NCBI GenBank assembly: GCA_963745835.1
Contig: CAVUZH010000018.1
Coordinates: forward strand, 192,001-256,000
Direction of reading: 5' to 3'
Source of the DNA: an uncultured delta proteobacterium
GTDB lineage: Bacteria > Desulfobacterota > Binatia > UBA9968
Length of the DNA: 64,000 bases
Each line of letters begins with the position of its first letter. Positions within the stretch are counted from its first letter, which is position 1. Position numbers and translations under genes: made by a program. Under the pieces are notes generated by a model. It saw only the letters and a program-made list of their open reading frames with translations, had not been told where the DNA came from and made no database searches. Positions 1-64,000 of the stretch are shown piece after piece.

Positions 1-589
1 ATCGATCGGATGTCCAATATAGGTGTGATTTCGCGGGAGACCGCCATCAGCTATAGCCTGACCGGTCCGATCTTGCGCGCCAGCGGCGTCAACTATGATG
101 TCCGCAAAACCAATCCCGTATCTGGTTTACGATCAGCTCGATTTTATCGTGCCGCTGGGGACCAAAGGCGACAACTACGATCGCTTCGTCTGCCGCATTC
201 AAGAAATCGAACAGAGCATGAAGATCGTCGAGCAGGCGCTGAAAAGTCTGCCCGTCGGCCCCGTGTGGATTGAAGATCCGCGCTTCGTGCTGCCGGAGAA
301 AGAGAAGGTCTACAACAGCATCGAAGGTTTGATGCACCATTTTAAGATCATCATGGAAGGAATCAAGGTGCCGCCCGGAGAAACTTACTTTGCGGTGGAA
401 GGCGGCAACGGTGAATTGGGCTTTTATCTGGTCAGCGACGGCGCCGGGACGGCCGTATCGCGTGCGAGTGCGCCCGCCCTGTTTCTCGCCATGGGCGCTT
501 TTCATGAGATGATCAAGGGATACATGATAGCCGACATCGTGCCGACTTTCGGCATGGTCAATATGATCGGTGGGGAATGTGACCGGTAG
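1..589 (+). CDS. nuoD: NADH-quinone oxidoreductase subunit D, C-terminal part (runs off window; frameshift near 110, probably a sequencing error)
   Basis: ORFs 10..273 and 95..589 join: TGPILRASGVNYDVRK..PYLVYD..GDNYDR..EGLMHHFK..GELGFY..ADIVPTFG..GECDR*. Confidence 0.93.
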
Positions 590-665
590 AGTCAAAGTAG
601 AATCGTGTCATCGCGATCTTTCGCGGAAAATGGTCAATATGATCGGTGGAGAATGCGACCGGTAG
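554..665 (+). repeat. 36-bp direct duplication of the nuoD 3' end (554-589 and 630-665)
   Basis: ATGGTCAATATGATCGGTGG(G/A)GAATG(T/C)GACCGGTAG; 2 mismatches, both at synonymous third positions. Confidence 0.92.
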
Positions 666-792
666 CAGCTGCTGAAAAAGACTCATATGCTTCGTTGCGC
701 TCGTTCGCCTCGCTTCAACGTCTGAAGCGTACGCCTCAGCTCATCGAAGTTCGCGCGCCTCGCCTCTGAGATCTTTTTGAGCAGCCTGCTAG
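663..792 (+). mobile_element. ~125-bp MITE-like element, copy 1
   Basis: Ends TAGCAGCTGCTGAAAAA ... TTTTTGAGCAGCCTGCTAG (terminal inverted repeats); homologous copies at 49117, 56499 and 59865. Confidence 0.8.
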
Positions 793-846
793 CAGACTTT
801 TTCAGACAGCGCGTTAGGAGTTGTTTTAATAGAGAAGAATAATCGA

Positions 847-1324
847 ATGGCAGTGGAATTTTCTCCGGAAACGCTCGAAAAATTTGAAGAGACGGTGAGC
901 CGCTACCCAAAGAAAGAGGCGGCGATGCTTGCCAGTCTTGTATCTTGCTCAGCAAGAGTTCGGTTACCTGGGTGCCGAGGCGATTGACTACGTTGCCAGG
1001 CTGATGGGCCAATCGCCTGCCCGGGTGCACGGCGTGGTGAGCTTCTATACCATGTACAACATGAAGCCCATCGGCCGGCACCATATTCAGGTGTGCCGCA
1101 CGTTGTCGTGCGCATTAGGCGGCGCGGAGAAAATCACTGAGCTTCATCAAGACGAAAACTTGGCTATCGAACTCGGGCAGACGACTGCTGACGGGCGATT
1201 CACGTTATCGGAAGTGGAATGCCTGGCCTCGTGCGGAACCGCGCCGATGATGCAAATCAACGATGATTATTACGAAAACTTGAATGAAGAAAAGGTGGCC
1301 GAGATCCTCGATTCTTTGAAATAA
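847..1324 (+). CDS. nuoE: NADH-quinone oxidoreductase subunit E (frameshift near 929)
   Basis: ATG 847 MAVEFSPETLEKF..RYPKKEAAML joins ORF 929..1324, which has VCRTLSC and ECLASCGTAP [2Fe-2S] motifs. Confidence 0.93.
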
Positions 1325-1341
1325 TTTCATTCCTGAGAGCT

Positions 1342-2625
1342 ATGGAAAAAATTTTGCTTCGTAACATCGATGCCGCCGATTCGCACACCCTGGCGGCTTA
1401 CCAAGCGCGCGGCGGTTATCGCGCCTGGGAAAAGGTCGTCCGCAGCATGAAGCCGGAGCAGTTGATCGATGAAGTGAAGGCGTCAGGACTCAGAGGCCGG
1501 GGCGGTGCCGGATTTCCCACCGGTATGAAGTGGAGTTTCGTCCCCAAAGACAATCCCAAGCCCAAGTATCTGGTTTGTAACGCCGACGAAAGCGAACCCG
1601 GCACATTCAAGGATCGATTGCTGATCGAGAAAGATCCACACGCGATCATCGAGGGGACGCTGATCGCAGCGTTCGGAATTCAATCGCATACCGCCTTTAT
1701 TTACATCCGCGGCGAAATGGCATTTGGCACTCGGGTGCTGGAACAGGCGGCAGAAGAGGTCAAGCGCGCTGGCTTCATCGGCAAGAATATTTTCGGCTCG
1801 GGCTATGACGTGGATTTGATTGTTCATCGTGGCGCAGGCGCTTATATCTGTGGCGAAGAAACCGCTATGCTTTCGTCGCTCGAAGGCGGGCGCGGCTGGC
1901 CCAAGGTTAAACCGCCGTTCCCGGCAACCCATGGCCTGTTTGGCTGTCCGACCGTGGTCAATAACGTCGAGACCCTGGCGGCGCTGCCGTGGATCATCGA
2001 TCGGGGTGCGGCGGCTTATGCGGCGATGGGCACAGAGAAGAGCAAAGGCACGAAACTCTTTAGCGTCAGCGGGCACATCAGCAAGCCGGGCGTTTACGAA
2101 GTCGAGATGGGATATCCGTTCAAGAAGTTTCTCGAAGAGGATTGCGGCGGCGTGCCCAACGGTAGAAAACTCAAGGGGGTGATTCCCGGCGGCGGTTCGA
2201 TGCCGGTTTTGCGGCCGGAAGAAATCGAAAACGTGAATCTCGACTATGAGTCGGTTCAGGCGGCAGGCAGTTTGCTCGGCTCCGGCGGCGTCATCGTCAT
2301 GGACGACTCCACTTGCATGGTCCGCGCGGCGTGGAACATTGCGCGTTTTTTCGCGCATGAATCGTGCGGGCAATGCAGTCCCTGCCGCGAGGGTTGCCAC
2401 TGGATGGAGAAAATTTTCCATCGCATCGAGCAGGGAGATGGCGACAAAGAGCGATATGGATCTCATTCTCAACGTCAGCGGCAACATTATGGGTAATACG
2501 ATCTGTCCGTTTGGCGATGCCGCCGCCATGCCGGCCGCAGCCTTTATAAAAAAATATCGGGATGAATTTGAGCAGCACATTGTCGACAGAGGCTGCACCG
2601 TAAGAAACGTTCAAGGAAGCATTGG
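1342..2625 (+). CDS. nuoF: NADH-quinone oxidoreductase subunit F (frameshift near 2445; exact stop uncertain)
   Basis: GLRGRGGAGFPTG, CNADESEPGTFKDR, YICGEETA, SCGQCSPCREG; the C-terminus (GNTICPFGDAAA) continues in the frame of ORF 2246..3766. Confidence 0.93.
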
Positions 2626-2650
2626 AAGTGTTAGTGTCAGCTCCAATGCT
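2618..2650. repeat. Short inverted repeat between nuoF and nuoG
   Basis: AGCATTGGA ... TCCAATGCT. Confidence 0.6.
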
Positions 2651-2680
2651 CCACCAAGCTTAAGGCGAAGTTTATCTTTT

Positions 2681-4271
2681 ATGGATCCAGTAAAACTTAT
2701 TATCGACGGCCAAGAGGTCAGCACCGTCAAAGGCAAGACCGTCATTCAGGCGGCGGCCGAGGTGGGGATCGCGATTCCGCATTACTGCTATCATCCCAAG
2801 CTTTCGATCGCCGGCAATTGCCGCATGTGCTTGATCGAAATCGAGAAGATGCCCAAGCTGCAGATCGCCTGCAACACCCAGGTGGCCGAGGGCATGACGG
2901 TGTTGACCCAGAGTCCCAAGGTGTTATCGGTGCGCAAGGCGGTGATGGAATTTCTTCTGATCAATCATCCGGTCGATTGCCCGATTTGCGATCAGGCGGG
3001 TGAGTGCTGGCTGCAGGACTATTACATGAAGCATGACCTGCAGGACAGCCGTTTCAGGAGCGAAAAGAGCATGACCGCAAGCGCGAGATTTTCGGTCCCA
3101 ACGTCGTTTTCGACGGCGAGCGCTGCATCAAGTGCACGCGCTGCGTGCGCTTTCTTGAGGAAATCACTCATACCGGGTGAACTGACCGTCGATAATCGCA
3201 GCGATCATTCGACGATCGCGCTATTTCCCGGCGCGGTTCTCGACAACCCACTGTCGGCCAATGTCGTCGATATCTGTCCCGTCGGCGCGCTGACCGATCG
3301 CGATTTCCGTTTCAAGGTCCGGGTCTGGTATCTGGAAAAAACACCGTCCATTTGTCCCGGTTGCAGCACCGGTTGCAATATCAGCGTTGAAGCCTATCAG
3401 AACCGCATCGCTCGTTTTAAGCCACGGGTTAATGAAGCGGTGAACAGCCACTGGCTGTGCGATGAGGGCCGATACTGTTTCTACGATTTGACCGGCGGTG
3501 AGCGTTTGACTACACCCATGATTCGCCAGGAGGGCGGGCTTGTTCCGACTACCTGGGAGATAGCCCTGCGCGCGGTGGTCAGCGGCCTGCGCTCGGCGGG
3601 TTCGCTGGCGGGAATACTCTCCGGCAGAAACACCAATGAAGAAGCCTTTTTATTCGCCAAGCTGATGAAGAAGCTTTCACCCGCTGCCGGATCTGGAAGT
3701 GTTCTATCAAGAGCGCGAGCTGACCGAAGTGGAAAAGATCCTTATGAGCCCGGATCGTTCGCCTAATTTCCGCGGCGCCGCCGAGATGGGCGTCAGCTCC
3801 AATGGCGGCTTCGAACCTTTGATGCAGAAGCTGGTCGCGGGAAATTATGGCGGCGCCTACGTAGTCGGCGAAGATCTAACGGCCGCAAACGACAATCAAT
3901 CGGAGCTGCGCGCCGCCTTGGGCAAATTATCTTTTCTGGTGGTGCAGGATATCCGCCTTACGGAAACCGCCAAGGCCGCCCATGTGGTTTTGCCTTCAAC
4001 CCACTTCGGTGAAAAAGAAGGAACTTACACCAATCGGAAAGGGCGCGTGCAAAAGCTTAACGCCGCGCTGGTCGCGCCGGAAGGCGCGCTGCAAGATTGC
4101 GAAATCTTCATCCGCTTGCTGGAGTCGGCCGGTGAGAGAGCATCTTACTCGACAGCAGAAGAGATCTTTCAGGCCTTGTCACAGGAAATTCCCTCCTATC
4201 GAGGACTCAATTACGATGTCATCGGCGATCAGGGGATTCAGTTGGGGAGTGGTGGTGCGGACCCGTCATGA
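2681..4271 (+). CDS. nuoG: NADH-quinone oxidoreductase subunit G, short type (~530 aa; several frameshifts)
   Basis: MDPVKLIIDG, YCYHPKLSIAGNCRMC, NHPVDCPICDQAGEC, CPVGAL, CPGCSTGC..WLCDEGR; the C-terminal EKEGTYTN is in ORF 3699..4271. Confidence 0.9.
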
Positions 4272-5407
4272 TCGTTGATATCGGCATCGTCGCGATCAAA
4301 GCCTTCCTGGTGCTTTTCATGGTGCTCAATCTGGCCGGAGTGCTCGGTTGGGTCGAGCGCAAGGGCAGCGCGCTTATCCAAGATCGCATCGGCGCTAATC
4401 GGGCGTCGATATTCGGCTTTGCCGGAATGGGGCTTATCAATACGCTTGTTGCCGATCCACTAAAATTTCTAACCAAAGAAGACTTTATTCCGCCGGCTGG
4501 CGACAGGTTCCTGCATACCCTTGCGCCTTGCCTAGCTTTATTTCCTGCTCTAGTAACTTTTGCGGTCATTCCCTTCGGCGACGTTCTTCAGATTGGCGAG
4601 CGCGTGATCAATCTTCAGGTTGCCAATCTCAACGTCGGCATCCTTTATATTTTCGCCATGACCTCTTTGGGCGTTTACGGCCTCGTGATCGGCGCCTGGG
4701 CATCGAACAACAAATTTTCTCTCTTGGGCGGCGTGCGCGGTTCGGCGCAAATGATTTCCTACGAAGTGGCGCTGGGTCTTTCGGTGATCGGTATTCTTAT
4801 GGTTTACGGGACCCTGGACCTTCAGGAGATCGCACGCGGCCAAGGCACTCTGATCAGAGATTTGCTGCCGGATTCGTGGGGGTTTCTAAAAGTCGCTGTG
4901 GGTTGGCTGCCGGCCTGGGGGATCTTCCTGCAGCCGCTGGCGTTCTTACTGTTCTTTACCGCCGCTATTGCTGAAACCAGGCGGATACCGTTCGATTTAC
5001 CCGAAGCGGAGTCCGAATTAGTGGCCGGCTCTCACGTTGAATATTCCGGCGGCAAGTTCCTGATGTTCTTTGCCGCTGAATTTGCGGAGATCGTCACCGT
5101 TGCCGCATTGGTAACGACGCTCTTCTTCGGCGGCTGGCAGGTGCCCTACCTGATGCGCGATGGTTTTCATTTTCCCTGGGGCGGTACCCTACTTCTGCCC
5201 CATTTGGCGGTTGTCCTGCTGCAGGTCGGCGCGTTTACATTCAAAGTGATCCTTTTCTGCTGGCTGCAGATTCTGCTGCGTTGGAGCGTTCCTAGATTTC
5301 GTTACGACCAGGTGATGCGGTTGGGCTGGAAGATGCTCTTGCCGGCGGCGCTGGTGAACGTGATGATCACCGCATTTGTGATTCTATTCATGCAACGCAT
5401 CCCGTAA
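4268..5407 (+). CDS. nuoH: NADH-quinone oxidoreductase subunit H
   Basis: ERK..IQDRIGANR, ADPLKFLTKED, AQMISYE, PFDLPEAESELVAG, PRFRYDQ. Confidence 0.97.
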   Translation: MIVDIGIVAIKAFLVLFMVLNLAGVLGWVERKGSALIQDRIGANRASIFGFAGMGLINTLVADPLKFLTKEDFIPPAGDRFLHTLAPCLALFPALVTFAVIPFGDVLQIGERVINLQVANLNVGILYIFAMTSLGVYGLVIGAWASNNKFSLLGGVRGSAQMISYEVALGLSVIGILMVYGTLDLQEIARGQGTLIRDLLPDSWGFLKVAVGWLPAWGIFLQPLAFLLFFTAAIAETRRIPFDLPEAESELVAGSHVEYSGGKFLMFFAAEFAEIVTVAALVTTLFFGGWQVPYLMRDGFHFPWGGTLLLPHLAVVLLQVGAFTFKVILFCWLQILLRWSVPRFRYDQVMRLGWKMLLPAALVNVMITAFVILFMQRIP

Positions 5408-5411
5408 GGCT

Positions 5412-5906
5412 ATGAGTGGTTCACATATCATTTTTTTCATCGTTGCGGGTTTGCTGATCGTATCATCGGTGTTGGTGGTATTTCAGCGCAACGTGGTTCA
5501 TAGCGCGGTGGCGCTGGTGGCAGCGTTGTTCCTGATTGCTGTTTTGTTCCTGAGCCTGCACGCGCCGATGGTGGGCGTGTTGCAGATCCTGGTCTATGCC
5601 GGCGCCATCATGGTGCTCTTTCTCTTCGTAATAATGCTTTTGAATCCTGTCGGGCTGGAACAGCGCCGCAATCTTTGGTGGGTTGCCGGCAGCGTTTCAG
5701 GCTTGCTTCTGGTCGCGGCATTGGCTCCGATGCTGTTCAATCTCGAGCCCGCCCAGGATCCAATGGTCACCACCGAGCTTTTTGGCAGCCCGGAAGAACT
5801 GGCCAGGAGCCTCTTTACCGACTTTGTTCTTCCGTTTGAAATCGCCTCGGTCTTGCTGCTGGTGGCAATCATTGGCGCCGTGGTTCTGGCGAATAAGGAG
5901 CCGTAA
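5412..5906 (+). CDS. nuoJ: NADH-quinone oxidoreductase subunit J
   Basis: QILVYAGAIMVLFLFVIMLL, PFEIASVLLLVAIIGAVVLA. Confidence 0.97.
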   Translation: MSGSHIIFFIVAGLLIVSSVLVVFQRNVVHSAVALVAALFLIAVLFLSLHAPMVGVLQILVYAGAIMVLFLFVIMLLNPVGLEQRRNLWWVAGSVSGLLLVAALAPMLFNLEPAQDPMVTTELFGSPEELARSLFTDFVLPFEIASVLLLVAIIGAVVLANKEP

Positions 5907-5912
5907 GCGTCC

Positions 5913-6215
5913 ATGGTGCCGCTGGATTACTATCTGGTTCTGAGCGCGATCATATTCGCCATCGGCGTTGTCGGCGTTCTCATCCGCCGCAACCTGATTG
6001 TTGTGTTGATGTCGATCGAGCTTATGCTCAACGCGGTAAATCTCACGTTTGTCGCTTTTTCCAACTCGCTGGGTTCCATGGACGGACAGGTGATTGTTTT
6101 TTTTGTCATGGCCGTGGCTGCCGCCGAAGCAGTAGTGGGACTGGCCATCATTATTTCGGTGTTTCGCCATCGCCAATCGCTCGACCCCCAGGAGATGCAG
6201 CTTCTTAAATGGTAG
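5913..6215 (+). CDS. nuoK: NADH-quinone oxidoreductase subunit K
   Basis: [32 protein letters not shown]. Confidence 0.98.
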
Positions 6216-8134
6216 CCTCGACCGCCACTGTTGCCGCTTTGGATGTGCTGCGCTGGATTCCGTTGATCCCGCTGAGCGCCGGCCTGCTCAATGTCTTTTT
6301 CGGGCGAAGGCTGGGCAGCAAGACAGCCGGCGGTATCGCTACAGCTGCGGTCGGCGTTTCTTTCGGCCTGGCGCTTTATGTCTTTTGGCGGCTCCCAGCC
6401 ACAGGTATTTTCCGCGATCTTTGGTACACCTGGATCGAATCAGGTTCCTTCCAGGTCAATATCGCCTTTCAAGTCGACGCCCTGTCCGCAGTAATGCTTC
6501 TAATCGTCACCGGCGTCGGTTTCCTTATTCATATCTATTCCCTGGGTTACATGGCCCATGACGACGGCGTGGCGCGCTTTTTCATTTATTTAAACCTGTT
6601 CATTTTTTTCATGTTGCTGTTGGTGATGGCTGACAATCTGCTTCTGCTGTTTGTCGGTTGGGAAGGCGTGGGTCTGTGCTCCTATCTGCTGATCGGTTTT
6701 TGGTACCAAGATCCGAAAAACGTTATAGCCGGCAATAAAGCGTTCATCGTTAATCGCATCGGCGATTTCGGTTTCATATTGGGCATTTTTCTCCTGGTCA
6801 CGGAATTAGGCAGGCAGGGGATTTGGACTCTCGATTTTACCGAGCTGCAAAAGCATGTTCAGATGATTACGCCGGCGAAGATCACTCTGATCACTCTGCT
6901 TCTGTCCGTCGGAGCAGCCGGCAAATCGGCGCAGATCCCACTATTTGTTTGGTTACCCGATGCCATGGCCGGCCCGACTCCGGTTAGCGCGCTGATCCAT
7001 GCGGCGACCATGGTAACCGCCGGGGTCTATATGGTCGCTCGCCTGCACTTCTTGTTTATCATGGCGCCGTATACCCTGCCGATCATTGCGGTGGTTGGCG
7101 CAGCCACCGCCTTCTTCGCCGCAACCGTGGCGCTCGCTCAAAATGACATCAAAAAAGTTCTCGCCTATTCCACGGTCAGTCAACTCGGTTATATGTTTTT
7201 GGCGGTGGGCATAGGCGCATTTAGCGCGGCAATTTTCCATTTGTTCACCCACGCCTTCTTCAAAGCCTGTCTGTTTTTAGGTTCCGGCAGTGTGATTCAT
7301 GCGCTGCACGGTGAACAAGACATGCGCAAGATGGGCGGTTTGAAAAGCGCCTTGCCGCAAACTTACTGGACCTATCTGATCGCGACCCTGGCGATTGCGG
7401 GGATACCGTTTACGGCCGGTTTTTTTTCCAAGGACCTGATTCTCTGGAAGGCATTCGAAGATGAATCGTACGGTTTATGGTCCATCGGCATCATCACTGC
7501 CGGCTTGACCGCTTTCTATATGTTCCGGCAACTGTTCATGGTTTTCCATGGCAGTTTAAGAGCCGACGATCATACCAAAGCGCATCTTCATGAATCGCCG
7601 CCGCTCATGACCGTGCCTCTGGTGATCCTCGCCGTGGGCTCGATCTTCAGCGGCTGGTTGGGCGCGCCGGAATATTTATGGGGCAGCGTCTGGGATCAAT
7701 GGCTGCAACCGGTTTTCGGCGGCAGCCATTCGGCGGAGCATGCCCCGGTTACCACGGAACTCCTGGTTACGGCGATAACCCTAGCGGTCGTTGCGCTCGG
7801 CATCTATCTGGCGTACGCCAGGTACGGCCGCGCCGAAGCAGCCGTGCCCGCTACTGCGGATGGCACAGGGCTCTACCGGCTGCTGCTCGACAGTTACCAC
7901 ATCGATGACGCTTATGATCGGCTGGTTGTGCGGCCGTTTACAGCCGCTTCGGATTGGGCGGCTCGAGTTTTTGATCCTGGCGTGATCGATGGCTTGGTCA
8001 ACGGCGTGGCGAAATTGATAAGAGGCTTTAGCCTTATCTGGCGTGAATCTCAGACCGGCAATATCCAGCACTATCTAATCGGCTTTCTCGCTGGAACTTT
8101 GGCCCTACTTTTTTATTATCTACGACAGCAATAG
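6209..8134 (+). CDS. nuoL: NADH-quinone oxidoreductase subunit L
   Basis: [53 protein letters not shown]. Confidence 0.98.
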
Positions 8135-8136
8135 TT

Positions 8137-9684
8137 ATGTTTCGATTGCCGGGCGATATTAGTCTACTCCTCCTACTGCCTCTGATGGGCGCCTTGGTGC
8201 TACTGCTGGTTCCGCGGCAGCAGCGGCAAACGCTGTTAACTCTAGCTCTGCTTGCGAGCATCGCCGCCTTTGTCTGGTCGTTGCGCCTGTTTCAGGCTTT
8301 CGACCCCGGCGCGGGCGAAATGCAGTTCGTCGAAAGAATCCCCTGGATGCCGGCCTTCGGCATCGGCTATATCGTCGGCATCGACGGCATCAGTCTGTTT
8401 CTAGTTTTGCTGACGACGTTTCTCATGCCCTTGGCGATTGTCGCCTCCTGGACGGTGCAGGACAGAATCAAGGAGTATCTTTTCTTCATGCTGGTCTTGG
8501 AAACCGGCATGCTCGGCGCATTCGTAGCGCTCGATCTTTTTCTTTTTTACGTATTTTGGGAAGTGATGCTGGTGCCGATGTACTTTCTCATCGGCGTATG
8601 GGGCGGCACCCGGCGGATTTACGCCGCGCTGAAGTTTGTCGTTTACACCATGGCCGGCAGCTTGCCCATGCTGGTGGCGATTATTTATCTGGCCAGCCGT
8701 TATGCTCATGTGAATCAGGTCATGACTTTCGACTTGTTGCAGCTCTACAATTTGCGCTTGCCTGTCAACGAGCAAATCTGGCTCTTCCTGGCCTTTGGTT
8801 TGTCCTTCGCCATCAAAGTGCCGCTCTTTCCGTTTCACACCTGGTTGCCCGATGCTCACGTCGAGGCGCCCACGGCCGGGTCGGTGATCCTCGCGGGGGT
8901 CCTGCTGAAGATGGGCACCTACGGGTTTTTGCGTTTTGCGATGCCGTTATTCCCCGACGCGGCGCTGATCCTGACCCCGATGATCATCGCGCTGGCGGTA
9001 ATCGGCATCATCTACGGCGCCGGCGTGGCGATGATGCAACCGGATTTGAAGAAACTAGTGGCTTACTCTTCGGTCAGCCACCTGGGTTTTGTCATGTTGG
9101 GGCTGTTCGCTCTCAATATCCAAGGCATTCAGGGCGGGATCTATCAGATGGTCAGTCACGGCCTCTCCACCGGAGCGTTGTTTCTTTTGGTCGGCATGCT
9201 CTACGATCGGCGTCATACGCGCATGATCGCCGACTTCGGCGGGTTGTGGCACCAACTGCCGGTATTTTCCGTGTTATTTCTGATTGTCACATTCGCATCC
9301 ATCGGCTTACCCGGGTTGAACGGCTTCATCGGCGAATTTTTAATCCTACTGGGAGCTTTTAGCGTCAAACCGGGATGGACCGCCGCTGCGGCGAGCGGCG
9401 TCATTCTCGGCGCCATCTATATGCTCTGGATGTTTCGGCGGGTGTTTTTCGGACCGATGACCCATCCTGAAAACCAGAAGCTTAGCGATCTGAATCGCCG
9501 TGAGCTGCTCATTCTCGCTCCGGTTATCGCGCTGATCATCATCATGGGAATTTATCCGCAACCTTTTCTGAGCCGGATGAAGCCTTCTGTCGATGTTACC
9601 TTGCAAAGAATCCTTGGCTCGCAAACTGCGCCTGTCGCTACCAATCATGCAACCAGCGGAGAGATAAGCAGCGATGGACGTTAA
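8137..9684 (+). CDS. nuoM: NADH-quinone oxidoreductase subunit M
   Basis: FYVFWEVMLVPMYFLIG, KVPLFPFHTWLPDAHVEAPTAGS. Confidence 0.98.
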   Translation: MFRLPGDISLLLLLPLMGALVLLLVPRQQRQTLLTLALLASIAAFVWSLRLFQAFDPGAGEMQFVERIPWMPAFGIGYIVGIDGISLFLVLLTTFLMPLAIVASWTVQDRIKEYLFFMLVLETGMLGAFVALDLFLFYVFWEVMLVPMYFLIGVWGGTRRIYAALKFVVYTMAGSLPMLVAIIYLASRYAHVNQVMTFDLLQLYNLRLPVNEQIWLFLAFGLSFAIKVPLFPFHTWLPDAHVEAPTAGSVILAGVLLKMGTYGFLRFAMPLFPDAALILTPMIIALAVIGIIYGAGVAMMQPDLKKLVAYSSVSHLGFVMLGLFALNIQGIQGGIYQMVSHGLSTGALFLLVGMLYDRRHTRMIADFGGLWHQLPVFSVLFLIVTFASIGLPGLNGFIGEFLILLGAFSVKPGWTAAAASGVILGAIYMLWMFRRVFFGPMTHPENQKLSDLNRRELLILAPVIALIIIMGIYPQPFLSRMKPSVDVTLQRILGSQTAPVATNHATSGEISSDGR

Positions 9685-11113
9685 TCTCGTACCGCTTTTG
9701 CCGGCAGCGCAAGTCTTGCTGGCAGCTTTGGTGGTCATGCTGCTTGACCTATTTTTCGCCGAGCACGAAAAGCCGCTTCTAGCCTGGATCAGTATTTTCG
9801 GCTTGGCGCTGTGCGCGGTAGACGCCGTGCTGCTCTGGGGCAGCCGCGAAGGAGCATTCGCAGACACATTTCTCTTGGACAACTTCAGCTTGTTTTTTAC
9901 CCAACTATTTGTCGGCGCCGCGATTTTGACGGTTCTCTCCTCGGTTCGATACGTCAGGGAGGCCGGCATTCACGAAGGCGAATATTACTCGCTGATTCTG
10001 TTTGCTACCGCCGGTATGATCGTCATGGCGGCGGCCAATGATCTGATCGTTTTCTTTCTGGGCCTGGAAACCATGTCGGTTGCGGTGTACGTGCTGACCG
10101 GGATCTGGCGCAGCAGCGCTCGTTCAAGCGAAGCAGCCATGAAGTATTTTCTGATGGGCTCCTTCGCTACCGGCTTTTTGCTTTATGGCATTGCCTTGAT
10201 CTATGGCGCCACCGGAACGACCAATCTGACCGAAATTGCCGCCTATCTATTGGAGCCGCAAGAACAGTGGCCGCGATATCTTTCGGTGGGCGGTTTGCTG
10301 CTTCTGGTCGGTTTCGCGTTCAAAGTGGGCGCGGTGCCGTTTCATTTCTGGATACCCGATGTCTACGAGGGAGCGCCCACCCCGGTAACCGGCTTTATGT
10401 CGGTGGCCGTGAAAGCGGCGGCGTTTGCCGCCTGGGCGCGCATTCTGATGCACCAGCTATCACCCTTGGACAGCGACTGGGCTTATGCTGTGCGCGTGCT
10501 TGCCATTGCGACGATGACTCTCGGCAATCTATTGGCGATCTCGCAATCGAGCGTCAAGCGCATGCTGGCTTATTCCAGCATCGCCCACGCGGGTTATATA
10601 CTGATCGGCATTGTCGCCGGTGAGGAGTGGGGTAGCACATCCGTTTTATTTTATCTCGCCACTTATGTGCCGGTGACTTTTGGCGCGTTTGCCGTGATCA
10701 CGGCATTGACTGAAAGGGACCGACCCAAGGAAGAGTACGGACACTTTGCTGGTTTAGGTTTTAAGCGGCCGTTCTTAGCAATGGCGATGACCTTCTTCAT
10801 GCTCTCGCTGGCGGGCTTTCCGCCGCTCGCGGGATTCACCGGCAAGTTTCACATTTTTCGTTCAGCCATCGCCGCCGGCTACACGGATCTTGCGATTATC
10901 GGTGTGCTCAACAGTTTGCTGTCGCTGATCTATTATTTGCGGGTTATCGTGATGATGTACATGAGCGAGGGCGGGGTGCAGGGAAAATCTCTCGCCGAGT
11001 CTCCCTCTCTCTATGTCGCGGTCGTGCTGGCGACAGTAGCAACGATCTATCTCGGGATTCTACCGACGCGGGCTGTGGAATGGAGCCGAATCGCATATTC
11101 CACGCTGTTCTAA
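9674..11113 (+). CDS. nuoN: NADH-quinone oxidoreductase subunit N
   Basis: EAAMKYF, FKVGAVPFHFWIPDVYEGAPTP, KRMLAYSSIAHAGY. Confidence 0.98.
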   Translation: MDVNLVPLLPAAQVLLAALVVMLLDLFFAEHEKPLLAWISIFGLALCAVDAVLLWGSREGAFADTFLLDNFSLFFTQLFVGAAILTVLSSVRYVREAGIHEGEYYSLILFATAGMIVMAAANDLIVFFLGLETMSVAVYVLTGIWRSSARSSEAAMKYFLMGSFATGFLLYGIALIYGATGTTNLTEIAAYLLEPQEQWPRYLSVGGLLLLVGFAFKVGAVPFHFWIPDVYEGAPTPVTGFMSVAVKAAAFAAWARILMHQLSPLDSDWAYAVRVLAIATMTLGNLLAISQSSVKRMLAYSSIAHAGYILIGIVAGEEWGSTSVLFYLATYVPVTFGAFAVITALTERDRPKEEYGHFAGLGFKRPFLAMAMTFFMLSLAGFPPLAGFTGKFHIFRSAIAAGYTDLAIIGVLNSLLSLIYYLRVIVMMYMSEGGVQGKSLAESPSLYVAVVLATVATIYLGILPTRAVEWSRIAYSTLF

Positions 11114-11949
11114 TTGCCGGTTTTGAAGAAGCCGATCACGACCGGTACCTCTGAGGTGCCGCTGATAAACTCTTCATGGCTCCTGGTCTTGATGTAAAGC
11201 TGAGCTGATCCGCCGCCGTCTAGATTCAACAATTCCGTCGTCTCCAGTTGCCATTCCGGTCGGGAAAACAGTTCTTGCAGTTCGGCAAAACTCAACCCGC
11301 CAAGAACGGTATCGGTAACGCCGACGATAAGACGCTGCTGCTTGTCCATGCCGATTACCGCGCGCCGGCTGTATCGGCCCGCGCCCGGGATACTTGGCAC
11401 GGCCGCCCCCTGCTTCAATAGCAGCGGTCCGCTCTGAATCCCTTCCTGCGCATCGGTGAGTTGAAACTCGTCACGATGGACAATGAACGGCGTCGAATCC
11501 TGCACGCCAAAGACGCCGGTATAGAGAGCGTGTTTAGAAACGCTGCGATTGATCTCCTGGTTCGCCGTCTTCAGGAAGGCCAGAGGCTTGCCTTTCTCGT
11601 CGAAGTAGTTGGCGTTGATGGTGGCCACGGCCCCGCTTCGCTGGGCCAGCGTTTTCGCATCGGCGCTCTTTAGCTGAAATTGGGCACTGCTGATGATGCG
11701 CGCTAAAACCCGCTGACGGCCAAAGCGGACAAGGTTTAAATCAAACGAATAGCTCGGGTCAGAACGCTCGAGGGTCATTTTGCGGTGTTCAATGCCGGAG
11801 TCGAGAAGTTTCCAATCGCCGGGCTTGCGCACCGCCAGGGTGGAGCTCACCTTCGGTTTGGCTGCCGGCGCGGGTGCTTGTGCGGAAGTGAAAGTTGCAG
11901 CCAGCGTGAGCGACGAGAGCATCAGCAAGGAAAACGAGCGAAGCATCAC
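11110..11949 (-). CDS. Exported phosphodiester glycosidase (NAGPA-like) family protein
   Basis: Signal peptide; INANYFD, QSGPLL, RRAVIG and LNLDGGGS motifs. Confidence 0.85.
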   Translation of the reverse strand: MMLRSFSLLMLSSLTLAATFTSAQAPAPAAKPKVSSTLAVRKPGDWKLLDSGIEHRKMTLERSDPSYSFDLNLVRFGRQRVLARIISSAQFQLKSADAKTLAQRSGAVATINANYFDEKGKPLAFLKTANQEINRSVSKHALYTGVFGVQDSTPFIVHRDEFQLTDAQEGIQSGPLLLKQGAAVPSIPGAGRYSRRAVIGMDKQQRLIVGVTDTVLGGLSFAELQELFSRPEWQLETTELLNLDGGGSAQLYIKTRSHEEFISGTSEVPVVIGFFKTGN

Positions 11950-12069
11950 GTTCCGTCGAGTGTAGCAGAACCAATACGGTGAGGAAAGCGAAGAATATCG
12001 AGTTGCGGCTCGGCGAATTTTTCTGCTAAGTAACTCGACTATCCTAGCAACGAAAGAAGGACCAACAAT

Positions 12070-12288
12070 ATGCGAACGGCGTTAATCACCGGGATGGTGC
12101 TCGCCCTTGGAATCGGACTATCCGCTTGCGGCAAAGATGATAAGGACAGTGCAACGCGCGACGCAGAAATTAAGAAGGCGCTTCAGGAAGGATCGCAACG
12201 AGAGAAACAGATGTATGAAGGAATGCAGAAAGGTGTCGAAAATCTGGAGAAGCAGTCGTCACCGCAAAAGCAAGAGAAGACTCAATAA
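12070..12288 (+). CDS. Small lipoprotein, hypothetical
   Basis: RBS AAGGA; lipobox LSAC; charged helical tail. Confidence 0.75.
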   Translation: MRTALITGMVLALGIGLSACGKDDKDSATRDAEIKKALQEGSQREKQMYEGMQKGVENLEKQSSPQKQEKTQ

Positions 12289-12496
12289 CTAGGCTTGCTG
12301 ATCATTCGCCTTCGGTTTCTTGCGTTTTGCTGCGACGGGACATCCTTAAAATATCGTCAGTAAAACGTCGAAATGGAATGTCACCGAGCAGGTACGGAAG
12401 AGTCTCTGATTGCAATTGCAGGGAATATTTCAAAGGGCCAGCACGATTTGCATCAGTTGAGCGGAAACTTGCAACAAGATACGCTAACGGGCTGGA

Positions 12497-13612
12497 ATGA
12501 ACGCCCTCCGATACTCTCTGATCATCTCCGTCTCAGCACATGCATTTCTCTTAATCTGGCTAACCTTCACAGTCCCTCCAAGGAACAACCGAGTTTCGCA
12601 CCTAGAGGTCGCGCTGATGTCGCCGCCGCCAAGCCTCTCAAAAAGCGAGGGCAGTTCCCCGGTGCAAACTCGACAGCTGGTCAACAGGAATCAACCTGCA
12701 GTCAGCAGACGGCCGCTTACCTCCCGTAACACGGGGGCACCGCCAGAAAGTCTCGAAAATTTAGCGCAGTCTGCTGAGCCTCTAGCTGTGGACGGCGGCA
12801 CCGCCCCATTCAGTGCGTCGGACGCCTCCGCCCTAGGTGATCAAGCGGGCGATATCGCTATAGGCTCTGGAAGCGCGGTTTCGGTGCCAGAAGACGGGAT
12901 CGCAGGCACAAAAGGAGCAACTTCGAGACGAGACGGATCATCCCGCGAGAGCGCCAGCGCACCAGCCGGATCATCCAGGAAAAGCTCCACGCCGTCGGAT
13001 ATCGACTCGGCTTCTGGCGCAGTGATCCCCGGCTACGTCATCGATGCTGCTGGTTATCGGCCTCCGGATGCTGGAGCCATATATCCAGAAGTCGATAAAT
13101 ACGTGCTCTACAGCGCTGACAAGCGGACCGCCATTAACGTACTTGGTACGGAAGTTTGTACTGAGGGCGAGTTTCTACGCAGCAAAGAAGCCGCGATGAT
13201 TTCCGAAATCAAAACCGACTATTCCAAATGCCGTTATCTGGATTTCGGAGATGAGTCAGTGTCAGTAACGTGCCCCCCCGAAGCACAGACCAAGATCATT
13301 CACCATAATTCGTATTTATCCTCGCCTCTCGTCTACAGTGTTCGTACTTGCCTCGAATACGACACGTCAAATTGTTACCTGACAACTGATCAGGAAACTG
13401 AACGAGAAATGTGCCGCATAGATTTCGAATATGAAGGTCTCTGGGGCGAAGGCACTAAATTCTTTTATCGATGTTCTAAGTCAGAATCGCGGAGCTATCG
13501 ACAGCCTCTGGAATACAACATTCGATGGTTTATGGAAGTCTATATAGAGGAGCGCGGTTTGAGGCGACGTGAAGTTCTTCGGGAAACCAGAGCGGTTCCT
13601 AGATGTGCGTAG
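12497..13612 (+). CDS. Membrane-anchored hypothetical protein: TonB-like N-terminal anchor, S/P/A/G-rich linker, Cys-rich C-terminal domain
   Basis: SLIISVSAHAFLLIWL (TonB-type S..H TM helix), low-complexity linker, 8 Cys in the last ~150 aa. Confidence 0.65.
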   Translation: MNALRYSLIISVSAHAFLLIWLTFTVPPRNNRVSHLEVALMSPPPSLSKSEGSSPVQTRQLVNRNQPAVSRRPLTSRNTGAPPESLENLAQSAEPLAVDGGTAPFSASDASALGDQAGDIAIGSGSAVSVPEDGIAGTKGATSRRDGSSRESASAPAGSSRKSSTPSDIDSASGAVIPGYVIDAAGYRPPDAGAIYPEVDKYVLYSADKRTAINVLGTEVCTEGEFLRSKEAAMISEIKTDYSKCRYLDFGDESVSVTCPPEAQTKIIHHNSYLSSPLVYSVRTCLEYDTSNCYLTTDQETEREMCRIDFEYEGLWGEGTKFFYRCSKSESRSYRQPLEYNIRWFMEVYIEERGLRRREVLRETRAVPRCA

Positions 13613-13818
13613 GTCCCTAAGTAGAACGTTAATGAAAGGATTTATGATAAGCGCCAGAAGCAGGGTGCCATCGACCCAAATTAGGAACGATTGCGACCGT
13701 TGGCTAAATTCCAAACCCACAGCCACCTGCTTAAACATCAGTTTAGTGGGCAACAATTGTGCGCGGGCAGTTTGAGGAGGATTAGGATGTTGGCAGGGGT
13801 TAAAACCTTGGCTCTTCG

Positions 13819-14712
13819 ATGATGACCACGGACCTGCAAACCGGCATGGCCTATGCTTTGTTGGCCGGTACCCTCTGGGGCATGGGTCCGCTCGCGCTCA
13901 AGCGCGCCTTGAAGCACACCAGTGTAGGAACGGCGACCTTGACCGAGCAATATCTATCGGTCTTGCTTCTTGGAGTGCTGGCGGCGTATCACGGCGAACT
14001 CGCTTATCTGGACTTTACCAGCCGCGCTTTCTGGGCGTTTTTTCTTGCCGGCGCCATCGGCGCCAGCTTCGGCAAGATTTTCTATTATAAGGGAATCGAT
14101 CGAGTCGGCGCGTCGAAAGCAACATCGGTGAAGAACAGTTCACCGATTCTGACGACCTTTCTTGCAGTCATTTTCCTTGGCGAAGAGATGTCCTGGTTGA
14201 TCCTGGCAGGAGTCCTGTTAATCGTCGCCGGCATCGCCGCTCTTACTCGCACCGAGAAAACCTCGACGGGAGGCCCCAATCGTCTCGAATATTTTTTGTT
14301 TCCGCTTCTCGCGGCGATTTGTTTCGGCATCAACCCAATATTCAAGAAGATCGGCATCAACGCGGTGAGCCTGCCGATACTCGGCGCTTTCATTACCCAA
14401 GCCACGGCATTGCTGGTGATGCTCACCCTCGGTCGGTTTTTTTCGGTCAAAGCAAAATGGGAGCCCATGCCGTTGAAGGCACTGGGGTTGGTGACCATTT
14501 CGAGCCTGACTGAAGCTCTCGGATCATTGTTCACGTTTTTCGCATTGATTCACGCGCCGGCGGTACTGGTTTCGCCGATGTGGCGCATCTCTCCGTTAGT
14601 CACGTTCGCGCTGGTGCGCTTTACCTTAAGAGGCATTGAAGTGGTGACATTACGCGACGGCCTGGCGGCGGGGCTCATTGTTGGTGGAGTCTTCGTTTTA
14701 ACTCGCGGCTAA
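13819..14712 (+). CDS. EamA/DMT family transporter
   Basis: About 10 TM helices in two repeats; FYYKGIDRVGASKAT, AVIFLGEE. Confidence 0.9.
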   Translation: MMTTDLQTGMAYALLAGTLWGMGPLALKRALKHTSVGTATLTEQYLSVLLLGVLAAYHGELAYLDFTSRAFWAFFLAGAIGASFGKIFYYKGIDRVGASKATSVKNSSPILTTFLAVIFLGEEMSWLILAGVLLIVAGIAALTRTEKTSTGGPNRLEYFLFPLLAAICFGINPIFKKIGINAVSLPILGAFITQATALLVMLTLGRFFSVKAKWEPMPLKALGLVTISSLTEALGSLFTFFALIHAPAVLVSPMWRISPLVTFALVRFTLRGIEVVTLRDGLAAGLIVGGVFVLTRG

Positions 14713-14723
14713 CGCCGCGAGTA

Positions 14724-14873
14724 GTTCCAACCGTTCCAACTGTTCCAAACGTTCCAGCAGTTAAATACCAGGAGTACGGATCTTTGATTCACTCCGAAAA
14801 CGATTGGAACCATTGGAACATCTGGAACTGTTGGAACATCTTAGATCGGTGGAACCATTGGAACTGTTGGAAC
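14724..14873. repeat. Inverted array of ~9-bp tandem repeats (GTTCCAAnn / nnTTGGAAC) between convergent genes
   Basis: GTTCCAACC GTTCCAACT GTTCCAAAC GTTCCAG, spacer, then multiple TTGGAAC/TGGAAC units. Confidence 0.85.
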
Positions 14874-14877
14874 GACG

Positions 14878-15195
14878 TCAGGAGTTCGGAGTTATCTCAA
14901 AAACCACTCGCTCCATGAGTGGCGGCGAATCTCGCAGCGAAAGAATCTCGCGGCGCAGTTTGTCGTCGGTGACTTGCCTGGCGGTGCAGGAAAGTTTTTT
15001 ACCCTTGACGTTTAGTTCTACCGCCGGGGTCTTGAGCATGTTCTGGCACCAGTGCTTGCCCTTTACTTTGCTCGAGGACGCGTAATAGCTGCCGTTGTGA
15101 TAAACCAAGCGTAATTCTACGGTCCTTGGCTGGCCGGTTTTTCGTCCGATTGTTGTCAGATCCGCTATCAAAGTCGATCCATTCTTGAAATCCAT
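14878..15195 (-). CDS. Nitroreductase-family deazaflavin (F420)-dependent oxidoreductase (Ddn-like)
   Basis: LTTIGRKTGQPRTVEL and HWCQNMLKTPAVEL match the Ddn/FDOR-A pattern; start MDFKNG at 15195. Confidence 0.8.
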   Translation of the reverse strand: MDFKNGSTLIADLTTIGRKTGQPRTVELRLVYHNGSYYASSSKVKGKHWCQNMLKTPAVELNVKGKKLSCTARQVTDDKLRREILSLRDSPPLMERVVFEITPNS

Positions 15196-15324
15196 TGTCG
15201 AAAATATAAGCGGCTGCGAGTGACGGAGCAAGCGCAGCGTGCCGCATCTTGACGCTGTCACTGCTGCGAGGCTAAGCTTTCAGCATTTATTCAGTTCCAA
15301 TTAATTCAACACTTGGGAGGTATC

Positions 15325-16149
15325 ATGGCACGGCAACAAGCAACGGGAATTTCACCAATGACGATCCGCTTCGGCAAGAGTGTCGGCGCTGTACGGGCGC
15401 TGCCGAAGGCCAAGGGTAAACGGCCTGGAGTGATCATTCTCCATGAACGCTACGGCATCGATCAACACACCAAAGACTTAACCGTGAAACTTGCTCAAGC
15501 CGGTTTCGTCGGCTTGGCCCCCGATCTCTTCCATCGCTTTGACGGCGACCGAAAGGCTCTTCTTCGCGGCGAGCAAAGAGTCGACCTTACGGACGATGGC
15601 GCTCTGGAGGACTTGAACGGGGCGGTGGAATACCTCAAGCGCTCGCCCAATGTCGATGCAGCGCGCATCGGCATCATCGGCGTATGCCAGACCGGCCGCC
15701 AGCCGCTCCTTGTTGCGGCAAAGCGCAGTGACATCGCCGCTGCGGTGGTTCTTTATGGCGCGATCGGCGGTAAGGAATGGCTCTCCAATGAACTGAGACC
15801 GACAGCGGTGGAAGATCTGCTGGCGCAGGTCAATTGCCCGATGTTGGGTATCTTCGGCGAGGCCGATCACATCATTTCGGTCGAGGATGTGACTAGATTT
15901 CGCAATGCTCTGGAGAAAGCGAAGAAGGATTATCATATCCGGATTTACCGAGACGCTCCGCACGGTTGGTTAAACGACACGATGCCTGGACGTTACCGCA
16001 AAGAGCCGGCCAAAGACGCTTGGAATCTCATGATGTCATTCTTGAAAAAATGCTTCGCGAACGGTTGGGATCCAGACCGAATTTCATGGACTTTTGAAAG
16101 CGACTTTTCAAAGCAGTACGATTTCACCAAGAACGTCCGAATGGAATGA
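15325..16149 (+). CDS. Dienelactone hydrolase family protein
   Basis: GVIILHERYG, LAPDLF, GVCQTG (Cys nucleophile), YRDAPHGW; RBS GGAGG. Confidence 0.9.
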   Translation: MARQQATGISPMTIRFGKSVGAVRALPKAKGKRPGVIILHERYGIDQHTKDLTVKLAQAGFVGLAPDLFHRFDGDRKALLRGEQRVDLTDDGALEDLNGAVEYLKRSPNVDAARIGIIGVCQTGRQPLLVAAKRSDIAAAVVLYGAIGGKEWLSNELRPTAVEDLLAQVNCPMLGIFGEADHIISVEDVTRFRNALEKAKKDYHIRIYRDAPHGWLNDTMPGRYRKEPAKDAWNLMMSFLKKCFANGWDPDRISWTFESDFSKQYDFTKNVRME

Positions 16150-16817
16150 AGCAAAAGATGATGCGATCAGGACAAACCATTAAAACTTGTCGCGCGAGCG
16201 AGCAGCGGGAAGATACAAGAACTATCCGTTCCGGGGAGAAGCTGCCGCGCTCATTTTATGAACAACCGACATTGGATGTCGCCAAACAGTTGTTGGGCAA
16301 GTATCTCGTGCGCAAGCATCCGCAGGGAGTGACTGTCGGCCGGATCGTTGAAACCGAAGCCTACGTTGGACCGCACGATCTCGCCTGCCATGCATCGCAT
16401 GGTCGAACGCCGCGCACCGAAGTCATGTTTGGATTGGCCGGGCACGCCTATGTTTATTTTGTTTACGGCGTTCACTACATGCTCAATTTGGTCACCGAGG
16501 CGTTCAATCACCCCGCGGCAGTTTTGATCCGCGCCTTGGAACCTATCGATGGAATCGAATTGATGGAGACTCGACGAGGGACCGAGAAGCGCCGCAACTT
16601 ATGTAGCGGGCCGGGCAAGCTCTGCCAGGCCTTTGCTATCGACCGATCATTGAACGCTGCCGACCTTTGCGGCGATATCATTCATATCGAAGATAGCGGC
16701 GAGCCGATACCGAAGTTTTTGGCGAGACCCCGGATCGGGGTCGAATATGCCGGCAAATGGAAAGATAAACCGTTTCGTTTCTTAGTTCGCGGCAATGAAT
16801 TCATTTCTCGCCCGTGA
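16146..16817 (+). CDS. mpg: DNA-3-methyladenine glycosylase (Mpg/AAG family)
   Basis: GRIVETEAY, GHAYVYFVYGVHYMLN, AVLIRALEP, CSGPGKLCQA, PRIGV. Confidence 0.95.
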   Translation: MKQKMMRSGQTIKTCRASEQREDTRTIRSGEKLPRSFYEQPTLDVAKQLLGKYLVRKHPQGVTVGRIVETEAYVGPHDLACHASHGRTPRTEVMFGLAGHAYVYFVYGVHYMLNLVTEAFNHPAAVLIRALEPIDGIELMETRRGTEKRRNLCSGPGKLCQAFAIDRSLNAADLCGDIIHIEDSGEPIPKFLARPRIGVEYAGKWKDKPFRFLVRGNEFISRP

Positions 16818-16861
16818 TACTCACAGGAGCAAATCACGTTTAATTTTTGTCTCGTTAACCA

Positions 16862-17356
16862 GTGAATGAGCCAGTATCAAACCTGATGTCAGGCCGGCAA
16901 TATACGATTTCTATCAACCTGGCGCCAGAGCGTTTGCTCTACGCCGGTCCGCTCATCCCCGGCGCCTGGAGGCGTACGCGAGACGAAGAAGAGGTCGGCT
17001 CGGTAGGTGGAGAGATATTGATAGACACTGGCGCGTTCGGCGCGATGATCGATGATGATGTCGCCGATCATTTGCGCCTGCCGATACGCGGCACAAAGGA
17101 AATTCATGGAATTCACGGCTACGGCACAGTTCGCTGCTATCAAGCAAAACTTGTGCTTCCGGCACAGGATCCGATCGGAGAAGACTGTGAATTCACAACA
17201 ATTATTGAATGCATAGGCGTGCCTTCCTTGGCAGAGAAGAACCGAGAGCACGGCGTCAACGTTATCGGGATCATTGGCAGGCAGTTTTTGCAAAATGTCC
17301 ATCTGGAGATCGACGGCGCAACCGGCAGACTCAAGCTACTCATCAGTGATCGATAA
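16862..17356 (+). CDS. Clan AA (retropepsin-like) aspartyl protease
   Basis: ILIDTGA catalytic motif, flap-like IHGIHG, C-terminal GIIGRQFL. Confidence 0.8.
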   Translation: MNEPVSNLMSGRQYTISINLAPERLLYAGPLIPGAWRRTRDEEEVGSVGGEILIDTGAFGAMIDDDVADHLRLPIRGTKEIHGIHGYGTVRCYQAKLVLPAQDPIGEDCEFTTIIECIGVPSLAEKNREHGVNVIGIIGRQFLQNVHLEIDGATGRLKLLISDR

Positions 17357-17369
17357 GTAGATAATCCAC

Positions 17370-18128
17370 ATGGCAGAACGACAACAAGACGAAGTTGAAA
17401 AGCTGATTGCGGATAAGCTGCGTGATGCCGGAATTAAATTTGTCACGCAGCAGGCGATCGCGGGATTGGCGCCGGATTTCATCGTTTATGCTCCCGATGG
17501 CCGGCAGTTTATTGTTGAAGCTAAAAACTGGGACTTTCCAGGACTTAAAGCCGAGGCAAGCCGGCAAGCACAGCATTACCAGGATGCGGCGAAATCTGAC
17601 GGCGCCTTCATCGTGATTCCCTCGTTGAAGCGAGGCTCGCCCGACAAGGGCGTAGTAACCGTCGACGGCCTGGTGCCGGCGCTCAAGGCAGAGTTCGAAA
17701 ACAGCAAGGCACGCACGCACCCTACCGAAGCAACCAAGGTCAGCCGGATCGTTTTTGCGGCGATGCCGTTTGCGCCTCAGTATGAGGATGTATTTTTTAT
17801 CGCTATGCGCCAGGCCGCCGAGCAGGTGAGAGCAGTGTGCGAACGAGTCGATCGGCGCGAATTTCAAGGCAGCGTCGTCGATGAAATTCAGCGGCTGATT
17901 CGTCAATCGGTAGCGGTGATTGTCGATCTTTCCGAGGCCAAGCCGAACGTCCTCTATGAAGCCGGCTATGCTCATGCATTGAACAAGCCGTGCATCCATA
18001 TCTGTTCAACCTCGACCGAAAAACTCCCTTTCGATGTCAGCCACTGGAAGACGACGATGTATCATCCGGGCCAGACGCACAAATTGGCCAAAGAGCTGGC
18101 GCAGCGGCTCAAGGCGGTGCTCGATTGA
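17370..18128 (+). CDS. Fusion of a PD-(D/E)xK restriction-endonuclease-like domain and a nucleoside 2-deoxyribosyltransferase/TIR-like domain
   Basis: N-term APDFIV..FIVEAK; C-term VFAAMPF, VIVDLSEAKPNVLYEAGYAHALNKP, LPFDV. Confidence 0.75.
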   Translation: MAERQQDEVEKLIADKLRDAGIKFVTQQAIAGLAPDFIVYAPDGRQFIVEAKNWDFPGLKAEASRQAQHYQDAAKSDGAFIVIPSLKRGSPDKGVVTVDGLVPALKAEFENSKARTHPTEATKVSRIVFAAMPFAPQYEDVFFIAMRQAAEQVRAVCERVDRREFQGSVVDEIQRLIRQSVAVIVDLSEAKPNVLYEAGYAHALNKPCIHICSTSTEKLPFDVSHWKTTMYHPGQTHKLAKELAQRLKAVLD

Positions 18129-18277
18129 TTGGAACGTAATTAAGAAAACATGACGCAGTGACAATTGTGTTCATGGTGCGGCGGGCACGGCGGCACTTGT
18201 TTGCCAGGGAGACCTGGGGGCGAAGCTCAAGCGGCGAGATTATCCTGAAGAGGCGATCGGCAAAATCCTGCGCGGCA
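17926..18277 (+). repeat. ~350-bp direct repeat, copy 1 (3' end of the REase-NDT gene plus downstream DNA)
   Basis: Aligns with 19265-19620; 13 differences in the ~200-bp coding part. Confidence 0.92.
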
Positions 18278-18340
18278 ACTTACAACGGATCCTGCGTTAG
18301 GTATTGCCATAGTGATTTGCTTATGCCCGATTATAGGAGT
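18184..18340 (+). pseudogene. Remnant of a membrane-dipeptidase-like (M19) gene 3' end, copy 1
   Basis: Translates LKRRDYPEEAIGKILRGNLQRILR*VLP*; homologous to 19520-19625 and 21881-22050. Confidence 0.6.
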
Positions 18341-18514
18341 ACCGATTTCGATTTACGAGACCGAACAACCAAAGGTACCGACCTGACGGTGACGCTTGCG
18401 CTCAGCACATCGCCGTAGTGACTCGCCCATTCGCTGCGCCTTCAATTCACGGGGCAATCAGTAAGCTTCGCGCATGATTGGCCGAATCTTGAACAGCCAC
18501 ACAGCACTGATGTG

Positions 18515-18544
18515 TTGAGTTTATGACCTAAAAATGGTTATGAT
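18515..18544 (+). promoter_or_regulatory. Sigma70-type promoter of the TA operon, probably leaderless
   Basis: TTGAGT-18 bp-TATGAT ending 6 nt before ATG 18551; no SD; imperfect ATGACC..GGTTAT inverted repeat in the spacer. Confidence 0.55.
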
Positions 18545-18550
18545 CTAGTC

Positions 18551-18802
18551 ATGAATATAGTTAATGTGGCCATCCTGAAAGAAAAGCTGAGTTACTACCT
18601 TAACTTGGTCAAGTCGGGCGAAGAAGTCGTTGTGACCTCTCACCGGCACCAGGTCGCGCGTATTCTCCCTGTGACCACTCCTTCGGCTGAAATCATAGAA
18701 CCTACTCGTCCGGTCAAAGACTTACGAAAAGTAAAAGGTGTCAAGCTTCGTCGAACGGTCTCCGGCGTGAAATCACTTGTGGACGACCGTCGGCGCCGAT
18801 GA
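18551..18802 (+). CDS. Phd/YefM family antitoxin
   Basis: VNVAILKEKLSYYLNLVKSGEEVVVTSHRHQVARILP; ATGA overlap with the toxin gene. Confidence 0.92.
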   Translation: MNIVNVAILKEKLSYYLNLVKSGEEVVVTSHRHQVARILPVTTPSAEIIEPTRPVKDLRKVKGVKLRRTVSGVKSLVDDRRRR

Positions 18803-19218
18803 TTGTATATGTCGACACTTCCGTTGTCTTGCGCGTTCTCTTACACGAGTCAAACCCGGTCGGGATTTGGGGCCAATGGAACAAAGCCTATAGTAGTGCG
18901 TTGTGGCGTGTTGAGGCGTTGAGAACTGTGGACCGGCTCCGGTTAACTCACGAAATCTCCGATACCGAAGTCGCGGAGCTGGTGCGCGATATACAAATTA
19001 CCCATGAAACCTTCGCCATCCACCCCATCACGAACCAGGTTCTTCAGCGAGCAAGTGAAACCTTTCCGACGGTGGTTGGAACCTTGGACGCTATGCATCT
19101 CGCCACGGCGCTGTCGATACGCGAAGTCGAAAGCTTGGATTTATTGTTGACCCACGATTCTCAGCTCTCCACCGCCGCCAGAAGTCTCGGGTTCGAGGTT
19201 ATGGGAATCGATCAGTAA
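18799..19218 (+). CDS. vapC: PIN-domain (VapC-like) toxin
   Basis: VYVDTSV, TLDAMHLATA, LTHDSQLSTAARSLG. Confidence 0.92.
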   Translation: MIVYVDTSVVLRVLLHESNPVGIWGQWNKAYSSALWRVEALRTVDRLRLTHEISDTEVAELVRDIQITHETFAIHPITNQVLQRASETFPTVVGTLDAMHLATALSIREVESLDLLLTHDSQLSTAARSLGFEVMGIDQ

Positions 19219-19264
19219 TAAGGAGAACAAAATCGCACCCAGCCCTGAGATCATATCAAATGGC

Positions 19265-19620
19265 ATCTTTCCCAGGCCAAGCCGAATGTCCTCTATGAAG
19301 CCGGCTATGCTCATGCATTGAACAAGCCATGCATCCATATCTGTTCAACCTCGACCGAGAAACTTCCTTTCGATGTCAGCCATTGGAAAACGACAATGTA
19401 TCATCTGGGGCAGACACACAACTTAGCCAAAGAGCTGGCGCAGCGGCTCAAGGCGGTGCTCGATTGATTTGGAACGTAGCTGAGAAACGCGATTGGAGCG
19501 ATGATTGTGTTTGCCGGCGCTCTGGCATCGGCGCCAACTTGCGCGCTGGAGAAAATCTGGCGGCGCAGCTCAAGCAAAGAAATTATCCTGAAGCAGCCAT
19601 CGGCCTAATCCTCGGTGGCA
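19265..19620 (+). repeat. ~350-bp direct repeat, copy 2 (orphan 3' end of the REase-NDT gene plus dipeptidase remnant copy 2)
   Basis: Aligns with 17926-18277; no start codon or 5' part of the gene. Confidence 0.92.
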
Positions 19621-19768
19621 CCCATTTGAAATTTAGCATTTGCACCAAGCCAACGTGCAAACCTGCAACGACTCCGCGCCACTGAAAGAAATTTTGCATT
19701 TTCTCAGATGTCCAGGTAAAAGAACCTCGGCACATTCTAGTAAACCAACCGTCCTACTGGAGGTAGCT

Positions 19769-21307
19769 ATGTTCTGGAGCATTCGTCTTGCTCTATTATC
19801 GATATTCGTGGTGCTGGCGATCGCGCACGCGCCCGGCCATGCGCAGTCGCCGGCCGCGCTGCTCCGGCAGTCGGCCAACGCCATGGGCGGGTTAGCAGCG
19901 CTGAGCGCGCTAAAGAGCGAGGTGATTGAAAGCGAAGGCAAACAGTTCGATTCTTCTTCGACGGCGCAGCCGCTCGGTCCGACCCGGCAGATCACCACGT
20001 TTCGCTACACCCTCACACGCGATCTCATCCGACCCCGATTGCGGCTTGTGTGGGAATGGCAAAGCCTGGGCAGCAAGCAAGCCGGCCGCTTCGTTGAAAC
20101 CATCGACGGCTCGATTGGAATGCTGCAGCAAGGAGGAGACGGCGCCAAGCAAACCCGCCTGCATCCCGGCCGTTTGGCAACCCGCCTGCGCGAGGAGCAC
20201 CGCAATCCCGCAAGACTCGTCCTGGCTGCCTTGAACAACAAGAGTTTGCGCAACCGCGGTGATGTCCAGCTCGACGGCAAACGCCATACGGTGTTGTCCT
20301 TTAGTGAAAAGGACGATGAGTTTCGCATCTACATCGATGCGCAAACGCGGCTGCCGGCACAAACCGAAATTCTCGAGGACGATCCGCTCGAAGGCGACAG
20401 CAGCTACACGCTACGGTACGGCGACTGGCGCAAAGTCGACCGCGTGATGCTGCCGTTTAGTTTGCGCTATGAGCTGAACGGTAAAGTGCTGCAGGAGGAG
20501 CAGATCAGATCGATTCGCCACAACCTGGCGCTCGGCGGCGACGTCTTTGCCATCCCCGAGTCCGTGCGGAATGAAAAAACCGACGCTACGCCGATTGCAT
20601 CCCAATGGATTCTGCGCCGTATCGCGGGCAACGTCAGTTATCAAGACATGGGCCGCGCGCCCGCGGTCCAGTGGGTGGAACTCGCGCCCGGCGTGCACAA
20701 GATTCAAGGTAGTTCCCATGCGACGATCTTAGTCGAGATGGGTGATCATCTGGTCGCCGTTGAGGGTCCGCTGTACGAAGCCCGCACGGCGCCGGTGGTC
20801 AAGTCGATAAAGGAGCGATTCCCCGGAAAGCCGATCCGCTATGCGATCCCGACCCACCACCATCTGGATCACGCCGGCGGGATTCGCGCGTTTATGGCGG
20901 AAGGCGCGGCGATAGTCGTACCCTTCAACGCCCGGGCATTCTATGAGAAAGTCGCGCGTGCGCCGCACACGCGCAATCCTGACAGTCTGGAGCGCAGCAA
21001 ACGACCCGTGGTCATCGAAGCGTTCGGCGGCGGCCACAGAGTTCTCACCGATGGCGCGCGTCGGGTCGAGGTTCATCCGCTTCCGACCTCCCACGCGACA
21101 GACCTGGTCGTGGTATATCTGCCCAGGGAAAAATTGCTTATCGAAGCCGACCACATCAGCCCGCGAAACGGCGAGGTGCCGCCGGGCCCTCGGGTCAAGG
21201 AATTTGTCCAAGAGCTCGACAAGCTCAATCTCGATGTCGCGACGATCGTTGGCATCCATGGCGACCAGGCGAGTCTGGAGACCACCCGAACAGCAGCCAA
21301 GAAGTAG
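19769..21307 (+). CDS. Secreted MBL-fold metallo-hydrolase with an N-terminal beta-rich domain
   Basis: RBS GGAGG, signal peptide, THHHLDHAGG (HxHxDH), LLIEAD, VGIHG. Confidence 0.88.
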   Translation: MFWSIRLALLSIFVVLAIAHAPGHAQSPAALLRQSANAMGGLAALSALKSEVIESEGKQFDSSSTAQPLGPTRQITTFRYTLTRDLIRPRLRLVWEWQSLGSKQAGRFVETIDGSIGMLQQGGDGAKQTRLHPGRLATRLREEHRNPARLVLAALNNKSLRNRGDVQLDGKRHTVLSFSEKDDEFRIYIDAQTRLPAQTEILEDDPLEGDSSYTLRYGDWRKVDRVMLPFSLRYELNGKVLQEEQIRSIRHNLALGGDVFAIPESVRNEKTDATPIASQWILRRIAGNVSYQDMGRAPAVQWVELAPGVHKIQGSSHATILVEMGDHLVAVEGPLYEARTAPVVKSIKERFPGKPIRYAIPTHHHLDHAGGIRAFMAEGAAIVVPFNARAFYEKVARAPHTRNPDSLERSKRPVVIEAFGGGHRVLTDGARRVEVHPLPTSHATDLVVVYLPREKLLIEADHISPRNGEVPPGPRVKEFVQELDKLNLDVATIVGIHGDQASLETTRTAAKK

Positions 21308-21339
21308 GTGCGCCATCGCAGCCTAGGCGGGCAGGAAGA

Positions 21340-21513
21340 GAAGGGGTCGAGTCCGTTACCGGATACGGCATATCAGTCGGTCTATAACTGCGGCTGGCCA
21401 AAAGCAGTTTAGGCAACGTATTACTAATAGCGCACACGATCAGGAGCAGAGACGATGAAGAAGTCACGCGGATCATCAGTGCGCGGTGCGAGCCGGAAAG
21501 AACGAAAAGTATG
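21340..21513 (+). pseudogene. brnT: BrnT toxin, 5'-truncated remnant
   Basis: RLAKSSLGNVLLIAHTIR..TRIISAR..ASRKERK matches the BrnT C-terminus; no start found. Confidence 0.65.
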
Positions 21514-21746
21514 AAACCGAAGAAAGTTGACTTCTCGGATATTCCCGAGCTTTCCGACGAGCAACGTTCTTCTATGCGTCGGGTGGGTAGACCGACCGTG
21601 GGGCGACGAGCCGAGAAAACTGATCGCGATCCGATTGAACGCGAAGGTATTGGGTTGGCTACGTAAGACAGCCAAGAAAAAAAGGACTGCGGTATCAGTC
21701 GTTAGTCAACGAGATCCTTGCCCGCGAGATGCGGAAGGCGAGTTAG
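21511..21746 (+). CDS. brnA: BrnA antitoxin (two homopolymer frameshifts, possibly errors)
   Basis: MKPKKVDFSDIPELSDEQ..GRP..KLIAIRLNAKVLGWLR..YQSLVNEIL. Confidence 0.75.
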
Positions 21747-21880
21747 CGACTGGAATAGATCCAACATTCATGTCGCGAAAGATGGCCGGTCCTGGGTGTG
21801 GGGGCGAATATAATAGTGACCGCCGGTATCTAACGACATCAAGAGCGGAATGTGTCACTGCAAAGCTAGCGGTTCGATGT

Positions 21881-22050
21881 CAATCGGCATCGGTGCCAAC
21901 TTGCTCGCTGCAGAAAATCGGAGGCGGAGCTCAAGCAAAGACATTATCCTGAATAGGCCATCAGCAAAATTCTCGGCGGCAATTTACTGCGGGTCCTGCG
22001 CCAGGTCCTCCCATGATCATTTGTTCCTGCCTGATGATCGAGAGTAATGA
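21881..22050 (+). pseudogene. Dipeptidase-like gene 3'-end remnant, copy 3
   Basis: ELKQRHYPE*AISKILGGNLLRVLRQVLP*; shares post-stop sequence with copy 1. Confidence 0.62.
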
Positions 22051-22298
22051 TCCAGACCTACGCGCACGTCAACTGGCGATATGGATCGATGCGGCCGCTC
22101 CGCTTCGGGCGCCGGGACGAGCCTCGAAATCGGTTTTGTCTTCCGGTTGACTGCCATCACTTCGGTCAACTTTGCTGTCGCCTCAGTGCCTATGACCCGG
22201 AAGAATAGTCGATACGAAAGCCATCCGCTAAGCCGCCGCCCCGTCTTCACCGAAGATTTGAATCCGCCACGCCTGGACCGTTTTCGTTTAGGCCCGAT

Positions 22299-23310
22299 TC
22301 AAATCAGTGATAATCGCTTATGGGCCTTAGTCAGTTCACTTGCCATTCTCTTTTCAGGATCAAAATGATGTCCGGATGCAAATGGGAACCAGATTCCACT
22401 GTAGTGGCGGCAGTAGGTGATCACGTAGGTAAATAGATTAAACAGCCTAAGCATTCCAACCAACCGAATCCCTTGCCTTTGAGCCACAACAATATGTCCG
22501 TTGGTCACCGGTACTCCTAATCGAACTTCTTCGTATAAGATTGGTCTTGGATCCGTCGAAAAGAAGCGCTCCGTATCTCCCTTGCTGTAACGAATGTAAT
22601 TCCGAATATCGTCAAAGTCCTCACGCAGCACAAATTCTTTTCCGAGAACAAACGCCAGATAGTTAAAAGCAATCTTACAAAGGGCTCTGAAAATCGGCCT
22701 GTCAATCTTCAGGTCGCCTAAGATGGCGACTCTCGACCCAATTTTTACAGATTCCGGCCACTCTAACTCGCCTTTCACCTCCGTTTTCAAGCCTTTCGCT
22801 TCGAGGTTTCTAAGGAGGCCGGGTAATTCCCTATCGTTGGGAACAAACATGTGGATTTCCTGTACCTCAAATCCCATATCGATTAGGACTGCTTTTTCTG
22901 GTATTTCATCAGCTTTGAAATACACGTATTTGCCAGTTTCTTTTTTTCGAAAGCCAACCTGTGGAAGCGGTTCATGTGAAATATTACCACCGCGGGTCTC
23001 CGGCATTGGCCTAACATGCATGCCCGCTAATTCTTCACCTTCGGCAATTCGAAAACTAACACGGCGATGCCTAGGATCTGTTTTGGGCTTTATGTCGAAC
23101 TTGTACCTGTAAACGCCTTCAGCTGTATCTCTGCTTAAAAGAAGTTCCAGATTGTCGCCGAAATATTTGTTGCAATCGCTGCAAACAGTCCCTCGAAGAA
23201 CAAGATTATTCTGAAACCTACCTAACGCCTCAGGTATAACGTGCTCTCGATTTGAAATCCGTCCTAGGCTTGACTTGGGAGCAGTAAATGCACTTAAAAC
23301 AGCTACTCAT
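22299..23310 (-). CDS. HNH endonuclease domain protein (one frameshift near 23253)
   Basis: Reverse strand from ATG 23310: MSSCFKCIYC..(fs)REHVIPEALG..VCSDCNKYFG, continuing in frame into ORF 22299..23021; AT-richer than flanks. Confidence 0.8.
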
Positions 23311-23445
23311 TGAAACCAGTCTACATCGAAACAGTGCGATTTAGAAAGTTGCTGTTGGAATCGGGGACGCTGGAGTTGAGACCAAGGTTCATCACCGGAA
23401 TTTAACAGGTAGCCGGCTGAAGAGAATCTCGTAAAAGGCTCAGTT

Positions 23446-23970
23446 ATGGTGAGGCCGCTCCGGCTAGAATTTGCCTGGTGCCATCTATCAGCTGACAAGC
23501 GCGGCAACGCACGCCAGAAAGTGTTTTCAGCGATGACGATCAAGAGCTGTTTCTGAATACTTCATCTAGGGTCGTCAAAAGGCTATGGTTATATCTGCTG
23601 ATTGAGACACCGAAGGCCAATCTCTCAATCGGCATGCGCCAGCTCAGCCGAATCTATAAGCAAAGCTTTTAATCGCCGGCACAACAGGGTCGGGCATTTG
23701 TATCAAGATCGATTGAAGGCGATTCTGGTGGAAAGGGAATCCCACCTCCTGGAGCTGTGCCGCTTATATCGTGCTCATCCGCTACGGGTTAAAAGCAGTG
23801 TCAGGTCACAGACCTGGAAGTGGAGCAGTTACCGGGCAACAGTTGGACTGGCTGCAGTGCCAGAGTTTCTAAGCACCGATTGATAGTCGCGCAATTCCGC
23901 AAGAAACACGACTCAAGCGCAGAAGCAGTACCGGGAATTGTCAGGGTATCTTCGTGAGAAGGATTGGAGC
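23446..23970 (+). pseudogene. RAYT/IS200-like Y1 tyrosine transposase pseudogene
   Basis: MVRPLRLEF..RGNARQKVF..IETPKANLSIGMRQL..FNRRHNRVGHLYQDR.KAILVE..WKWSSYRA; HUH segment deleted, several frameshifts and stops. Confidence 0.85.
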
Positions 23971-24002
23971 TTGGCTTTGAATGGCGTCGTGCACACGATA
24001 TC

Positions 24003-24902
24003 TCAAGTTTGCCCCACCCAGTCGGAACCGGCAATTTCGCGCCAGCGACTGCGAACGTTTTCAAAGACTTCGACGGGCAATGTTCCGGCCTCCAAGGCCA
24101 GCGCATTTTCCGAAAACCTCTCAGACTTGGTTGTGCCGACAATCGCCGTATGAACACCTGAGACGGTAAGCACAAAGCGTAGCGCTGTTGCCACGGAGTC
24201 GTGCAGATCGCCGCGCAGAAAATCGTACTTGAGTTTCTGCAGTCGCTCCCAATAAGGATAGCCATAATCGTTCCGGGCAGGCCGGTCGCCATCGGCCCAA
24301 GCGACGTTTGCCACCGGCCGCTTCGCAATCACCCCCATGTTTCGTTTCTTTGCCAGAGGCAATGTTAGATCGAGCGCTTCCTGATCAGCAATGTTGATAG
24401 ACGTTTGCAACGAATCGAACTGGCCGCTGTTAACCGCATACAGTGCTGCTTGGCTGTCCCCGCTGTACCCGATGAAGCGGGTGTAGCCACGCTCGCGTGC
24501 TCGCTTGAGAAACTCGATCACTTCACCTTTACGCAGCTCGTCTTCCGAACAGCTGTGGAGCTGTAGCAAGTCGACATGATCCGTCTTCAGCCGTCTAAGG
24601 CTTCTCTCGATAGATTTCCAAAGCGAAGACGGGCGCCAATCCGGATAACTCCATCCTCGTTCATGGCCGCATTTGGTAAAGAGATAGTAATCGCCTCGTC
24701 GAGCGCTGATCGCGTTTCCGATCAATTCCTCACTGGTGACGTAACACTCGGCCGTATCGATGACGTTGACCCCGGCGTCGAGAGCACGATTCAACAATTT
24801 GCTCACAGAGGCGAGTGATGCTCGCTCATAGCCGATCTCCGAGCCGCCGAAGCCGAGAACACTAACATTCATATCGGTTTTGCCAAACCGGCGCTTTTCC
24901 AT
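24003..24902 (-). CDS. Aldo/keto reductase
   Basis: VSVLGFGG, IDTAECY, LFTKCG, SLRRLKTDHVDLLQLH. Confidence 0.95.
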   Translation of the reverse strand: MEKRRFGKTDMNVSVLGFGGSEIGYERASLASVSKLLNRALDAGVNVIDTAECYVTSEELIGNAISARRGDYYLFTKCGHERGWSYPDWRPSSLWKSIERSLRRLKTDHVDLLQLHSCSEDELRKGEVIEFLKRARERGYTRFIGYSGDSQAALYAVNSGQFDSLQTSINIADQEALDLTLPLAKKRNMGVIAKRPVANVAWADGDRPARNDYGYPYWERLQKLKYDFLRGDLHDSVATALRFVLTVSGVHTAIVGTTKSERFSENALALEAGTLPVEVFENVRSRWREIAGSDWVGQT

Positions 24903-24917
24903 TTTTTACCTTAAAGG

Positions 24918-25115
24918 ACAGTGCCCAGCGACAGTGGGTCACGTCTTGCAACGACACATTTGCAGCTCTCCAGACGCTCGCCGATCACCCAACTTTCTTG
25001 CTCGCGCTGACCGAATGCAATTCACTCAAATTTCGGTTTCTCTTTTAGATAATACTTCGAGAGCAGCGGTCGGTAACGCTCCATGAGTTCCTTATTGAGA
25101 TATGTCGGCGGCTTT
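24918..25115 (-). repeat. ~195-bp direct repeat: orphan copy of the amidohydrolase 3' end plus ~100 bp downstream
   Basis: Matches 29245-29440; encodes the identical peptide KPPTYLNKELMERYRPLLSKYYLKEKPKFE* with 3 synonymous changes. Confidence 0.93.
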
Positions 25116-25188
25116 GGCCTGGGATCACTTCCGCCATACGTGCCAAGGTATGCGGTGGATACCTCATGCCTCGAAGCGGCGTTCCCAA

Positions 25189-25809
25189 TTATTTTTTCGG
25201 AAACAGATTTTGCGCGGCGAGCGCTTTCGTGATCGTTTGCACATAGGACCTTATAGCCGCTTGCACGTTTGTCGGCTCCTTCGTTTTGAGGGTGCCGGTC
25301 CATACCAATTCGTTCTTGGCGACATCATAGAGCGCAGTCTCCGAGGTGTATTCGTTGTAACGGTAAGGGCCGGATGTCCCGGGAATTCCAGACCAAGCAG
25401 CGCCGGCATTTGAGCCGAAGATCCCGAACGAAATTTCCGGTCCTACTGTAGGGTAGTTGGTCTTCTCTTCCACCTTGACTGATCGCATAAAGAGCAAGCC
25501 GTCGGCCCGGGCTTTTTGCGCGGCCTGTTTGAGGTTGTTTTCATTCGTCTCATCATTCTCCGGCATGTACCGATAGCTCGGCGATGCGTTGACGCCCACT
25601 GCCGCTAGTTGAGTCACGAACTCGTCTTCGAAATTGCGCCGCACGCTGACATCCCCGCTTGGACCTCCAATCATCAGTCGCTGCAAGGAGCCCGAAGTCT
25701 GCGCGGGATTACGCCATTCACTGACGATTGGGGTAGCGGTCGAACAACCGTTGAGAGTGAGGGTGATGAAAAGAATTTCCACAATGCCTAAGAGCAACGT
25801 CTGCTTCAT
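25189..25809 (-). CDS. Lipoprotein, hypothetical (DUF4136-like)
   Basis: Lipobox LNGC; RRNFEDEFV, ETALYDV..LVWTG. Confidence 0.75.
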   Translation of the reverse strand: MKQTLLLGIVEILFITLTLNGCSTATPIVSEWRNPAQTSGSLQRLMIGGPSGDVSVRRNFEDEFVTQLAAVGVNASPSYRYMPENDETNENNLKQAAQKARADGLLFMRSVKVEEKTNYPTVGPEISFGIFGSNAGAAWSGIPGTSGPYRYNEYTSETALYDVAKNELVWTGTLKTKEPTNVQAAIRSYVQTITKALAAQNLFPKK

Positions 25810-26369
25810 GGCCGGATGTTCGCACTAAATCAACAGTCGTTACAAGACTCTCCTTAAAAAGGTCCGGTTGCGGAAATTCACCAAGCACACGCGAAGATCA
25901 AGCACCGGTTCTTTGAGGTAGCGAACAAGCGCAAAATGGCCACGATCTTTCACGAGGAGGTCTGGGCCAGCAAAGGAAGCCTAACGGCATGCGGACATAA
26001 GTACTATGAAATGGGCCGGCGGGCCCGCGGATCTATGCCAAAAATCGTTAGCGGCGTGCATTCTAAGGACCTAGCGTGGCGCACGCAATTAAATTTGACC
26101 TGGCCACTAATCTTAGAAACCGCAGCAGAGATTGCGCCGGAACTATTGAAGAAGGGCCGATAAGGTTATTCGATAGCTAATTGAATACGTCTCAGCCGGT
26201 GTTCTACGCTGTTCTACGTTCCCGCGCTTTCGGGCTGAGCTAGTGCAGCGTGCAGCATTACTGCATCCGACTGTTGCCTTCGCTTGATCGATGATGACTC
26301 GTTCGATCCTTTCTACGAAATCTGATGAGACTGGTTTATAGATAGTTGCAAAAATAACGTCAGCACCAA

Positions 26370-27440
26370 TTACGGCATGCTAACGTACCCTTCATTAACC
26401 AGATAATTTTTAATTGCCTCGGCGACAGCAAGATGACCTGCAGGTTCCCAATGCCCGCTCGATCTGAAAGCTTCTCCTTTTGCTCTTCTTTCAGCAAAGT
26501 GGGGTCTCGTAGAAAAACATCTGGCTTTTTCATTTAGCCGGCACAAGGTGAGCATGTACGCCTCACCTCGGGTCACGGCGACGTCCATGGCGATTTCTCT
26601 TGCTCGCGGGAGATATGCCAGTATTGGAATTGCATGGACGCTGTCGACTAACTTTATCATCGCGGTCAATATGGCGCTCGTAATGTCCTCCATTTCTTTC
26701 TCTCGAAGCCCTAATAAGCTTTTTACTCTGTAGTGTATTAATGAAGATATATCGGCAATCCTCGGTCTGCTCCAATCCCGTTGGAGGATGTCCTGGGGAC
26801 GTGGAACCGGCGTGCCTGTCAACTTAAGCTCACCTCCCTTTAGGACAAAGCGAGGTTTCGCAAAGTCTCTGAATTCGAGTAGATTTCTAGACATATCTAG
26901 CGGCAGAAAACCTAAGATAACGATATCCGGCTGGTATCTGACTCCTTCTTCTCGAAGAAGAATCAACATCTGATCATGGCCGTAGCCGTGTACGCCCATG
27001 TTGATGATTTCTGTATGCGGCAGCATTTGTTGAAGATAGTAACAATATGTTTCGTCATCGCTCACTTCATCACCGAAAGTAAACGAATCTCCGAGTACCA
27101 ATATTCGTTGTTTGTTTTTGGTATAGGGGAAGTTCTTCTTGCCTCTAAGACCTTTAGAATTCGTGTTTAAAATCTTATTGTCGAATACTCTTACGTCTTT
27201 GAGATCGGGCTTGGGTCGCCATCCTTTGGAAGGATCATAGATGTCAAATGTGTAGTAGGCTTCCGTACTAGAATATTGATGTCTCTGAACCCAATTGCGA
27301 CGGTGCGTATAATCCTCATTTGCCTGGAGACGTTGAGCAACTTGAGGTATTGAAAAAGCCAGCCTAGCAAAGCCCTCAAATAAGAAGGCTAAGAAACCGA
27401 CATATCCAAGAACCAAAAAAAATTTCCGCGTCCTGCTCAT
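26370..27440 (-). CDS. SGNH/GDSL hydrolase family protein with an N-terminal TM helix
   Basis: TNSKGLRG, LVLGDSFTFG, NMGVHGYG, GHWEPAGH. Confidence 0.88.
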   Translation of the reverse strand: MSRTRKFFLVLGYVGFLAFLFEGFARLAFSIPQVAQRLQANEDYTHRRNWVQRHQYSSTEAYYTFDIYDPSKGWRPKPDLKDVRVFDNKILNTNSKGLRGKKNFPYTKNKQRILVLGDSFTFGDEVSDDETYCYYLQQMLPHTEIINMGVHGYGHDQMLILLREEGVRYQPDIVILGFLPLDMSRNLLEFRDFAKPRFVLKGGELKLTGTPVPRPQDILQRDWSRPRIADISSLIHYRVKSLLGLREKEMEDITSAILTAMIKLVDSVHAIPILAYLPRAREIAMDVAVTRGEAYMLTLCRLNEKARCFSTRPHFAERRAKGEAFRSSGHWEPAGHLAVAEAIKNYLVNEGYVSMP

Positions 27441-27602
27441 TTTGCATCAATTGGTTGCTGGTCCGGAACCTTCACCTTAGATCACCATCAAAACTCCACC
27501 GAGCCCGAATGGGAGCGCGAATGCTTTTTTGACGCCGGGCGGATGCGTGCAGCCTCTTTAGGTTCACGCGATTTTTCGAGTGGCGCAGGCTGGTGGCCGT
27601 TA

Positions 27603-28500
27603 CTACAACATTGCCCTCCAGACTCGATAGAAACGGTATTTCAGAAAAAATGGTCGAAGAATAATCGCTTCCCTTATCGCTTCCAGAGCTCTGTTCCTTT
27701 CACCAATTTTCCAGCGCCATTTCGCGAGTCTATAAAAACGGTGGGCCTTGCGCCTGTTGATATGGTGGCGACCGAGAATTTTGATGGACTCGGGGAACTC
27801 CTGAACTAGTTTGTCGATAACCTTTAGGTTCTCTAATTGTCTAAGCTCCTCGTTACCCCCGATGCTTCCTTGATGCCGGCGATAAAAAAACACTACCTTA
27901 TCCAGATAAGCAACCGGGAAGCGAATGAAAACCCTAAAAGCCAAATCCAAATCCATGGCGATTCGTAATGTCTCATCGAGTCCGCCAATGGTCAAAAGAA
28001 CCTGCCTGGAAAGAAGCGTTGCCTGCAGACGAAGGATACTCACGTCGAAAAGATCCACCAGCTTCACTCCGTCTTGGGCCAGCCGCTTAGATTTCTCCAA
28101 GGGAATGATAGTCTTTGTTTTTGGACCTCCAACATAACCGCCATTGGCGAAAACCATGCCGAGTTCATTGCTTTTTTTCACAATGCCGTAGAGACTTTCC
28201 AGATGATTTCGCCGCACAGATATCGTCGGAATCCTGAATAGAGATCCAATTCGCGCGAGCATTCTGGATGCCGACATTTCTTGCCGCAGAGGGGCCGCGG
28301 TTCTCCTGACGGATATAGCGCAGAATATGACCATATGACTTCACCAGCGCTTCGGTCTCATCGGTTGAACCGTCGTCCACCACGATAATCTCGAAATCGC
28401 GAAATGTCTGCGTCACGATGCTATCGAGCGTTTCTCTTAGCAAACTTGCTCGATTGTACGTCGCTATAACTACTGAGATGAGTGGGGTTCTAATAGGCAT
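27603..28500 (-). CDS. Glycosyltransferase family 2 (frameshift near 28210)
   Basis: ISVVIATYNRA, IIVVDDGSTD, NRGPSAARN, QDSDD; C-terminal GGLDE..DLDL..FYRRH in ORF 27603..28334. Confidence 0.88.
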
Positions 28501-28867
28501 CGAAGATAGTAATTTTCTCAACCGATTCTTCTACCCTCTGTTCTGAGTAGCGAAGATTCGGTCTTGTGCTCTGGGGTATGGCAGGCGCTCCCATGGAAAA
28601 CCAGCGGCGCGATCGGCCCAATGCTTTTAGAAGCTTACCACTCGGTGGCATAACAAAAACAGGAGTGACAAGAACGAGGATCACCGGGATCTCTGCACCT
28701 TCTCTTCGTCTAATTCGCTCTCGATATCGGTGCAAGTGACTGCAGCTGACGACCTCGCTTTCGTATCTTCTCGTTGGAATTTCGCTCGGCCCCTCTCTTG
28801 TGGGCATGATCCAATTAGAGCCTTCCAACTGCCTGACTCTTGGAAATAGCAACTGAAGTCCCGGTAG

Positions 28868-29246
28868 TCATTTCGCTTTATGGGACTGAAGGTCCATTAC
28901 CGCCTTCAGACGAAGCAATACAAGCCGGTGGATAGACGATTCACTCACCCGTGTGAGGATGGGGAGAGAATGTCTGGTCGGAAGCGAGCCCGCTCGGCAA
29001 TTCGAATTTGTGGATCCGAAAGTGGAGATGCCGGCTCTTTTGCCTTTCAAGTGCAAGGGCTGCTTAATCTCCGCGGCGCGCCATCAAATGAAACGGCGAT
29101 ACGTTGCCGCTTGCTGCGATGATAACCACTTCGCTGCCGGCGGCGGTTGCTGCAATTGCCGCTATAGCGCCGGGAATAATCGGCGCGCTACCTGCCAACA
29201 TGGCGGCCACCATCCGCGTGCTGCCACCGATGCGAACCAATTCCAC
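28868..29246 (-). pseudogene. NMT1/SsuA-like substrate-binding protein fragment
   Basis: ELVRIGGSTRMVAAMLAGS..LKGKRAGISTFGS across frameshifts; truncated exactly at the repeat boundary. Confidence 0.65.
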
Positions 29247-29440
29247 AGTGGGTCACGACGGTGGGTCAGCTTGCAATGACACATTTGCAACTTTCCAGGC
29301 GCGCGCCTATCGCCCAACTTTCTTGCTCGTTCTGGTCGAATGCAATTCACTCGAATTTCGGTTTCTCTTTTAGATAATACTTAGAGAGCAGCGGTCGGTA
29401 ACGCTCCATGAGTTCCTTATTGAGATAAGTCGGCGGCTTT
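29245..29440 (-). repeat. ~195-bp direct repeat, copy containing the functional amidohydrolase 3' end
   Basis: Matches 24918-25115. Confidence 0.93.
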
Positions 29441-30871
29441 TGATCCGGCGGTAGAAACGACTTGTACTGAAATCCAGCCGTCTCCTTCTTGAACGTAGTC
29501 TTTGCCTCTTCTACCAGCTTCGGATCCGTCAGGAAATCGACGACGGAGGCGGCGAGGACTTTGGCGCCGGCCACGGCTCCCTTGTGCGCGATCGAAGTGG
29601 CGGGGGCTACTCCGGCGGCCCAGTGGTGATTGGGAATATTCGGGATGTTGCTGGGAAAAGTCACTCGGCCCGTCGGCACGATCCACGTCACCTCTCCGGC
29701 ATCGTTAGACGAGGCGCCCTGGCGCGATTCGCGCAGCGGCGAGATCTCTTTGTGCAGCCCCTCTTCCTTGCTCTTGAGGTTGCGCTGGAGCGCTTTGGCT
29801 AGGTTATGTTCCTCCTCGGTCCATTTGGGCATGCCGACCAAATCCACGTTTTTCTGGGTCACTTCCGCCATGGTCCGATTGCCGCGCGTTGGCCAGATCG
29901 CGCTGAACACCTGAACGCTGTATTCCGTATCCGTCATGGTCGCCGCGCCCTGCGCGACTTTCTTGGCCTTCTCGAAATTTATCTGCGCCTTATCGATGCT
30001 GGACTCCCGGAAGAACCACCAGATCTTCGCCAGGCCGGGGATGACGTTGGGCTGATCGCCGCCGTAGTTGATCACGCGATGGCTTCGGTGCGTCGGCTCC
30101 AGGTGTTCGCGCAGTTTGTCGAAGCCCATGCTCATCAGCTCCACCGCATCGAGGGCGTCGCGGCCCTGCCACGGCGCTGAGGCGGAGTGAGCGCTCTGAC
30201 CCTTGAAAGTAAACTCCGCGGAGATCAAAGCATACTGGCGGAGGCCGTATTCCGTTCTGAGCTCTTCGCCGATGTGGGTGTGAAAGGCGACGTCGACGTC
30301 TTTGAAAAATCCGTCGCGCACGAAGTAGGGCCGCGGAAGCAAAAGCTCTTCGGCCGGCGCGCCGAAGACTTTGAGCGTGCCCGGCAGCTTGTATTCGTCC
30401 ATAGCCTTTTTCACGGCGAAAGCCGCGCCGACCATCACCGCCGCGTTGACGTTGTGGCCTTCGGCGTGTCCGGGAGCGCCCTCGACGAGCGGCTTATGCT
30501 CCGGCACTCCGGGCGTCTGGGAATTTCCCGGCGTGGTGTCGTATTCGGTGTGAATCGCGATTACCGGATGACCGGAGCCGTAGGTCGCCATGAACGCAGT
30601 GGGCATGCCTGAAATCCCCCGTTGCACCTTGAAGCCGGCATCCTCGAGAATCTGCGTCATCAGCTTCGCGGTCTCGAACTCCTGCATGCCGAGCTCGGCG
30701 AAGTAGTAGATGTTGTCGCCTAACAGGGCGATGGCCTTGCTGTTGCGCTCCACGACTTTGAAGATGAATTCCTTTTCCTTACTTGGAGTGGGTTTCTCCG
30801 CCGTGTCGGGCGGCGGATGCCAGAAGCAGCAAGGCGGCGAATGAGAATACAAGTGACTTTTTCAAGTACAT
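29347..30871 (-). CDS. M20 amidohydrolase (AbgB-like), exported; probable frameshift in the signal peptide
   Basis: AELGMQEF, EYD, GHAEGHN, GAPAEE, PWQGRDALDAVE, QPNVIP; RBS GAGGAGG before ATG 30871. Confidence 0.88.
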
Positions 30872-31245
30872 GAATCGGGCCTCCTCAATTGCGGCATGTA
30901 ACATTGACGAACAGGAAAAACGCTACACCGCTCAGCTCTACGTAGTCAAGAAAACAACCTGAGAATAAGCTGACATTGGCAGTCCGGAGCAAACAACTTA
31001 CGTTTGCTACGCATCTTAGCGCCGCTTACGCTGTTGAGTGTCATCCGTAGCGAGTCTACCGACCAGCTTCTTTTGAGCCCTGGCGGATGCATCGGCGGCG
31101 CCTCGAGATGCTCCTGTTGCCTTCAACGTTGGACATGTACCGGATAAGAAGAAGGAGAGTAAACTGGGTTTGAGTCATAGTCCAGGATGCTGATAAATTC
31201 ACGAGAAACTCGGGTCTAATTGTATTTGACAACTGGAGGTTCTAC

Positions 31246-32262
31246 ATGGCTGGTTATGCCCTCGTAATCATTTTTCTTTTTCTTCCTATCGGGTTGCTTA
31301 GCGCGCAGACTCTTAAGACAGTCCGAATGATGACGCCGACGATTGGGGTCAATGTCCTGGTATATGAAGCTGCCAATCGGTTTGGCTTCTACCGTCAGGA
31401 AGGATTTACGATCGAGCTCATCCGCGCGCCGTTGGGCACGTCGATTCAGGCGGTCTTAGGAGGAAGCGCAGATTACGTGCGGCATGGATCGGCGGTTGGT
31501 GCGATTTTGGGGGGCGTACCCTTCAGGGCCTTGGCGGTGGATACCGACAGATCGCCGCATTACATCATCGGCAAGCGCGAACTTGCCAATGTGCAAGATC
31601 TGGCCGGCAAAACCGTAGCCATCGACGATCTCGCCGGCTCTGCGTATTGGGCGACCAGGGAAACTCTCAGTAAGAACGGTATCAACCCCGATAAGGTTAA
31701 CTTTCGACGCATGGGCGGACCGGAATTACGCCTGCAAGCCCTTCTCGCCGGCGTTGTCGACGCCGCGCCTCTTAACTTTGTCCTCAGTGGACGGGCCCAA
31801 GAAAATAATTTCAAAGTGCTTGCCTATACGGGAGATTTTGTCAGCGATGTTCAATTGATGGTTGCCGCGCCCACAGACAAAATAAAGAGATCACCGGAGG
31901 AAGTGTATAAATTTATCAAAGCGACCCTCAAAGCTAGAAAATTTCAATTCGAGAATGAACCGGAGGCCTATAAATTTTACTTGGAACTCGAGCGGCTAAG
32001 CGACAACAAGTTCGCGAGGGAGGGTTGGGAGGCGCGCCTCAAAGGGTCATCGCCGGAAGCCCGTCTGGCAATGCTCAGCAACGCGGGCATGCTCGAAAGC
32101 ATCGTCACATGGAAAGAGCAAATGGCTCTGGCCGGACGGCCATTGAAGATCGAAGGGCGCGCCGAGGATGTGTACGACTTCTCATTCGCTAAGCGAGCGC
32201 ACGAGGAAATCAAAGCGGAAGGTTGGGATGCTAAGAAGTATCGGTACACGCCGAAAAAATGA
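31246..32262 (+). CDS. ABC-type substrate-binding protein, NMT1/SsuA/THI5-like
   Basis: Signal peptide, GFYRQEGF, DLAGKTVAI, RLQALLAGVVDAA. Confidence 0.88.
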   Translation: MAGYALVIIFLFLPIGLLSAQTLKTVRMMTPTIGVNVLVYEAANRFGFYRQEGFTIELIRAPLGTSIQAVLGGSADYVRHGSAVGAILGGVPFRALAVDTDRSPHYIIGKRELANVQDLAGKTVAIDDLAGSAYWATRETLSKNGINPDKVNFRRMGGPELRLQALLAGVVDAAPLNFVLSGRAQENNFKVLAYTGDFVSDVQLMVAAPTDKIKRSPEEVYKFIKATLKARKFQFENEPEAYKFYLELERLSDNKFAREGWEARLKGSSPEARLAMLSNAGMLESIVTWKEQMALAGRPLKIEGRAEDVYDFSFAKRAHEEIKAEGWDAKKYRYTPKK

Positions 32263-32300
32263 GCTACGAATTAACCCTAATCCGACATTATTCGAATCCC

Positions 32301-32439
32301 GCGAGGCCAGCGAGCCCTACAGCCGTGGGCAATGGGACAGTGCCTTAAAGGCCCACCCCGCATTCCCCTAAAGGATGTTTGTTACGTCAAGGGCCTTAGA
32401 GCCAACTGCGTGCTCGACGCCCACGGCTTCCAGTCTCGC
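32301..32439. other. Long imperfect hairpin between convergent genes
   Basis: Nested arms GCGAGGC/GTCTCGC, AGCCGTGGGC/GCCCACGGCT, AAGGCCC/GGGCCTT. Confidence 0.55.
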
Positions 32440-32498
32440 CATCCCCGTTCACTGCTGACAACGCTCAACTATTGTCGGAGTAGGTTAACAGTATGATC

Positions 32499-33509
32499 TC
32501 AGTAGGGACCGGCGAGCTCGACGCCGCGGTAGGTTTCTGGAGCGAACAAATCCTCGACGGATAGTTGCTTGGTGATCATACCCTGACGAAATGAATACCT
32601 GAGGAAGGCTTCCAGCACGGACCGATTCTCTTCAACCCCGTACATGAAGGGATCAGCGCCGATCTGCTCACGCGTCTCTTCCAAATGTGACCAAAGCCAC
32701 GGAAGCGAACAAAAAAGACCGCCACCGTAGTGGAATTCCATGTGGCGCATACCCTGGATCTTTGCCCTCACAAAAGCCTTGTATAGGCTTGCAGCGACCC
32801 AAGGATTTTTCTCATAGATCTCCCGCTTCAGCGCAACCATATGCATGATCGGGAAGATCCCCGTTTGCTTAAAATAGGCGAGCTCGACGTCTTTATAGTT
32901 TGGGAAAAGACGCCCTACGTTCGGAGAACGATTGCGAAACGACGGCGGCGGCGTGGCGCCCATGAGAGCGTCGATTTCTCCGCGATCGAGCATCTCATCC
33001 AAAGATTGGCGATTGGAAATCGTCACGGTGCGTACGTTGGACGGCAATGCGACAGGAACCCGCTCGGTGTAATTTTTCGGCTCATGATAGCCGCCAAAAT
33101 ACCACTCGATTTGTTCGGCTCCCACACCATACTCGTCTTCCAGAATGCCGCGAATCCAAACTCCGGCCGTCTGCTGGTACTCCATGGCGCCGACCCGCTT
33201 GCCTGCGAGGTCTTGTGGCTGCCGGATGCCGGATTTGGTGTTGATGTAAATATCCGAGTGGCGGAAGCGGCGTGACGGAAACACCGGAATGCCTATTAGG
33301 CGGCGGTCCCCCTGAGAAAGCAGAATGGTGTATGTCGAAAGCGAAAACTCCGATGCATCAAATTCAGCGTTGCGCGCCTGGCGCCGCTGAAATTCGCCGG
33401 CATGCATCATGACAAAGTTGAGATCGATACCCTCCGCTGATACAGAACCATTTTGCAGCGCCACTGTCCTGTCGTAGAGACCCCCTGCATACGTCAGCTT
33501 GAGTTTCAT
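32499..33509 (-). CDS. 4,5-dihydroxyphthalate decarboxylase (Pht5)-like protein
   Basis: YDRTVAL, EFDASEFSLS, IPVFPSRRFRHS, EYQQTAGVWIRG, TGIFPIMH. Confidence 0.85.
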   Translation of the reverse strand: MKLKLTYAGGLYDRTVALQNGSVSAEGIDLNFVMMHAGEFQRRQARNAEFDASEFSLSTYTILLSQGDRRLIGIPVFPSRRFRHSDIYINTKSGIRQPQDLAGKRVGAMEYQQTAGVWIRGILEDEYGVGAEQIEWYFGGYHEPKNYTERVPVALPSNVRTVTISNRQSLDEMLDRGEIDALMGATPPPSFRNRSPNVGRLFPNYKDVELAYFKQTGIFPIMHMVALKREIYEKNPWVAASLYKAFVRAKIQGMRHMEFHYGGGLFCSLPWLWSHLEETREQIGADPFMYGVEENRSVLEAFLRYSFRQGMITKQLSVEDLFAPETYRGVELAGPY

Positions 33510-33522
33510 TCAAAAGATCCTC

Positions 33523-33909
33523 TCAGCTCTCAACTTCCGCCACACATTCAATCTCCAGTAAGAAGTCCTTATTGGTCATGGTAGCTTCAATAGTTGTTCG
33601 CGCCGGGTAACTGCCTTCCTTGAAGTAGGTCTTATAAATTTCATTCATTTCGGCGAAGTCGCGTATGCGGGCCAGAAAAACATTCACCTTGACGACCTTG
33701 TCGAGCGATGATCCCGCCGCCTCCAAGAGCGCCTTGAGTCCTTGCATCACTTGATGCATCTGCGCTGGAAAATCTCCCTTCGCGATCTGGTAATCGGTCG
33801 TAAATGGGGTGCTTCCCGAGACGAAGACGAGATTTCCTACTTTGACGGCGGGTGATAGCGGTACCCGAGGCTTGGCAACTTTATCGCTGGTAATGATTTG
33901 CTTCGGCAT
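33523..33909 (-). CDS. RidA/YjgF family protein
   Basis: LSPAVKVGNLVFVSG, VVKVNVFL, MNEIY..PARTTI, LLEIECVA. Confidence 0.93.
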   Translation of the reverse strand: MPKQIITSDKVAKPRVPLSPAVKVGNLVFVSGSTPFTTDYQIAKGDFPAQMHQVMQGLKALLEAAGSSLDKVVKVNVFLARIRDFAEMNEIYKTYFKEGSYPARTTIEATMTNKDFLLEIECVAEVES

Positions 33910-33921
33910 GTGGACTCCTTT

Positions 33922-35244
33922 TTATTTGGCTGTGCCATTCGGGAGGGTGTATTGTTTGAAGCCGTCGAGCCAATTTACGTTCTTCGGCAAGCCAAGGGAT
34001 AGCCCGCGGATACCGCCGTAAATCTCGGGGTTTCGTGCACACGGAGCTGGCATGCCATTTTCCCGCAACCTGTAGGCCGCTTCCAGCAGTTTGCGGCGAA
34101 CCATAATGATGGGTTCGTCAGCCTGCGTTAAATTTTCCTTGGTGCGGTCACAGATCGGGCCTTGGCTTTCAGAGACTGCTACGTCTTCTAAATGTACGGT
34201 GGGGATGCCGAAGCGTTTGGTCCTATGGACATTCCAATCCATGAAATAGTTATTGGCACGGCTGGCAGCGAGGCGTATATGGCCGTACACTTCGGGACCT
34301 GACGGTAGGTGCTCAAATTCGAACCCTTTGCACTCCGATTCTGTCAACGGTCTGACAGGGCTCCATCTTGGCCGCCAATTAACCGTATGCTCGTCATCCG
34401 CAGGCACCCACATGTGACCTAAATAAGCATCTTTTGGATCACCCGGCGGCATGGTGTAAAACGGAAAAAAGAAAAGATTGATGCGCCAGAGATAGGAGTC
34501 CTCTCCAACGTTTCGACGGCCTGCCATAACGACGCCGTAATCCGTCTCGTGGGCCTCAACTCGGGGAGTTCTTTCTCCGGTGTTAAACGCGTCGCGAAAC
34601 GCTTTGCTGAGACCCTTATCTGCACTCAGTCGTGATTGTGGACGGTTTGCTTCTTCGTCCTGCAGCGCGATTCTCTGCAGTGGACCGTGCAAGAATGCTC
34701 CGTGGGCAGGGTCTATTCCCCCCTCCATCGCCTGAAGGTAATTGCAATGCTGGTAGTCCCGATTTCGGAGAAACCGTTGTTCCTCCGGCACGATCAGAAA
34801 TTCTAAATCAGGGACGGGCGGCGGCTCAGCCGATGGTCCCATGTAAGTCCAAATCACACCGCCCTTCTCGACACAGGGATAGGCCGGGTGCTTTATTTTT
34901 TCTTTGAACTGATGCTCGGGCGGCACATTGGGCATCGCCAAGCACTGACCATTCAGGCCGTATTTCCATCCATGATAGACGCAGCGAATCCCATCGCGTT
35001 CGATTTGGCCAAAGTAAAGCGATGCGCGACGATGTGAACATAATTCTCCGACCAATCCGACTTGGCCTTCGAGTGTCCGAAAAGCCAGGAGATCCTCGCC
35101 AAGAAGTTTGACACGAATCGGTGGGCCGCCGCTTTCCAAGTCTTCAGAAAGAAGCACCGGAAGTTGATATTCTCTGAACAGATTGCCCATCAGAGTTCCT
35201 GGTCCCACCCTACACAGAAGCTCGTTCTCTTCGTGAGTCAGCAT
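33922..35244 (-). CDS. Rieske non-heme iron oxygenase, phthalate 4,5-dioxygenase-like alpha subunit
   Basis: CRVGPGTLMG, CSHRRAS..CVYHGW Rieske motif, EGGIDPAHGAFLH, EDVAVSESQG. Confidence 0.92.
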   Translation of the reverse strand: MLTHEENELLCRVGPGTLMGNLFREYQLPVLLSEDLESGGPPIRVKLLGEDLLAFRTLEGQVGLVGELCSHRRASLYFGQIERDGIRCVYHGWKYGLNGQCLAMPNVPPEHQFKEKIKHPAYPCVEKGGVIWTYMGPSAEPPPVPDLEFLIVPEEQRFLRNRDYQHCNYLQAMEGGIDPAHGAFLHGPLQRIALQDEEANRPQSRLSADKGLSKAFRDAFNTGERTPRVEAHETDYGVVMAGRRNVGEDSYLWRINLFFFPFYTMPPGDPKDAYLGHMWVPADDEHTVNWRPRWSPVRPLTESECKGFEFEHLPSGPEVYGHIRLAASRANNYFMDWNVHRTKRFGIPTVHLEDVAVSESQGPICDRTKENLTQADEPIIMVRRKLLEAAYRLRENGMPAPCARNPEIYGGIRGLSLGLPKNVNWLDGFKQYTLPNGTAK

Positions 35245-35271
35245 CTCAAGTTCTCTCCTTAGAACGTGCGG

Positions 35272-36045
35272 CTAATCCGCGATTACACGGTGTGCCTTTA
35301 GAAATTCAAAAATAGCGTCATTGAACTCGCGCGGTTTTTCGAAATAGACGGAATGTCCCGAATCGGCGATTTCGTGGTATTCCGAGTTCGGAATGAGTTG
35401 GTGAACTGCTTTTATTAGGTCAGGTGGAAAAAGGATGTCTTTCGAACCGACTAAAAACAAGATCGGAATTCCACTGGCCGAAAGTTGGTCTACGGAAATA
35501 CCAGGCAAACTGCCGCTTAAACTCTCACGGGCGTGGCCGTTGAAACTGTTCAATTCCGTATAAAGATGCGCTAGCACGGGCTCTCGTTCGCGAAATTGGC
35601 TACTCAGAACTCGGTCGAGCTGAGATAGACCCGAGGTAGCGCTGCGAACGGCTTCCATACGCGGGCGGAGGGACTCAGGTATCGTGAAGCCCACTAGAGT
35701 ATCCGCCAAGACTAGGGCGCTGACCTTTTCCGGATGACGAACGGCGAGACTCGCGCAGCTTCCACCGCCCATTGACTGTGCGACAAGCACGGCCTTGGCT
35801 ATTCCGAGATGGTCGAGAAGGTCTTTGAGATCGTCGGCAAAGCGCGATCGATCAGCTCCACCTTCAAGATCGCGCGAGTTACCAAAGCCACGGTGATCAA
35901 AGATTACCACTTTGAACCAACGGGAAAAAAACGGTACTTGATTAAACCACGACGCATGATTGCCGCCCATCCCGTGTGCAAGAACTAACGCTGGGCCATC
36001 GCCGTGAACCTCATAATAGATACTTGCCATGTTGCTCACTTTCAC
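35272..36045 (-). CDS. Alpha/beta hydrolase
   Basis: LAHGMGG, FDHRGFGNS, AQSMGG, SGHSVYFE. Confidence 0.92.
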   Translation of the reverse strand: MKVSNMASIYYEVHGDGPALVLAHGMGGNHASWFNQVPFFSRWFKVVIFDHRGFGNSRDLEGGADRSRFADDLKDLLDHLGIAKAVLVAQSMGGGSCASLAVRHPEKVSALVLADTLVGFTIPESLRPRMEAVRSATSGLSQLDRVLSSQFREREPVLAHLYTELNSFNGHARESLSGSLPGISVDQLSASGIPILFLVGSKDILFPPDLIKAVHQLIPNSEYHEIADSGHSVYFEKPREFNDAIFEFLKAHRVIAD

Positions 36046-36407
36046 CGAGCTAGTTTCTCGTCGGATAGCCGATCTTTTCGATTAGCTATTATGAGCATGG
36101 CGCAGCTGTCAACAGCTCGATTGCTGGTAACCTGATTCTCCGTAATCCGTTTTGTCTCAACGAAGCTAGTACCACCCACATCGCATGATATTTGTCTAGC
36201 CGGCTTGTGCGCGCTCTTCGTTCGATTTCTGCGCAATCTAAATCGTCGTCGCCCCGAGAAATCCCCCGCGGCGTTCGACCGATTTATTTCGCAGCACCCT
36301 GACAATACACGATGACAGTGACGGTCCATAATCGGAGGAGACTCGTCACGTTCGTAGTCTCCAAGTAATTCCTAAGCATTTTGCGAGAGCGAGTGTCAGT
36401 TCAAAAG

Positions 36408-36422
36408 TGGCATATCGGTTGC
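36408..36422 (+). promoter_or_regulatory. Sigma54 (-24/-12) promoter
   Basis: TGGCAT-ATCGG-TTGC with GG and GC 12 bp apart, 40 bp before ATG 36462. Confidence 0.65.
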
Positions 36423-36461
36423 GCCGACCTACCGAGATTCTTTCAATTCGCGGAGGTTGGC

Positions 36462-38114
36462 ATGAATAACCGTCGGTTTCGTCTTTTGTCGCGCAGCTGC
36501 TCGTCCATTATTGCGCTGCTTACATTAATAATGTTCCTGACGAACTCGATGCGTCCGGCATGGGCGATGGACTCAGCTCGCGGCGGCGCCCTGCCGCAAC
36601 CGCTGCCGCTATTTCCCGCCGATAACTGGTGGAACTTGGATATCAGCAGCTGGCCGGTGGACCCGAATTCGACGAGCTTTATTTCCTTTATCAATAATGG
36701 TGCGACGAGGCGATTGCATCCGGACTTCGGCGGCAACGCGGGGACCGGAAACGCCATTTACGGCATGCCTTACGCCGTCGTTACCAATGTTGCCGATGCT
36801 GATCTCAAGGCGGTGCAGTTTCAATATTCAGATGAGAGCGACGGTGTCGAACATTCGACCGATATCAGCTTCCCATTTTATCCGATTCCGTCCGATGCGA
36901 TTACACAGCCGTTCTGGATCGAGGGCGGCGATCCCGGCAATGTCGATCTACGCAGCAGCCAAGACCGTCACCTGCTGATCGTCGACAAAGATCGCAATCA
37001 CCTCTATGAGCTGTACAACGTCTTCTACAATGCGACGCAGGGCAAGTGGTTTGCCGGCTCCGGCGCCTTCTTCGATATGAACACAAACAATCGGCGCCCG
37101 AATACGTGGACCTCGGCGGACGCCGCTGGATTGGCGGTACTTCCCGGTTTGGTTCGCTACGATGAAGTGTACGACCCGACTCTTGCGGAAATTCGCCATG
37201 CTTTCCGGGTGACGGTGCGCGCTACGAATGGTTACGTTTATCCGGCATCGCATCGCGCCGGTTCTACAGCGGGCGCTTTGCCGATGGGCGCGCGCTTGCG
37301 CTTGAAGGCTAGCGTGGATGTGACGCAAAGAACGACCGATCCCAATATACAAAAAATCTTTCGAGCGATGCAGAGATATGGTCTCATCGTCGCCGACAAT
37401 GGCTCGGACATGTATGTCACAGGAACGCACGACACCCGCTGGAACAACGACATCTTGAATCCTGCCTTCAGAAATCTCTCGGCCAGCGATTTCGAAGTTA
37501 TCGAGCTTGGCTATAATCCGGCTATCGCGGCGCCTGCGTCCTTGGCATCGGTCAGTATCAAGCCATCGAGCATTACCGCAGGCCAGCCGGCAACCGGCAC
37601 GGTGACTTTGTCGGGCGCAGCTCCGGCTGGCGGTGCCGTCATAAGTCTTGCGAGCGCGAACCCAGCCGCATCAGTGCCTGGTTCGATCACTGTACCGGCA
37701 AGCACGTCGTCGGCGAATTTCACCGTGAGCACGTCGACGGTAACGGCGACAACGGTGGGAAACGTTACCGCGAGCTACGCCGGCATAAGTAAGTCGGCGA
37801 CGTTGACGGTCAATCCAGCGGCTCCGGCGATATTGCTATCTCTGAGCTTAAACCAGAAAACGGTTGTGGGTGGATCGAGTGTGGCGGGAACCGTGACCTT
37901 AAACAAGGTAACGTCGACTCCTGTGGTGGTCACGGTTGCCAGCAGCAAGCCAAAGAACGCGGCGGTGGCCGCAACCATGACTGTTCCGGCGGGCGCGAGT
38001 TCGGCGGAGTTCAACATCGCCACGATGCCAACCAATAAAAAGATCAATGCGACGATCAGCGCGTCCTACGAAGGTGTGACGAAGAGCGCGACATTGACGA
38101 TCGTCAGAAGATAA
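36462..38114 (+). CDS. Secreted protein: conserved domain of unknown function plus two Ig-like repeats
   Basis: RBS GGAGG, signal peptide, FPADNWWN..ADAAGL..PGLVRYDEV..PMGARLRLK..YGLIVADNGS; two ~97-aa repeats (GTVTL..ASY.G..KSATLT). Confidence 0.85.
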   Translation: MNNRRFRLLSRSCSSIIALLTLIMFLTNSMRPAWAMDSARGGALPQPLPLFPADNWWNLDISSWPVDPNSTSFISFINNGATRRLHPDFGGNAGTGNAIYGMPYAVVTNVADADLKAVQFQYSDESDGVEHSTDISFPFYPIPSDAITQPFWIEGGDPGNVDLRSSQDRHLLIVDKDRNHLYELYNVFYNATQGKWFAGSGAFFDMNTNNRRPNTWTSADAAGLAVLPGLVRYDEVYDPTLAEIRHAFRVTVRATNGYVYPASHRAGSTAGALPMGARLRLKASVDVTQRTTDPNIQKIFRAMQRYGLIVADNGSDMYVTGTHDTRWNNDILNPAFRNLSASDFEVIELGYNPAIAAPASLASVSIKPSSITAGQPATGTVTLSGAAPAGGAVISLASANPAASVPGSITVPASTSSANFTVSTSTVTATTVGNVTASYAGISKSATLTVNPAAPAILLSLSLNQKTVVGGSSVAGTVTLNKVTSTPVVVTVASSKPKNAAVAATMTVPAGASSAEFNIATMPTNKKINATISASYEGVTKSATLTIVRR

Positions 38115-38131
38115 GTTTTATCTGCTTCGGG

Positions 38132-38171
38132 AAAAGGCCACCTTCGGATAAGACCGCAGGTGGCCTTTTTT
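38132..38171 (+). terminator. Rho-independent terminator
   Basis: AAAAGGCCACCT..AGGTGGCCTTTTTT just after the stop codon. Confidence 0.85.
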
Positions 38172-38773
38172 ATTCGCATGACTTTGTCTTTTCGGCTCGA
38201 TGTTCTATTCAGGTTTTTCGAGGAGAATCTGCGCTATGAAAGTTAGTCATGCGCAAGGTTCGGCTTCGGTCATGGCGCTCGGACGTCTGGCCAACGACAA
38301 TAGTGGCGGAATAAGTGCGAATGCAAGAAAGAGGTTCTTATCACGTTCATCTCCTCGGGTTACTGTTTGCCCGTGAAGTAAAAATTCGGGTCGAATCCGG
38401 AGCTAGATAGTTGGCGTTGCTCTTGTTTGTTGTCCGACGCTCTGCGGGCTGTGTATTATTCTCCGGTTCATTCATTTAGCACCTGACTCTCATGCTCCGC
38501 CCGAGTGGATTTTGGCTGGCGATTGCAAGTGCGATCTCATCGTTGGGAAGAATAGATAATCCTCGAGGTACGAACGTAATCTTCTCAGTGATATGGTTGC
38601 GAAAAACGTCCGCGTTTTTATTAACCGGGAGCAGCATGTGCGCTTCGAGCCTAACCCTAATAACTTTGAAATCGGCTGAGGGAACGAACAGCATCGACAC
38701 CCGCTTCGGCAAGGCACTCAACGCGACGACTAATTGAAAGTGCGATCATCAAACGAGCTAACCTCTCCTGAGG

Positions 38774-40093
38774 CTAGTTTGTCGTAGCCGGACTCACCCG
38801 CCAGATGATATTTCCAACATCGTCTGCAACAAGCAGGGCACCTGAATGGTCTACCGCAATCCCCACTGGACGGCCCAGGGCTTGGCCGTCTGCAGTGACA
38901 AAGCCATCGAGGACATCCTCGGGCATACCGGAAGGACTTCCATCCGTGAACGGCACAAAGATAACCTTGTATCCGCTGCGCGGTTCCCGATTCCATGAGC
39001 CATGCTGGCCGACGAAGGCTCCTCCAGCATAATGTTTCGGTAGAAGATTTCCCTGATAAAAGGCAAGCCCGAGCGAGGCTGTATGCGCGCCGAGTGCATA
39101 ATCTGGTACGAGGGCTTTAGCGACCAGATCGGGACGCTGCGGATTCACCCGAAGATCGACATGCTGACCAAAATAGCTGTAAGGCCAGCCGTAAAAACCG
39201 CCATCTTTCAAAGCCGTCATATAGTCCGGGACAAGGTCGCTGCCGATTTCGTCGCGTTCATTGACAGTAGTCCAGAGCGCGCCGCTCTGCGGCTGCCAGG
39301 CGAGTCCAACCGGATTGCGTAGGCCAGAGGCAAAGATCCGTACTCGGCCGCTTAGACGCTCCACCTCCAGCACTGCGGCGCGGTTGATCTCTTTCTCTAC
39401 ACCTTTTTCGCCCGCGTTGCTGTTTGAGCCGACCGTCACATACAGATGCGAACCATCGCGGCTGGCAATTACATTTTTGGTCCAGTGATGGTTAATCGGA
39501 CCTGCCGGTAGATCAGCGAGCTTTACACCCGGCGCGGTGATCTGCGTTTGGCCTTGTCGATACGGATATCGTATCAGGGCATCTGTGTTGGCGACGTAAA
39601 AATCATTTTCTACCAATGCCATACCGAAGGGTGAATTTAGCTCCTGCAAGAAGACCGTCCGCATATCCGCAATACCATCCCCGTCGTTATCGCGCAGCAA
39701 CGTAATGCGATTGGCGCTCTGCACGCCCGCACCAGCGCGTTTCTTAAGCAGCTTCATGATCCAATCTTTGATGCCTTTGCTGTCCTTCGGCGGGGCATTC
39801 GTTTCGGCGACCAGGACATCACCGTTGGGGAGAACATAGAGCCAGCGGGGATGATCCAGTCCGGTTGCATAAGCGTTCACGGAAAGTCCCGCGGCTGCCA
39901 TCGGCTTCGCGCCGCTGGGCCAACCTTTTGCTGGAGCAATATTAACGGTGGGAATTAGCGTAGGGTTTGGCGCCGGTAGCGTCGGCCGCGGGCCCATACC
40001 GGCTTCCAAGGGCAATGTCGCCCTTTCGCCACAGGCGATTATGTTGAGCAGCAACGAGCTCAGAAGCAGGAGGGAAATGATAGCTTGAGTCAT
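38774..40093 (-). CDS. L-sorbosone dehydrogenase family (PQQ-dependent sugar dehydrogenase-like) lipoprotein
   Basis: [50 protein letters not shown]. Confidence 0.92.
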
Positions 40094-40361
40094 GGGGATC
40101 TCAGGTCTTTTACTTTTGCTGTTTACCCGTGAGCTCGAGTGATCGGTGATTGAGGAATAGCGTAGTCCGAGAAGCTCGCCACATCAACGGTGAGATGATC
40201 GTGGAGTCAAGTGATCGCGGGACCAAACTGAAAGTAGTTGTTTTCCGTCTCCTTATAAGCGCCCAAGTTTCACAGGGGGAGGAAGCTTAAACGCCTTGAC
40301 TAGTCGACTGCAAAACGAGTAGGAACAGAAAACCCACTGCCCACGGAAAGGTATTCTGGCG

Positions 40362-41348
40362 ATGAAAAAAGGTGTTTGGCTTTTAGTCGGGATTTTTCTT
40401 TTTGCTTTATCTGATAGTGGAGCGGCGCAAGAAAAAATCCGCATCGGCATCGGTTCGGTGAGTCTGCAGTCGGTGCTGCCGTTTATCGGCAAGCAGCGCG
40501 GGCTGTTTGCCAAATACAATCTCGTGCCCGAGATTGTCTACATTCCCGGCGGGTCGACCAATGTTCAAGCGTTGATCTCCGGTAACCTGGACATTTCGCA
40601 GCTCTCCGGCGCGCCGGGAGCCGCCGCCAATCTCGAGGGCGCCGACATTATTTATATTCTCGGCCTGCTGGATAAATTGAATTACCAGCTCATCACTCGC
40701 CCGGAAATCAGAAACGTCGAACAGCTCAAAGGCAAGAAATTCGGCATCAGCAGGTTTAGCTCATCGGCGGATTTCGGCCTGCGCGCTTTGCTGAAGAAAC
40801 TTGGCATCGATCCGGTCAAGGATGTGACCATACTGCAGATCGGCGATGAGCACGCGCGCTTGGCAGCGGTGAAGGCGGGAAATATCGATGGAACCGTCAT
40901 GAACGCGCCGTTCGGCGCCGAAGCGGAGAAATTGAAACTCAACGTGGTGGCGGATTCGGTGAAAATGGGCATTCCGTTCTTCAACACCGGTTTGCTAGGC
41001 AGCAAGAAGTTTTTCGACCAGAACGAGGCGAAAGTCCTTAACTTTCTGCGCGCCTACCTTGAATCAATAAAAGTTTTCAAAACGGAAAGAGAATACGCCG
41101 TGAAATCGACCGCTCAGTTCACTCGAATCAACAACACCAAAGCGATTGAGGAAGGATACGACTACTTCAAAGAACAGCTTAACAATGTTCCGTATCCGTC
41201 CGCGGAGGCGATGCATGCCGTCGTAACGCAGCTAGGCGAGACCAATCCCAAGGCTAGGAAAATCGACGGCAAGATCTATGTCGACGATCGATATCTCAAG
41301 CAACTCGAAGAGGAAGGCTTTGTAAAAAAGCTTTGGCAGAGCAAGTAG
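40362..41348 (+). CDS. ABC-type substrate-binding protein, NMT1/SsuA/THI5-like
   Basis: Signal peptide, GLFAKYNL, LKGKKFGISRFSS, RLAAVKAGNIDG. Confidence 0.9.
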   Translation: MKKGVWLLVGIFLFALSDSGAAQEKIRIGIGSVSLQSVLPFIGKQRGLFAKYNLVPEIVYIPGGSTNVQALISGNLDISQLSGAPGAAANLEGADIIYILGLLDKLNYQLITRPEIRNVEQLKGKKFGISRFSSSADFGLRALLKKLGIDPVKDVTILQIGDEHARLAAVKAGNIDGTVMNAPFGAEAEKLKLNVVADSVKMGIPFFNTGLLGSKKFFDQNEAKVLNFLRAYLESIKVFKTEREYAVKSTAQFTRINNTKAIEEGYDYFKEQLNNVPYPSAEAMHAVVTQLGETNPKARKIDGKIYVDDRYLKQLEEEGFVKKLWQSK

Positions 41349-41408
41349 GTTCTTCTTTTGGGCGACGACTCGTAGGTATCAAAAGCTTTGCGGCTAAAGA
41401 GGCACAAC

Positions 41409-42422
41409 ATGAAAGCGCACAGGCTGACGATTGTTTCGGTGTTTTTGATTTTCTTCCTCTCTCTGAATTCCGCTCAGGGCGCGGAAGCCGACGCACAACG
41501 GCAAATACTTGAGGGCGCCAAGAAGGAAGGCAAGTTAGTATTTTATACGTCCGTGGAAACTGAATTTGCGCGGGTGTTGACCGGCGGCTTTGAAGCAAAG
41601 TATCCGTTCGTTAAAACGGACATCTTCCGCTCGAGCCACGACAAGATCTTTAGCCGCTTAAACATCGAGCGCAAGGCCGGAAACTTCGCCGCGGATGTTC
41701 TCAGCGTGGGCGAGTTCGAAACTTATCACATGCAAAAGCGCGGGCTACTGACCCCCTACAAGGCGCCTTCCGCCGCCGTTTATCCTGAAGGATTCAAAGA
41801 TCCGGATGGTTATTGGACGGATTTTTACGACAATTTGATTGTCAGCGCGTACAACACCACGAGAGTGAAGCGCGAAGAGCTGCCTAAAAGCTATGAGGAT
41901 CTGCTCCATCCGCGTTGGCGCCGCCGCATGGTGCTCGATCGGAACGAGGATCGCTGGTTTGCCAACTTGCTTCATCACATGGGTGAGAAAAAAGGCATGG
42001 AATTCATGCAGGCGCTGGCGAAACAGGAAGTCGCCATCCGCTCGGGGCGTTCGCTGATTACCCAACTTATGGCCGCGGGGGAGTTCGACTTGCAGATCGT
42101 CGCCTACTGGTATCGTCCCTATCTGATGAAGAAACAAGGAGCGCCGGTAGACTGGTTTTCCCTGGATCCGGCATTCGTCGCTCTGCATCCGATTAGCATC
42201 ATCGAGCGGGCGCCGCATCTAAATGCAGCCAAGCTTTTTGTCGAGTATGTGCTCTCAGAAGAGGGCCAACGGTTGCTTGCAAAAAGGGGACGGGAGCCGG
42301 TGCGTCCCGGTATCAGGCCGGAAGGATATCCCAATCATTTGAAGGTTGTTCCGAGCCGAGTAGAGCTGGCGGAAAAGCTCGCCGATTATACGCGGCGTTA
42401 CGAATCGCTGTTCGTTAAATAG
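41409..42422 (+). CDS. Extracellular solute-binding protein (Fe3+/thiamine/2-AEP cluster-like)
   Basis: GAKKEGKLVFYTS, FEAKYP, AYNT, PKSYEDLLHPRW, APHLNAAKLF. Confidence 0.9.
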   Translation: MKAHRLTIVSVFLIFFLSLNSAQGAEADAQRQILEGAKKEGKLVFYTSVETEFARVLTGGFEAKYPFVKTDIFRSSHDKIFSRLNIERKAGNFAADVLSVGEFETYHMQKRGLLTPYKAPSAAVYPEGFKDPDGYWTDFYDNLIVSAYNTTRVKREELPKSYEDLLHPRWRRRMVLDRNEDRWFANLLHHMGEKKGMEFMQALAKQEVAIRSGRSLITQLMAAGEFDLQIVAYWYRPYLMKKQGAPVDWFSLDPAFVALHPISIIERAPHLNAAKLFVEYVLSEEGQRLLAKRGREPVRPGIRPEGYPNHLKVVPSRVELAEKLADYTRRYESLFVK

Positions 42423-42443
42423 CAACAAGCGCGCAAGGCGCGT

Positions 42444-42545
42444 GTTCAACAGTTCAAACCGCGCTTCGCGCTATTCAACGACAGGGCGTCGATTGGATCT
42501 GACGTTGAACGTTGAACTATTGAATAGCGAAGCGGTTGAACGGTT
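42444..42545. repeat. Inverted short-tandem-repeat element (GTTCAA / TTGAAC units)
   Basis: GTTCAACAGTTCAAACCGCGCTTCGCGCTATTCAACG ... CGTTGAACGTTGAACTATTGAATAGCGAAGCGGTTGAAC. Confidence 0.75.
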
Positions 42546-43002
42546 ACTCGCCGGACCGTTTCGCCACGGCACCGCTTTTCGCATGGCGTTCGGTTAGCTC
42601 GATGACGTAGCCGTCCGGGTCCTTGATAAAGGCGTAGATATCCTTGCCGCCCGGCCGGTTCGGTCCCGGGCCGCTGACAAATTCCACCCCCTCTGCTTTG
42701 AGCTTGTCGCTGAGCTTGTAACAGTCCGATACGTAAAGCGCGATGTGACCCGTCCACTGTGCCAGAGGAGCTTTGCCTCGGCTCTCGCTCGATTCGATCA
42801 GCTCCAACGACGGGCCTTCATCCTCGCTGCCATAGCCTAAATAGCGCACCCGCTCGTTTCTATCGGGAACATCTCTGATGCGCTGGATGTCCATGCCGAG
42901 AAGGCGGGTGTAGAAATCGACCGTGCGATCCATGTTGCTCACGGGCAACATGGTATGCCGAATGTGGAGTGTGACGCCATCGATCGTGTTTTGTGGGAGC
43001 AT
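42544..43002 (-). CDS. VOC/glyoxalase I-like protein
   Basis: RHTMLPV, FYTRLLGM, GHIALYV, AFIKDPDGYVIELTE. Confidence 0.9.
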   Translation of the reverse strand: MLPQNTIDGVTLHIRHTMLPVSNMDRTVDFYTRLLGMDIQRIRDVPDRNERVRYLGYGSEDEGPSLELIESSESRGKAPLAQWTGHIALYVSDCYKLSDKLKAEGVEFVSGPGPNRPGGKDIYAFIKDPDGYVIELTERHAKSGAVAKRSGE

Positions 43003-43055
43003 GATATCTCCTCAGATCGTGTGGTGATATTCCCGGAGAATCTTCAATCTGGAAA

Positions 43056-43910
43056 CTACGATAACGCTTTGACGAAGGTGCGTTTCAGGAAAACCCCGAT
43101 CAAATGCCGTTTATAATCCGCGCCGCCTTCCAGATCGTCGACGGGATCCGCCGCCTGCGCCAAGGCCTCGGCGGCTTCCGCGAGCTGCCCTTCGACTTGC
43201 GCCTTCGACCCCTGCAGAAGCCGATTGGTTTTCTCTGATTGCGTCGGCACGGCACTGACACTGCCGACCACCGCGTTAGCTTGCTTAATGTTCTCGCCGT
43301 CGATATCAAGCACCAGCGCTAAGCCCAGTGTCGGCCGTTCCTTTAGCTGGTACTTTAAATAAGCGGCGCGTTGACTCGTGGTCGGGATCGGAACCTCGAT
43401 AGCTTCCAGGAGTTCCTCACTTGCCAGCGAAGTTTCGTATGAGCCGGTGATCAGTTTATCGATGGTCACGGTTCGCCTCTTCGACTTCGCCTGCAGATGA
43501 GCTTTGGCGCCGAGGGCCAAGAGTAACGTAGCTGGATCCGAATGGGGTTCGGCAAAACACAGATTTCCACCAAGCGTGCCGCTGGCGCGCACCCGGACAT
43601 TGGCGACATTCCTTTCCATCTGGGCCAGCACCGGCAGATGCTGTTGCACCAGGGGCGAGCGTTCAATGGCGCGATGAGTCGCCGTGCCGCCGATGAAGAG
43701 AGCGCCATCTTTTGATTCGATCTTGTTTAAACCCGGTATCGTTTTAACATCGACCAGGTGCTCGTACCGTAGCAGGTCGTGTTTCATCGCCAGAAGCAGC
43801 TCGGTGCCGCCAGCATAGAGCCGACCTTTTTCGCCGAACTCCGCGAGCATCTCAGAGGCTTCGGCGACACTCTTGGGTTGGTACACCGAAAAACGTCTTA
43901 ACGGCATCAT
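43056..43910 (-). CDS. Xanthine dehydrogenase family FAD-binding (medium) subunit
   Basis: YAGGTELL, ANVRVRASGTLGGNLC, YKRHL. Confidence 0.93.
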   Translation of the reverse strand: MMPLRRFSVYQPKSVAEASEMLAEFGEKGRLYAGGTELLLAMKHDLLRYEHLVDVKTIPGLNKIESKDGALFIGGTATHRAIERSPLVQQHLPVLAQMERNVANVRVRASGTLGGNLCFAEPHSDPATLLLALGAKAHLQAKSKRRTVTIDKLITGSYETSLASEELLEAIEVPIPTTSQRAAYLKYQLKERPTLGLALVLDIDGENIKQANAVVGSVSAVPTQSEKTNRLLQGSKAQVEGQLAEAAEALAQAADPVDDLEGGADYKRHLIGVFLKRTFVKALS

Positions 43911-43920
43911 GATCTTTTAA

Positions 43921-43958
43921 CGTTCCAATCGTTCAAGCATTTCAGGCAGTTCAAATCG
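43921..43958. repeat. Half of a GTTC(C)AA short-tandem-repeat element between the L and M subunit genes
   Basis: CGTTCCAATCGTTCAAGCATTTCAGGCAGTTCAAATCG. Confidence 0.5.
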
Positions 43959-43984
43959 TGAGAAAACACTGGCTACAATCTAGT

Positions 43985-46273
43985 TTACTTTTTGGAAGCT
44001 TGTTTTTCTTTGAGTGCGCGCCAGACTTTCTCCGGAGTGAGCGGCGCCTGGCGGATGCGAACACCCGCGGCGCGGTCGACGGCGTTGGCGATGTTGGCGG
44101 CCATGGAATTCAATGACGCTTCGCCTCCGCCTTTGGCGCCGTAAGGGCCCACGCCGTCCTGGTTCTGCACCAGATGGAGCTCGACTTTTTTCGGCAAATC
44201 AGAAAAGCGCGGCAGGCGATAATCCAAAATAGATCCGTTCATCAGCTGGGAACCTTCATAGATCAGTTCTTCGAACAAACCGATTCCCATTCCCATGGTC
44301 GCGGCGCCGATATCTTGGCCTTCGGCCAAGGCCGGATTGATCGCCAACCCGACATCGCCGACCGTCGCCAGTTTCTCCATGGTAATTTTGCCGGTTTCCT
44401 CGTCAACCGAGATTTCGACACCGGTTGCGGCAGCTTCCCAGAATACCGGCAGAGCCGCGAACTTGCCCGACTTTCTAATGTAGGAACGGCCGATGACTTC
44501 GCCGTCCGGAAGCGCATAGAACTTGCTGATCACTTCCGACCAATTGAGCTGCGCTTCGCCGCAGCGCACGCCGCCACGAACTACCTGGATGTCTTCAACT
44601 TTCACTTTCAGGACGTCGGCGGCCATCACCACCATCTGCTGGATCGCTTCGCGGCTGGCTTCCAAAACAGCGCTTCCCATCAACGTGGTCGTGCGGCTGG
44701 CGCCAGTGGATCGATCGTAGGGGGTGATTGCCGTGTCCGATGAAACAACATTGACCTTGTCGAAATCGACACCCAACTCTTCCGCGGCAATTTGCGGAAT
44801 GACAGTGTGACTTCCCTGGCCGAGCTCGGTGCTGCCGGTCATGATCGTGACCGAACCATCGGCATGCACCCGCACCGCCGTCGACGTGAGCGGGTAAGCG
44901 CCGGCATCGCTGCCGGAGCAGGCAACGCCCCGCCCGTGGCCCTTTGGTAAAGGATCTCTCCAGCCAACCGCGTTTGCCGCGGTGTCGAGATCTTCTTTCA
45001 AGGTCCCATCGAAGGGGCGCATTCCGGGAAAAAATTCTTCACCTGGTTTCGCCGCATTCGCCAGGCGAAACTCGTAAGGATCTTTACCGATCTTAGCGGC
45101 GAGCTCGTCGATTTGCGATTCGCCGGGCAAAGTCACCTGTGCGCAGCCAAAACCCCGATACGAACTCGCCGGCACGGTATTGGTGTAAAGCGAGCAGTTT
45201 TCGATCAAGACATTCGGAATCGCGTAAGGACCGACGCAGCGGTTGCTCGACTTCTCGACCACAAGAGGGCTGTTTTCCGCATAAGCTCCGGTGTTCATGT
45301 AAATCTTCGCCTGTCGCGCGATGATTTTGCCGTTGGCATCCACTGCCGTGCGCATCCAGGTATAGGCGTCATCGCTGCGCGTGGTAAGCATCGCTTCCTC
45401 GATTGTCAGCTGCAGCTTCACCGGTCGCTTGGCTTTCCATGAACAGGCCGCTACCAGCGGCTCGATTTTCGTATACGACTTGCTACCGTAGCCGCCGCCG
45501 ACAAACGGCACGATCAAACGCACTTTGCTGACCGGCCGATTGAACACAGTCTTAAGGTCGTGTCGAACCATGAACGGATGCTGCGCCGACGAATAAATAT
45601 TGACCCCTTGATCGGTGACATCGGCAACGGCGACGTAGGCTTCCATCGCGTAGGCGTAGGTCATCGGAAAATAGTACTCGGCCTCGACGACAGCGGCAGC
45701 GCTCTTGAAAGCTTCGTCGACGTTGCCCCATCTCACTTCGTGTTTCTGGCAAACGTTGCTTCCCTTGCCTGCGGTAACTTCGCCCTCGAAACCACGTAGG
45801 GCGCCGGCCTCGAACTGTCTTTCGTGCAGCAGCGGAGCATCTTTCGCTAATGCCTCTTGCGGCGTGAACACCGCCGGGAGCTCCTGGTATTTCACATCGA
45901 TGAACTCGAGCGCTTCGAAAGCGGTGCGCTCATCTATGGCGACCACAGCAGCTACCGGCTCGCCGGCATAACGGACTTTATCAATCGCCAGCAATGGATG
46001 ATCCTTGACCGCATGGCCATAATAAGGGTTCAGCCCCTCGAGATCATTGCCGGTGACCACGCAGAATACTCCCGGTTGCGCGGCAGCTCGTGATGTATCG
46101 ATGGAAATGATCTTGGCGTGCGCATAGGGGCTGCGCAGCACTTTGGCGTAGGCCATGCCGATGAGCTTCAAGTCGGCCACATACTGGGCCTTTCCGGTGA
46201 CTTTTACACGGCCGTCGCGCCGCGGCACCGAATGATTGACGACATGAAAATCGTTTTTCTTCTCTGGGCTCAC
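43985..46273 (-). CDS. Xanthine dehydrogenase family molybdopterin-binding (large) subunit
   Basis: KVTGKAQY, LRSPYAHA, VGGGYGSK, SSYRGFG, ELGQGSHT, GAKGGGE. Confidence 0.95.
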   Translation of the reverse strand: MSPEKKNDFHVVNHSVPRRDGRVKVTGKAQYVADLKLIGMAYAKVLRSPYAHAKIISIDTSRAAAQPGVFCVVTGNDLEGLNPYYGHAVKDHPLLAIDKVRYAGEPVAAVVAIDERTAFEALEFIDVKYQELPAVFTPQEALAKDAPLLHERQFEAGALRGFEGEVTAGKGSNVCQKHEVRWGNVDEAFKSAAAVVEAEYYFPMTYAYAMEAYVAVADVTDQGVNIYSSAQHPFMVRHDLKTVFNRPVSKVRLIVPFVGGGYGSKSYTKIEPLVAACSWKAKRPVKLQLTIEEAMLTTRSDDAYTWMRTAVDANGKIIARQAKIYMNTGAYAENSPLVVEKSSNRCVGPYAIPNVLIENCSLYTNTVPASSYRGFGCAQVTLPGESQIDELAAKIGKDPYEFRLANAAKPGEEFFPGMRPFDGTLKEDLDTAANAVGWRDPLPKGHGRGVACSGSDAGAYPLTSTAVRVHADGSVTIMTGSTELGQGSHTVIPQIAAEELGVDFDKVNVVSSDTAITPYDRSTGASRTTTLMGSAVLEASREAIQQMVVMAADVLKVKVEDIQVVRGGVRCGEAQLNWSEVISKFYALPDGEVIGRSYIRKSGKFAALPVFWEAAATGVEISVDEETGKITMEKLATVGDVGLAINPALAEGQDIGAATMGMGIGLFEELIYEGSQLMNGSILDYRLPRFSDLPKKVELHLVQNQDGVGPYGAKGGGEASLNSMAANIANAVDRAAGVRIRQAPLTPEKVWRALKEKQASKK

Positions 46274-46483
46274 TACTTGGACTCCTTGCTCATCGCCTGA
46301 GCGGCCGGTTCAATGGGTGATTGATTACGTAGAATGTTTTTCTCTGCATTCACTTCTTCCGCGTCCCTATTCATCGCCTGGGCAGCGCGTTGAATGAGTG
46401 ACTGATAGACCACGTAGAAGTCGGTTTTTTCTCTGCGCTCATTTTTTCTCGCTTGCTCATCACCTGGGCCGCGCGTTGAATGG
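46233..46483 (-). repeat. Three diverged ~83-bp tandem copies of the small-/large-subunit gene junction
   Basis: Minus strand reads IQRAAQVMSK/MSAEK.., IQRAAQAMNR/VNAEKN.., IEPAAQAMSK/VSPEKKNDFHVV. Confidence 0.85.
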
Positions 46484-46925
46484 CGGCAACGATCGGCACG
46501 TAGCCGGTGCAGCGGCAGATATTTCCGTCCATATGATGAATTATTTCCTCGCGGCTCGGTGTCGGATTTTCATCCAGCAGCGCTTTGGCAGACATAATCA
46601 TGCCCGGTGTGCAGAAACCGCATTGGAAGGCAAAATCGTCGATAAAGGCCTGCTGAATTGGGTGGAGTGTGCCGTCGGGTTTTTCCAAGCCTTCAATCGT
46701 TGTGACGCTCTTACCCTGTGCTTCGTATGCTAGATACGTGCAGGCACTTACCGGCAGGTCGTTTACGAGAACCGTACAAGCGCCGCAAACCTGGACCTCA
46801 CAGGATATTTTTGTGCCGTTTAGATTGAGCTGGTTACGAAGAACTTCGGCGAGGGTTTCTTCGGCCTCGCATTCGATTTCAACGGGCTTGCCGTTGAGGT
46901 GAAAGTTCAGAGCGACATTTCTCAT
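46371..46925 (-). CDS. Xanthine dehydrogenase family [2Fe-2S] (small) subunit; true stop probably near 46439
   Basis: CEVQVCGACTV, QCGFCTPG, NICRCTGY; the last ~23 aa come from the junction repeat. Confidence 0.93.
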   Translation of the reverse strand: MRNVALNFHLNGKPVEIECEAEETLAEVLRNQLNLNGTKISCEVQVCGACTVLVNDLPVSACTYLAYEAQGKSVTTIEGLEKPDGTLHPIQQAFIDDFAFQCGFCTPGMIMSAKALLDENPTPSREEIIHHMDGNICRCTGYVPIVAAIQRAAQVMSKREKMSAEKKPTSTWSISHSFNALPRR

Positions 46926-46929
46926 TCGA

Positions 46930-47952
46930 TCACTCGTAGTGCGGCAAAATTGACTCGGCCCACAAGGTCATCTGACGTTCCAAACTGTCCATGCTCGGAT
47001 AAATAATTTTGAGCTCGAAATGCTGTACGCCGTTCTCGATGAATTCATCGACACGACGGCGCACGTCATCTACCGAACCGAAGATGTGGCGATCCAGGGC
47101 AAACTGCATGCTGTCGATGTCGCGCTCGTAGCTTTCGCTACTGGTTTTCAGGGTCGGCAACGCGAGCTGCAAGCCTTCGTCGCGGGTCTTGGCGATGGTC
47201 GCGAGCTTTTCAACGGCAATGGTTATCTTTTTCGGATCGCGGCCGTTTTCCTGCGCCGTCTGCGCTAGAATGTCGCAGCCCACTTTCATTTCCTTGGGCG
47301 AGAGCCAGCCGGGAATCCAGCCTTCGCCATATTTTCCGGCGCGCTTAGCAGCAAGCTTCATCCAGCCGCCGACCCAAACCGGTGGATGGGGTTTTTGCAC
47401 CGGCTTGGGATAAACCTCGGCATCCTTAAATTCGATAAATTCACCCTTGTATGTTGCCAAGGGTTGTGTCCAAACCGCTTTCATCGCTTCGATATACTCA
47501 TCGGTGCGATCGCCGCGCCGTTCATAAGGCACACCGAAGACGCCGAACTCGTCGGATTCACGAGTAGCTTTCGAGCCAAGACCGACGCCGACCAACAGAC
47601 GACCCTTGGCTAGGTGATCCAATGTCGAATACTGCTTTGCCGCATAAATCGGATTACGGCAGGGCATTACCAAGCACGCAACGCCAAGCGTGATCGTTTT
47701 GGTCTCCGCCGCCAGATAGGAGAGGATCGTGGTCGCTTCAAAAAAGTTCGCCTCCTGAGTATCCGTTAAGGCTTCAGCGGCGCCAGAAGAGATGTGATGG
47801 CGATGCATCTCCGAACTCCAGACCACGTGATCGTGAACCCAGATGGCGTCAAAGCCGAGTTCTTCTGCCTTCTTTGTGGCTTTAACGATATTCTCGATGC
47901 TCGAAAGCGGGCCGGAATTCGGCACCCGCACGCCAAACGAAATATTGTGCAT
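46930..47952 (-). CDS. LLM-class flavin/F420-dependent oxidoreductase
   Basis: AEELGFDAIWVHDH, TLDHLAKGRLLVGVGLG, PKPVQKPHPPVWVGG. Confidence 0.93.
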   Translation of the reverse strand: MHNISFGVRVPNSGPLSSIENIVKATKKAEELGFDAIWVHDHVVWSSEMHRHHISSGAAEALTDTQEANFFEATTILSYLAAETKTITLGVACLVMPCRNPIYAAKQYSTLDHLAKGRLLVGVGLGSKATRESDEFGVFGVPYERRGDRTDEYIEAMKAVWTQPLATYKGEFIEFKDAEVYPKPVQKPHPPVWVGGWMKLAAKRAGKYGEGWIPGWLSPKEMKVGCDILAQTAQENGRDPKKITIAVEKLATIAKTRDEGLQLALPTLKTSSESYERDIDSMQFALDRHIFGSVDDVRRRVDEFIENGVQHFELKIIYPSMDSLERQMTLWAESILPHYE

Positions 47953-48012
47953 GACTTGTGCTCCTAATTTAGTAGCTTCAGCAGGGCTTTTGCGCCAAAA
48001 TGCGAGAGAAAC

Positions 48013-48150
48013 AAATCCGAAATCCGAATATCGAAATCCCAAACAAACAGCAGCAAATCAAATCCTGGTCCAAACCTCAAAACGGGGCTTGTTTGGGATT
48101 TTTTTTCATTTTGAATTTGTTTCGAACTTCGGATTTGGAGTTTGCGACTT
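48013..48150. repeat. Inverted heptamer tandem-repeat element (AAATCCG / CGGATTT)
   Basis: AAATCCGAAATCCGAATATCGAAATCCCAAACAAA ... TTTGTTTCGAACTTCGGATTTGGAGTTTG. Confidence 0.8.
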
Positions 48151-48180
48151 ACAGCGCGGTGGCCAGCACTTACCGATCGG

Positions 48181-49101
48181 CTACTCCTTTTCAGTGATCT
48201 CGACTTTGTTGTATTTCAAGTGACGGTTATACCAGTCGACAATGTTGGCGGCGACGTCGTCGAAGTAATCGTTGTAAATGCCGTAATGGGTCGTCTTCTT
48301 ATAGAGCACGAGTTTTTTCGGCTCCCGCGCCTTTTCGTACAAATCAAAGGACTGCTGTTCCGGCGTGACCGCATCGCCTTCCACGGCGATGAACAACACG
48401 CCGCGCGGCGAAATTTTATCGACCACATCGATGGGGCTGTATTCCAAAATCCCTTCGGCGCAGGCCAGCGGCATGGCGTCGGGAATCTTATCGGCCACAT
48501 CTTTCTTGATGTTGGTGGTTTGACGCTCCGGAGTTTGCACCATAATGCCTCCCTCCCGGGCGCTAACCATCGCGCCAGAGCCGGTGGTTACCCGTTTCTT
48601 CCGATCTTCTTCGATGCTCTTGAGGTAATCGATCCATTCATACTCGCGCCGCATCGAATGGAGCCAGTCACGCCCGTTGCTGACACCCAGATAGCTGACG
48701 CAGCACTTGACTCGTTGATCGATGGCCGCGACATAGACGGCGTTGCCGCCGCCAGTGCCGCCGGAGCCGTAAGTAGCGATTCGGTCAGGATCGATCTCGG
48801 CTCGTGTTTGCATAAAGGTAATGGCGTTACGGATGTCCTCCGCTTGCCATTTCGGCATGACCCAGCCGCGATCGTTGCCTTCGCTGTCACCCCAACCGCG
48901 ATAATCAAAGCATAAGCAGGCGTAGCCCGCGGCGCACAGTTTCTCGAACATCATGATGTAGTGCTTGGCATCTTTAAGACCGAGAAAACCGGGGCCTTGC
49001 ACAATGCCGGCAAACGGTTTGTCTTTATCGGAATCCGGCAAGTAGAGCACGCCGGCGAGCTTGATGCCTTCGCTGTAAAAATTTACCTTCTCTGTACGCA
49101 T
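48181..49101 (-). CDS. Alpha/beta hydrolase fold protein (S15/CocE-like) with a non-canonical nucleophile elbow
   Basis: FYSEGIKLAGVLYLP, FDYRGWGDSEG, IDPDRIATYGSGGTGGG, AREPKKL. Confidence 0.85.
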   Translation of the reverse strand: MRTEKVNFYSEGIKLAGVLYLPDSDKDKPFAGIVQGPGFLGLKDAKHYIMMFEKLCAAGYACLCFDYRGWGDSEGNDRGWVMPKWQAEDIRNAITFMQTRAEIDPDRIATYGSGGTGGGNAVYVAAIDQRVKCCVSYLGVSNGRDWLHSMRREYEWIDYLKSIEEDRKKRVTTGSGAMVSAREGGIMVQTPERQTTNIKKDVADKIPDAMPLACAEGILEYSPIDVVDKISPRGVLFIAVEGDAVTPEQQSFDLYEKAREPKKLVLYKKTTHYGIYNDYFDDVAANIVDWYNRHLKYNKVEITEKE

Positions 49102-49116
49102 ATCAAACTCCTGTGA

Positions 49117-49236
49117 CAGGCCGTTGAAAGGCTCATCTGCTTCGTTGCCCTCGATCGCCTCGCTCCAACGTACCTGAGTTCGTCTACGCTCATCGATTCT
49201 CGCGCGCCTCGCATCTAGACTCTTTTGCACGACCTG
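49117..49236 (+). mobile_element. MITE-like element, diverged copy 2
   Basis: CAGGCCGTTGAAA..GCTTCGTTGC..CGCGCGCCTCGCATCT..TTTTGCACGACCTG. Confidence 0.7.
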
Positions 49237-49308
49237 AAATCAAACCTGGACCTTCAACACACTCTTAAATATTGTCCGAGATCCAAACCCCCGCACCCGA
49301 AACCTACG

Positions 49309-50310
49309 TTACGCCCGCACCTTGGGTAGAACTTCCTGGCCGAGATAATCGATCTGCTCGTACCAATCGGCATAGCGGAATCGCAAGTCGAAAACGATAT
49401 GATTCAAACCGGCTTCTTCGTAGCGTTTGGTATCACGGGCGATATCCGCTGGAGTCCCCGCCATCAGCAGCCCTTCGATGTCCTCGACGGTGGAGAAGGT
49501 GCCGGACTTGGGTTTGACCCAGGTCTTTTTGCTCGGGGAATTGCCTTCGTTGATGAGCCCCTTGGTGTTGACTTTGCTGAGAGCAACGTCGCGGTTCTTA
49601 TCGATACTGGTGATCGGGATTGCGCCGGTGGTTACCATGGGCCGTCCGGCCAGCTTGCACTGCTCTTCGAGGTACTTGACCATTTTGTTAAATGTCGCCG
49701 TCGGAATACGTCCGGGCATCCAGCCGTCACAGTAATCCGCCGCGCGGCGGCATGAGGCCGGCGTTCCACCACCGTACCAGATTGGAATGGTTTTACTCGG
49801 CGTCGGTCTGAGCTCAACGTCTTTGAACTCGTAGTAGTCATCTTTATAATGGTCGACCTTTTCACCGGCCCAGAAACGGCGGCATAGCAGCGCGTTTGCC
49901 TTGGCGATGTTGGCGCGATCCTGCAAAGTAACTTTTTTATAACCTGCCGCCTCGAATTCGTGAGGAAAAGTTCCGAGGCCGAGGCCCATGATGATATTGC
50001 TGTCGCAGAGTGTGCTCAGGCCCGCAACGGCCTGCGCCAAATGAATCGGATGTCGGTGCGAAATCATCGTGCCGGTGCCGAGAATGAGTTTTTTGCACAC
50101 CGAAGCGATCGCCGCCAGTATCAACAGCCCCTCGATATGGGTGTTATCGTTTCCCTCCATGCCGTGCGGTTCAAAAACCAGGTGGTCCCTGACCCAAACC
50201 GAGTCGAAGCCATACTCTTCCGCTTTCTTCGAGCCCTCGATACAGCTTTCGGACGACGCATATTCGCCGAAATGAGGTAAGAGCAATCCAAATTTGAGTT
50301 TTGTCGCCAT
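49309..50310 (-). CDS. LLM-class flavin/F420-dependent oxidoreductase
   Basis: KFGLLLPHFG, AEEYGFDSVWVRDH, RHPIHLA, IPIWYGG. Confidence 0.92.
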   Translation of the reverse strand: MATKLKFGLLLPHFGEYASSESCIEGSKKAEEYGFDSVWVRDHLVFEPHGMEGNDNTHIEGLLILAAIASVCKKLILGTGTMISHRHPIHLAQAVAGLSTLCDSNIIMGLGLGTFPHEFEAAGYKKVTLQDRANIAKANALLCRRFWAGEKVDHYKDDYYEFKDVELRPTPSKTIPIWYGGGTPASCRRAADYCDGWMPGRIPTATFNKMVKYLEEQCKLAGRPMVTTGAIPITSIDKNRDVALSKVNTKGLINEGNSPSKKTWVKPKSGTFSTVEDIEGLLMAGTPADIARDTKRYEEAGLNHIVFDLRFRYADWYEQIDYLGQEVLPKVRA

Positions 50311-50530
50311 ATCTCTTCTCCTTATTTCTTCTCAGTTAAAAAAAATCACTTAACATATTCATTGCGGCATTGTCTATGATGGGCGCGTGATCGTTGTGCC
50401 GGCTTAAGATGTTGAAAAAGGTGCGACAATGAAAACGAATTGTGCTTTACAGCTCTGCAACCATGGGCCAACCCTGCTCAGGACGCGAGCTGATCAATTC
50501 CACCGTTCAACGGCGCGCAGCATCTACCGG

Positions 50531-50938
50531 TTAAGGCGCTTTGTGGCTTAGCTGAGGTTCATAGAGCATTTGTATGACGATGCCGTCGGGATCGGCGCAG
50601 TAGAAGGAGGCGCTGCCATCGCGATGAATTTTAAATGGGTGGACTATGGTAACGCCGGCACAACGGAACTGTTCTTCAAGCTCTTGAACCCGCTCGATGC
50701 TCTCGACGATGAAGCCGAAATGGTCCAGGTGCTGCTCCGCTGCTATGCCTGCAAAGCCGGCGGTTACCTGGTGCAGAGCAAGATTGTCGTAGCCGGACGA
50801 GAGATACACATTCTCTGGGTCCGGTTCCCAAACCACATCCATGCCGAGCATATTTTTATAAAAGCTCTTCGCCTTCGCTATATCTCTGACTTTAAGCGCA
50901 ATGTGGCGCATCCCTTTGACGCCCCCGAGTGGACTCAT
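50531..50938 (-). CDS. VOC family protein
   Basis: MRHIALKVRD, FYKNMLGM, LDHFGF, FYCADPDG. Confidence 0.9.
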   Translation of the reverse strand: MSPLGGVKGMRHIALKVRDIAKAKSFYKNMLGMDVVWEPDPENVYLSSGYDNLALHQVTAGFAGIAAEQHLDHFGFIVESIERVQELEEQFRCAGVTIVHPFKIHRDGSASFYCADPDGIVIQMLYEPQLSHKAP

Positions 50939-50954
50939 GGCAGTAATATATGAC

Positions 50955-51115
50955 ACCGTCCCGGCAACGCTGCAATCCACGCTCGGTGGTAATCGGTTCG
51001 AGCCAGTCTTGTTGAATCCGACTTGGCTCGGCGTCCGAAACGATAGCAGTTCAAGTCTGCTTTATTGACCCAATGTGGCACGGATCCTGACTCCGCCCGC
51101 AAATCGCCGGCAGGT
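50955..51115 (-). ncRNA. Candidate structured non-coding RNA, family unidentified
   Basis: Nested stems that need G-U pairs on the minus strand (CCGGCGAU/GUUGCCGG, AUCCGUGC/GCGUGGAU) enclosing two hairpins. Confidence 0.45.
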
Positions 51116-51229
51116 ATACAACGCTTCTTGGCGATTGCTCGTAGGCATTCTGGCCGTCGTCTGTTAGAGTTCACTGGCGAAAAAGTCAAATTTATGCTCT
51201 ATAAAGGAGTCTCTCCACCGTCTTCAAAC

Positions 51230-53632
51230 ATGGCAAAAGCAAAAAAAACCGGACGCGAAGTACACCCTCACCTGACCATACTAGAAGATATCAGCACGCT
51301 GATCACCCATTCTCACGATCTCCAAGACACCTTACAAAATATCGTTACAACCGTTCGCGACCGAATGGAGGCCGAGGTCTGTTCGATTTACATCCTCGAC
51401 CCGCAAAAGAAGCGCCTGACCTTGCGGGCAACCATGGGTTTAGATCCGGAATCCATCGGTAAAGTGTCGATGGCGATAGGGGAAGGGTTAACCGGTCTGG
51501 TGATCGAGCGCATGGAGCCGGTCATGGTAGTGGATGCGCTCGCGCACCCGCGCTACAGGTATTTCCCGGAAACCGGCGAAGAACGTTTTCACTCTTTCCT
51601 AGGCGTGCCGCTGTTCAACAACAAATCGCCGCTTGGCGTGCTTGTCGTTCAAACCTCGCGCCGGCGCCAATTCTCACGCGATGAAATCCGCTTGTTGATC
51701 ACCATCTCGGCTCAGGCTGCGAGTATTATCGTTCAAGCCCAGCTGGTGGAATCATTGCGCAACAAGGAACGCGAGCGCAAAGAATATCAGAAACGCATGG
51801 TCGATGCGCTGCGCAAGCTGCGCTCTTACGAGGGTCGCCGCCGCGAGAAGACATCGAAGAAAACGTCGCACAAGTGGCGCGGCCGTTTGGTTGGGCTTGC
51901 GGCATCGCCCGGATTTGGTCGGGGAAGGGCATTTGTTTTGAACCCGCGCATGGAACTCAGTGCGATTGAGAAAAAACGCGCTCGCAATCCGCAACGTGAA
52001 ATTGAAAGATTTCGCGGCGCGGTGGAGCGGGGCATCGAGCAAATAAACGTCGTCAAACAGAGAATGAGCAATCTGATCTCACGCGAGGAGGGCGCTATCT
52101 TCGATGTTTACCGGTTGATCCTCGAGGACCCGGCCATTATCCAGCAGATTGAAGCGCAAATCCGCAAAGAAAATTACGTTGCAGAATACGCCGTGCGGCT
52201 CGTCTTTGAGCAGTATTTAAGCTCGATATCGCAAATCCAAGACGAATATTTGAGAGAGCGAACCGGGGATGTTAAAGACGCGGCGCAGAGACTGTTAGAA
52301 AACCTTGCCGGGACACCCGATCAGCACATCGCCGTGCCGAGTGATGCGGTGCTGGTGGCTGAAGATCTTTCGCCCGCGGATCTGAGCATGCTTGAAGGCG
52401 ATCACTTTCGGGGCATCGTCCTGGCAACCGGCGGGGTAACGACGCATGCGTCAATTTTAGCCAAGTCGTTTGAGATTCCCAGTGTGGTCGCGGTCGAAGG
52501 GCTGATGGACATCGTGCATCAGGGAGATGCCGTCATCGTCGATGGCAATTCCGGTGTGCTTTACGTCAATCCGAATCCGGAAGTTGCCCGCGAATACGAT
52601 CGGCTCGAGCGCGACTATGCAGCGCTTAACCGCGAGCTCGAAGAATTGAAGGACGAGCCTGCCGAAACCATCGACGGTCACAGAGTTTCGCTCTACGCAA
52701 ACATCGGTCTCTTGAGCGATATTGCCTTCGCTCATCTTCATGGCGCCCAGGGGGTGGGCCTCTATCGAACCGAAATTCCGTTCTTAGCCCATCGCGATTT
52801 TCCCAGCGAAGAGGAACAGTACTCCTTATATAAGCGTGTGATCGAAGGCATGGCTGGCAAACCAGTAACGGTTCGGACCTTAGACATAGGCGCCGACAAG
52901 TATCCCTCCTATATGCGCAGCACCAAGGTGGAGCCGAATCCGTTTCTCGGTTGGCGCTCCATTCGAATCTCGCTCGACGTCGAAGAGATCTTTAAAACGC
53001 AGCTTCGTGCGATCCTGCGAGCAGGAACATTGGGGCGAGTTCGGCTTCTCATCCCGATGATCTCCAGCCTGGAAGAAGTCCTCAAAGTCAAGGAATTGTT
53101 GGCCGAGGCCAAAGATGAGCTGCAGCGAGAGTCCACTCCCTTCGACCTCAACATGGAGTTGGGGATCATGGTGGAAGTTCCGGCGGCGGTTCAACTCGCT
53201 GAGCGACTGCTGCGCGAAGTCGATTTTTTGAGCATTGGCACTAACGATTTGATCCAATACATCCTTGCGGTCGATCGCAGCAACCGCAAAGTGGCAAATC
53301 TTTATGAGCCGCTTCATCCCGCTGTTCTGGCTGCGCTTTACTCCACGATTCAGGCGGGAAAAAGAGACGGTAAAAGAGTCGGCATGTGCGGCGAGATGGC
53401 CGGCGATCCGATTTATGCGCTTGTGCTGCTCGGCATGGGTTTAGAAGAATTCAGTATGGGTTCGCTGTTCGTGCCTGTGGTTAAAAAAACCATCCGTTCG
53501 GTCACCTACGAAGCCGCCAAATCAATGGCGCGAATCGTTCTCGAGATGGATACCGCTGCCGAAATTAAGCGGTACTTGTTCGAGCGGATGCGAGAGCTGG
53601 GTATGGTCGAATTGATGGAGATGTATCATTAA
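51230..53632 (+). CDS. ptsP: GAF-domain PEP-protein phosphotransferase (EI-Ntr)
   Basis: N-terminal GAF (VCSIY, GEGLTG, FLGVP), TTHASILAK phospho-His, GVGLYRTE, RTLDIGADK, SIGTNDLIQY, MCGEMAG. Confidence 0.95.
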   Translation: MAKAKKTGREVHPHLTILEDISTLITHSHDLQDTLQNIVTTVRDRMEAEVCSIYILDPQKKRLTLRATMGLDPESIGKVSMAIGEGLTGLVIERMEPVMVVDALAHPRYRYFPETGEERFHSFLGVPLFNNKSPLGVLVVQTSRRRQFSRDEIRLLITISAQAASIIVQAQLVESLRNKERERKEYQKRMVDALRKLRSYEGRRREKTSKKTSHKWRGRLVGLAASPGFGRGRAFVLNPRMELSAIEKKRARNPQREIERFRGAVERGIEQINVVKQRMSNLISREEGAIFDVYRLILEDPAIIQQIEAQIRKENYVAEYAVRLVFEQYLSSISQIQDEYLRERTGDVKDAAQRLLENLAGTPDQHIAVPSDAVLVAEDLSPADLSMLEGDHFRGIVLATGGVTTHASILAKSFEIPSVVAVEGLMDIVHQGDAVIVDGNSGVLYVNPNPEVAREYDRLERDYAALNRELEELKDEPAETIDGHRVSLYANIGLLSDIAFAHLHGAQGVGLYRTEIPFLAHRDFPSEEEQYSLYKRVIEGMAGKPVTVRTLDIGADKYPSYMRSTKVEPNPFLGWRSIRISLDVEEIFKTQLRAILRAGTLGRVRLLIPMISSLEEVLKVKELLAEAKDELQRESTPFDLNMELGIMVEVPAAVQLAERLLREVDFLSIGTNDLIQYILAVDRSNRKVANLYEPLHPAVLAALYSTIQAGKRDGKRVGMCGEMAGDPIYALVLLGMGLEEFSMGSLFVPVVKKTIRSVTYEAAKSMARIVLEMDTAAEIKRYLFERMRELGMVELMEMYH

Positions 53633-53672
53633 GTAGAGCTGGCTGGTGGGCCTAAATTTCCTTTGGATGGGG

Positions 53673-53723
53673 TTGATTTAGACGATGACGTGAGTTAAAT
53701 TTAATTTCGAACGATCGTTCGAA
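53673..53723 (+). promoter_or_regulatory. Sigma70 promoter with a perfect 18-bp palindromic operator over the predicted +1
   Basis: TTGATT(53673)-17 bp-TAAATT(53696); TTCGAACGATCGTTCGAA at 53706-53723. Confidence 0.72.
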
Positions 53724-53749
53724 CAGGCTCCTTCCGAAAGGATTAAACC

Positions 53750-54856
53750 ATGCAGAAAATCGCAAATTTCGATGATTGGATCGATTACTTCCGTGTCTGG
53801 CAAAAAGATATCGGCTATGACCCGGCACTGTTAGGCGATTACAAGTTTGAAACCAAGCTGGGAGAACTGCACAGCTCGGAGATTGAATTTGGCGACTTCA
53901 AGGGCCAACCGAAATGGCAACGAATCGGGCAAATACCGAATCAGTCGATTCGCGATGCGCTGATGAATTTGATCGTCTATCAGGGCGATACCGAATTCGC
54001 TTCGGTGGAACAGCAAAAAAACCTGCTCGACACCGCGCCCACGGAATACGACCGTAAAGCCCTGACCCGTGTAAACAGCGAAGAAATGCGCCACGGCTGG
54101 CAGATGTGTTACCTGCTCGTCAATTACTTCGGTGATTCAGGAAAATTGGAGGCGCGTAAACTGCTCGAGCGAAGAGCTTTCCGCGGTGACCGGCTACTGG
54201 GATCTTTCAATGCCCCGGTGAAAAACTGGCTGGACTTCTTTACCTATACGGAATTTGTCGATCGAGACGGCAAGTATCAGCTGACCATGCTAAGCCATTC
54301 GGCCTTTGCGCCGCTGGCTGAGAGCGTCACCGCAATGCTCAAGGAAGAGCACTTTCACATGTTTACAGGTCACACCGGACTCACCCGTGTGCTTCGCGCC
54401 GGGCAAATTCCGGTTGCCATCGTGCAAAAATATTTCAACAAATGGTTGTCCACCGCTTATGATCTATTTGGGACCGATCATTCATCCTCTGCCAACTGGT
54501 CGTATGTCTGGGGTCTGAAGGGAAGATACGATGAACATGAAGCGACGGTGGCGGCGGACAAGGACCGATTGAACGATTTGGCCCGCGACCATTACATGGC
54601 GGAAAGCTCAAAACTAATCGATCAGCTGAACCAGCTTATTCCGGAAGGACAGCCCAAGCTTTCAGCGCCGGATTTGAAATTCAACCGCTCCATCGGTGAG
54701 CACGTCGGTAAAACTTTCAGCGTTACCGGTGAACTCTTGTCGCCGGAGGCATACAAGAAGCACTTAACCGAAGCCTTGCCGACAGCGGAAGACGAGCAAC
54801 TACTCAACGACATCATGAAAGGCAAGGAGTGGGTTTCGCAGATTCAAATGAACTAA
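53750..54856 (+). CDS. BoxB/PaaA-like ferritin-fold diiron aryl-CoA epoxidase homolog (short, 368 aa)
   Basis: LIVYQGDTEFASVEQQ, EEMRHGW, DRDGKYQL, EEHFHMF correspond to BoxB IVTQGDTEPASVEQQ, EEGRH, DRDGKFQL, EEAHHMF. Confidence 0.85.
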   Translation: MQKIANFDDWIDYFRVWQKDIGYDPALLGDYKFETKLGELHSSEIEFGDFKGQPKWQRIGQIPNQSIRDALMNLIVYQGDTEFASVEQQKNLLDTAPTEYDRKALTRVNSEEMRHGWQMCYLLVNYFGDSGKLEARKLLERRAFRGDRLLGSFNAPVKNWLDFFTYTEFVDRDGKYQLTMLSHSAFAPLAESVTAMLKEEHFHMFTGHTGLTRVLRAGQIPVAIVQKYFNKWLSTAYDLFGTDHSSSANWSYVWGLKGRYDEHEATVAADKDRLNDLARDHYMAESSKLIDQLNQLIPEGQPKLSAPDLKFNRSIGEHVGKTFSVTGELLSPEAYKKHLTEALPTAEDEQLLNDIMKGKEWVSQIQMN

Positions 54857-54915
54857 GCGGATGCATTCCACCCTGGGTTTGATGCTGCCGCCAGTTGCAA
54901 CATAAGGAGGGAGCA

Positions 54916-55239
54916 GTGAAGCGGATGTGTCTCGTCTGTCAGAATATCGATTGTAAATCTCGGGGTTCCGAGCAGCTGATGGGCGAGCTCGAGAAGCGGG
55001 TTGCGGCGAAAGGGTTGAATGATGTCGAGGTAAAGCCCTACATGTGCTTCGGCGCATGCCAAGAGGGTCCCAACATCGTTCTTTACCCTGAAAAAAGCTG
55101 GTATGCGAATGTCAAAGTCGACGACTTGGACGAGATCACTGAACACATTGCCGGCGGACCTCACGTCAAACGCTTGGACACCATCGATGCTTCGCTCAAA
55201 GAACTGATTTACCAACTTCTAGATACGGGGGTCGTTTAA
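54916..55239 (+). CDS. Thioredoxin-like [2Fe-2S] ferredoxin (NuoE C-terminal domain-like)
   Basis: RBS AAGGAGG with GTG start; VCQNIDC..MCFGACQEGP..WY. Confidence 0.88.
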   Translation: MKRMCLVCQNIDCKSRGSEQLMGELEKRVAAKGLNDVEVKPYMCFGACQEGPNIVLYPEKSWYANVKVDDLDEITEHIAGGPHVKRLDTIDASLKELIYQLLDTGVV

Positions 55240-55242
55240 CCG

Positions 55243-56502
55243 ATGGAAGGCATTCTTTTCCCCCATGGAATCCCTGAGGGTCGAGAAGAATTAAGTGATT
55301 ACCGCGGCCGCGGTGGCTATGAGGCATTAGCTCGTGCGATCAGGATGCCGGCCGAGGATATCGTCAAGCAAGTCTCTGACGCGGGGCTCCGCGGCAGGGG
55401 CGGCGCGGGATTCCCCACCGGCAAAAAATGGGAGCTTACTCGCGAGGCGCCAGAGCAAACCCGTTATCTCATCCTGAACGGTGGAGAAGATGAACCCGGC
55501 AGCAAAAAAGATCGCGTGCTGATGGAGAATGTTCCTCATCTGGTGATTGAGGGCGTGATCCTATCCGCTTACGCGATTGGCGCGGAGAAAGCATATCTTT
55601 ACATCAATGCTCAGTACGAGACCGCGATTAAAAGAATTGCCGACGCTTTGTCTGAAGCAAAGAGTGAGGCCTATTGGGGTGAAAATATTCTCGGCAGCAG
55701 TTTCAGCCTAGATATTGAAATTGTCCCAGCGCCGCACAACTATGTGGCCGGCGAGGATACGGCGGTCATCGAGGTCATCGAAGGTAAGAAAGCTTGGCCC
55801 AGGGAGAAGCCGCCGTTCCCGGTAACGGTAGGACTCTTTGGCAAACCGACGTCGGTGAACAACGTTGAAACTCTCGCCAACGTCGCTCCGATTCTTTTGC
55901 ATGGCGCCGACTGGTATCGAAAATTTGGCACCGCCGAAAGCCCCGGGACCATGATCTTTGCTCTCGACGAAGACGTGAACCGGCCCGGCGTTTATGAGCT
56001 AGAGTTCGGCACGCCGCTGCGTTATCTGATCGAAGAGTGCGGCGGCGGCTTGAAGAGTGGTAAAAAGATCAAAGCGGTTATGCCAGCCTCGCCCTCGTGC
56101 GCCTTTCTACCGCCGGAGAAAATCGACACGCCGCTTGACCACAACTCTATGCGCGAGGCCGGCGCCGGCATTGGTTGCGGCGTTATCCGCCTGGTCGGCG
56201 AAGGCGAATGTATCGTTGAAGAAGTCCTTGGCATCGCCGAATTTTTCGCCACCGAGTCCTGCGGCCAGTGCCCGGCGTGCCGCATGGAAACCAGTACGCT
56301 AGCGATGATGATGAAGAAAGTGCAGCAAGGGCAGGGCGGCAAACCGATCCTTGAACAGTTTGGCAAGATTTTGGCCTTCAACAAAGGCAAAGGATTTTGT
56401 AATCTGATCAATATGCCCGGTCCGCCGATTGAAAGCGCGCTCAAACTCTTTCCCGGTGATTTCGAAGCCCACCTGACTACCGGGAAATGCCCGGTAAACT
56501 AG
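55243..56502 (+). CDS. Stand-alone NuoF-like FMN/[4Fe-4S] NAD(P)H dehydrogenase subunit
   Basis: GLRGRGGAGFPTG, NGGEDEPGSKKDR, YVAGEDTA, VNNVETLAN, ESCGQCPACR..GFC. Confidence 0.92.
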   Translation: MEGILFPHGIPEGREELSDYRGRGGYEALARAIRMPAEDIVKQVSDAGLRGRGGAGFPTGKKWELTREAPEQTRYLILNGGEDEPGSKKDRVLMENVPHLVIEGVILSAYAIGAEKAYLYINAQYETAIKRIADALSEAKSEAYWGENILGSSFSLDIEIVPAPHNYVAGEDTAVIEVIEGKKAWPREKPPFPVTVGLFGKPTSVNNVETLANVAPILLHGADWYRKFGTAESPGTMIFALDEDVNRPGVYELEFGTPLRYLIEECGGGLKSGKKIKAVMPASPSCAFLPPEKIDTPLDHNSMREAGAGIGCGVIRLVGEGECIVEEVLGIAEFFATESCGQCPACRMETSTLAMMMKKVQQGQGGKPILEQFGKILAFNKGKGFCNLINMPGPPIESALKLFPGDFEAHLTTGKCPVN

Positions 56503-56629
56503 CAGGCTGCTGAAAAAGCCTCATAGGCTTCGTTGCACTGCGCCCGCCTCGCTTTGCCGTACTGAAGCGTGCGCCTCAGCTCTTCGGACTTCGCGCGCCT
56601 TGCATCTGAGATCTTTTTGAGCAGCCTGC
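56499..56629 (+). mobile_element. MITE-like element, copy 3, starting at the TAG stop of the NuoF-like gene
   Basis: CTAGCAGGCTGCTGAAAAA ... TTTTTGAGCAGCCTGC. Confidence 0.8.
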
Positions 56630-56689
56630 AAAGCAAAGTTTTTAAACTGCTAAACTCACCGGTTTCATTTCCGCCAGCGCCAATTCAGG

Positions 56690-56719
56690 TTGACGGTTCA
56701 AGTAACCCCTTGATAGGAT
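56690..56719 (+). promoter_or_regulatory. Sigma70-type promoter
   Basis: TTGACG-18 bp-TAGGAT with a TGn extension, upstream of ATG 56750. Confidence 0.55.
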
Positions 56720-56749
56720 CTGCCTCGGTTTAATTACGAGGTACAAAAC

Positions 56750-57578
56750 ATGCGACCGACACCGATCAAATTACCCAACGATGCGAAAATCGCCGTCAGT
56801 TTCTTCGTCGCCTTTGAGGCGTTTGAAAAATATTCGCAATATCGCGAAGGCGGAGAGAAACCTGATTTCGCATCTCTCGCTTACGGCGAATACGGCGGCA
56901 AAGCCGGCATCTGGCGGATCATGGATGTATTGGCGCGTAACCAGGTTAAAGGGACAATCGATACTAACGGCCGTATTGCCGAGGATTTTCCCGATGCGTT
57001 GAAAGAGCTTCACGCCGGCGGTCATGAGATCGTCGGTCATGGTTGGGTCAATGACACTTCTCTTATTTCGCTGGAGCCGGCTAGGGAAAAAGAGCTGATC
57101 AAGCGCACGCTCGACAGCCTTGCCTCAGTCACGGGTAATCGACCTGTGGGCTGGGTCAGCCCCGGCCATCGAATCAACGAATATACCTTCGGGCATTTCG
57201 TTGATGAGGGAATAATCTGGACCGGCGACTTACCCGGGACCCGACATTCCCCAGCATCGGATGGTCAACGGCAAACCATTGGTGATCATGCCGCGGCTCG
57301 ATTACGCCAACGATCTTTCGCTCATCTTTCGCGCCAAGAATCCCGCGCGGGTCTATTTTGAAAGCTTCAAGAGCGCTTTTGATCTGTTGTATGCGGAGGG
57401 GCAGGCCGGCTCGCCCAAGCTCATCGATGCGCTCGTGCACGCCCACATCGGTGGCAGAGCCAATATCATCGGCGTATTCGAGGAGTGCATCCGTTACGCC
57501 AAGGGGTTCAAGGACGTGTGGTTCTGTACCAAGGGTGAAATAGCGAGCTGGTATCTGGACAATTACGTACGCAAGTAA
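56750..57578 (+). CDS. Polysaccharide deacetylase family (PuuE-like); frameshift near 57235
   Basis: EYGGKAGIWRI, GHEIVGHG, RPVGWVSPG; C-terminal ND..ALVHAHIGGR..DVWF in ORF 57261..57578. Confidence 0.87.
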
Positions 57579-57588
57579 TGAGGACGAC

Positions 57589-58770
57589 ATGCCGATAAAA
57601 TCCGCAGCGGTAGAAAAATTTCTGGCGAACCTGGGCTCGACCGAGCTTTTACTGACACTCAATTGGGATGAATGGCTTACCATCGAAGCGCCCTACTCCG
57701 ATGTGAAAATTTCCAGCCAAGACGTTGTCGCGCGTTACAACCGCAATGGTTATGACTGGGACATCCATGGGACGCTGTTCACTCCGGAAAAAGAATTCGA
57801 CAGCAACAGAGCCTTTGTCTTTTTCCATGGCGGTGCCGGCAGCGAAAAAATTATGGATCTTACACCGGATGGAAGACCCGGTCTGGCGCGCGTCGTCGCA
57901 TCCCAAGGCTTTAATGTTCTGGCTCTCACATATCCGGGCCATTACCCCAAGGGGGGCGTCTGGAAACAACCGATTGCGGAGCGAATGCCGATCTACCTGG
58001 TGGACCGGGAACTGCCAACCGAAGAAATTGTCGATCGCAATTTGAAATGCACTTTCAACGTGATTCTTCAGGGTGCGGGGCTTCTCACCGACCAGCGTTT
58101 CGCCGGTCGTGAAATAATCGGCTTCGGCCACTCGACCGGTGGGCCGATGGCCGCGCATCTCACACGATTTTCCAAAAAGACCAGAGTCATTGGGCTCGTC
58201 GGCTTCGGCAGCGGCGGTCCCGATGGCTGGCGTCTGGAATGGCGCAATCAAACCGGCGCCGAAAAATACACTGAGAAACCGATCGATCACATCTCGCGCC
58301 GCTCGCCGGATTCCTTCAAAGAATCGGGCTACGTCGATCCTGAAGATCTCACGCCGTGGGGCGGAGCCGACGACTACATCCGCCTGATCAGTCCACTGCG
58401 CTCGCAGATGAAAACCAGCCTGTGCGATAACCAGCATAACGCCGCCGTCGGCATCCTCGACGAATACGTAAAACGCACCGGCTTGCCGCGCGAGGAGTAC
58501 TTTGATCATTTGCAAGAGCCCGATCCGGCTTGGCTGAAGACGATTCGCGTGCTGCTAACCGTCGGTGAAAACGACAAAGGCCACTGGGTCAAAGGCGAGC
58601 GGCTGGAACACAAGCGTGAAATGTTCATGGGCGCCAAGTACGCGGCAAGCACCCGCGGCGCGCACGTGGTTCGCATCCCGCGTTATGGCCATGTGGGCTA
58701 TTCCGAGCTGTACAATGAAAAAATCGCCTATCTCTGGCTGTGGGCATTAAAAGCGGGCTATTTCGATTGA
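57589..58770 (+). CDS. Alpha/beta hydrolase fold protein of unknown substrate
   Basis: VFFHGGAG, LTYPGH, GHSTGG nucleophile elbow, YGHVG. Confidence 0.75.
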   Translation: MPIKSAAVEKFLANLGSTELLLTLNWDEWLTIEAPYSDVKISSQDVVARYNRNGYDWDIHGTLFTPEKEFDSNRAFVFFHGGAGSEKIMDLTPDGRPGLARVVASQGFNVLALTYPGHYPKGGVWKQPIAERMPIYLVDRELPTEEIVDRNLKCTFNVILQGAGLLTDQRFAGREIIGFGHSTGGPMAAHLTRFSKKTRVIGLVGFGSGGPDGWRLEWRNQTGAEKYTEKPIDHISRRSPDSFKESGYVDPEDLTPWGGADDYIRLISPLRSQMKTSLCDNQHNAAVGILDEYVKRTGLPREEYFDHLQEPDPAWLKTIRVLLTVGENDKGHWVKGERLEHKREMFMGAKYAASTRGAHVVRIPRYGHVGYSELYNEKIAYLWLWALKAGYFD

Positions 58771-58797
58771 CGACGTCTGCTTCTGAGGAGGATTTTC

Positions 58798-59868
58798 ATG
58801 CTGACGAGAGTACGACTAACACTCGTTTTGTTGTTGATCGTGGCGCATGCCCCGGTGTTGCAGGGCGCACAAAGCCGGCCCGGGTCGGTTGCTGAGTTGG
58901 CTCTGTATCAAGGCTCGGATCGCGAAAGCATTCTTATTGAGGGGGCCAAGAAAGAAGGTCAACTCACCTTTTATACCTCAAACACCTGGGTCGCCGGACC
59001 CGTCTCGCAAGAATTTGAAAAAAAATATCCGTTTATCAAAGCCAATGTTTGGCGCAGCGATTCCAAGGCGTTGCTGAAACGCCTCACCGAAGAGCACGCT
59101 GCCGGTAAGTACCTCGCTGATGTCGTTGAAACCAGCCCCGAATACGTAAACCTATTGGTACGAGCTAGCTTGCTGCAGGATCACTTCTCGCCGGAGCTCA
59201 GCGCCTATGATGATGAAGCAAAAGTGAAGGGCAAAAGCGGCGTACTCGCATGGACCAATCGTGAGATTTATATCAGTTTGGGATACAACACCAACTTGGT
59301 TCCAGCTGCAGATGCGCCAAAGACGCTCAAGGATTATCTCGATCCTAAATGGAAGGGCAAGATGGCGATCGCCGGGACCACTACCGGTACCCAGTGGATC
59401 GGCGCTGTGTGGGACACCATGGGTCGGGAGTTTCTGGAAAAACTGAGCGCGCAGGAAATCAACGTGCAGAACATGTCCGGCGCTGCTCTTTCCGGTCTGG
59501 TAGCTTCGGGCGAAGTGCCGCTCTCGCCGACAATTTTCAATTCGAACATATTTACTCACAAGCAGAAGAGCGCCCCGGTCGAATGGCGGCCCATCGATCC
59601 GGTGATCGCCGGCGTGGGCAGCTCCGGCCTGATTGTCAACGCGCCGCACCCGCACGCTGCCTTGCTGTTTCTAGATTATCTTCATTCCAAACTGGGTCAG
59701 CAGGTCGCCATGAAGGGCGGTCTTAGCTCGGCGCGCAACGACATCGGATCGCTGGAGCAAAAGTTCAAAAAAATTTACATGGAGAGCAAATACACGCCCG
59801 AGGAAATGGAGAAAAAGTTCGAAGAATGGGAAGGACTCATGCGTAAGCTGTTCATCCGCAAGCGCTAG
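58798..59868 (+). CDS. Extracellular solute-binding protein (paralog 1 of 3)
   Basis: EGAKKEGQLTFYTS, FEKKYPF, GYNT, LDPKWKGK, APHPHAALLFLDY. Confidence 0.92.
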   Translation: MLTRVRLTLVLLLIVAHAPVLQGAQSRPGSVAELALYQGSDRESILIEGAKKEGQLTFYTSNTWVAGPVSQEFEKKYPFIKANVWRSDSKALLKRLTEEHAAGKYLADVVETSPEYVNLLVRASLLQDHFSPELSAYDDEAKVKGKSGVLAWTNREIYISLGYNTNLVPAADAPKTLKDYLDPKWKGKMAIAGTTTGTQWIGAVWDTMGREFLEKLSAQEINVQNMSGAALSGLVASGEVPLSPTIFNSNIFTHKQKSAPVEWRPIDPVIAGVGSSGLIVNAPHPHAALLFLDYLHSKLGQQVAMKGGLSSARNDIGSLEQKFKKIYMESKYTPEEMEKKFEEWEGLMRKLFIRKR

Positions 59869-59994
59869 GGCAGGCTGCTGAAAAAGCTCAGATGCTTCGT
59901 TGCGCTGGCCCGACTCGCTTCAACGTACTGAGGCGTACGCCTCAGCTCATCGAACTTCGCGCGCCTTGCCTCTGAGTCTTTTTGAGCAGCCTGC
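59865..59994 (+). mobile_element. MITE-like element, copy 4, starting at the TAG stop of the SBP gene
   Basis: CTAGGGCAGGCTGCTGAAAAA ... TTTTTGAGCAGCCTGC. Confidence 0.8.
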
Positions 59995-60021
59995 AAACAG
60001 AGGTTTTTGCACACTACCAGT

Positions 60022-60969
60022 ATGCCCATGGACTCTACGATCCTCATCACAGGCGCCAATGGATTCATTGGTTCCCACTTTACCCAACTTATGGAATCCC
60101 TCGGCAATAGAGTTGTTCCTGTCGACGTCTTGCCGCGCTCGGCGGATCTTTCATTGCTGGCGATCCAGACTCCAAGCCGCATCATGAATGTCACCGATGA
60201 AGAGCCCTTCCGGGAGCTCTGCCGGTTGGAACAGCCCACGCATATTTTTCATGCCGCGCATCCTCCGCGCGATGATAGCCCCGAAGTCCTCAATTTTTGC
60301 TATCGTGCGATGACCAACATCCTCGAAGCTGCCCGGGAACTGAAGGTCAAAAGCGTGGTGTACTCCAGTTCCGGGGCGCTTTATGGCCAGCTACGAAAAA
60401 AGGATCACACACCCATAAAAGAAGACGATCCTGTGACGATCTACCCGACTTATTTTTACCGCTCCGGCAAGATCATGTCGGAATGGATGGGTGACTTTTA
60501 CAAACAAAAGTTCGGAGTTCCTTTCGTCGCCTTGAGATACTCGTCGGTCTATGGCCCGGGACTCGCCAGAGGGATTCCGCTGGAGTTGAAGAAGGGTGTC
60601 CTGGGCCAGCCTTGCCGGCCCTACCTAACCCGCTTGCCCGATGATTTGATCTATATTGACGATGTGACCGATGCCGTGCGCCGCGCGCTCTTTACGGAAG
60701 AACCGTTGAGCCGCGCCTATAATATTGCCCTCAATCAGGCGTACGGCAACCAAGATCTCGAGGACTCGATCCGGAAAGCCTTGCCCGAGATCTCTTTTGA
60801 GATCGGCAAGCATCCGCATGCGGCGACTGTGGGAGCGCATCGCGATCGGGATCCGCTGGATATCACTCGCGCCAAGGAAGACCTCGATTGGACACCCACA
60901 ATTGATCTGGAAAACGGCATTGCGCGAATCGCCGCTTGGTTAAAGAGCCATGCTCATAGGCTGAAGTAA
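60022..60969 (+). CDS. NAD-dependent epimerase/dehydratase (extended SDR)
   Basis: ITGANGFIG, YSSSGALYG, YRSGK (YxxxK), LRYSSVYGPG. Confidence 0.92.
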   Translation: MPMDSTILITGANGFIGSHFTQLMESLGNRVVPVDVLPRSADLSLLAIQTPSRIMNVTDEEPFRELCRLEQPTHIFHAAHPPRDDSPEVLNFCYRAMTNILEAARELKVKSVVYSSSGALYGQLRKKDHTPIKEDDPVTIYPTYFYRSGKIMSEWMGDFYKQKFGVPFVALRYSSVYGPGLARGIPLELKKGVLGQPCRPYLTRLPDDLIYIDDVTDAVRRALFTEEPLSRAYNIALNQAYGNQDLEDSIRKALPEISFEIGKHPHAATVGAHRDRDPLDITRAKEDLDWTPTIDLENGIARIAAWLKSHAHRLK

Positions 60970-61012
60970 ACTCGCCACGACGCATCGCCATTATTCGGTC
61001 AGGAGGAAAAAA

Positions 61013-62116
61013 ATGACTGCCTTGCCAATGGCAAAGAACGCTACTGCGATTCGGTGGCTGTTTAAGGCTGGCCTTGTTCTGCTCATTCTCCTGGCAGTTA
61101 TGGAGCAATCAGACGCAGCCGGCAGATCGTTGACACCATCGGAGCTGTTCTTCTATCAGGGCGCGGATAGAGAACAGATTCTCCTCGAAGGAGCAAAAAA
61201 AGAAGGGCAGCTGGTTTTCTATAATTCCCATACCTGGTTTAAGTCCGTCGCGCAGGAGTTCGAGAAGAAATACCCCTTCGTGAAGGTCTCAGTCTGGCGC
61301 GCCGATGGCGCGGATGTAATGAAGAGAGTTTTGGAAGAAAGTCTAGCCGGCCGTTTCCTCGTTGACGTAGTCGAGAGCACCGAGGCCAACATCGGCGGTC
61401 TGCACAAACGACAACTGCTTCAGGAACACCACTCTCCCGAACTTCGTTTTTTTAAGGATGAAGTCCTAGGCAAGGGCAAGCGCGGAGTATTTTACTGGGC
61501 TGACCGGGAGACTTATATCAGCCTGGGCTTCAACACCAACCACGTATCTATTGAGGAAGCACCGAAGCGCACTCAGGACCTTCTCGACCCTAAGTTTAAA
61601 GGCAAGATCTCCTTCGCCGGCGGCGCCACGGCTGCAAGATGGGTAGGCGCCGCCATCGACACGCTGGGCAGGGATTTCATCGAAAAGCTGAGCCGCCAGG
61701 ATGTCACAGTCCATAAACTCTCCGGCGCCGCGCTCGCCAACCTGGTGGTGACAGGAGAAGTGCCGATTTCGCCGACAATCTTTGACTCCAACATGTTTGT
61801 TGCCAAGAACAAGGGCGCTCCGGTGGAATGGCGGCCGATGGAACCGGTTGTGGCTAACGTCGGTTACTCCAGCGTGGTCGCCAAGGCGCCGCGTCCACAT
61901 GCCGCTCTGCTCTTCATTGACTATCTCCATTCCAAGGAAGGTCAGCAGGTGGTGGTGAAAGGGGGTCTCAGCTCTCCTAGAGACGATGTTGACTCTCTGG
62001 TGCCACAGAAGTTCAAGAAGACCTATCTTGAAGCTAAATATCCTTTGGATGAATACGAAAAAAAGCTCGACGAGTGGGAAGATCTCATTCAACGGCTTTT
62101 TATCAGAAAAAGGTAA
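61013..62116 (+). CDS. Extracellular solute-binding protein (paralog 2 of 3)
   Basis: Same motifs as 58798..59868; ends LFIRKR. Confidence 0.92.
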   Translation: MTALPMAKNATAIRWLFKAGLVLLILLAVMEQSDAAGRSLTPSELFFYQGADREQILLEGAKKEGQLVFYNSHTWFKSVAQEFEKKYPFVKVSVWRADGADVMKRVLEESLAGRFLVDVVESTEANIGGLHKRQLLQEHHSPELRFFKDEVLGKGKRGVFYWADRETYISLGFNTNHVSIEEAPKRTQDLLDPKFKGKISFAGGATAARWVGAAIDTLGRDFIEKLSRQDVTVHKLSGAALANLVVTGEVPISPTIFDSNMFVAKNKGAPVEWRPMEPVVANVGYSSVVAKAPRPHAALLFIDYLHSKEGQQVVVKGGLSSPRDDVDSLVPQKFKKTYLEAKYPLDEYEKKLDEWEDLIQRLFIRKR

Positions 62117-62135
62117 GTTCTAGGGGGAGGCAACC

Positions 62136-63215
62136 ATGTCCCTGAAGCGATCCAATCGCCGGGCCGGGGTTCCACTTATCGCTGCCATCTGCTTACTTAC
62201 GACGGTCAACGTATTTGCGGCGAGCGCGCCGATGTCGGATGCACAGATCGCCCTCTATCAGGGTATGGATAGAGAAAAAATGCTCATCGAGGGAGCGAAG
62301 CGAGAAGGGCAGCTCACCTTTTACAACTCACATACCTGGTTTCGAAGTTACGTCAAAGAATTCGAGAAAAAGTATCCTTTCATCAAGGTCGCAGAGTGGC
62401 GCAGCGATTCAAAGAATCTGCTCAGCCGAGCAATGGCAGAGTTCGGTTCTACTCGTTCTTTAGTGGATGTCATTGAAACTACCGCTGAAGCCATGGGCGT
62501 GATGAAACGGAACGGCATGTTTCAGGAGTATTTTACTCCAGAGGCGCGTTACTATCCCGACGATGTCAAAGTAAAAGGCAAGAGCGGAGTCTACTATCTT
62601 GGCGATCGCGAGACGTATAACAGCTTAGGCTTCAACACCAACCTCATTGCTGCGAACGAGGCGCCGAAGACGCTTAACGATCTGCTCGATCCAAAGTGGA
62701 AGGGGAAAATGGCCATTGCCGGAACATCCACCGGCGTGAGATGGGTTGGTAGCACACTGGATACGCTGGGCCGTGAGTTTCTGAACAAAATGGCCGCACA
62801 GGAGTTAACGGTGCAAAATATGTCCGGGGCGGCGTTGGCGGGTTTGGTAGCATCCGGAGAAGTTCCGTTATCGCCCACGATCTTCGACGCCGATGTGACT
62901 GTTGCAAAGCAAAAAAATGCGCCAATCCAATGGCGTGCTCTCGATCCCGTCGTCACCACGGTCGGCTATTCCGGTTTATCGTCCAAAGCCTCTCATCCAC
63001 ATTCGGCTTTGCTCTTTCTTGACTACCTGCATGGCAAGGAGGGACAGCAGCTAATGATGAAAGGCGGCCTTTGGTCGCCTCGCGATGACACTGGATCTTT
63101 GGATCAGAAGTTTGAGAAACTCTACCTTGACAGCAAATACTCGCTCGAAGAGCTCGAAAAGAAGCTCGTCGAATGGGAAAATTTGATGCGTCAACTTTTT
63201 GTTCGAAGAAAGTAG
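62136..63215 (+). CDS. Extracellular solute-binding protein (paralog 3 of 3)
   Basis: Same motifs; ends LFVRRK. Confidence 0.92.
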   Translation: MSLKRSNRRAGVPLIAAICLLTTVNVFAASAPMSDAQIALYQGMDREKMLIEGAKREGQLTFYNSHTWFRSYVKEFEKKYPFIKVAEWRSDSKNLLSRAMAEFGSTRSLVDVIETTAEAMGVMKRNGMFQEYFTPEARYYPDDVKVKGKSGVYYLGDRETYNSLGFNTNLIAANEAPKTLNDLLDPKWKGKMAIAGTSTGVRWVGSTLDTLGREFLNKMAAQELTVQNMSGAALAGLVASGEVPLSPTIFDADVTVAKQKNAPIQWRALDPVVTTVGYSGLSSKASHPHSALLFLDYLHGKEGQQLMMKGGLWSPRDDTGSLDQKFEKLYLDSKYSLEELEKKLVEWENLMRQLFVRRK

Positions 63216-63369
63216 ATGTCGATCGGGTTGTGCGGCAGCCAGCCGCGCTGCGTGCATTGGTCGGTAGCTCAGAGTAGGCCGGATCTCGTTATATCAGACA
63301 CTGTTGACTCCGATTTAGAAGCAACTTATGGCTAAATGATGCTGCAATTTACAAGGAGGAATGCTCTCG

Positions 63370-64000
63370 ATGAAATCACGGCATTCACCGCATCCTGATT
63401 TGATTCTGCACAGCGGCAAGATTCGTACTCTTGCCGGCAATGGTTCGATCTGTGAGGCGCTCGCTTGTGCCGGCGGGCGCATCGTTGCCATTGGGTCATC
63501 TGACGAGATTCGACGACTTGCCGGACCCGACACCGAATCTTTCGATCTCAAGGGCAGAACTGCCATCCCTGGATTGACGGATACGCACGTTCATCTTTCA
63601 GAGAAGGGCACCGCCGAAATGGAGCTGGTGGATTGCCGCGATTTTTACGTGGATGTGAACTCCGTCTCTGATATTTTGCAGCGGCTTGCCAATGCCGCCG
63701 CCGGCGCTCCGAAGGGCTCCTGGATCGTCGCCCATGGCAGTCCGATGCAAGACTTCCGCATCGAAGACAAACGCTTTCCCAACCGGCATGATCTTGATCG
63801 CGTCGTGCCCGATAATCCGGTTTCCATTTCTTTCGGCGCGCATGTCACTATCGCTAACACGCCGGCTCTGGCGGCGGCGAAGATTACACGCGATACCGCG
63901 GATCCCGCCGGCGGCCACATCAGGCATGATCCGCAAACCGGAGAGCCCACCGGCGAATTGCACGAGCGGGCGCAATTGATTGTCAAAAAAGTGGCGCCGG
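63370..64000 (+). CDS. Amidohydrolase 3 family protein, N-terminal part (runs off window)
   Basis: RBS AAGGAGG; PDLILHSGKI..GRIVAIG..DLKGRTAIPGLTDTHVH..GEPTGELHE. Confidence 0.9.
   Translation, partial: MKSRHSPHPDLILHSGKIRTLAGNGSICEALACAGGRIVAIGSSDEIRRLAGPDTESFDLKGRTAIPGLTDTHVHLSEKGTAEMELVDCRDFYVDVNSVSDILQRLANAAAGAPKGSWIVAHGSPMQDFRIEDKRFPNRHDLDRVVPDNPVSISFGAHVTIANTPALAAAKITRDTADPAGGHIRHDPQTGEPTGELHERAQLIVKKVAP

Follow-up and report, generated by a model that had tools for sequence, protein, structure and literature searches.

Downstream of several ordinary genes in the genome of this soil bacterium lie inserted genes and, beyond these, a remnant copy of the end of the respective gene. We analysed a 64,000-nt stretch of it (the window), in which the original prediction had named three such genes, nuoD, a gene called here REase-NDT and an M20 peptidase gene. 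All three pairs of tail and orphan tail lie where it had placed them. The shortest comprises:

554 to 589, forward strand: attached nuoD tail, the last 11 codons and the stop, as read from the sequence
590 to 629, forward strand: spacer of 40 nt between the two tails
630 to 665, forward strand: orphan nuoD tail, directly abutting a MITE-like repeat

The open reading frame at 95-589 matches PF00346 (Complex1_49kDa, Pfam) and is nuoD. A second copy of its last 36 nt (554-589) lies at 630-665 and differs at two sites, both synonymous, and the only match of the spacer in the whole genome is to itself (blastn-short). In an alignment with G002, G007 and G010, these genomes have a single nuoD tail, and this functional tail occupies the position of the window's orphan. 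Two other species of the genus, G001 and G004, also have the scar with the same spacer, while G005 carries the attached tail and the same spacer, after which its contig ends.

The second pair is the most elaborate and has the following parts:

17370 to 18128, forward strand: resident gene of 252 amino acids (REase-NDT), with sub-threshold Pfam and PADLOC matches only
17926 to 18128, forward strand: attached tail T_A, read as the incoming allele that travels with the cargo
18129 to 18420, forward strand: spacer and orphan tail H_A of a Peptidase_M19 dipeptidase (about 18135-18357), assigned to the incoming unit
18551 to 19218, forward strand: cargo, a Phd/YefM antitoxin (18551-18802) and a PIN toxin (18799-19218), by Pfam
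19219 to 19264, forward strand: linker up to the cargo/orphan junction, which is identical in the window and in the metagenome contig L093
19265 to 19469, forward strand: orphan tail T_B, read as the displaced resident tail, its frame still open in the window
19470 to 19620, forward strand: resident spacer and truncated M19 tail remnant H1_B, 84% identical to L093
19640 to 21307, forward strand: open reading frame of the metallo-beta-lactamase fold (Pfam), cargo between M19 remnants B and C
21884 to 22065, forward strand: third M19 tail remnant H_C, with an in-frame stop read by eye from the alignment
18131 to 41387, no strand: variable block of 23 kb, with the REase-NDT pair at its left edge and the M20 pair inside

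We use the name REase-NDT provisionally because the Nuc_deoxyrib_tr and pPIWI_RE_REase Pfam matches are both below cut-off; relatives of the gene are found in Binatia genomes. The Phd/YefM match, at 29.0 bits, is slightly under its cut-off of 29.8. The tail at 17926-18130 is repeated at 19265-19469 with 94% identity, and BLAST extends the repeat to 17926-18277 against 19265-19620 (83% over 361 columns). The coding parts of T_A and T_B differ by 10 synonymous and 3 non-synonymous changes. Two of the M19 remnants have counterparts in other genomes: H_A corresponds to the 3' end of M19 genes that are full-length in G002 and G003, and H1_B shares 85-88% identity with the ends of the M19 genes in G002, G003 and G007, while the stretch 19524-19620 recurs at 21886-21981 with 84.5% identity (BLAST). 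In seven other Binatia contigs (L058, L060-L064 and L069) a distance of 0.7-3.5 kb separates the REase-NDT gene from the genes that occupy 41.4-46.3 kb of the window, and short-read contigs from three studies (X1, X5 and X6) have the empty-site form, with position 18094 joined to 19489.

The third pair lies on the reverse strand:

29256 to 30852, reverse strand: M20 peptidase gene (29347-30852, PF01546 above cut-off) with its attached tail and downstream repeat (29256-29440)
25116 to 29255, reverse strand: cargo of 4.1 kb without a recombinase (Pfam)
25189 to 25809, reverse strand: DUF4136-like open reading frame of the cargo, Pfam match below cut-off
26370 to 27440, reverse strand: GDSL-like open reading frame of the cargo, Pfam match below cut-off
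27603 to 28521, reverse strand: GT2 glycosyltransferase of the cargo, split over two frames (Pfam)
within 25116 to 29255, reverse strand: further unnamed open reading frames of the cargo
24929 to 25115, reverse strand: orphan M20 tail (coding part 25022-25115) and about 93 nt of former downstream DNA (BLAST)

Here the two copies, 29256-29440 and 24929-25115, are 90% identical over 187 columns (BLAST) and 4,141 nt apart. They differ by three synonymous and no non-synonymous changes in 31 codons, and by 14 differences in the 93 columns of the non-coding part.

Recounting confirmed exactly the totals reached earlier by hand for the three pairs, namely 15 synonymous and 3 non-synonymous changes. 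This synonymous share (15 of 18) departs from the neutral expectation of 21% (p = 4e-8). It also departs from the share of about 34% expected if a tail, or a long target site, had been duplicated in place and the spare copy had then decayed (p = 2.5e-5; p = 0.0025 for the REase-NDT pair alone); tested singly, nuoD (p = 0.035) and M20 (p = 0.0095) contribute little. The claim that both tails were once functional alleles is thus upheld, since the synonymous bias rejects decay in place and the REase-NDT orphans diverge like a gene body. Duplication in place is rejected for the REase-NDT pair by this bias and by diverged orphans around near-identical cargo (see below), and for the three pairs together we hold it to be improbable, even though the repeat near 46 kb and possibly the nuoD scar, with its 36 nt and two differences, could have arisen by slippage or local duplication, and the nuoD orphan of G004 has two further changes that would alter residues. 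A diversity-generating retroelement, in which a variable repeat at a gene end is paired with a template repeat, would likewise place a near-identical 3'-end repeat nearby. The likeness ends with this geometry: no reverse transcriptase is encoded among the 61 scanned open reading frames of the window, and most differences are synonymous, with all four bases involved, so we reject this explanation and give it a negligible chance.

The origin of the two tails is seen most directly by comparing the window with L093, which is colinear with window positions 17071-20496 at 95% identity, both tails included; this two-lineage comparison covers one pair of the three. The gene bodies are 91.7% identical (pS 0.298, pN 0.02). 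The attached tails, by contrast, are 97.5% identical (pS 0.112), followed by the spacer and M19 scar H_A at 98.3%, phd at 99.6% (pS 0.016) and PIN at 98.6% (pS 0.040), after which the orphan tails fall back to 88.3% (pS 0.381, pN 0.032), with 17 synonymous and 5 non-synonymous changes between them. The shifts in identity occur within about 40 nt of the ends of the repeat unit. Because bodies and orphans have diverged while attached tail and cargo are near-identical, it follows that in each lineage the arrival of the same tail-plus-cargo unit orphaned the lineage's own functional tail. For REase-NDT this identity mosaic directly demonstrates what had been proposed for all three genes, that an incoming tail with cargo displaced the resident one.

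Four further independent soil metagenome contigs (L095-L098) have two tail copies each, and L094, which begins within the PIN gene, continues from it into an orphan tail, so that 6 of the 80 loci listed (L093-L098) have a two-tail or PIN-orphan structure; those of L093 and L095-L098 are 87-95% identical to the window. Orphan tails decay after displacement: in L094-L098 they carry frameshifts, a deletion of 23 nt, an insertion of 27 nt or a stop. L097 has a further toxin-antitoxin pair, ParE with its antitoxin, flanked by duplicated copies of a segment made up of PIN tail, linker and tail head. In this contig the middle orphan shares 72% identity with the attached tail and the orphan farthest downstream 91%, against the expectation for duplication in place. 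Relatives of the Phd/PIN pair lack a flanking repeat at 69 of the 80 listed loci, many of which have short flanks; the toxin-antitoxin pair itself therefore does not generally move by tail displacement.

Similar structures recur elsewhere in the source assembly (G000). The genome contains 105 low-copy local direct-repeat pairs, 21 of them with a gene-tail signature and 8 with a gene-head signature (two pairs are in both lists). The genome-wide pN/pS is 0.28, a value that includes pairs probably read in the wrong frame. At the DAHP-synthase locus two alternative segments stand in tandem with one junction joining them; G006 shows this architecture too, and a junction of that type also occurs in G001.

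G000 is 9.3% contaminated and, at 7.28 Mb, larger than the 3.9-5.5 Mb usual in the genus, and its nuoD and nuoE carry 1-nt indels relative to both G001 and G004. Some untested genome-wide pairs may therefore be artefacts of a noisy assembly. Two strain haplotypes set in tandem by a long-read metagenome assembler would, moreover, also look like a pair of functional alleles and differ mostly synonymously. For the nuoD and REase-NDT pairs such a chimera is refuted, as both recur in independent assemblies, the latter with decayed orphans, and the DAHP-locus architecture and junction type are likewise found in G006 and G001. Short-read contigs with zero differences span 18087-19083 and 18101-18654, across the junctions on the attached-tail side, and the cargo/orphan joints offer no common sequence for an assembler overlap. 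At the M20 pair, short-read contigs span 28222-29397 and 28944-29307, on one side of the insertion only, and neither a filled nor an empty site was found among 81 genomes of the family, so that outside support against a chimera is partial there. As a general explanation, an assembly fault is very improbable.

The prediction that no integrase, tRNA attachment site or common core accompanies the scars held over 61 open reading frames of the window, 145 elsewhere and 17 sets of junctions. A Pfam scan found no recombinase or transposase among the 61; in 14 further loci, the 145 open reading frames contain none except a sub-threshold IS110 fragment at one locus edge. No motif or core is common to the 17 sets of junctions, and the REase-NDT unit has no terminal inverted repeats. 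These results weigh against islands of the kind that e14 forms between icd and the icdC pseudogene in Escherichia coli K-12 (excerpted in PMC13626634), in which the recombinase would have been lost or would act in trans on cargo-only satellites that use a gene tail as attachment site: each of the 17 loci would then need a separate specificity, and the repeats range from 36 to >600 nt. However, the geometry is the same, and the identical cargo/orphan junction in window and L093, with identity breaks at the unit ends, is equally expected from a site-specific recombinase in trans. The genome also has 13 matches to the tyrosine recombinase family PF00589, none within the window, and a small number of other repeat pairs adjoin or enclose such a match (for example, C14:196079 beside the 42-nt pair 195936/212050). 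We consider such islands unlikely, though the strongest of the rivals.

Taken together, these data support the original interpretation overall. The pairs are probably scars of tail displacement that proceeds independently of a recombinase, by Campbell-type homologous integration or by homology-facilitated illegitimate recombination (HFIR). A related Binatia lineage would supply DNA in which a gene 3' end and some downstream DNA are joined to cargo, and a crossover inside the resident gene's tail would leave the incoming tail, then the cargo, then the resident tail as a decaying orphan. At REase-NDT the moving unit would be one repeat period of 1,339 bp, consisting of tail, spacer with the old M19-tail scar, Phd/PIN pair and linker, without a recombinase of its own. 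It may be looped out as a circle by presumably RecA-dependent homologous recombination between tail copies, or be carried on a fragment, and a Campbell-type single crossover in the tail could return it to an empty-site genome; no circular form of the unit was observed. The first junction of every unit would necessarily require one illegitimate joining, that is, HFIR. The toxin-antitoxin cargo would penalise loss of the unit by recombination between the repeats and may thus stabilise it. Repeats of 200-350 nt that are about 90% identical recombine inefficiently, and the 36 nt at nuoD are near the lower length limit for homologous recombination; both points count against tail displacement.

The insertion mode is known in kind, as both models, a circle with homologous recombination and HFIR, have been proposed for rhs and type VI secretion (T6SS) loci. 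In the excerpted text of Jackson et al. 2009 (PMC2935791), displacement of rhs C-terminal tips is attributed to homologous recombination of a small circle on which part of the conserved gene resides, without an integrase. As here, a laterally acquired tip with downstream genes shunts the old tip downstream, leaving an intact gene with detached copies of its 3' part beyond it. In rhs, non-homologous toxin domains accompanied by immunity genes form the tips (same excerpt), whereas the tails described here are near-identical alleles, the cargo consists of toxin-antitoxin or metabolic genes, and many unrelated, ordinary genes of one genome are affected, among them nuoD, the M20 peptidase and DAHP synthase. 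The excerpt of Kirchberger et al. 2017 (PMC5361080) describes T6SS effector-immunity arrays of Vibrio cholerae, also built by displacement, in which modules are added successively downstream of a conserved anchor and orphaned remnants are retained; no integrase was found, and HFIR with one homologous anchor and one illegitimate joint is proposed. There, selection maintains the complete orphan immunity gene, in contrast to the non-functional, decaying gene tails of the window. Unlike in those arrays, one junction is shared here by two lineages, and movement of a prefabricated unit explains this better than a succession of illegitimate joinings.

In e14, as excerpted in PMC13626634, the element likewise supplies a replacement 3' end, the resident end becomes a pseudogene at the far side and the two ends differ by conservative changes, but e14 brings a site-specific recombination system of its own and is excised when the SOS response is induced, unlike the recombinase-free units described here. 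HFIR in transformable bacteria (de Vries & Wackernagel 2002; Prudhomme et al. 2002; Meier & Wackernagel 2003, as cited in excerpts of PMC5361080 and PMC2884548) also traps foreign DNA beside a homologous anchor without a mobile-element enzyme; the cases in these excerpts are laboratory events. The microcin H47 island of E. coli is similarly small, flanked by direct repeats and mobile without encoding a site-specific recombinase, but in the excerpted accounts its repeats are short and attachment-like, not gene tails (PMC3191183, PMC5426353). In the present genome the displacement acts on ordinary genes, genome-wide.

A further repeat in the window had been put forward as a fourth case:

46250 to 46515, reverse strand: tandem triplication at the junction of a CoxS tail and a CoxL start, free of cargo

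The triplication is real, with three tandem units of 81-89 nt at about 74% column identity that cover the end of the CoxS-like gene and the start of the CoxL-like gene. It holds no cargo and is a phenomenon separate from the displaced tails.

Three genes in the window carry, downstream of their current 3′ end (the attached tail), a second copy of that same end (the orphan tail), with other DNA (the cargo) between the two. Reading of the sequence and BLAST confirmed these pairs, as originally predicted, in the following arrangement.

554–589, repeated at 630–665 (+): nuoD tail; the 40-nt spacer between the copies is unique in the genome
17926–18130, repeated at 19265–19469 (+): REase-NDT tail; 94% identity
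17926–18277 against 19265–19620 (+): BLAST extent of the REase-NDT repeat, which continues through the spacer and a gene remnant
29256–29440, repeated at 24929–25115 (−): M20 peptidase tail; 90% identity (BLAST)

The host genes are nuoD, an M20 peptidase gene and a small gene (252 aa) of unassigned role, for which the name REase-NDT reflects sub-threshold Pfam and PADLOC matches only. In PADLOC, the REase-NDT protein and the neighbour upstream of it gave matches, all of them weak; the toxin-antitoxin genes that follow gave none. Codon counting reproduced exactly the earlier hand count of synonymous and non-synonymous differences between the copies (2/0 for nuoD, 10/3 for REase-NDT and 3/0 for M20). 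The pooled pairs comprise 70.9 synonymous and 259.1 non-synonymous sites, and 15 of their 18 differences are synonymous, a bias with a probability of 4e-8 under neutrality and of 2.5e-5 if a tail had been duplicated in place and one copy had then decayed. Within the M20 repeat, 14 of 93 columns differ in the non-coding part, compared with 3 of 93 coding bases, which is the pattern expected of two alleles under protein-level constraint. A triplicated junction at 46.2–46.5 kb, formerly counted as a fourth case, does not belong here: it is a tandem triplication, without cargo, of an 81–89-nt unit that runs from the end of a CoxS-like gene into the start of a CoxL-like gene; this is a phenomenon distinct from the tail pairs.

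A serious rival explanation is that the duplications are false and arose where two haplotypes were mixed in the assembly. The genome concerned (G000; 7.28 Mb in 25 contigs, with the window sequence found in soil and rhizosphere metagenomes) gives cause to consider such a chimera, because it is noisy and has a contamination of 9.3% (CheckM-type). Compared with G001 and G004, two other species of the genus that agree with each other, nuoD and nuoE of the window contain single-base indels at 117, 449, 482, 931, 1140 and 1158–1159. These are most likely long-read consensus errors and not pseudogene lesions, and owing to this noise many genes of the window appear frameshifted; the splits of nuoF and of a GT2 gene (27603–28521) resemble them. 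Against a chimera stands the presence of the same structures in independent sequences: that of nuoD in G001 and G004, that of REase-NDT in the soil metagenome contigs L093 and L095–L098, and that of a DAHP-synthase locus on another G000 contig in the related genomes G006 and G001. Outside support for the M20 pair is partial.

At nuoD, the comparison with sister genomes recovered both forms of the site, the empty one with a single tail in G002, G007 and G010 and the filled one in G001 and G004. The latter two (91–92% identity) have tail, 40-nt spacer and tail as in the window, and G005 has the attached tail and spacer as far as its contig end. In the three genomes with a single tail, a MITE-like repeat of about 140 nt follows directly; as the orphan copy of the window adjoins this repeat, the orphan occupies the place of the original tail. 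The orphan of G004 bears two changes that would replace residues. A whole-genome search of G000 for a donor of the spacer returned no second copy. The MITE-like repeat itself recurs in the window (664–810, 49126–49226, 56562–56650 and 59881–60016) and has many copies in every matching family genome, at least 18–25 per genome in many of them among the matches listed. Beside further copies, at 58798–63215, lie three tandem solute-binding protein paralogues, 63–78% identical in repeat families.

For the REase-NDT locus, a scan of metagenome contigs for the PIN toxin gave 80 loci, six of which match the window past the toxin-antitoxin pair. One of them, L093 (3427 nt), aligns colinearly with window 17071–20496 at 95% identity, both tails included; L095–L098 have two or three copies of the tail each, and L094 begins within the PIN gene, which is followed by the orphan tail. 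Among the pieces listed, short-read contigs without a single difference span 18087–19083 (run X1) and 18101–18654 (run X9). The empty-site form, in which 18094 is joined to 19489 through the same 31 letters, occurs in one contig each of runs X1, X5 and X6, from three studies, and bears a more distant allele of the tail (13 differences in 137 nt in X1). In G005 a single tail is followed by spacer-like DNA. Short-read contigs of two different runs both terminate at 19083, within the PIN gene, suggesting that a variant or a repeated word lies at this position. At the M20 locus, short-read contigs span 28222–29397 and 28944–29307 (among the pieces listed). Neither a filled nor an empty M20 site was found in 8 genomes of the genus or 81 of the family; the DNA after the M20 gene in G005 matches G000 contig C21, not the window, and no M20 gene accompanies the aldo-keto-reductase neighbours in G058 and G096. 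A short-read joint of 24854 to 30024, seen in one run at depth 3 with a side of 21 nt, is weak and was set aside.

We then compared the REase-NDT locus of the window with that of L093, part by part.

Window compared with L093 along the REase-NDT locus (nucleotide identity; where coding, pS, pN and synonymous/non-synonymous differences by Nei-Gojobori counts)
Gene body: 91.7%; pS 0.298; pN 0.018; 38.5/7.5
Attached tail: 97.5%; pS 0.112; pN 0; 5/0
Spacer with old scar: 98.3%
phd: 99.6%; pS 0.016; pN 0; 1/0
PIN: 98.6%; pS 0.040; pN 0.006; 4/2
Linker: 95.7%
Orphan tail: 88.3%; pS 0.381; pN 0.032; 17/5
Resident spacer: 84.1%
Next gene, metallo-beta-lactamase fold: 96.4%

The contrast in pS demonstrates, at this locus only, what the original prediction had assumed for all three, namely that an incoming tail with its cargo displaced the resident tail. 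The breaks in identity lie no more than about 40 nt from where one repeat period (17926–19264, 1339 nt) begins and ends, and the junction between cargo and orphan is identical in the two sequences. The two orphans carry separate private sets of changes, most of them silent. Had the tail been orphaned before the lineages split, about 47 non-synonymous differences would be predicted (our own estimate, 0.3 × 156 sites); five are observed, so each lineage retained as its orphan its own tail, which was functional until recently. The attached tail and the cargo of the REase-NDT locus are a recently shared immigrant. In the older carriers the orphans are visibly dead, through a 1-nt and a 23-nt deletion in L094 and L096, a stop and several replacements in L095, a 27-nt insertion in L097 and frameshifts in L098. 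The identity profile of G000 against G005 along the REase-NDT gene showed no sharp break and was uninformative.

The gain of small blocks of genes by bacterial genomes is usually ascribed to integrases or transposases, or to plain double crossovers between conserved flanking sequences. That no integrase and no shared core would be visible was borne out: the 61 ORFs of the window include no recombinase or transposase, none of the 13 PF00589 matches in the genome falls within the window, and the 145 ORFs of 14 other loci contain no recombinase apart from a sub-threshold IS110 fragment at the edge of one locus. The junctions of 17 loci have no motif or core in common, and the REase-NDT unit (tail, scar of a Peptidase_M19 tail, Phd/PIN toxin-antitoxin pair and linker) has no terminal inverted repeats. 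Among the junction sequences compared, the joints between cargo and orphan show no homology to the sequence on the gene side. Some other repeat pairs of G000 do adjoin an integrase, for example at C14:196079, indicating that classical islands coexist with the tail structures. Repeats flank the toxin-antitoxin pair in only 11 of 80 loci that carry relatives of this pair, five of the 11 being the REase-NDT locus, and are no general feature of the toxin-antitoxin loci of 8 relatives, among them one of the unpublished genome G018 on which no conclusion here depends; the pair is cargo here, and not the engine.

Two further classes were considered and rejected. Integron arrays have an IntI integrase with attI, and each of their cassettes ends in an attC hairpin site; the window has no integrase, and its repeats are locus-specific gene tails without inverted-repeat ends. 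Diversity-generating retroelements have a reverse transcriptase and a template and variable repeat differing at adenines; no reverse transcriptase is present among the window ORFs, and the differences between the tails are mostly synonymous and involve all base types.

The data establish the structures and, at REase-NDT, where the two tails came from; the way in which the unit moves is one that we infer. One illegitimate joint beside a homologous anchor (homology-facilitated illegitimate recombination, HFIR) could make the tail-cargo-tail structure; such a joint is expected to lack homology and usually to fall at a microhomology. Recombination between the two tails would then free a circle of exactly one repeat period, and a single crossover with the tail at an empty site would re-insert it, each time with the same junction and with the recipient's tail left as the orphan. 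The toxin-antitoxin cargo may select against loss of the unit through recombination between the repeats. This circle with a single crossover fits the identical junction, the breaks of identity at the ends of the unit and the fresh orphans. These three features are equally what a site-specific recombinase in trans would produce; the junction common to the window and L093 is expected equally from a defined core and from a ready-made unit spread by homologous recombination. Against such a recombinase stand the lack of a core common to many loci and of any recombinase in cis, and the recombinase-free route is the likely one.

Similar structures recur at the locus itself, in the window and across the genome. 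In L097, a second module consisting of a ParE toxin and an 'addiction module' antitoxin lies between two copies of a segment comprising the PIN tail, the linker and the head of the tail. This second pair (L097 2753–4011, minus strand) results in an array of three tails, and records one more displacement at this locus, in a different lineage. Three remnants of a Peptidase_M19 tail are found in the window, one of them within the incoming REase-NDT unit:

18135–18357: Peptidase_M19 tail remnant
19485–19620: Peptidase_M19 tail remnant
21884–22065: Peptidase_M19 tail remnant

A full-length M19 gene is present in G002 and G003, and a DNA-level search of G000 found none. Self-BLAST of the genome (pairs within 30 kb, at least 82% identity, at most 1500 nt) gave 240 direct-repeat pairs, 105 of them with no more than three copies. 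In a crude ORF screen 37 of these 105 resemble a gene tail with its orphan; a second screen returned 21 tail and 8 head signatures, two pairs counting as both. Both screens are rough, as they use raw ORFs of a frameshift-rich assembly, and no pairs were removed from either count. Over all 37 pairs, none dropped and some clearly misframed, pS is 0.14 and pN 0.039. A 361-nt repeat on contig C13 (G000:C13:564739–565739; L040 10140–11140; 92% identity, copies 280 nt apart) is, unlike other pairs, without synonymous bias (11.5 synonymous and 14.5 non-synonymous differences); a template/variable repeat pair is one candidate reading of it.

The DAHP-synthase locus (L034, G000:C8:105200–127800) reads X-tail, cargo 1, Y-tail, X′-tail, cargo 2, Y′-tail, that is, two alternative segments set in tandem at a single junction and bounded by the same two tails, on the left that of DAHP synthase and on the right that of a 1038-aa protein. 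G006 (L193) has this architecture in common with G000 at 85–93% identity, and G001 (L194) has the end of cargo 2 followed by a Y′-tail and then an X-tail, with the same composite junction between tails in another order. A histidine-phosphatase gene likewise has a duplicated tail in both G000 (L026, G000:C14:98700–105100) and G006 (L192), with different intervening DNA and order of parts. In G006 the gene tail directly joins the sequence that follows the orphan in G000, and a second tail copy of its own lies 1.6 kb further on. These differences suggest repeated events at one gene.

One may tentatively go further, to a reading that we hold to be possible yet rather doubtful: gene tails of Binatia might act as portable homology arms, so that 'tail plus cargo' units circulate among related lineages as recombinase-free cassettes, looping out and re-entering by host homologous recombination, building tail-bounded arrays (the REase-NDT toxin-antitoxin pairs, the X- and Y-tail segments of the DAHP locus) and preserving in older tail scars, the M19 remnants among them, the trace of former insertion sites. 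If true, this would amount to integron-like gene gain without an integrase, with toxin-antitoxin cargo guarding against repeat-mediated loss.

Altogether, the results support the overall interpretation first proposed, with the two-tail origin established at the REase-NDT locus, and they place the mechanism within a known kind, as a variant of it and not as a new mode. The geometry is that of element e14 between icd and the icdC pseudogene, with a working 3′ end and an orphan copy on either side of inserted DNA. e14 has its own recombination system (PMC13626634), whereas in the loci scanned here no tyrosine or serine recombinase gene lies within the inserted DNA next to a repeat. The process corresponds to the 'C-terminal displacement' proposed for rhs genes, in which homologous recombination acts through a circular intermediate (PMC2935791). 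A further parallel is the displacement of effector-immunity modules at T6SS loci, where HFIR was proposed (PMC5361080); HFIR has likewise been suggested as the origin of small variable segments in E. coli (PMC2884548). As in the rhs, CDI and T6SS systems, an intact gene is followed by one or more dissociated 3′ copies. Unlike in rhs and T6SS, ordinary genes of metabolism and respiration are the targets here, and their tails are near-identical alleles (90–94% identity, at most three residue changes), not alternative, non-homologous toxin tips with immunity genes. The evidence is more direct than usual, since substitution patterns identify the donor and the resident parts. Limited literature searches, which do not prove absence, found among the papers listed no description of tail displacement in Binatia/Binatota, nor, under gene remnants, direct repeats and circular intermediates, any for ordinary genes.

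The REase-NDT case is a natural and datable scar in which the substitution pattern separates the incoming from the resident piece, and a single unit, with no recombinase in its vicinity, entered two lineages at the same position. If the phenomenon is general, orphan tails would provide a cheap, alignment-free marker of recent gene gain, and of the donors involved, for metagenome-assembled genomes of uncultured soil phyla, and host recombination alone would account for a share of the 'islets' that lack mobility genes. Caution is advisable, as annotation will mistake orphan tails and the short ORFs arising from them for genes, and short-read assemblies can break where they lie.

Finally, some other features of the window concern gene content without mobility genes. 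The 23-kb block at 18131–41387 comprises metabolic genes and no mobility gene, and in 7 other contigs from Binatia a distance of 0.7–3.5 kb separates the REase-NDT gene from the genes found at 41.4–46.3 kb in the window. The stretch at 12277–14888, with an unnamed ORF of 371 aa and a gene for an EamA transporter, is represented in G002 by about 100 nt between otherwise colinear flanks, a further small insertion or deletion in which no mobility gene is involved.

Follow-up and report, generated by a model that had tools for sequence, protein, structure and literature searches.

A short BoxB-like diiron protein encoded with a ferredoxin and a NuoF-like flavoprotein: a candidate for a new kind of electron supply to a BoxB-kind oxygenase

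Three co-oriented genes on the + strand of a 64,000-nucleotide stretch of DNA from an uncultured soil bacterium of the Binatia (hereafter the window) encode, at positions 53750-56502, a short homologue of the oxygenase BoxB, a [2Fe-2S] ferredoxin and a NuoF-like flavoprotein, and this operon seems to represent a means, so far undescribed, of driving an oxygenase of the BoxB kind. Our preferred reading, which we hold at a probability of about 0.58, is that the trio forms a three-component aromatic acyl-CoA oxygenase, with benzoyl-CoA, or a compound close to it, as the most likely substrate. We infer an electron flow from NAD(P)H through FMN, a [4Fe-4S] cluster and a [2Fe-2S] cluster to the diiron centre: the NuoF-like flavoprotein would accept hydride from NAD(P)H onto its FMN and hand on electrons one at a time, via its [4Fe-4S] cluster, to the thioredoxin-like [2Fe-2S] ferredoxin, which would in turn reduce the short BoxB at its diiron centre, and this centre would activate O2 and oxygenate (epoxidise) the ring of the CoA ester. 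A PaaR-like repressor of the TetR family would occupy a palindrome overlapping the transcription start until released by acyl-CoA, and further conversion of the product would fall to crotonase, aldehyde dehydrogenase and paaF/G/H/J-like genes that are unlinked to the operon, with no part for BoxC.

The characterised diiron CoA-ester epoxidases (BoxAB, PaaABCDE) receive electrons from FNR-type reductases, BoxA being a FAD/[4Fe-4S] protein that uses NADPH. No paper was found that describes a NuoF-type reductase for a diiron aryl-CoA oxygenase, nor one that describes the trio, which agrees with the original prediction, where this architecture was not known from characterised epoxidases. The elements of the operon, in window coordinates, are the following.

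53673..53678, + strand: -35-like hexamer TTGATT; TTGAYTT occurs at the same place in most of 30 related upstream regions
53696..53701, + strand: -10-like hexamer TAAATT, 17 nt past the -35-like site; relatives have TATAAA/TATAAT-like hexamers at equal spacing
53706..53723, no strand assigned: operator-like perfect 18-bp palindrome TTCGAACGATCGTTCGAA, directly past the -10-like site
53750..54856, + strand: short BoxB-like diiron oxygenase gene, 'type A', 368 aa (by TIGR03225, AlphaFold2 fold and ligands)
54916..55239, + strand (open reading frame 54895-55239): thioredoxin-like [2Fe-2S] ferredoxin gene, 107 aa (by PF01257 and Cys ligands)
55243..56502, + strand: NuoF-like flavoprotein gene, 419 aa (FMN/NAD(P)H, SLBB and [4Fe-4S] domains)

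The trio as first described is real, in that three + strand open reading frames are present and every motif cited for them occurs in the translations. The diiron and ferredoxin genes are separated by 59 nt and the ferredoxin and flavoprotein genes by 3 nt; the true start of the ferredoxin is likely the GTG at 54916, which follows a candidate ribosome site, GGAGGGAG, and gives the 107-residue length found in relatives. A survey of gene neighbourhoods, proposed with the original prediction, found the trio kept throughout: among the 30 closest loci (69-91% identity), the ferredoxin and flavoprotein genes lie downstream in 28 of the 28 with enough DNA to hold them, the other two ending at the diiron gene (L006) or after the ferredoxin (L027). 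Because it recurs in all of these loci, the arrangement is more than chance. Parts of the operon are also covered, at 95% identity or more, by contigs from four soil RNA libraries of four studies (the diiron gene in three, the flavoprotein in four), one contig spanning the ferredoxin/flavoprotein junction; these contigs derive from 95-99% identical relatives, and DNA carry-over is possible.

Within a sample of 151 genomes of the class, a type A protein (at least 69% identity) is encoded in 15, all belonging to the window's own order, and in each of the 15 an ortholog of the flavoprotein lies 0.35-0.5 kb downstream on the same strand. Flavoprotein orthologs were found in no other order than that of type A, and in none of 132 genomes of other families. 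Such co-occurrence, together with the 3-nt spacing of the two downstream genes, speaks against a reading in which the ferredoxin and flavoprotein constitute a general NAD(P)H:ferredoxin module with some other main client, their adjacency to the diiron gene reflecting co-regulation instead of direct electron transfer. What favours that reading is the fate of the pair in three of the 18 genomes with a flavoprotein ortholog (G280, G296 and G336), where the diiron gene has been deleted and the ferredoxin-flavoprotein pair still looks intact (at locus L110 a 48-aa remnant of the diiron gene is left), and the presence in the window's genome of a second, orphan ferredoxin of 56-57% identity. Yet all three genomes that have lost type A still hold a second short BoxB form, type B, and in a member of the Terriglobia (L064) a short BoxB of the kind otherwise found alone is paired with the ferredoxin only. 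We therefore regard the general module as quite improbable, and return to the trio as an oxygenase with its own reductase.

The assignment of the first protein to the BoxB type, made originally from its iron ligands, is borne out: the predicted fold is that of BoxB, the set of six ligands is complete, and the Gln that binds the thioester is present. Its translation contains QGDTE, EEMRH, DRDG and EEHFH; it matches PF05138 at 48.9 bits (cut-off 28.5), the BoxB model TIGR03225 at 245.8 bits in two stretches, under the cut-off of 499.1, and the PaaA model TIGR02156 at 42.8 bits, under the cut-off of 280. Public sources label short BoxB proteins 'benzoyl-CoA 2,3-epoxidase subunit B' despite their missing the cut-off of that model. 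An AlphaFold2 model (pLDDT 94.2) superimposes over the whole short protein on the BoxB structures 3PM5 and 3Q1G with query-normalised TM scores of 0.88-0.90 at 30-32% identity (Foldseek: 3PM5_A, E 4e-25, TM 0.90, query-normalised), and on PaaA structures with TM scores of 0.49-0.55. The putative ligands E82, E112, H115, D171, E200 and H203 are the same in all 47 aligned sequences and correspond to the BoxB ligands Glu120, Glu150, His153, Asp211, Glu240 and His243 (PMC5489048). The short protein shares with BoxB of the BoxAB system of Azoarcus/Aromatoleum evansii (3PER, 3PM5, 3Q1G) the fold, the six iron ligands and the Gln/Thr/Ser/Phe residues that orient benzoyl-CoA, and its predicted reaction type is that of BoxAB, a benzoyl-CoA 2,3-epoxidase. 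It differs in length, at 368 residues against about 470, through the lack of an N-terminal segment, two insertions and a C-terminal tail, and in its putative reductase, which in place of BoxA consists of two proteins, a NuoF-type flavoprotein (FMN/[4Fe-4S]) and the [2Fe-2S] ferredoxin. With the phenylacetyl-CoA 1,2-epoxidase PaaABC(D)E it has in common PF05138 and, by prediction, membership of the multicomponent diiron CoA-ester type, but no PaaB, PaaC or PaaE-type partners were seen beside it.

The substrate pocket bears most directly on what the enzyme may act upon. Among the BoxB residues reported to orient benzoyl-CoA, namely Gln116, Thr119, Ser123, Phe193, Phe203/206 and Thr210 (PMC5489048), the first four are kept as Gln78, Thr81, Ser85 and Phe153, the equivalent of Phe203 is kept also, and the thioester-binding Gln and the aromatic pocket are invariant. 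Other positions depart systematically from canonical BoxB: both short types carry Tyr166 for Phe206 and Val170 for Thr210 (Val/Ile170 across the set), and there are further changes to Thr165 and Glu/Gln168, so that substrate or regiochemistry may differ. These changes, and a score that misses the BoxB cut-off by half, are consistent with an alternative in which the same electron chain serves a non-aromatic or other acyl-CoA (alicyclic, aliphatic, or hydroxylated or aminated aryl-CoA) that the short BoxB would hydroxylate, desaturate or epoxidise, the link to benzoate being one of ancestry. Against it stand the five retained pocket residues and the distribution of the two protein forms. In 41 genomes of other families in the class sample, the only matches to the short protein have 39-51% identity, and most of them lie in open frames roughly 470-560 aa long; all five of these genomes that were tested have canonical BoxB (839-853 bits against TIGR03225), adjoined there by a ligase 50-53% identical to that of the window's genome, and the short forms, which in this sample belong to the window's own order, fall in separate genomes from the 39-51% matches, a complementary distribution. 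We consider the alternative substrate unlikely, and continue with an aromatic acyl-CoA as the preferred one.

The reductase components are less well described by the name NuoE/NuoF that was originally given to them. It is correct that the third gene encodes an FMN/[4Fe-4S] flavoprotein of the NuoF family, with Pfam matches to PF01512 (153.7 bits), PF10589 (58.5 bits) and PF10531, a CGQCPAC motif followed by a later Cys, and a TIGR01959 NuoF score of 414.6 bits, under the cut-off of 558.65. The altered nucleotide-site motifs are likewise as described, GGEDEPG and YVAGED replacing the ADESEPG and YICGEE of the window's ordinary nuoF (1342-2496), and NGGEDEPG and YVAGEDT are kept in 26 of 26 orthologs. 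However, the flavoprotein scores slightly higher against the cores of NfnB (355.8 bits) and HydB (336-340) than against Nqo1 (331.9), and the ferredoxin is without the N-terminal helical domain of NuoE and nearest to HydB. The latter protein matches PF01257 at 31.6 bits (cut-off 24.8) over profile positions 65-143 of 145 only, and TIGR01958 NuoE at 32.5 bits, under the cut-off of 142.4, over positions 67-145 of 148 only; its best match in the PDB is to HydB residues 7-92, the N-terminal [2Fe-2S] domain, and no NuoE/Nqo2 chain is among its PDB matches at E <= 0.01. Cys8, Cys13, Cys44 and Cys48, whose CX4C...CX3C spacing we take to be that of the ligands of a thioredoxin-like [2Fe-2S] cluster, are invariant in 18 of 18 sequences, as is the C-terminal LLDxG tail.

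By these alignments a split HydB/NfnB-type subunit is a better likeness of the reductase pair than NuoE/NuoF proper. The FMN/[4Fe-4S] core of HydB/NfnB-type subunits (9N5U_B, 7P5H_B, 7Q4V_B, 7T2R_B) aligns end to end with the flavoprotein (to NfnB residues 129-531 of 602 in 9N5U_B), and the domain order of HydB is the gene order here, ferredoxin then flavoprotein. Whereas HydB and NfnB are single chains with a C-terminal 2x[4Fe-4S] domain, the operon has two genes and lacks both that domain and the hydrogenase or Nfn partner genes; from complex I NuoE/NuoF it differs in its nucleotide-site motifs and in lying outside the nuo operon. The neighbours of the flavoprotein gene are the diiron gene, the ferredoxin gene and a deacetylase-like gene, and open reading frames and Pfam profiles gave no hydrogenase, HydC or Nuo partner gene adjoining the trio. 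A chain of FMN, [4Fe-4S] and [2Fe-2S] is lower in potential than O2 activation needs. That property would suit a mainly reductive function, calling for strong low-potential donors, in which an epoxy-acyl-CoA is deoxygenated to the aromatic CoA ester at low oxygen, and epoxide deoxygenation has been suggested for BoxB (PMC5489048). No producer of an epoxide was found in the genome other than the short BoxB forms, nor any specific evidence for the reductive direction, which we judge barely probable next to oxygenation of the ring.

Upstream of the trio, the original prediction of one promoter and operator is supported insofar as the genes form a conserved unit with a conserved upstream element in related loci, the promoter itself being inferred from 30 related upstream regions aligned by eye. 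The hexamers fall below the threshold of a consensus scan because only 8 of 12 positions match. The palindrome TTCGAACGATCGTTCGAA is the sole 16/16 match across the 7.28-Mb genome (next best 14/16), and 27 of 30 related loci have it ahead of the diiron gene, with at least 12 of 14 core positions kept. Its core, CGAACGATCGTTCG within 53706-53723, fits the operator consensus CNAACGNNCGTTNG given for PaaR of Thermus in PMC6651687. PaaR (TTHA0973 of Thermus thermophilus) is a TetR repressor responsive to phenylacetyl-CoA. The genome encodes one ortholog of the TetR protein of certain acidobacterial clusters (C16:368282-368902; 39-43% identity to these, the sole comparison set), and this gene adjoins paaF-, paaG-, paaH- and thiolase-like genes; together with the operator core this is the likeness to the PaaR and Paa systems. 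In contrast to the PaaR system, the operon with its putative operator has no adjoining TetR gene. A tblastn search with the genome's own TetR found no such gene in the window, and no matching palindrome is present in the upstream region of that TetR gene; both results count against the preferred reading.

The acidobacterial clusters supply the regulatory context. In 13 of 14 acidobacterial loci with that TetR, the palindrome core also stands upstream of the TetR gene, and in these TetR-led clusters a solo short BoxB is flanked by PaaG-like and Dch-like crotonases. Such an operator, common to the operon and to acidobacterial acyl-CoA clusters, would be a regulatory link to aryl-CoA catabolism, and we count it in favour of the oxygenase. 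The solo forms share with the protein described here 58-65% identity, the pocket signature and the operator palindrome. They differ in lacking the ferredoxin and flavoprotein (the ferredoxin was not found in any of five acidobacterial genomes searched), and the oxygenase here has its own reductase and stands apart from crotonase and dehydrogenase genes. That forms about 60% identical occur without this reductase counts against the preferred reading. In the one locus scanned, L066, the cluster includes the alpha subunit of 4-hydroxybenzoyl-CoA reductase (1035.4 bits, cut-off 994.55), which argues against a non-aromatic or other acyl-CoA; other loci have an aldehyde dehydrogenase or 3-hydroxyacyl-CoA dehydrogenase as well, and the neighbouring crotonases are generic, below every equivalog cut-off, which accords with such a substrate. 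No paper was found on acidobacterial clusters of this kind, headed by TetR, in which a solo short BoxB accompanies a 4-hydroxybenzoyl-CoA reductase of Hcr type.

Regulation shared with these acyl-CoA clusters lends no support to the suggestion, raised in the original prediction, that the diiron protein reduces O2. In its fuller form, a rubrerythrin-like, substrate-free scavenger of O2, H2O2 or NO dependent on NAD(P)H, this possibility draws on the solo forms that have no dedicated reductase and on the type B paralog of the same genome, which sits among OsmC, hemerythrin, universal stress proteins and a DksA-like gene. We find it highly improbable, given the invariant CoA-thioester Gln and aromatic pocket, the operator common to acyl-CoA catabolic clusters, and structural matches that are to CoA-ester oxygenases and not to rubrerythrins.

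A genome search for boxA and boxC, proposed with the original prediction, found neither, the best scores being 32.6 bits for BoxA (cut-off 459.2) and 71.7 bits for BoxC (cut-off 712.3), on contigs other than that of the window. The absence of BoxC leaves the fate of an epoxide without explanation, which weighs against the trio as an epoxidase and also fits a different acyl-CoA substrate. The original prediction had noted the absence of a CoA ligase; this holds within the window, where tblastn (E <= 1e-5) gave no match to the genome's own CoA ligases, crotonases, thiolase, TetR or aldehyde dehydrogenase, but fails genome-wide, since two genes of the benzoate-CoA ligase family score 794.3 and 587.6 bits (cut-off 375.25); these, like the TetR ortholog beside paa-like genes, favour the preferred reading. 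Genes resembling paaF/G/H/J are present in the genome too. The bin has an estimated contamination of 9.33%, and unlinked pathway genes may therefore not all be those of one organism.

Relatives of the short BoxB occur in at least 592 species genomes, and 5020 protein clusters match it at E <= 0.001. A joint reading, which we advance tentatively and at somewhat less than even odds, is that a compact BoxB lineage in soil bacteria of at least two phyla serves an aerobic aryl-CoA route independent of BoxA and BoxC, and that one order (Binatia) has recruited to it a split HydB/NuoF-type FMN/[4Fe-4S] flavoprotein and a ferredoxin, as a new class of diiron-oxygenase reductase. The system is small, with three genes and one operator, and is directly testable in E. 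coli. If the proposal is true, a NuoF/HydB-type flavoprotein working with a thioredoxin-like ferredoxin would supply electrons to diiron epoxidases in a new way, through a module that no characterised multicomponent oxygenase is known to use, and the known uses of the input module of complex I and hydrogenases would be widened. Binatia and Acidobacteriota would then turn over aromatic acids in soils by an uncharacterised, BoxC-less pathway, one that would be widespread and unrecognised for plant-derived aromatic acids in soil.

The best-supported reading of the trio at window positions 53750-56502, drawn from sequence comparison, is a putative repressor-controlled three-component aryl-CoA oxygenase, for which benzoyl-CoA or a near analogue is the most likely substrate. 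Electrons would run from NAD(P)H via FMN and a [4Fe-4S] cluster to a [2Fe-2S] cluster and on to a diiron centre, and a repressor would control expression of the trio. The genes and control elements are as follows.

53673-53678, + strand: -35-like hexamer TTGATT, spaced 17 nt from the next hexamer
53696-53701, + strand: -10-like hexamer TAAATT, in an arrangement conserved in relatives
53706-53723: perfect palindrome TTCGAACGATCGTTCGAA, next after the -10-like hexamer
53750-54856, + strand: short BoxB-like diiron oxygenase gene, 368 aa (ORF; family profiles)
ORF from 54895, + strand: [2Fe-2S] ferredoxin gene; likely start GTG at 54916 behind ribosome site GGAGGGAG, giving 107 aa as in relatives
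55243-56502, + strand: NuoF-like flavoprotein gene, 419 aa (ORF), its first base 3 nt past the ferredoxin stop

Both hexamers score under the consensus-scan threshold; TTGAYTT, a 17-nt spacing and a TATAAT-like hexamer with the palindrome immediately behind recur in most of 30 related upstream regions.

The diiron protein matches the PaaA/PaaC family profile PF05138 (48.9 bits) and the BoxB profile TIGR03225 at 245.8 bits, under its cut-off of 499.1, and phmmer matched it to the BoxB structure 3PER (E 1.2e-51). An AlphaFold2 model built from a 47-sequence input (mean pLDDT 94.2) superimposes on BoxB structures with query-normalised TM scores of 0.88-0.90, above those for SSO1313 (4MUD) and PaaA. 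The short protein lacks the N-terminal segment, two insertions and C-terminal tail of long BoxB, the benzoyl-CoA 2,3-epoxidase. The six BoxB iron ligands and the benzoyl-CoA-holding residues Gln116, Thr119, Ser123, Phe193 and Phe203 are named in PMC5489048; by that list, E82, E112, H115, D171, E200 and H203 correspond to the ligands and are invariant in all 47 aligned sequences, and equivalents of the five holding residues are conserved. In every short form Phe206 of BoxB is replaced by Tyr and Thr210 by Val or Ile, and positions 165 and 168 differ too. This pocket signature is common to the trio-linked proteins (type A, at least 69% identical to the window protein) and to a second, solo kind of short BoxB (type B); the two types therefore probably act on the same substrate, with a regiochemistry that is not necessarily that of BoxB. 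In a quick maximum-likelihood tree, in which the long branches P0154, P0188, P0247, P0137 and P0135 are unreliable, 22 trio-linked proteins form a single group (SH-aLRT 100) and all 44 short forms stand apart from three BoxB-length representatives (SH-aLRT 99).

The sequence motifs on which the original prediction drew are all present in the translations, and its label for the partner proteins, a complex-I-type NuoE/NuoF reductase, is imprecise. The flavoprotein matches PF01512, PF10531 and PF10589 and scores 414.6 bits against TIGR01959 (NuoF; cut-off 558.65). Its nucleotide-site motifs, GGEDEPG and YVAGED versus ADESEPG and YICGEE in the window's ordinary nuoF (1342-2496), are conserved as NGGEDEPG and YVAGEDT in 26/26 orthologs. 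Its top solved relatives are NfnB (355.8 bits) and HydB subunits (336-340), ahead by a small margin of Thermus Nqo1 (331.9) and other NuoF proteins (~318-325). The NfnB alignment covers residues 129-531 of 602, so the flavoprotein has no C-terminal 2x[4Fe-4S] domain. The ferredoxin matches only the C-terminal half of PF01257 (positions 65-143 of 145); among solved structures it is closest to the thioredoxin-like [2Fe-2S] domain at the N-terminus of HydB (7Q4V_B residues 7-92, E 2.9e-12) and next closest to the free [2Fe-2S] ferredoxins 1F37/1M2A, and NuoE/Nqo2 chains are not among its PDB matches at E <= 0.01. Because of these matches, and because the order of the ferredoxin and flavoprotein genes repeats the domain order of HydB, a HydB/NfnB-type subunit that is split in two and trimmed at its C-terminus describes the pair better than NuoE plus NuoF does. 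All 18 ferredoxins compared keep the four Cys ligands and a C-terminal LLDxG tail without change, among them the copy at the acidobacterial-type locus L064 and an orphan paralog in the window's own genome (G000).

Other relatives of the reductase genes occur in that genome. The orphan ferredoxin gene (G000:C18:476449-476769, L093:6450-6770; 56-57% identical, with ligands and tail kept) lies between a glyoxalase-like gene and a CDP-diacylglycerol-pyrophosphatase-like one; its product could act as partner of the second short BoxB. A third NuoF homologue (G000:C16:116000-118600) retains the canonical ADESEPG and YICGEE in an open frame of 574 aa, whose ~160-aa N-terminal extension could represent a NuoE-like part fused to it. 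The ORF of the ordinary nuoF reaches just 384 aa with an odd tail and is overlapped by 250 nt by a 506-aa ORF in another frame (2246-3766), which could reflect a frameshift or an assembly error.

A survey of gene neighbourhoods shows that the trio is conserved. Relatives of the diiron protein are encoded by at least 592 stretches in species-representative genomes, and the best 80 of these were extracted as loci L001-L080. In L001-L030 (69-91% identity, labelled mostly Binatia or "delta proteobacterium"), ferredoxin and flavoprotein genes lie directly 3' in 28/28 cases where the contig allows; L006, whose contig stops within reach of the diiron gene only, and L027, whose contig stops past the ferredoxin, are excluded from this count. 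L031-L080 (58-65% identity, mostly Acidobacteriota) are without both genes, save L064, with a ferredoxin and no flavoprotein, and L072, where fragments lie at a distance of 1.7 kb; the ferredoxin was not found in 5/5 acidobacterial genomes, a weak line of evidence from a single-protein query. A phylum-level survey sampled few relatives (4/201 genomes), and a survey of 151 genomes of the class took its place. There, type A occurs in 15 genomes, all of them in three families that belong to the window's order, and each of the 15 carries a flavoprotein ortholog (60-81% identity) on the same strand, 0.35-0.5 kb downstream. The ortholog occurs in 18/151 genomes overall and in 0/132 outside those three families. 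Genomes G280, G296 and G336 (L111, L110 and L109) have ferredoxin and flavoprotein genes adjoining, with the diiron gene and operator deleted; L110:6049-6192 is a 48-aa remnant of the diiron gene, and the flanking TctA/TctC-like ORF layout is the same as in full-trio relatives.

Six single-member proteins with partial coverage, recovered as fusion (Rosetta-stone) forms of the ferredoxin, look like gene-call artefacts and were rejected as genuine, and the long open frames that run across both genes, ferredoxin and flavoprotein, at some loci extend out of frame, with frames derived by hand from coordinates. Just 3' of the trio, a PuuE-like/polysaccharide-deacetylase gene is present as two overlapping ORFs (56750-57361, 203 aa; 57261-57578, 105 aa); a relative carries one 275-aa ORF (L002:8701-9528), and the split reflects either a frameshift in the gene or an error in sequencing.

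In soil RNA libraries (n=4, from four studies), contigs at least 95% alike overlap parts of the operon; these are assembled contigs from relatives and indicate presence in RNA libraries rather than a mapped transcript. The diiron gene is covered in three libraries and the flavoprotein gene in all four, one contig (55139-55520) spans the ferredoxin/flavoprotein junction, and contigs are absent over 53400-53741 and 54882-54995.

The palindrome core lies upstream of the trio in 27/30 type A loci. Its 16/16 match is unique in the 7.28-Mb genome. A wider regulon there was considered and rejected: no second site scoring >14/16 was found, and in G246 and G312 the sole good site is at the trio. The palindrome contains CGAAC-N4-GTTCG, and a LexA/SOS operator was considered and rejected: a looser form of the pattern turns up at 17 genomic sites where ~8 are expected, and the genome's own lexA carries a CTG-N10-CAG box upstream. 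That box (ACTGAAAATATATTCAGT, L090:2110-2135; lexA at G000:C14:15217-15813) is of the type that implies, seemingly, an E. coli-like SOS box in this organism.

Some acidobacterial loci carry type B within a co-oriented cluster that begins with TetR and continues with a crotonase, a mug-like gene, a PaaG-like crotonase, the short BoxB itself and a Dch-like crotonase. Three molybdenum hydroxylase subunits come next in L066, the large one reaching 1035.4 bits on the model for 4-hydroxybenzoyl-CoA reductase alpha (cut-off 994.55), and further members are an aldehyde dehydrogenase (L051) and a 3-hydroxyacyl-CoA dehydrogenase (L068). The palindrome TCGAACGAACGTTCGA lies at the TetR gene or within ~130 nt upstream in 13/14 loci with that TetR, and its core fits CNAACGNNCGTTNG, given in PMC6651687 as the operator consensus for the phenylacetyl-CoA-responsive PaaR of Thermus. 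At the level of sequence, the common operator ties the trio to these TetR-led clusters. The mug/UDG-superfamily gene is a constant cluster member (L066:4158-4745, L068:4531-5061, L051:5418-5990) and an odd partner in a catabolic operon.

The window's genome has one TetR ortholog (C16:368282-368902), 39-43% identical to the cluster TetRs; it is divergently oriented to genes that are paaF-like, paaG-like, paaH-like (split) and 3-oxoadipyl-CoA-thiolase-like and that mostly score under equivalog cut-offs; the palindrome was not found in its intergenic region with the paaF-like gene. Two overlapping ORFs (L094:10788-11654, 288 aa; 11635-12384, 249 aa; G000:C16) make up the paaH-like 3-hydroxyacyl-CoA dehydrogenase, each matching one half of a 507-position model. 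On contig C3 (23320-25902), a crotonase 60% identical to the clusters' first crotonase adjoins an aldehyde dehydrogenase. The genome also encodes a type B protein (G000:C14:394840-395967, L089:10841-11968; 375 aa, 56-57% identical), whose gene overlaps a DksA/TraR-type zinc-finger gene (L089:11965-12336) by 4 nt amid sigma-54 activator, OsmC, hemerythrin, further PaaA-like and universal stress protein genes; the palindrome was not found at this gene.

A search of the same genome for the BoxB partners found neither the reductase BoxA (best 32.6 bits, cut-off 459.2) nor the next enzyme, BoxC (71.7 bits, cut-off 712.3). Two benzoate-CoA ligase family genes are present (794.3 and 587.6 bits, cut-off 375.25), one with a branched-chain-type ABC transporter and the other with an aldehyde dehydrogenase, class II aldolase and TRAP transporter. 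The main weaknesses of the aryl-CoA oxygenase reading are the missed BoxB cut-off and altered pocket, the absence of a BoxC-type ring-cleaving enzyme, solo short BoxB relatives without need for such a reductase, the retention of the reductase pair without type A in G280, G296 and G336, a TetR gene unlinked to the trio, and an estimated contamination of 9.33% in the genome bin.

A literature search turned up no published description of the trio system, and in the Binatota genome paper (PMC8262859) none of the terms boxB, diiron, aromatic, benzoyl, benzoate and phenylacet occurs. Among the 151 class genomes, short and long BoxB forms do not co-occur. Forty-one genomes of other families have matches at 39-51% identity only, mostly in ~470-560-aa open frames, and three more have a match at type B level. 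Canonical BoxB (839-853 bits) was found in 5/5 genomes tested among the 41, in crotonase-crotonase-boxB-ligase clusters whose ligase is 50-53% identical to the C25 ligase of the window's genome. These five (L104-L108; G233, G277, G285, G301, G349) are complete and belong to a sister family; BoxA was not found in them at E <= 1e-30 (0/5), nor was a NuoF-like ortholog (best 39-40% identity). The distribution pattern fits a replacement in which, in the window's order, short forms would have taken the place of canonical BoxB.
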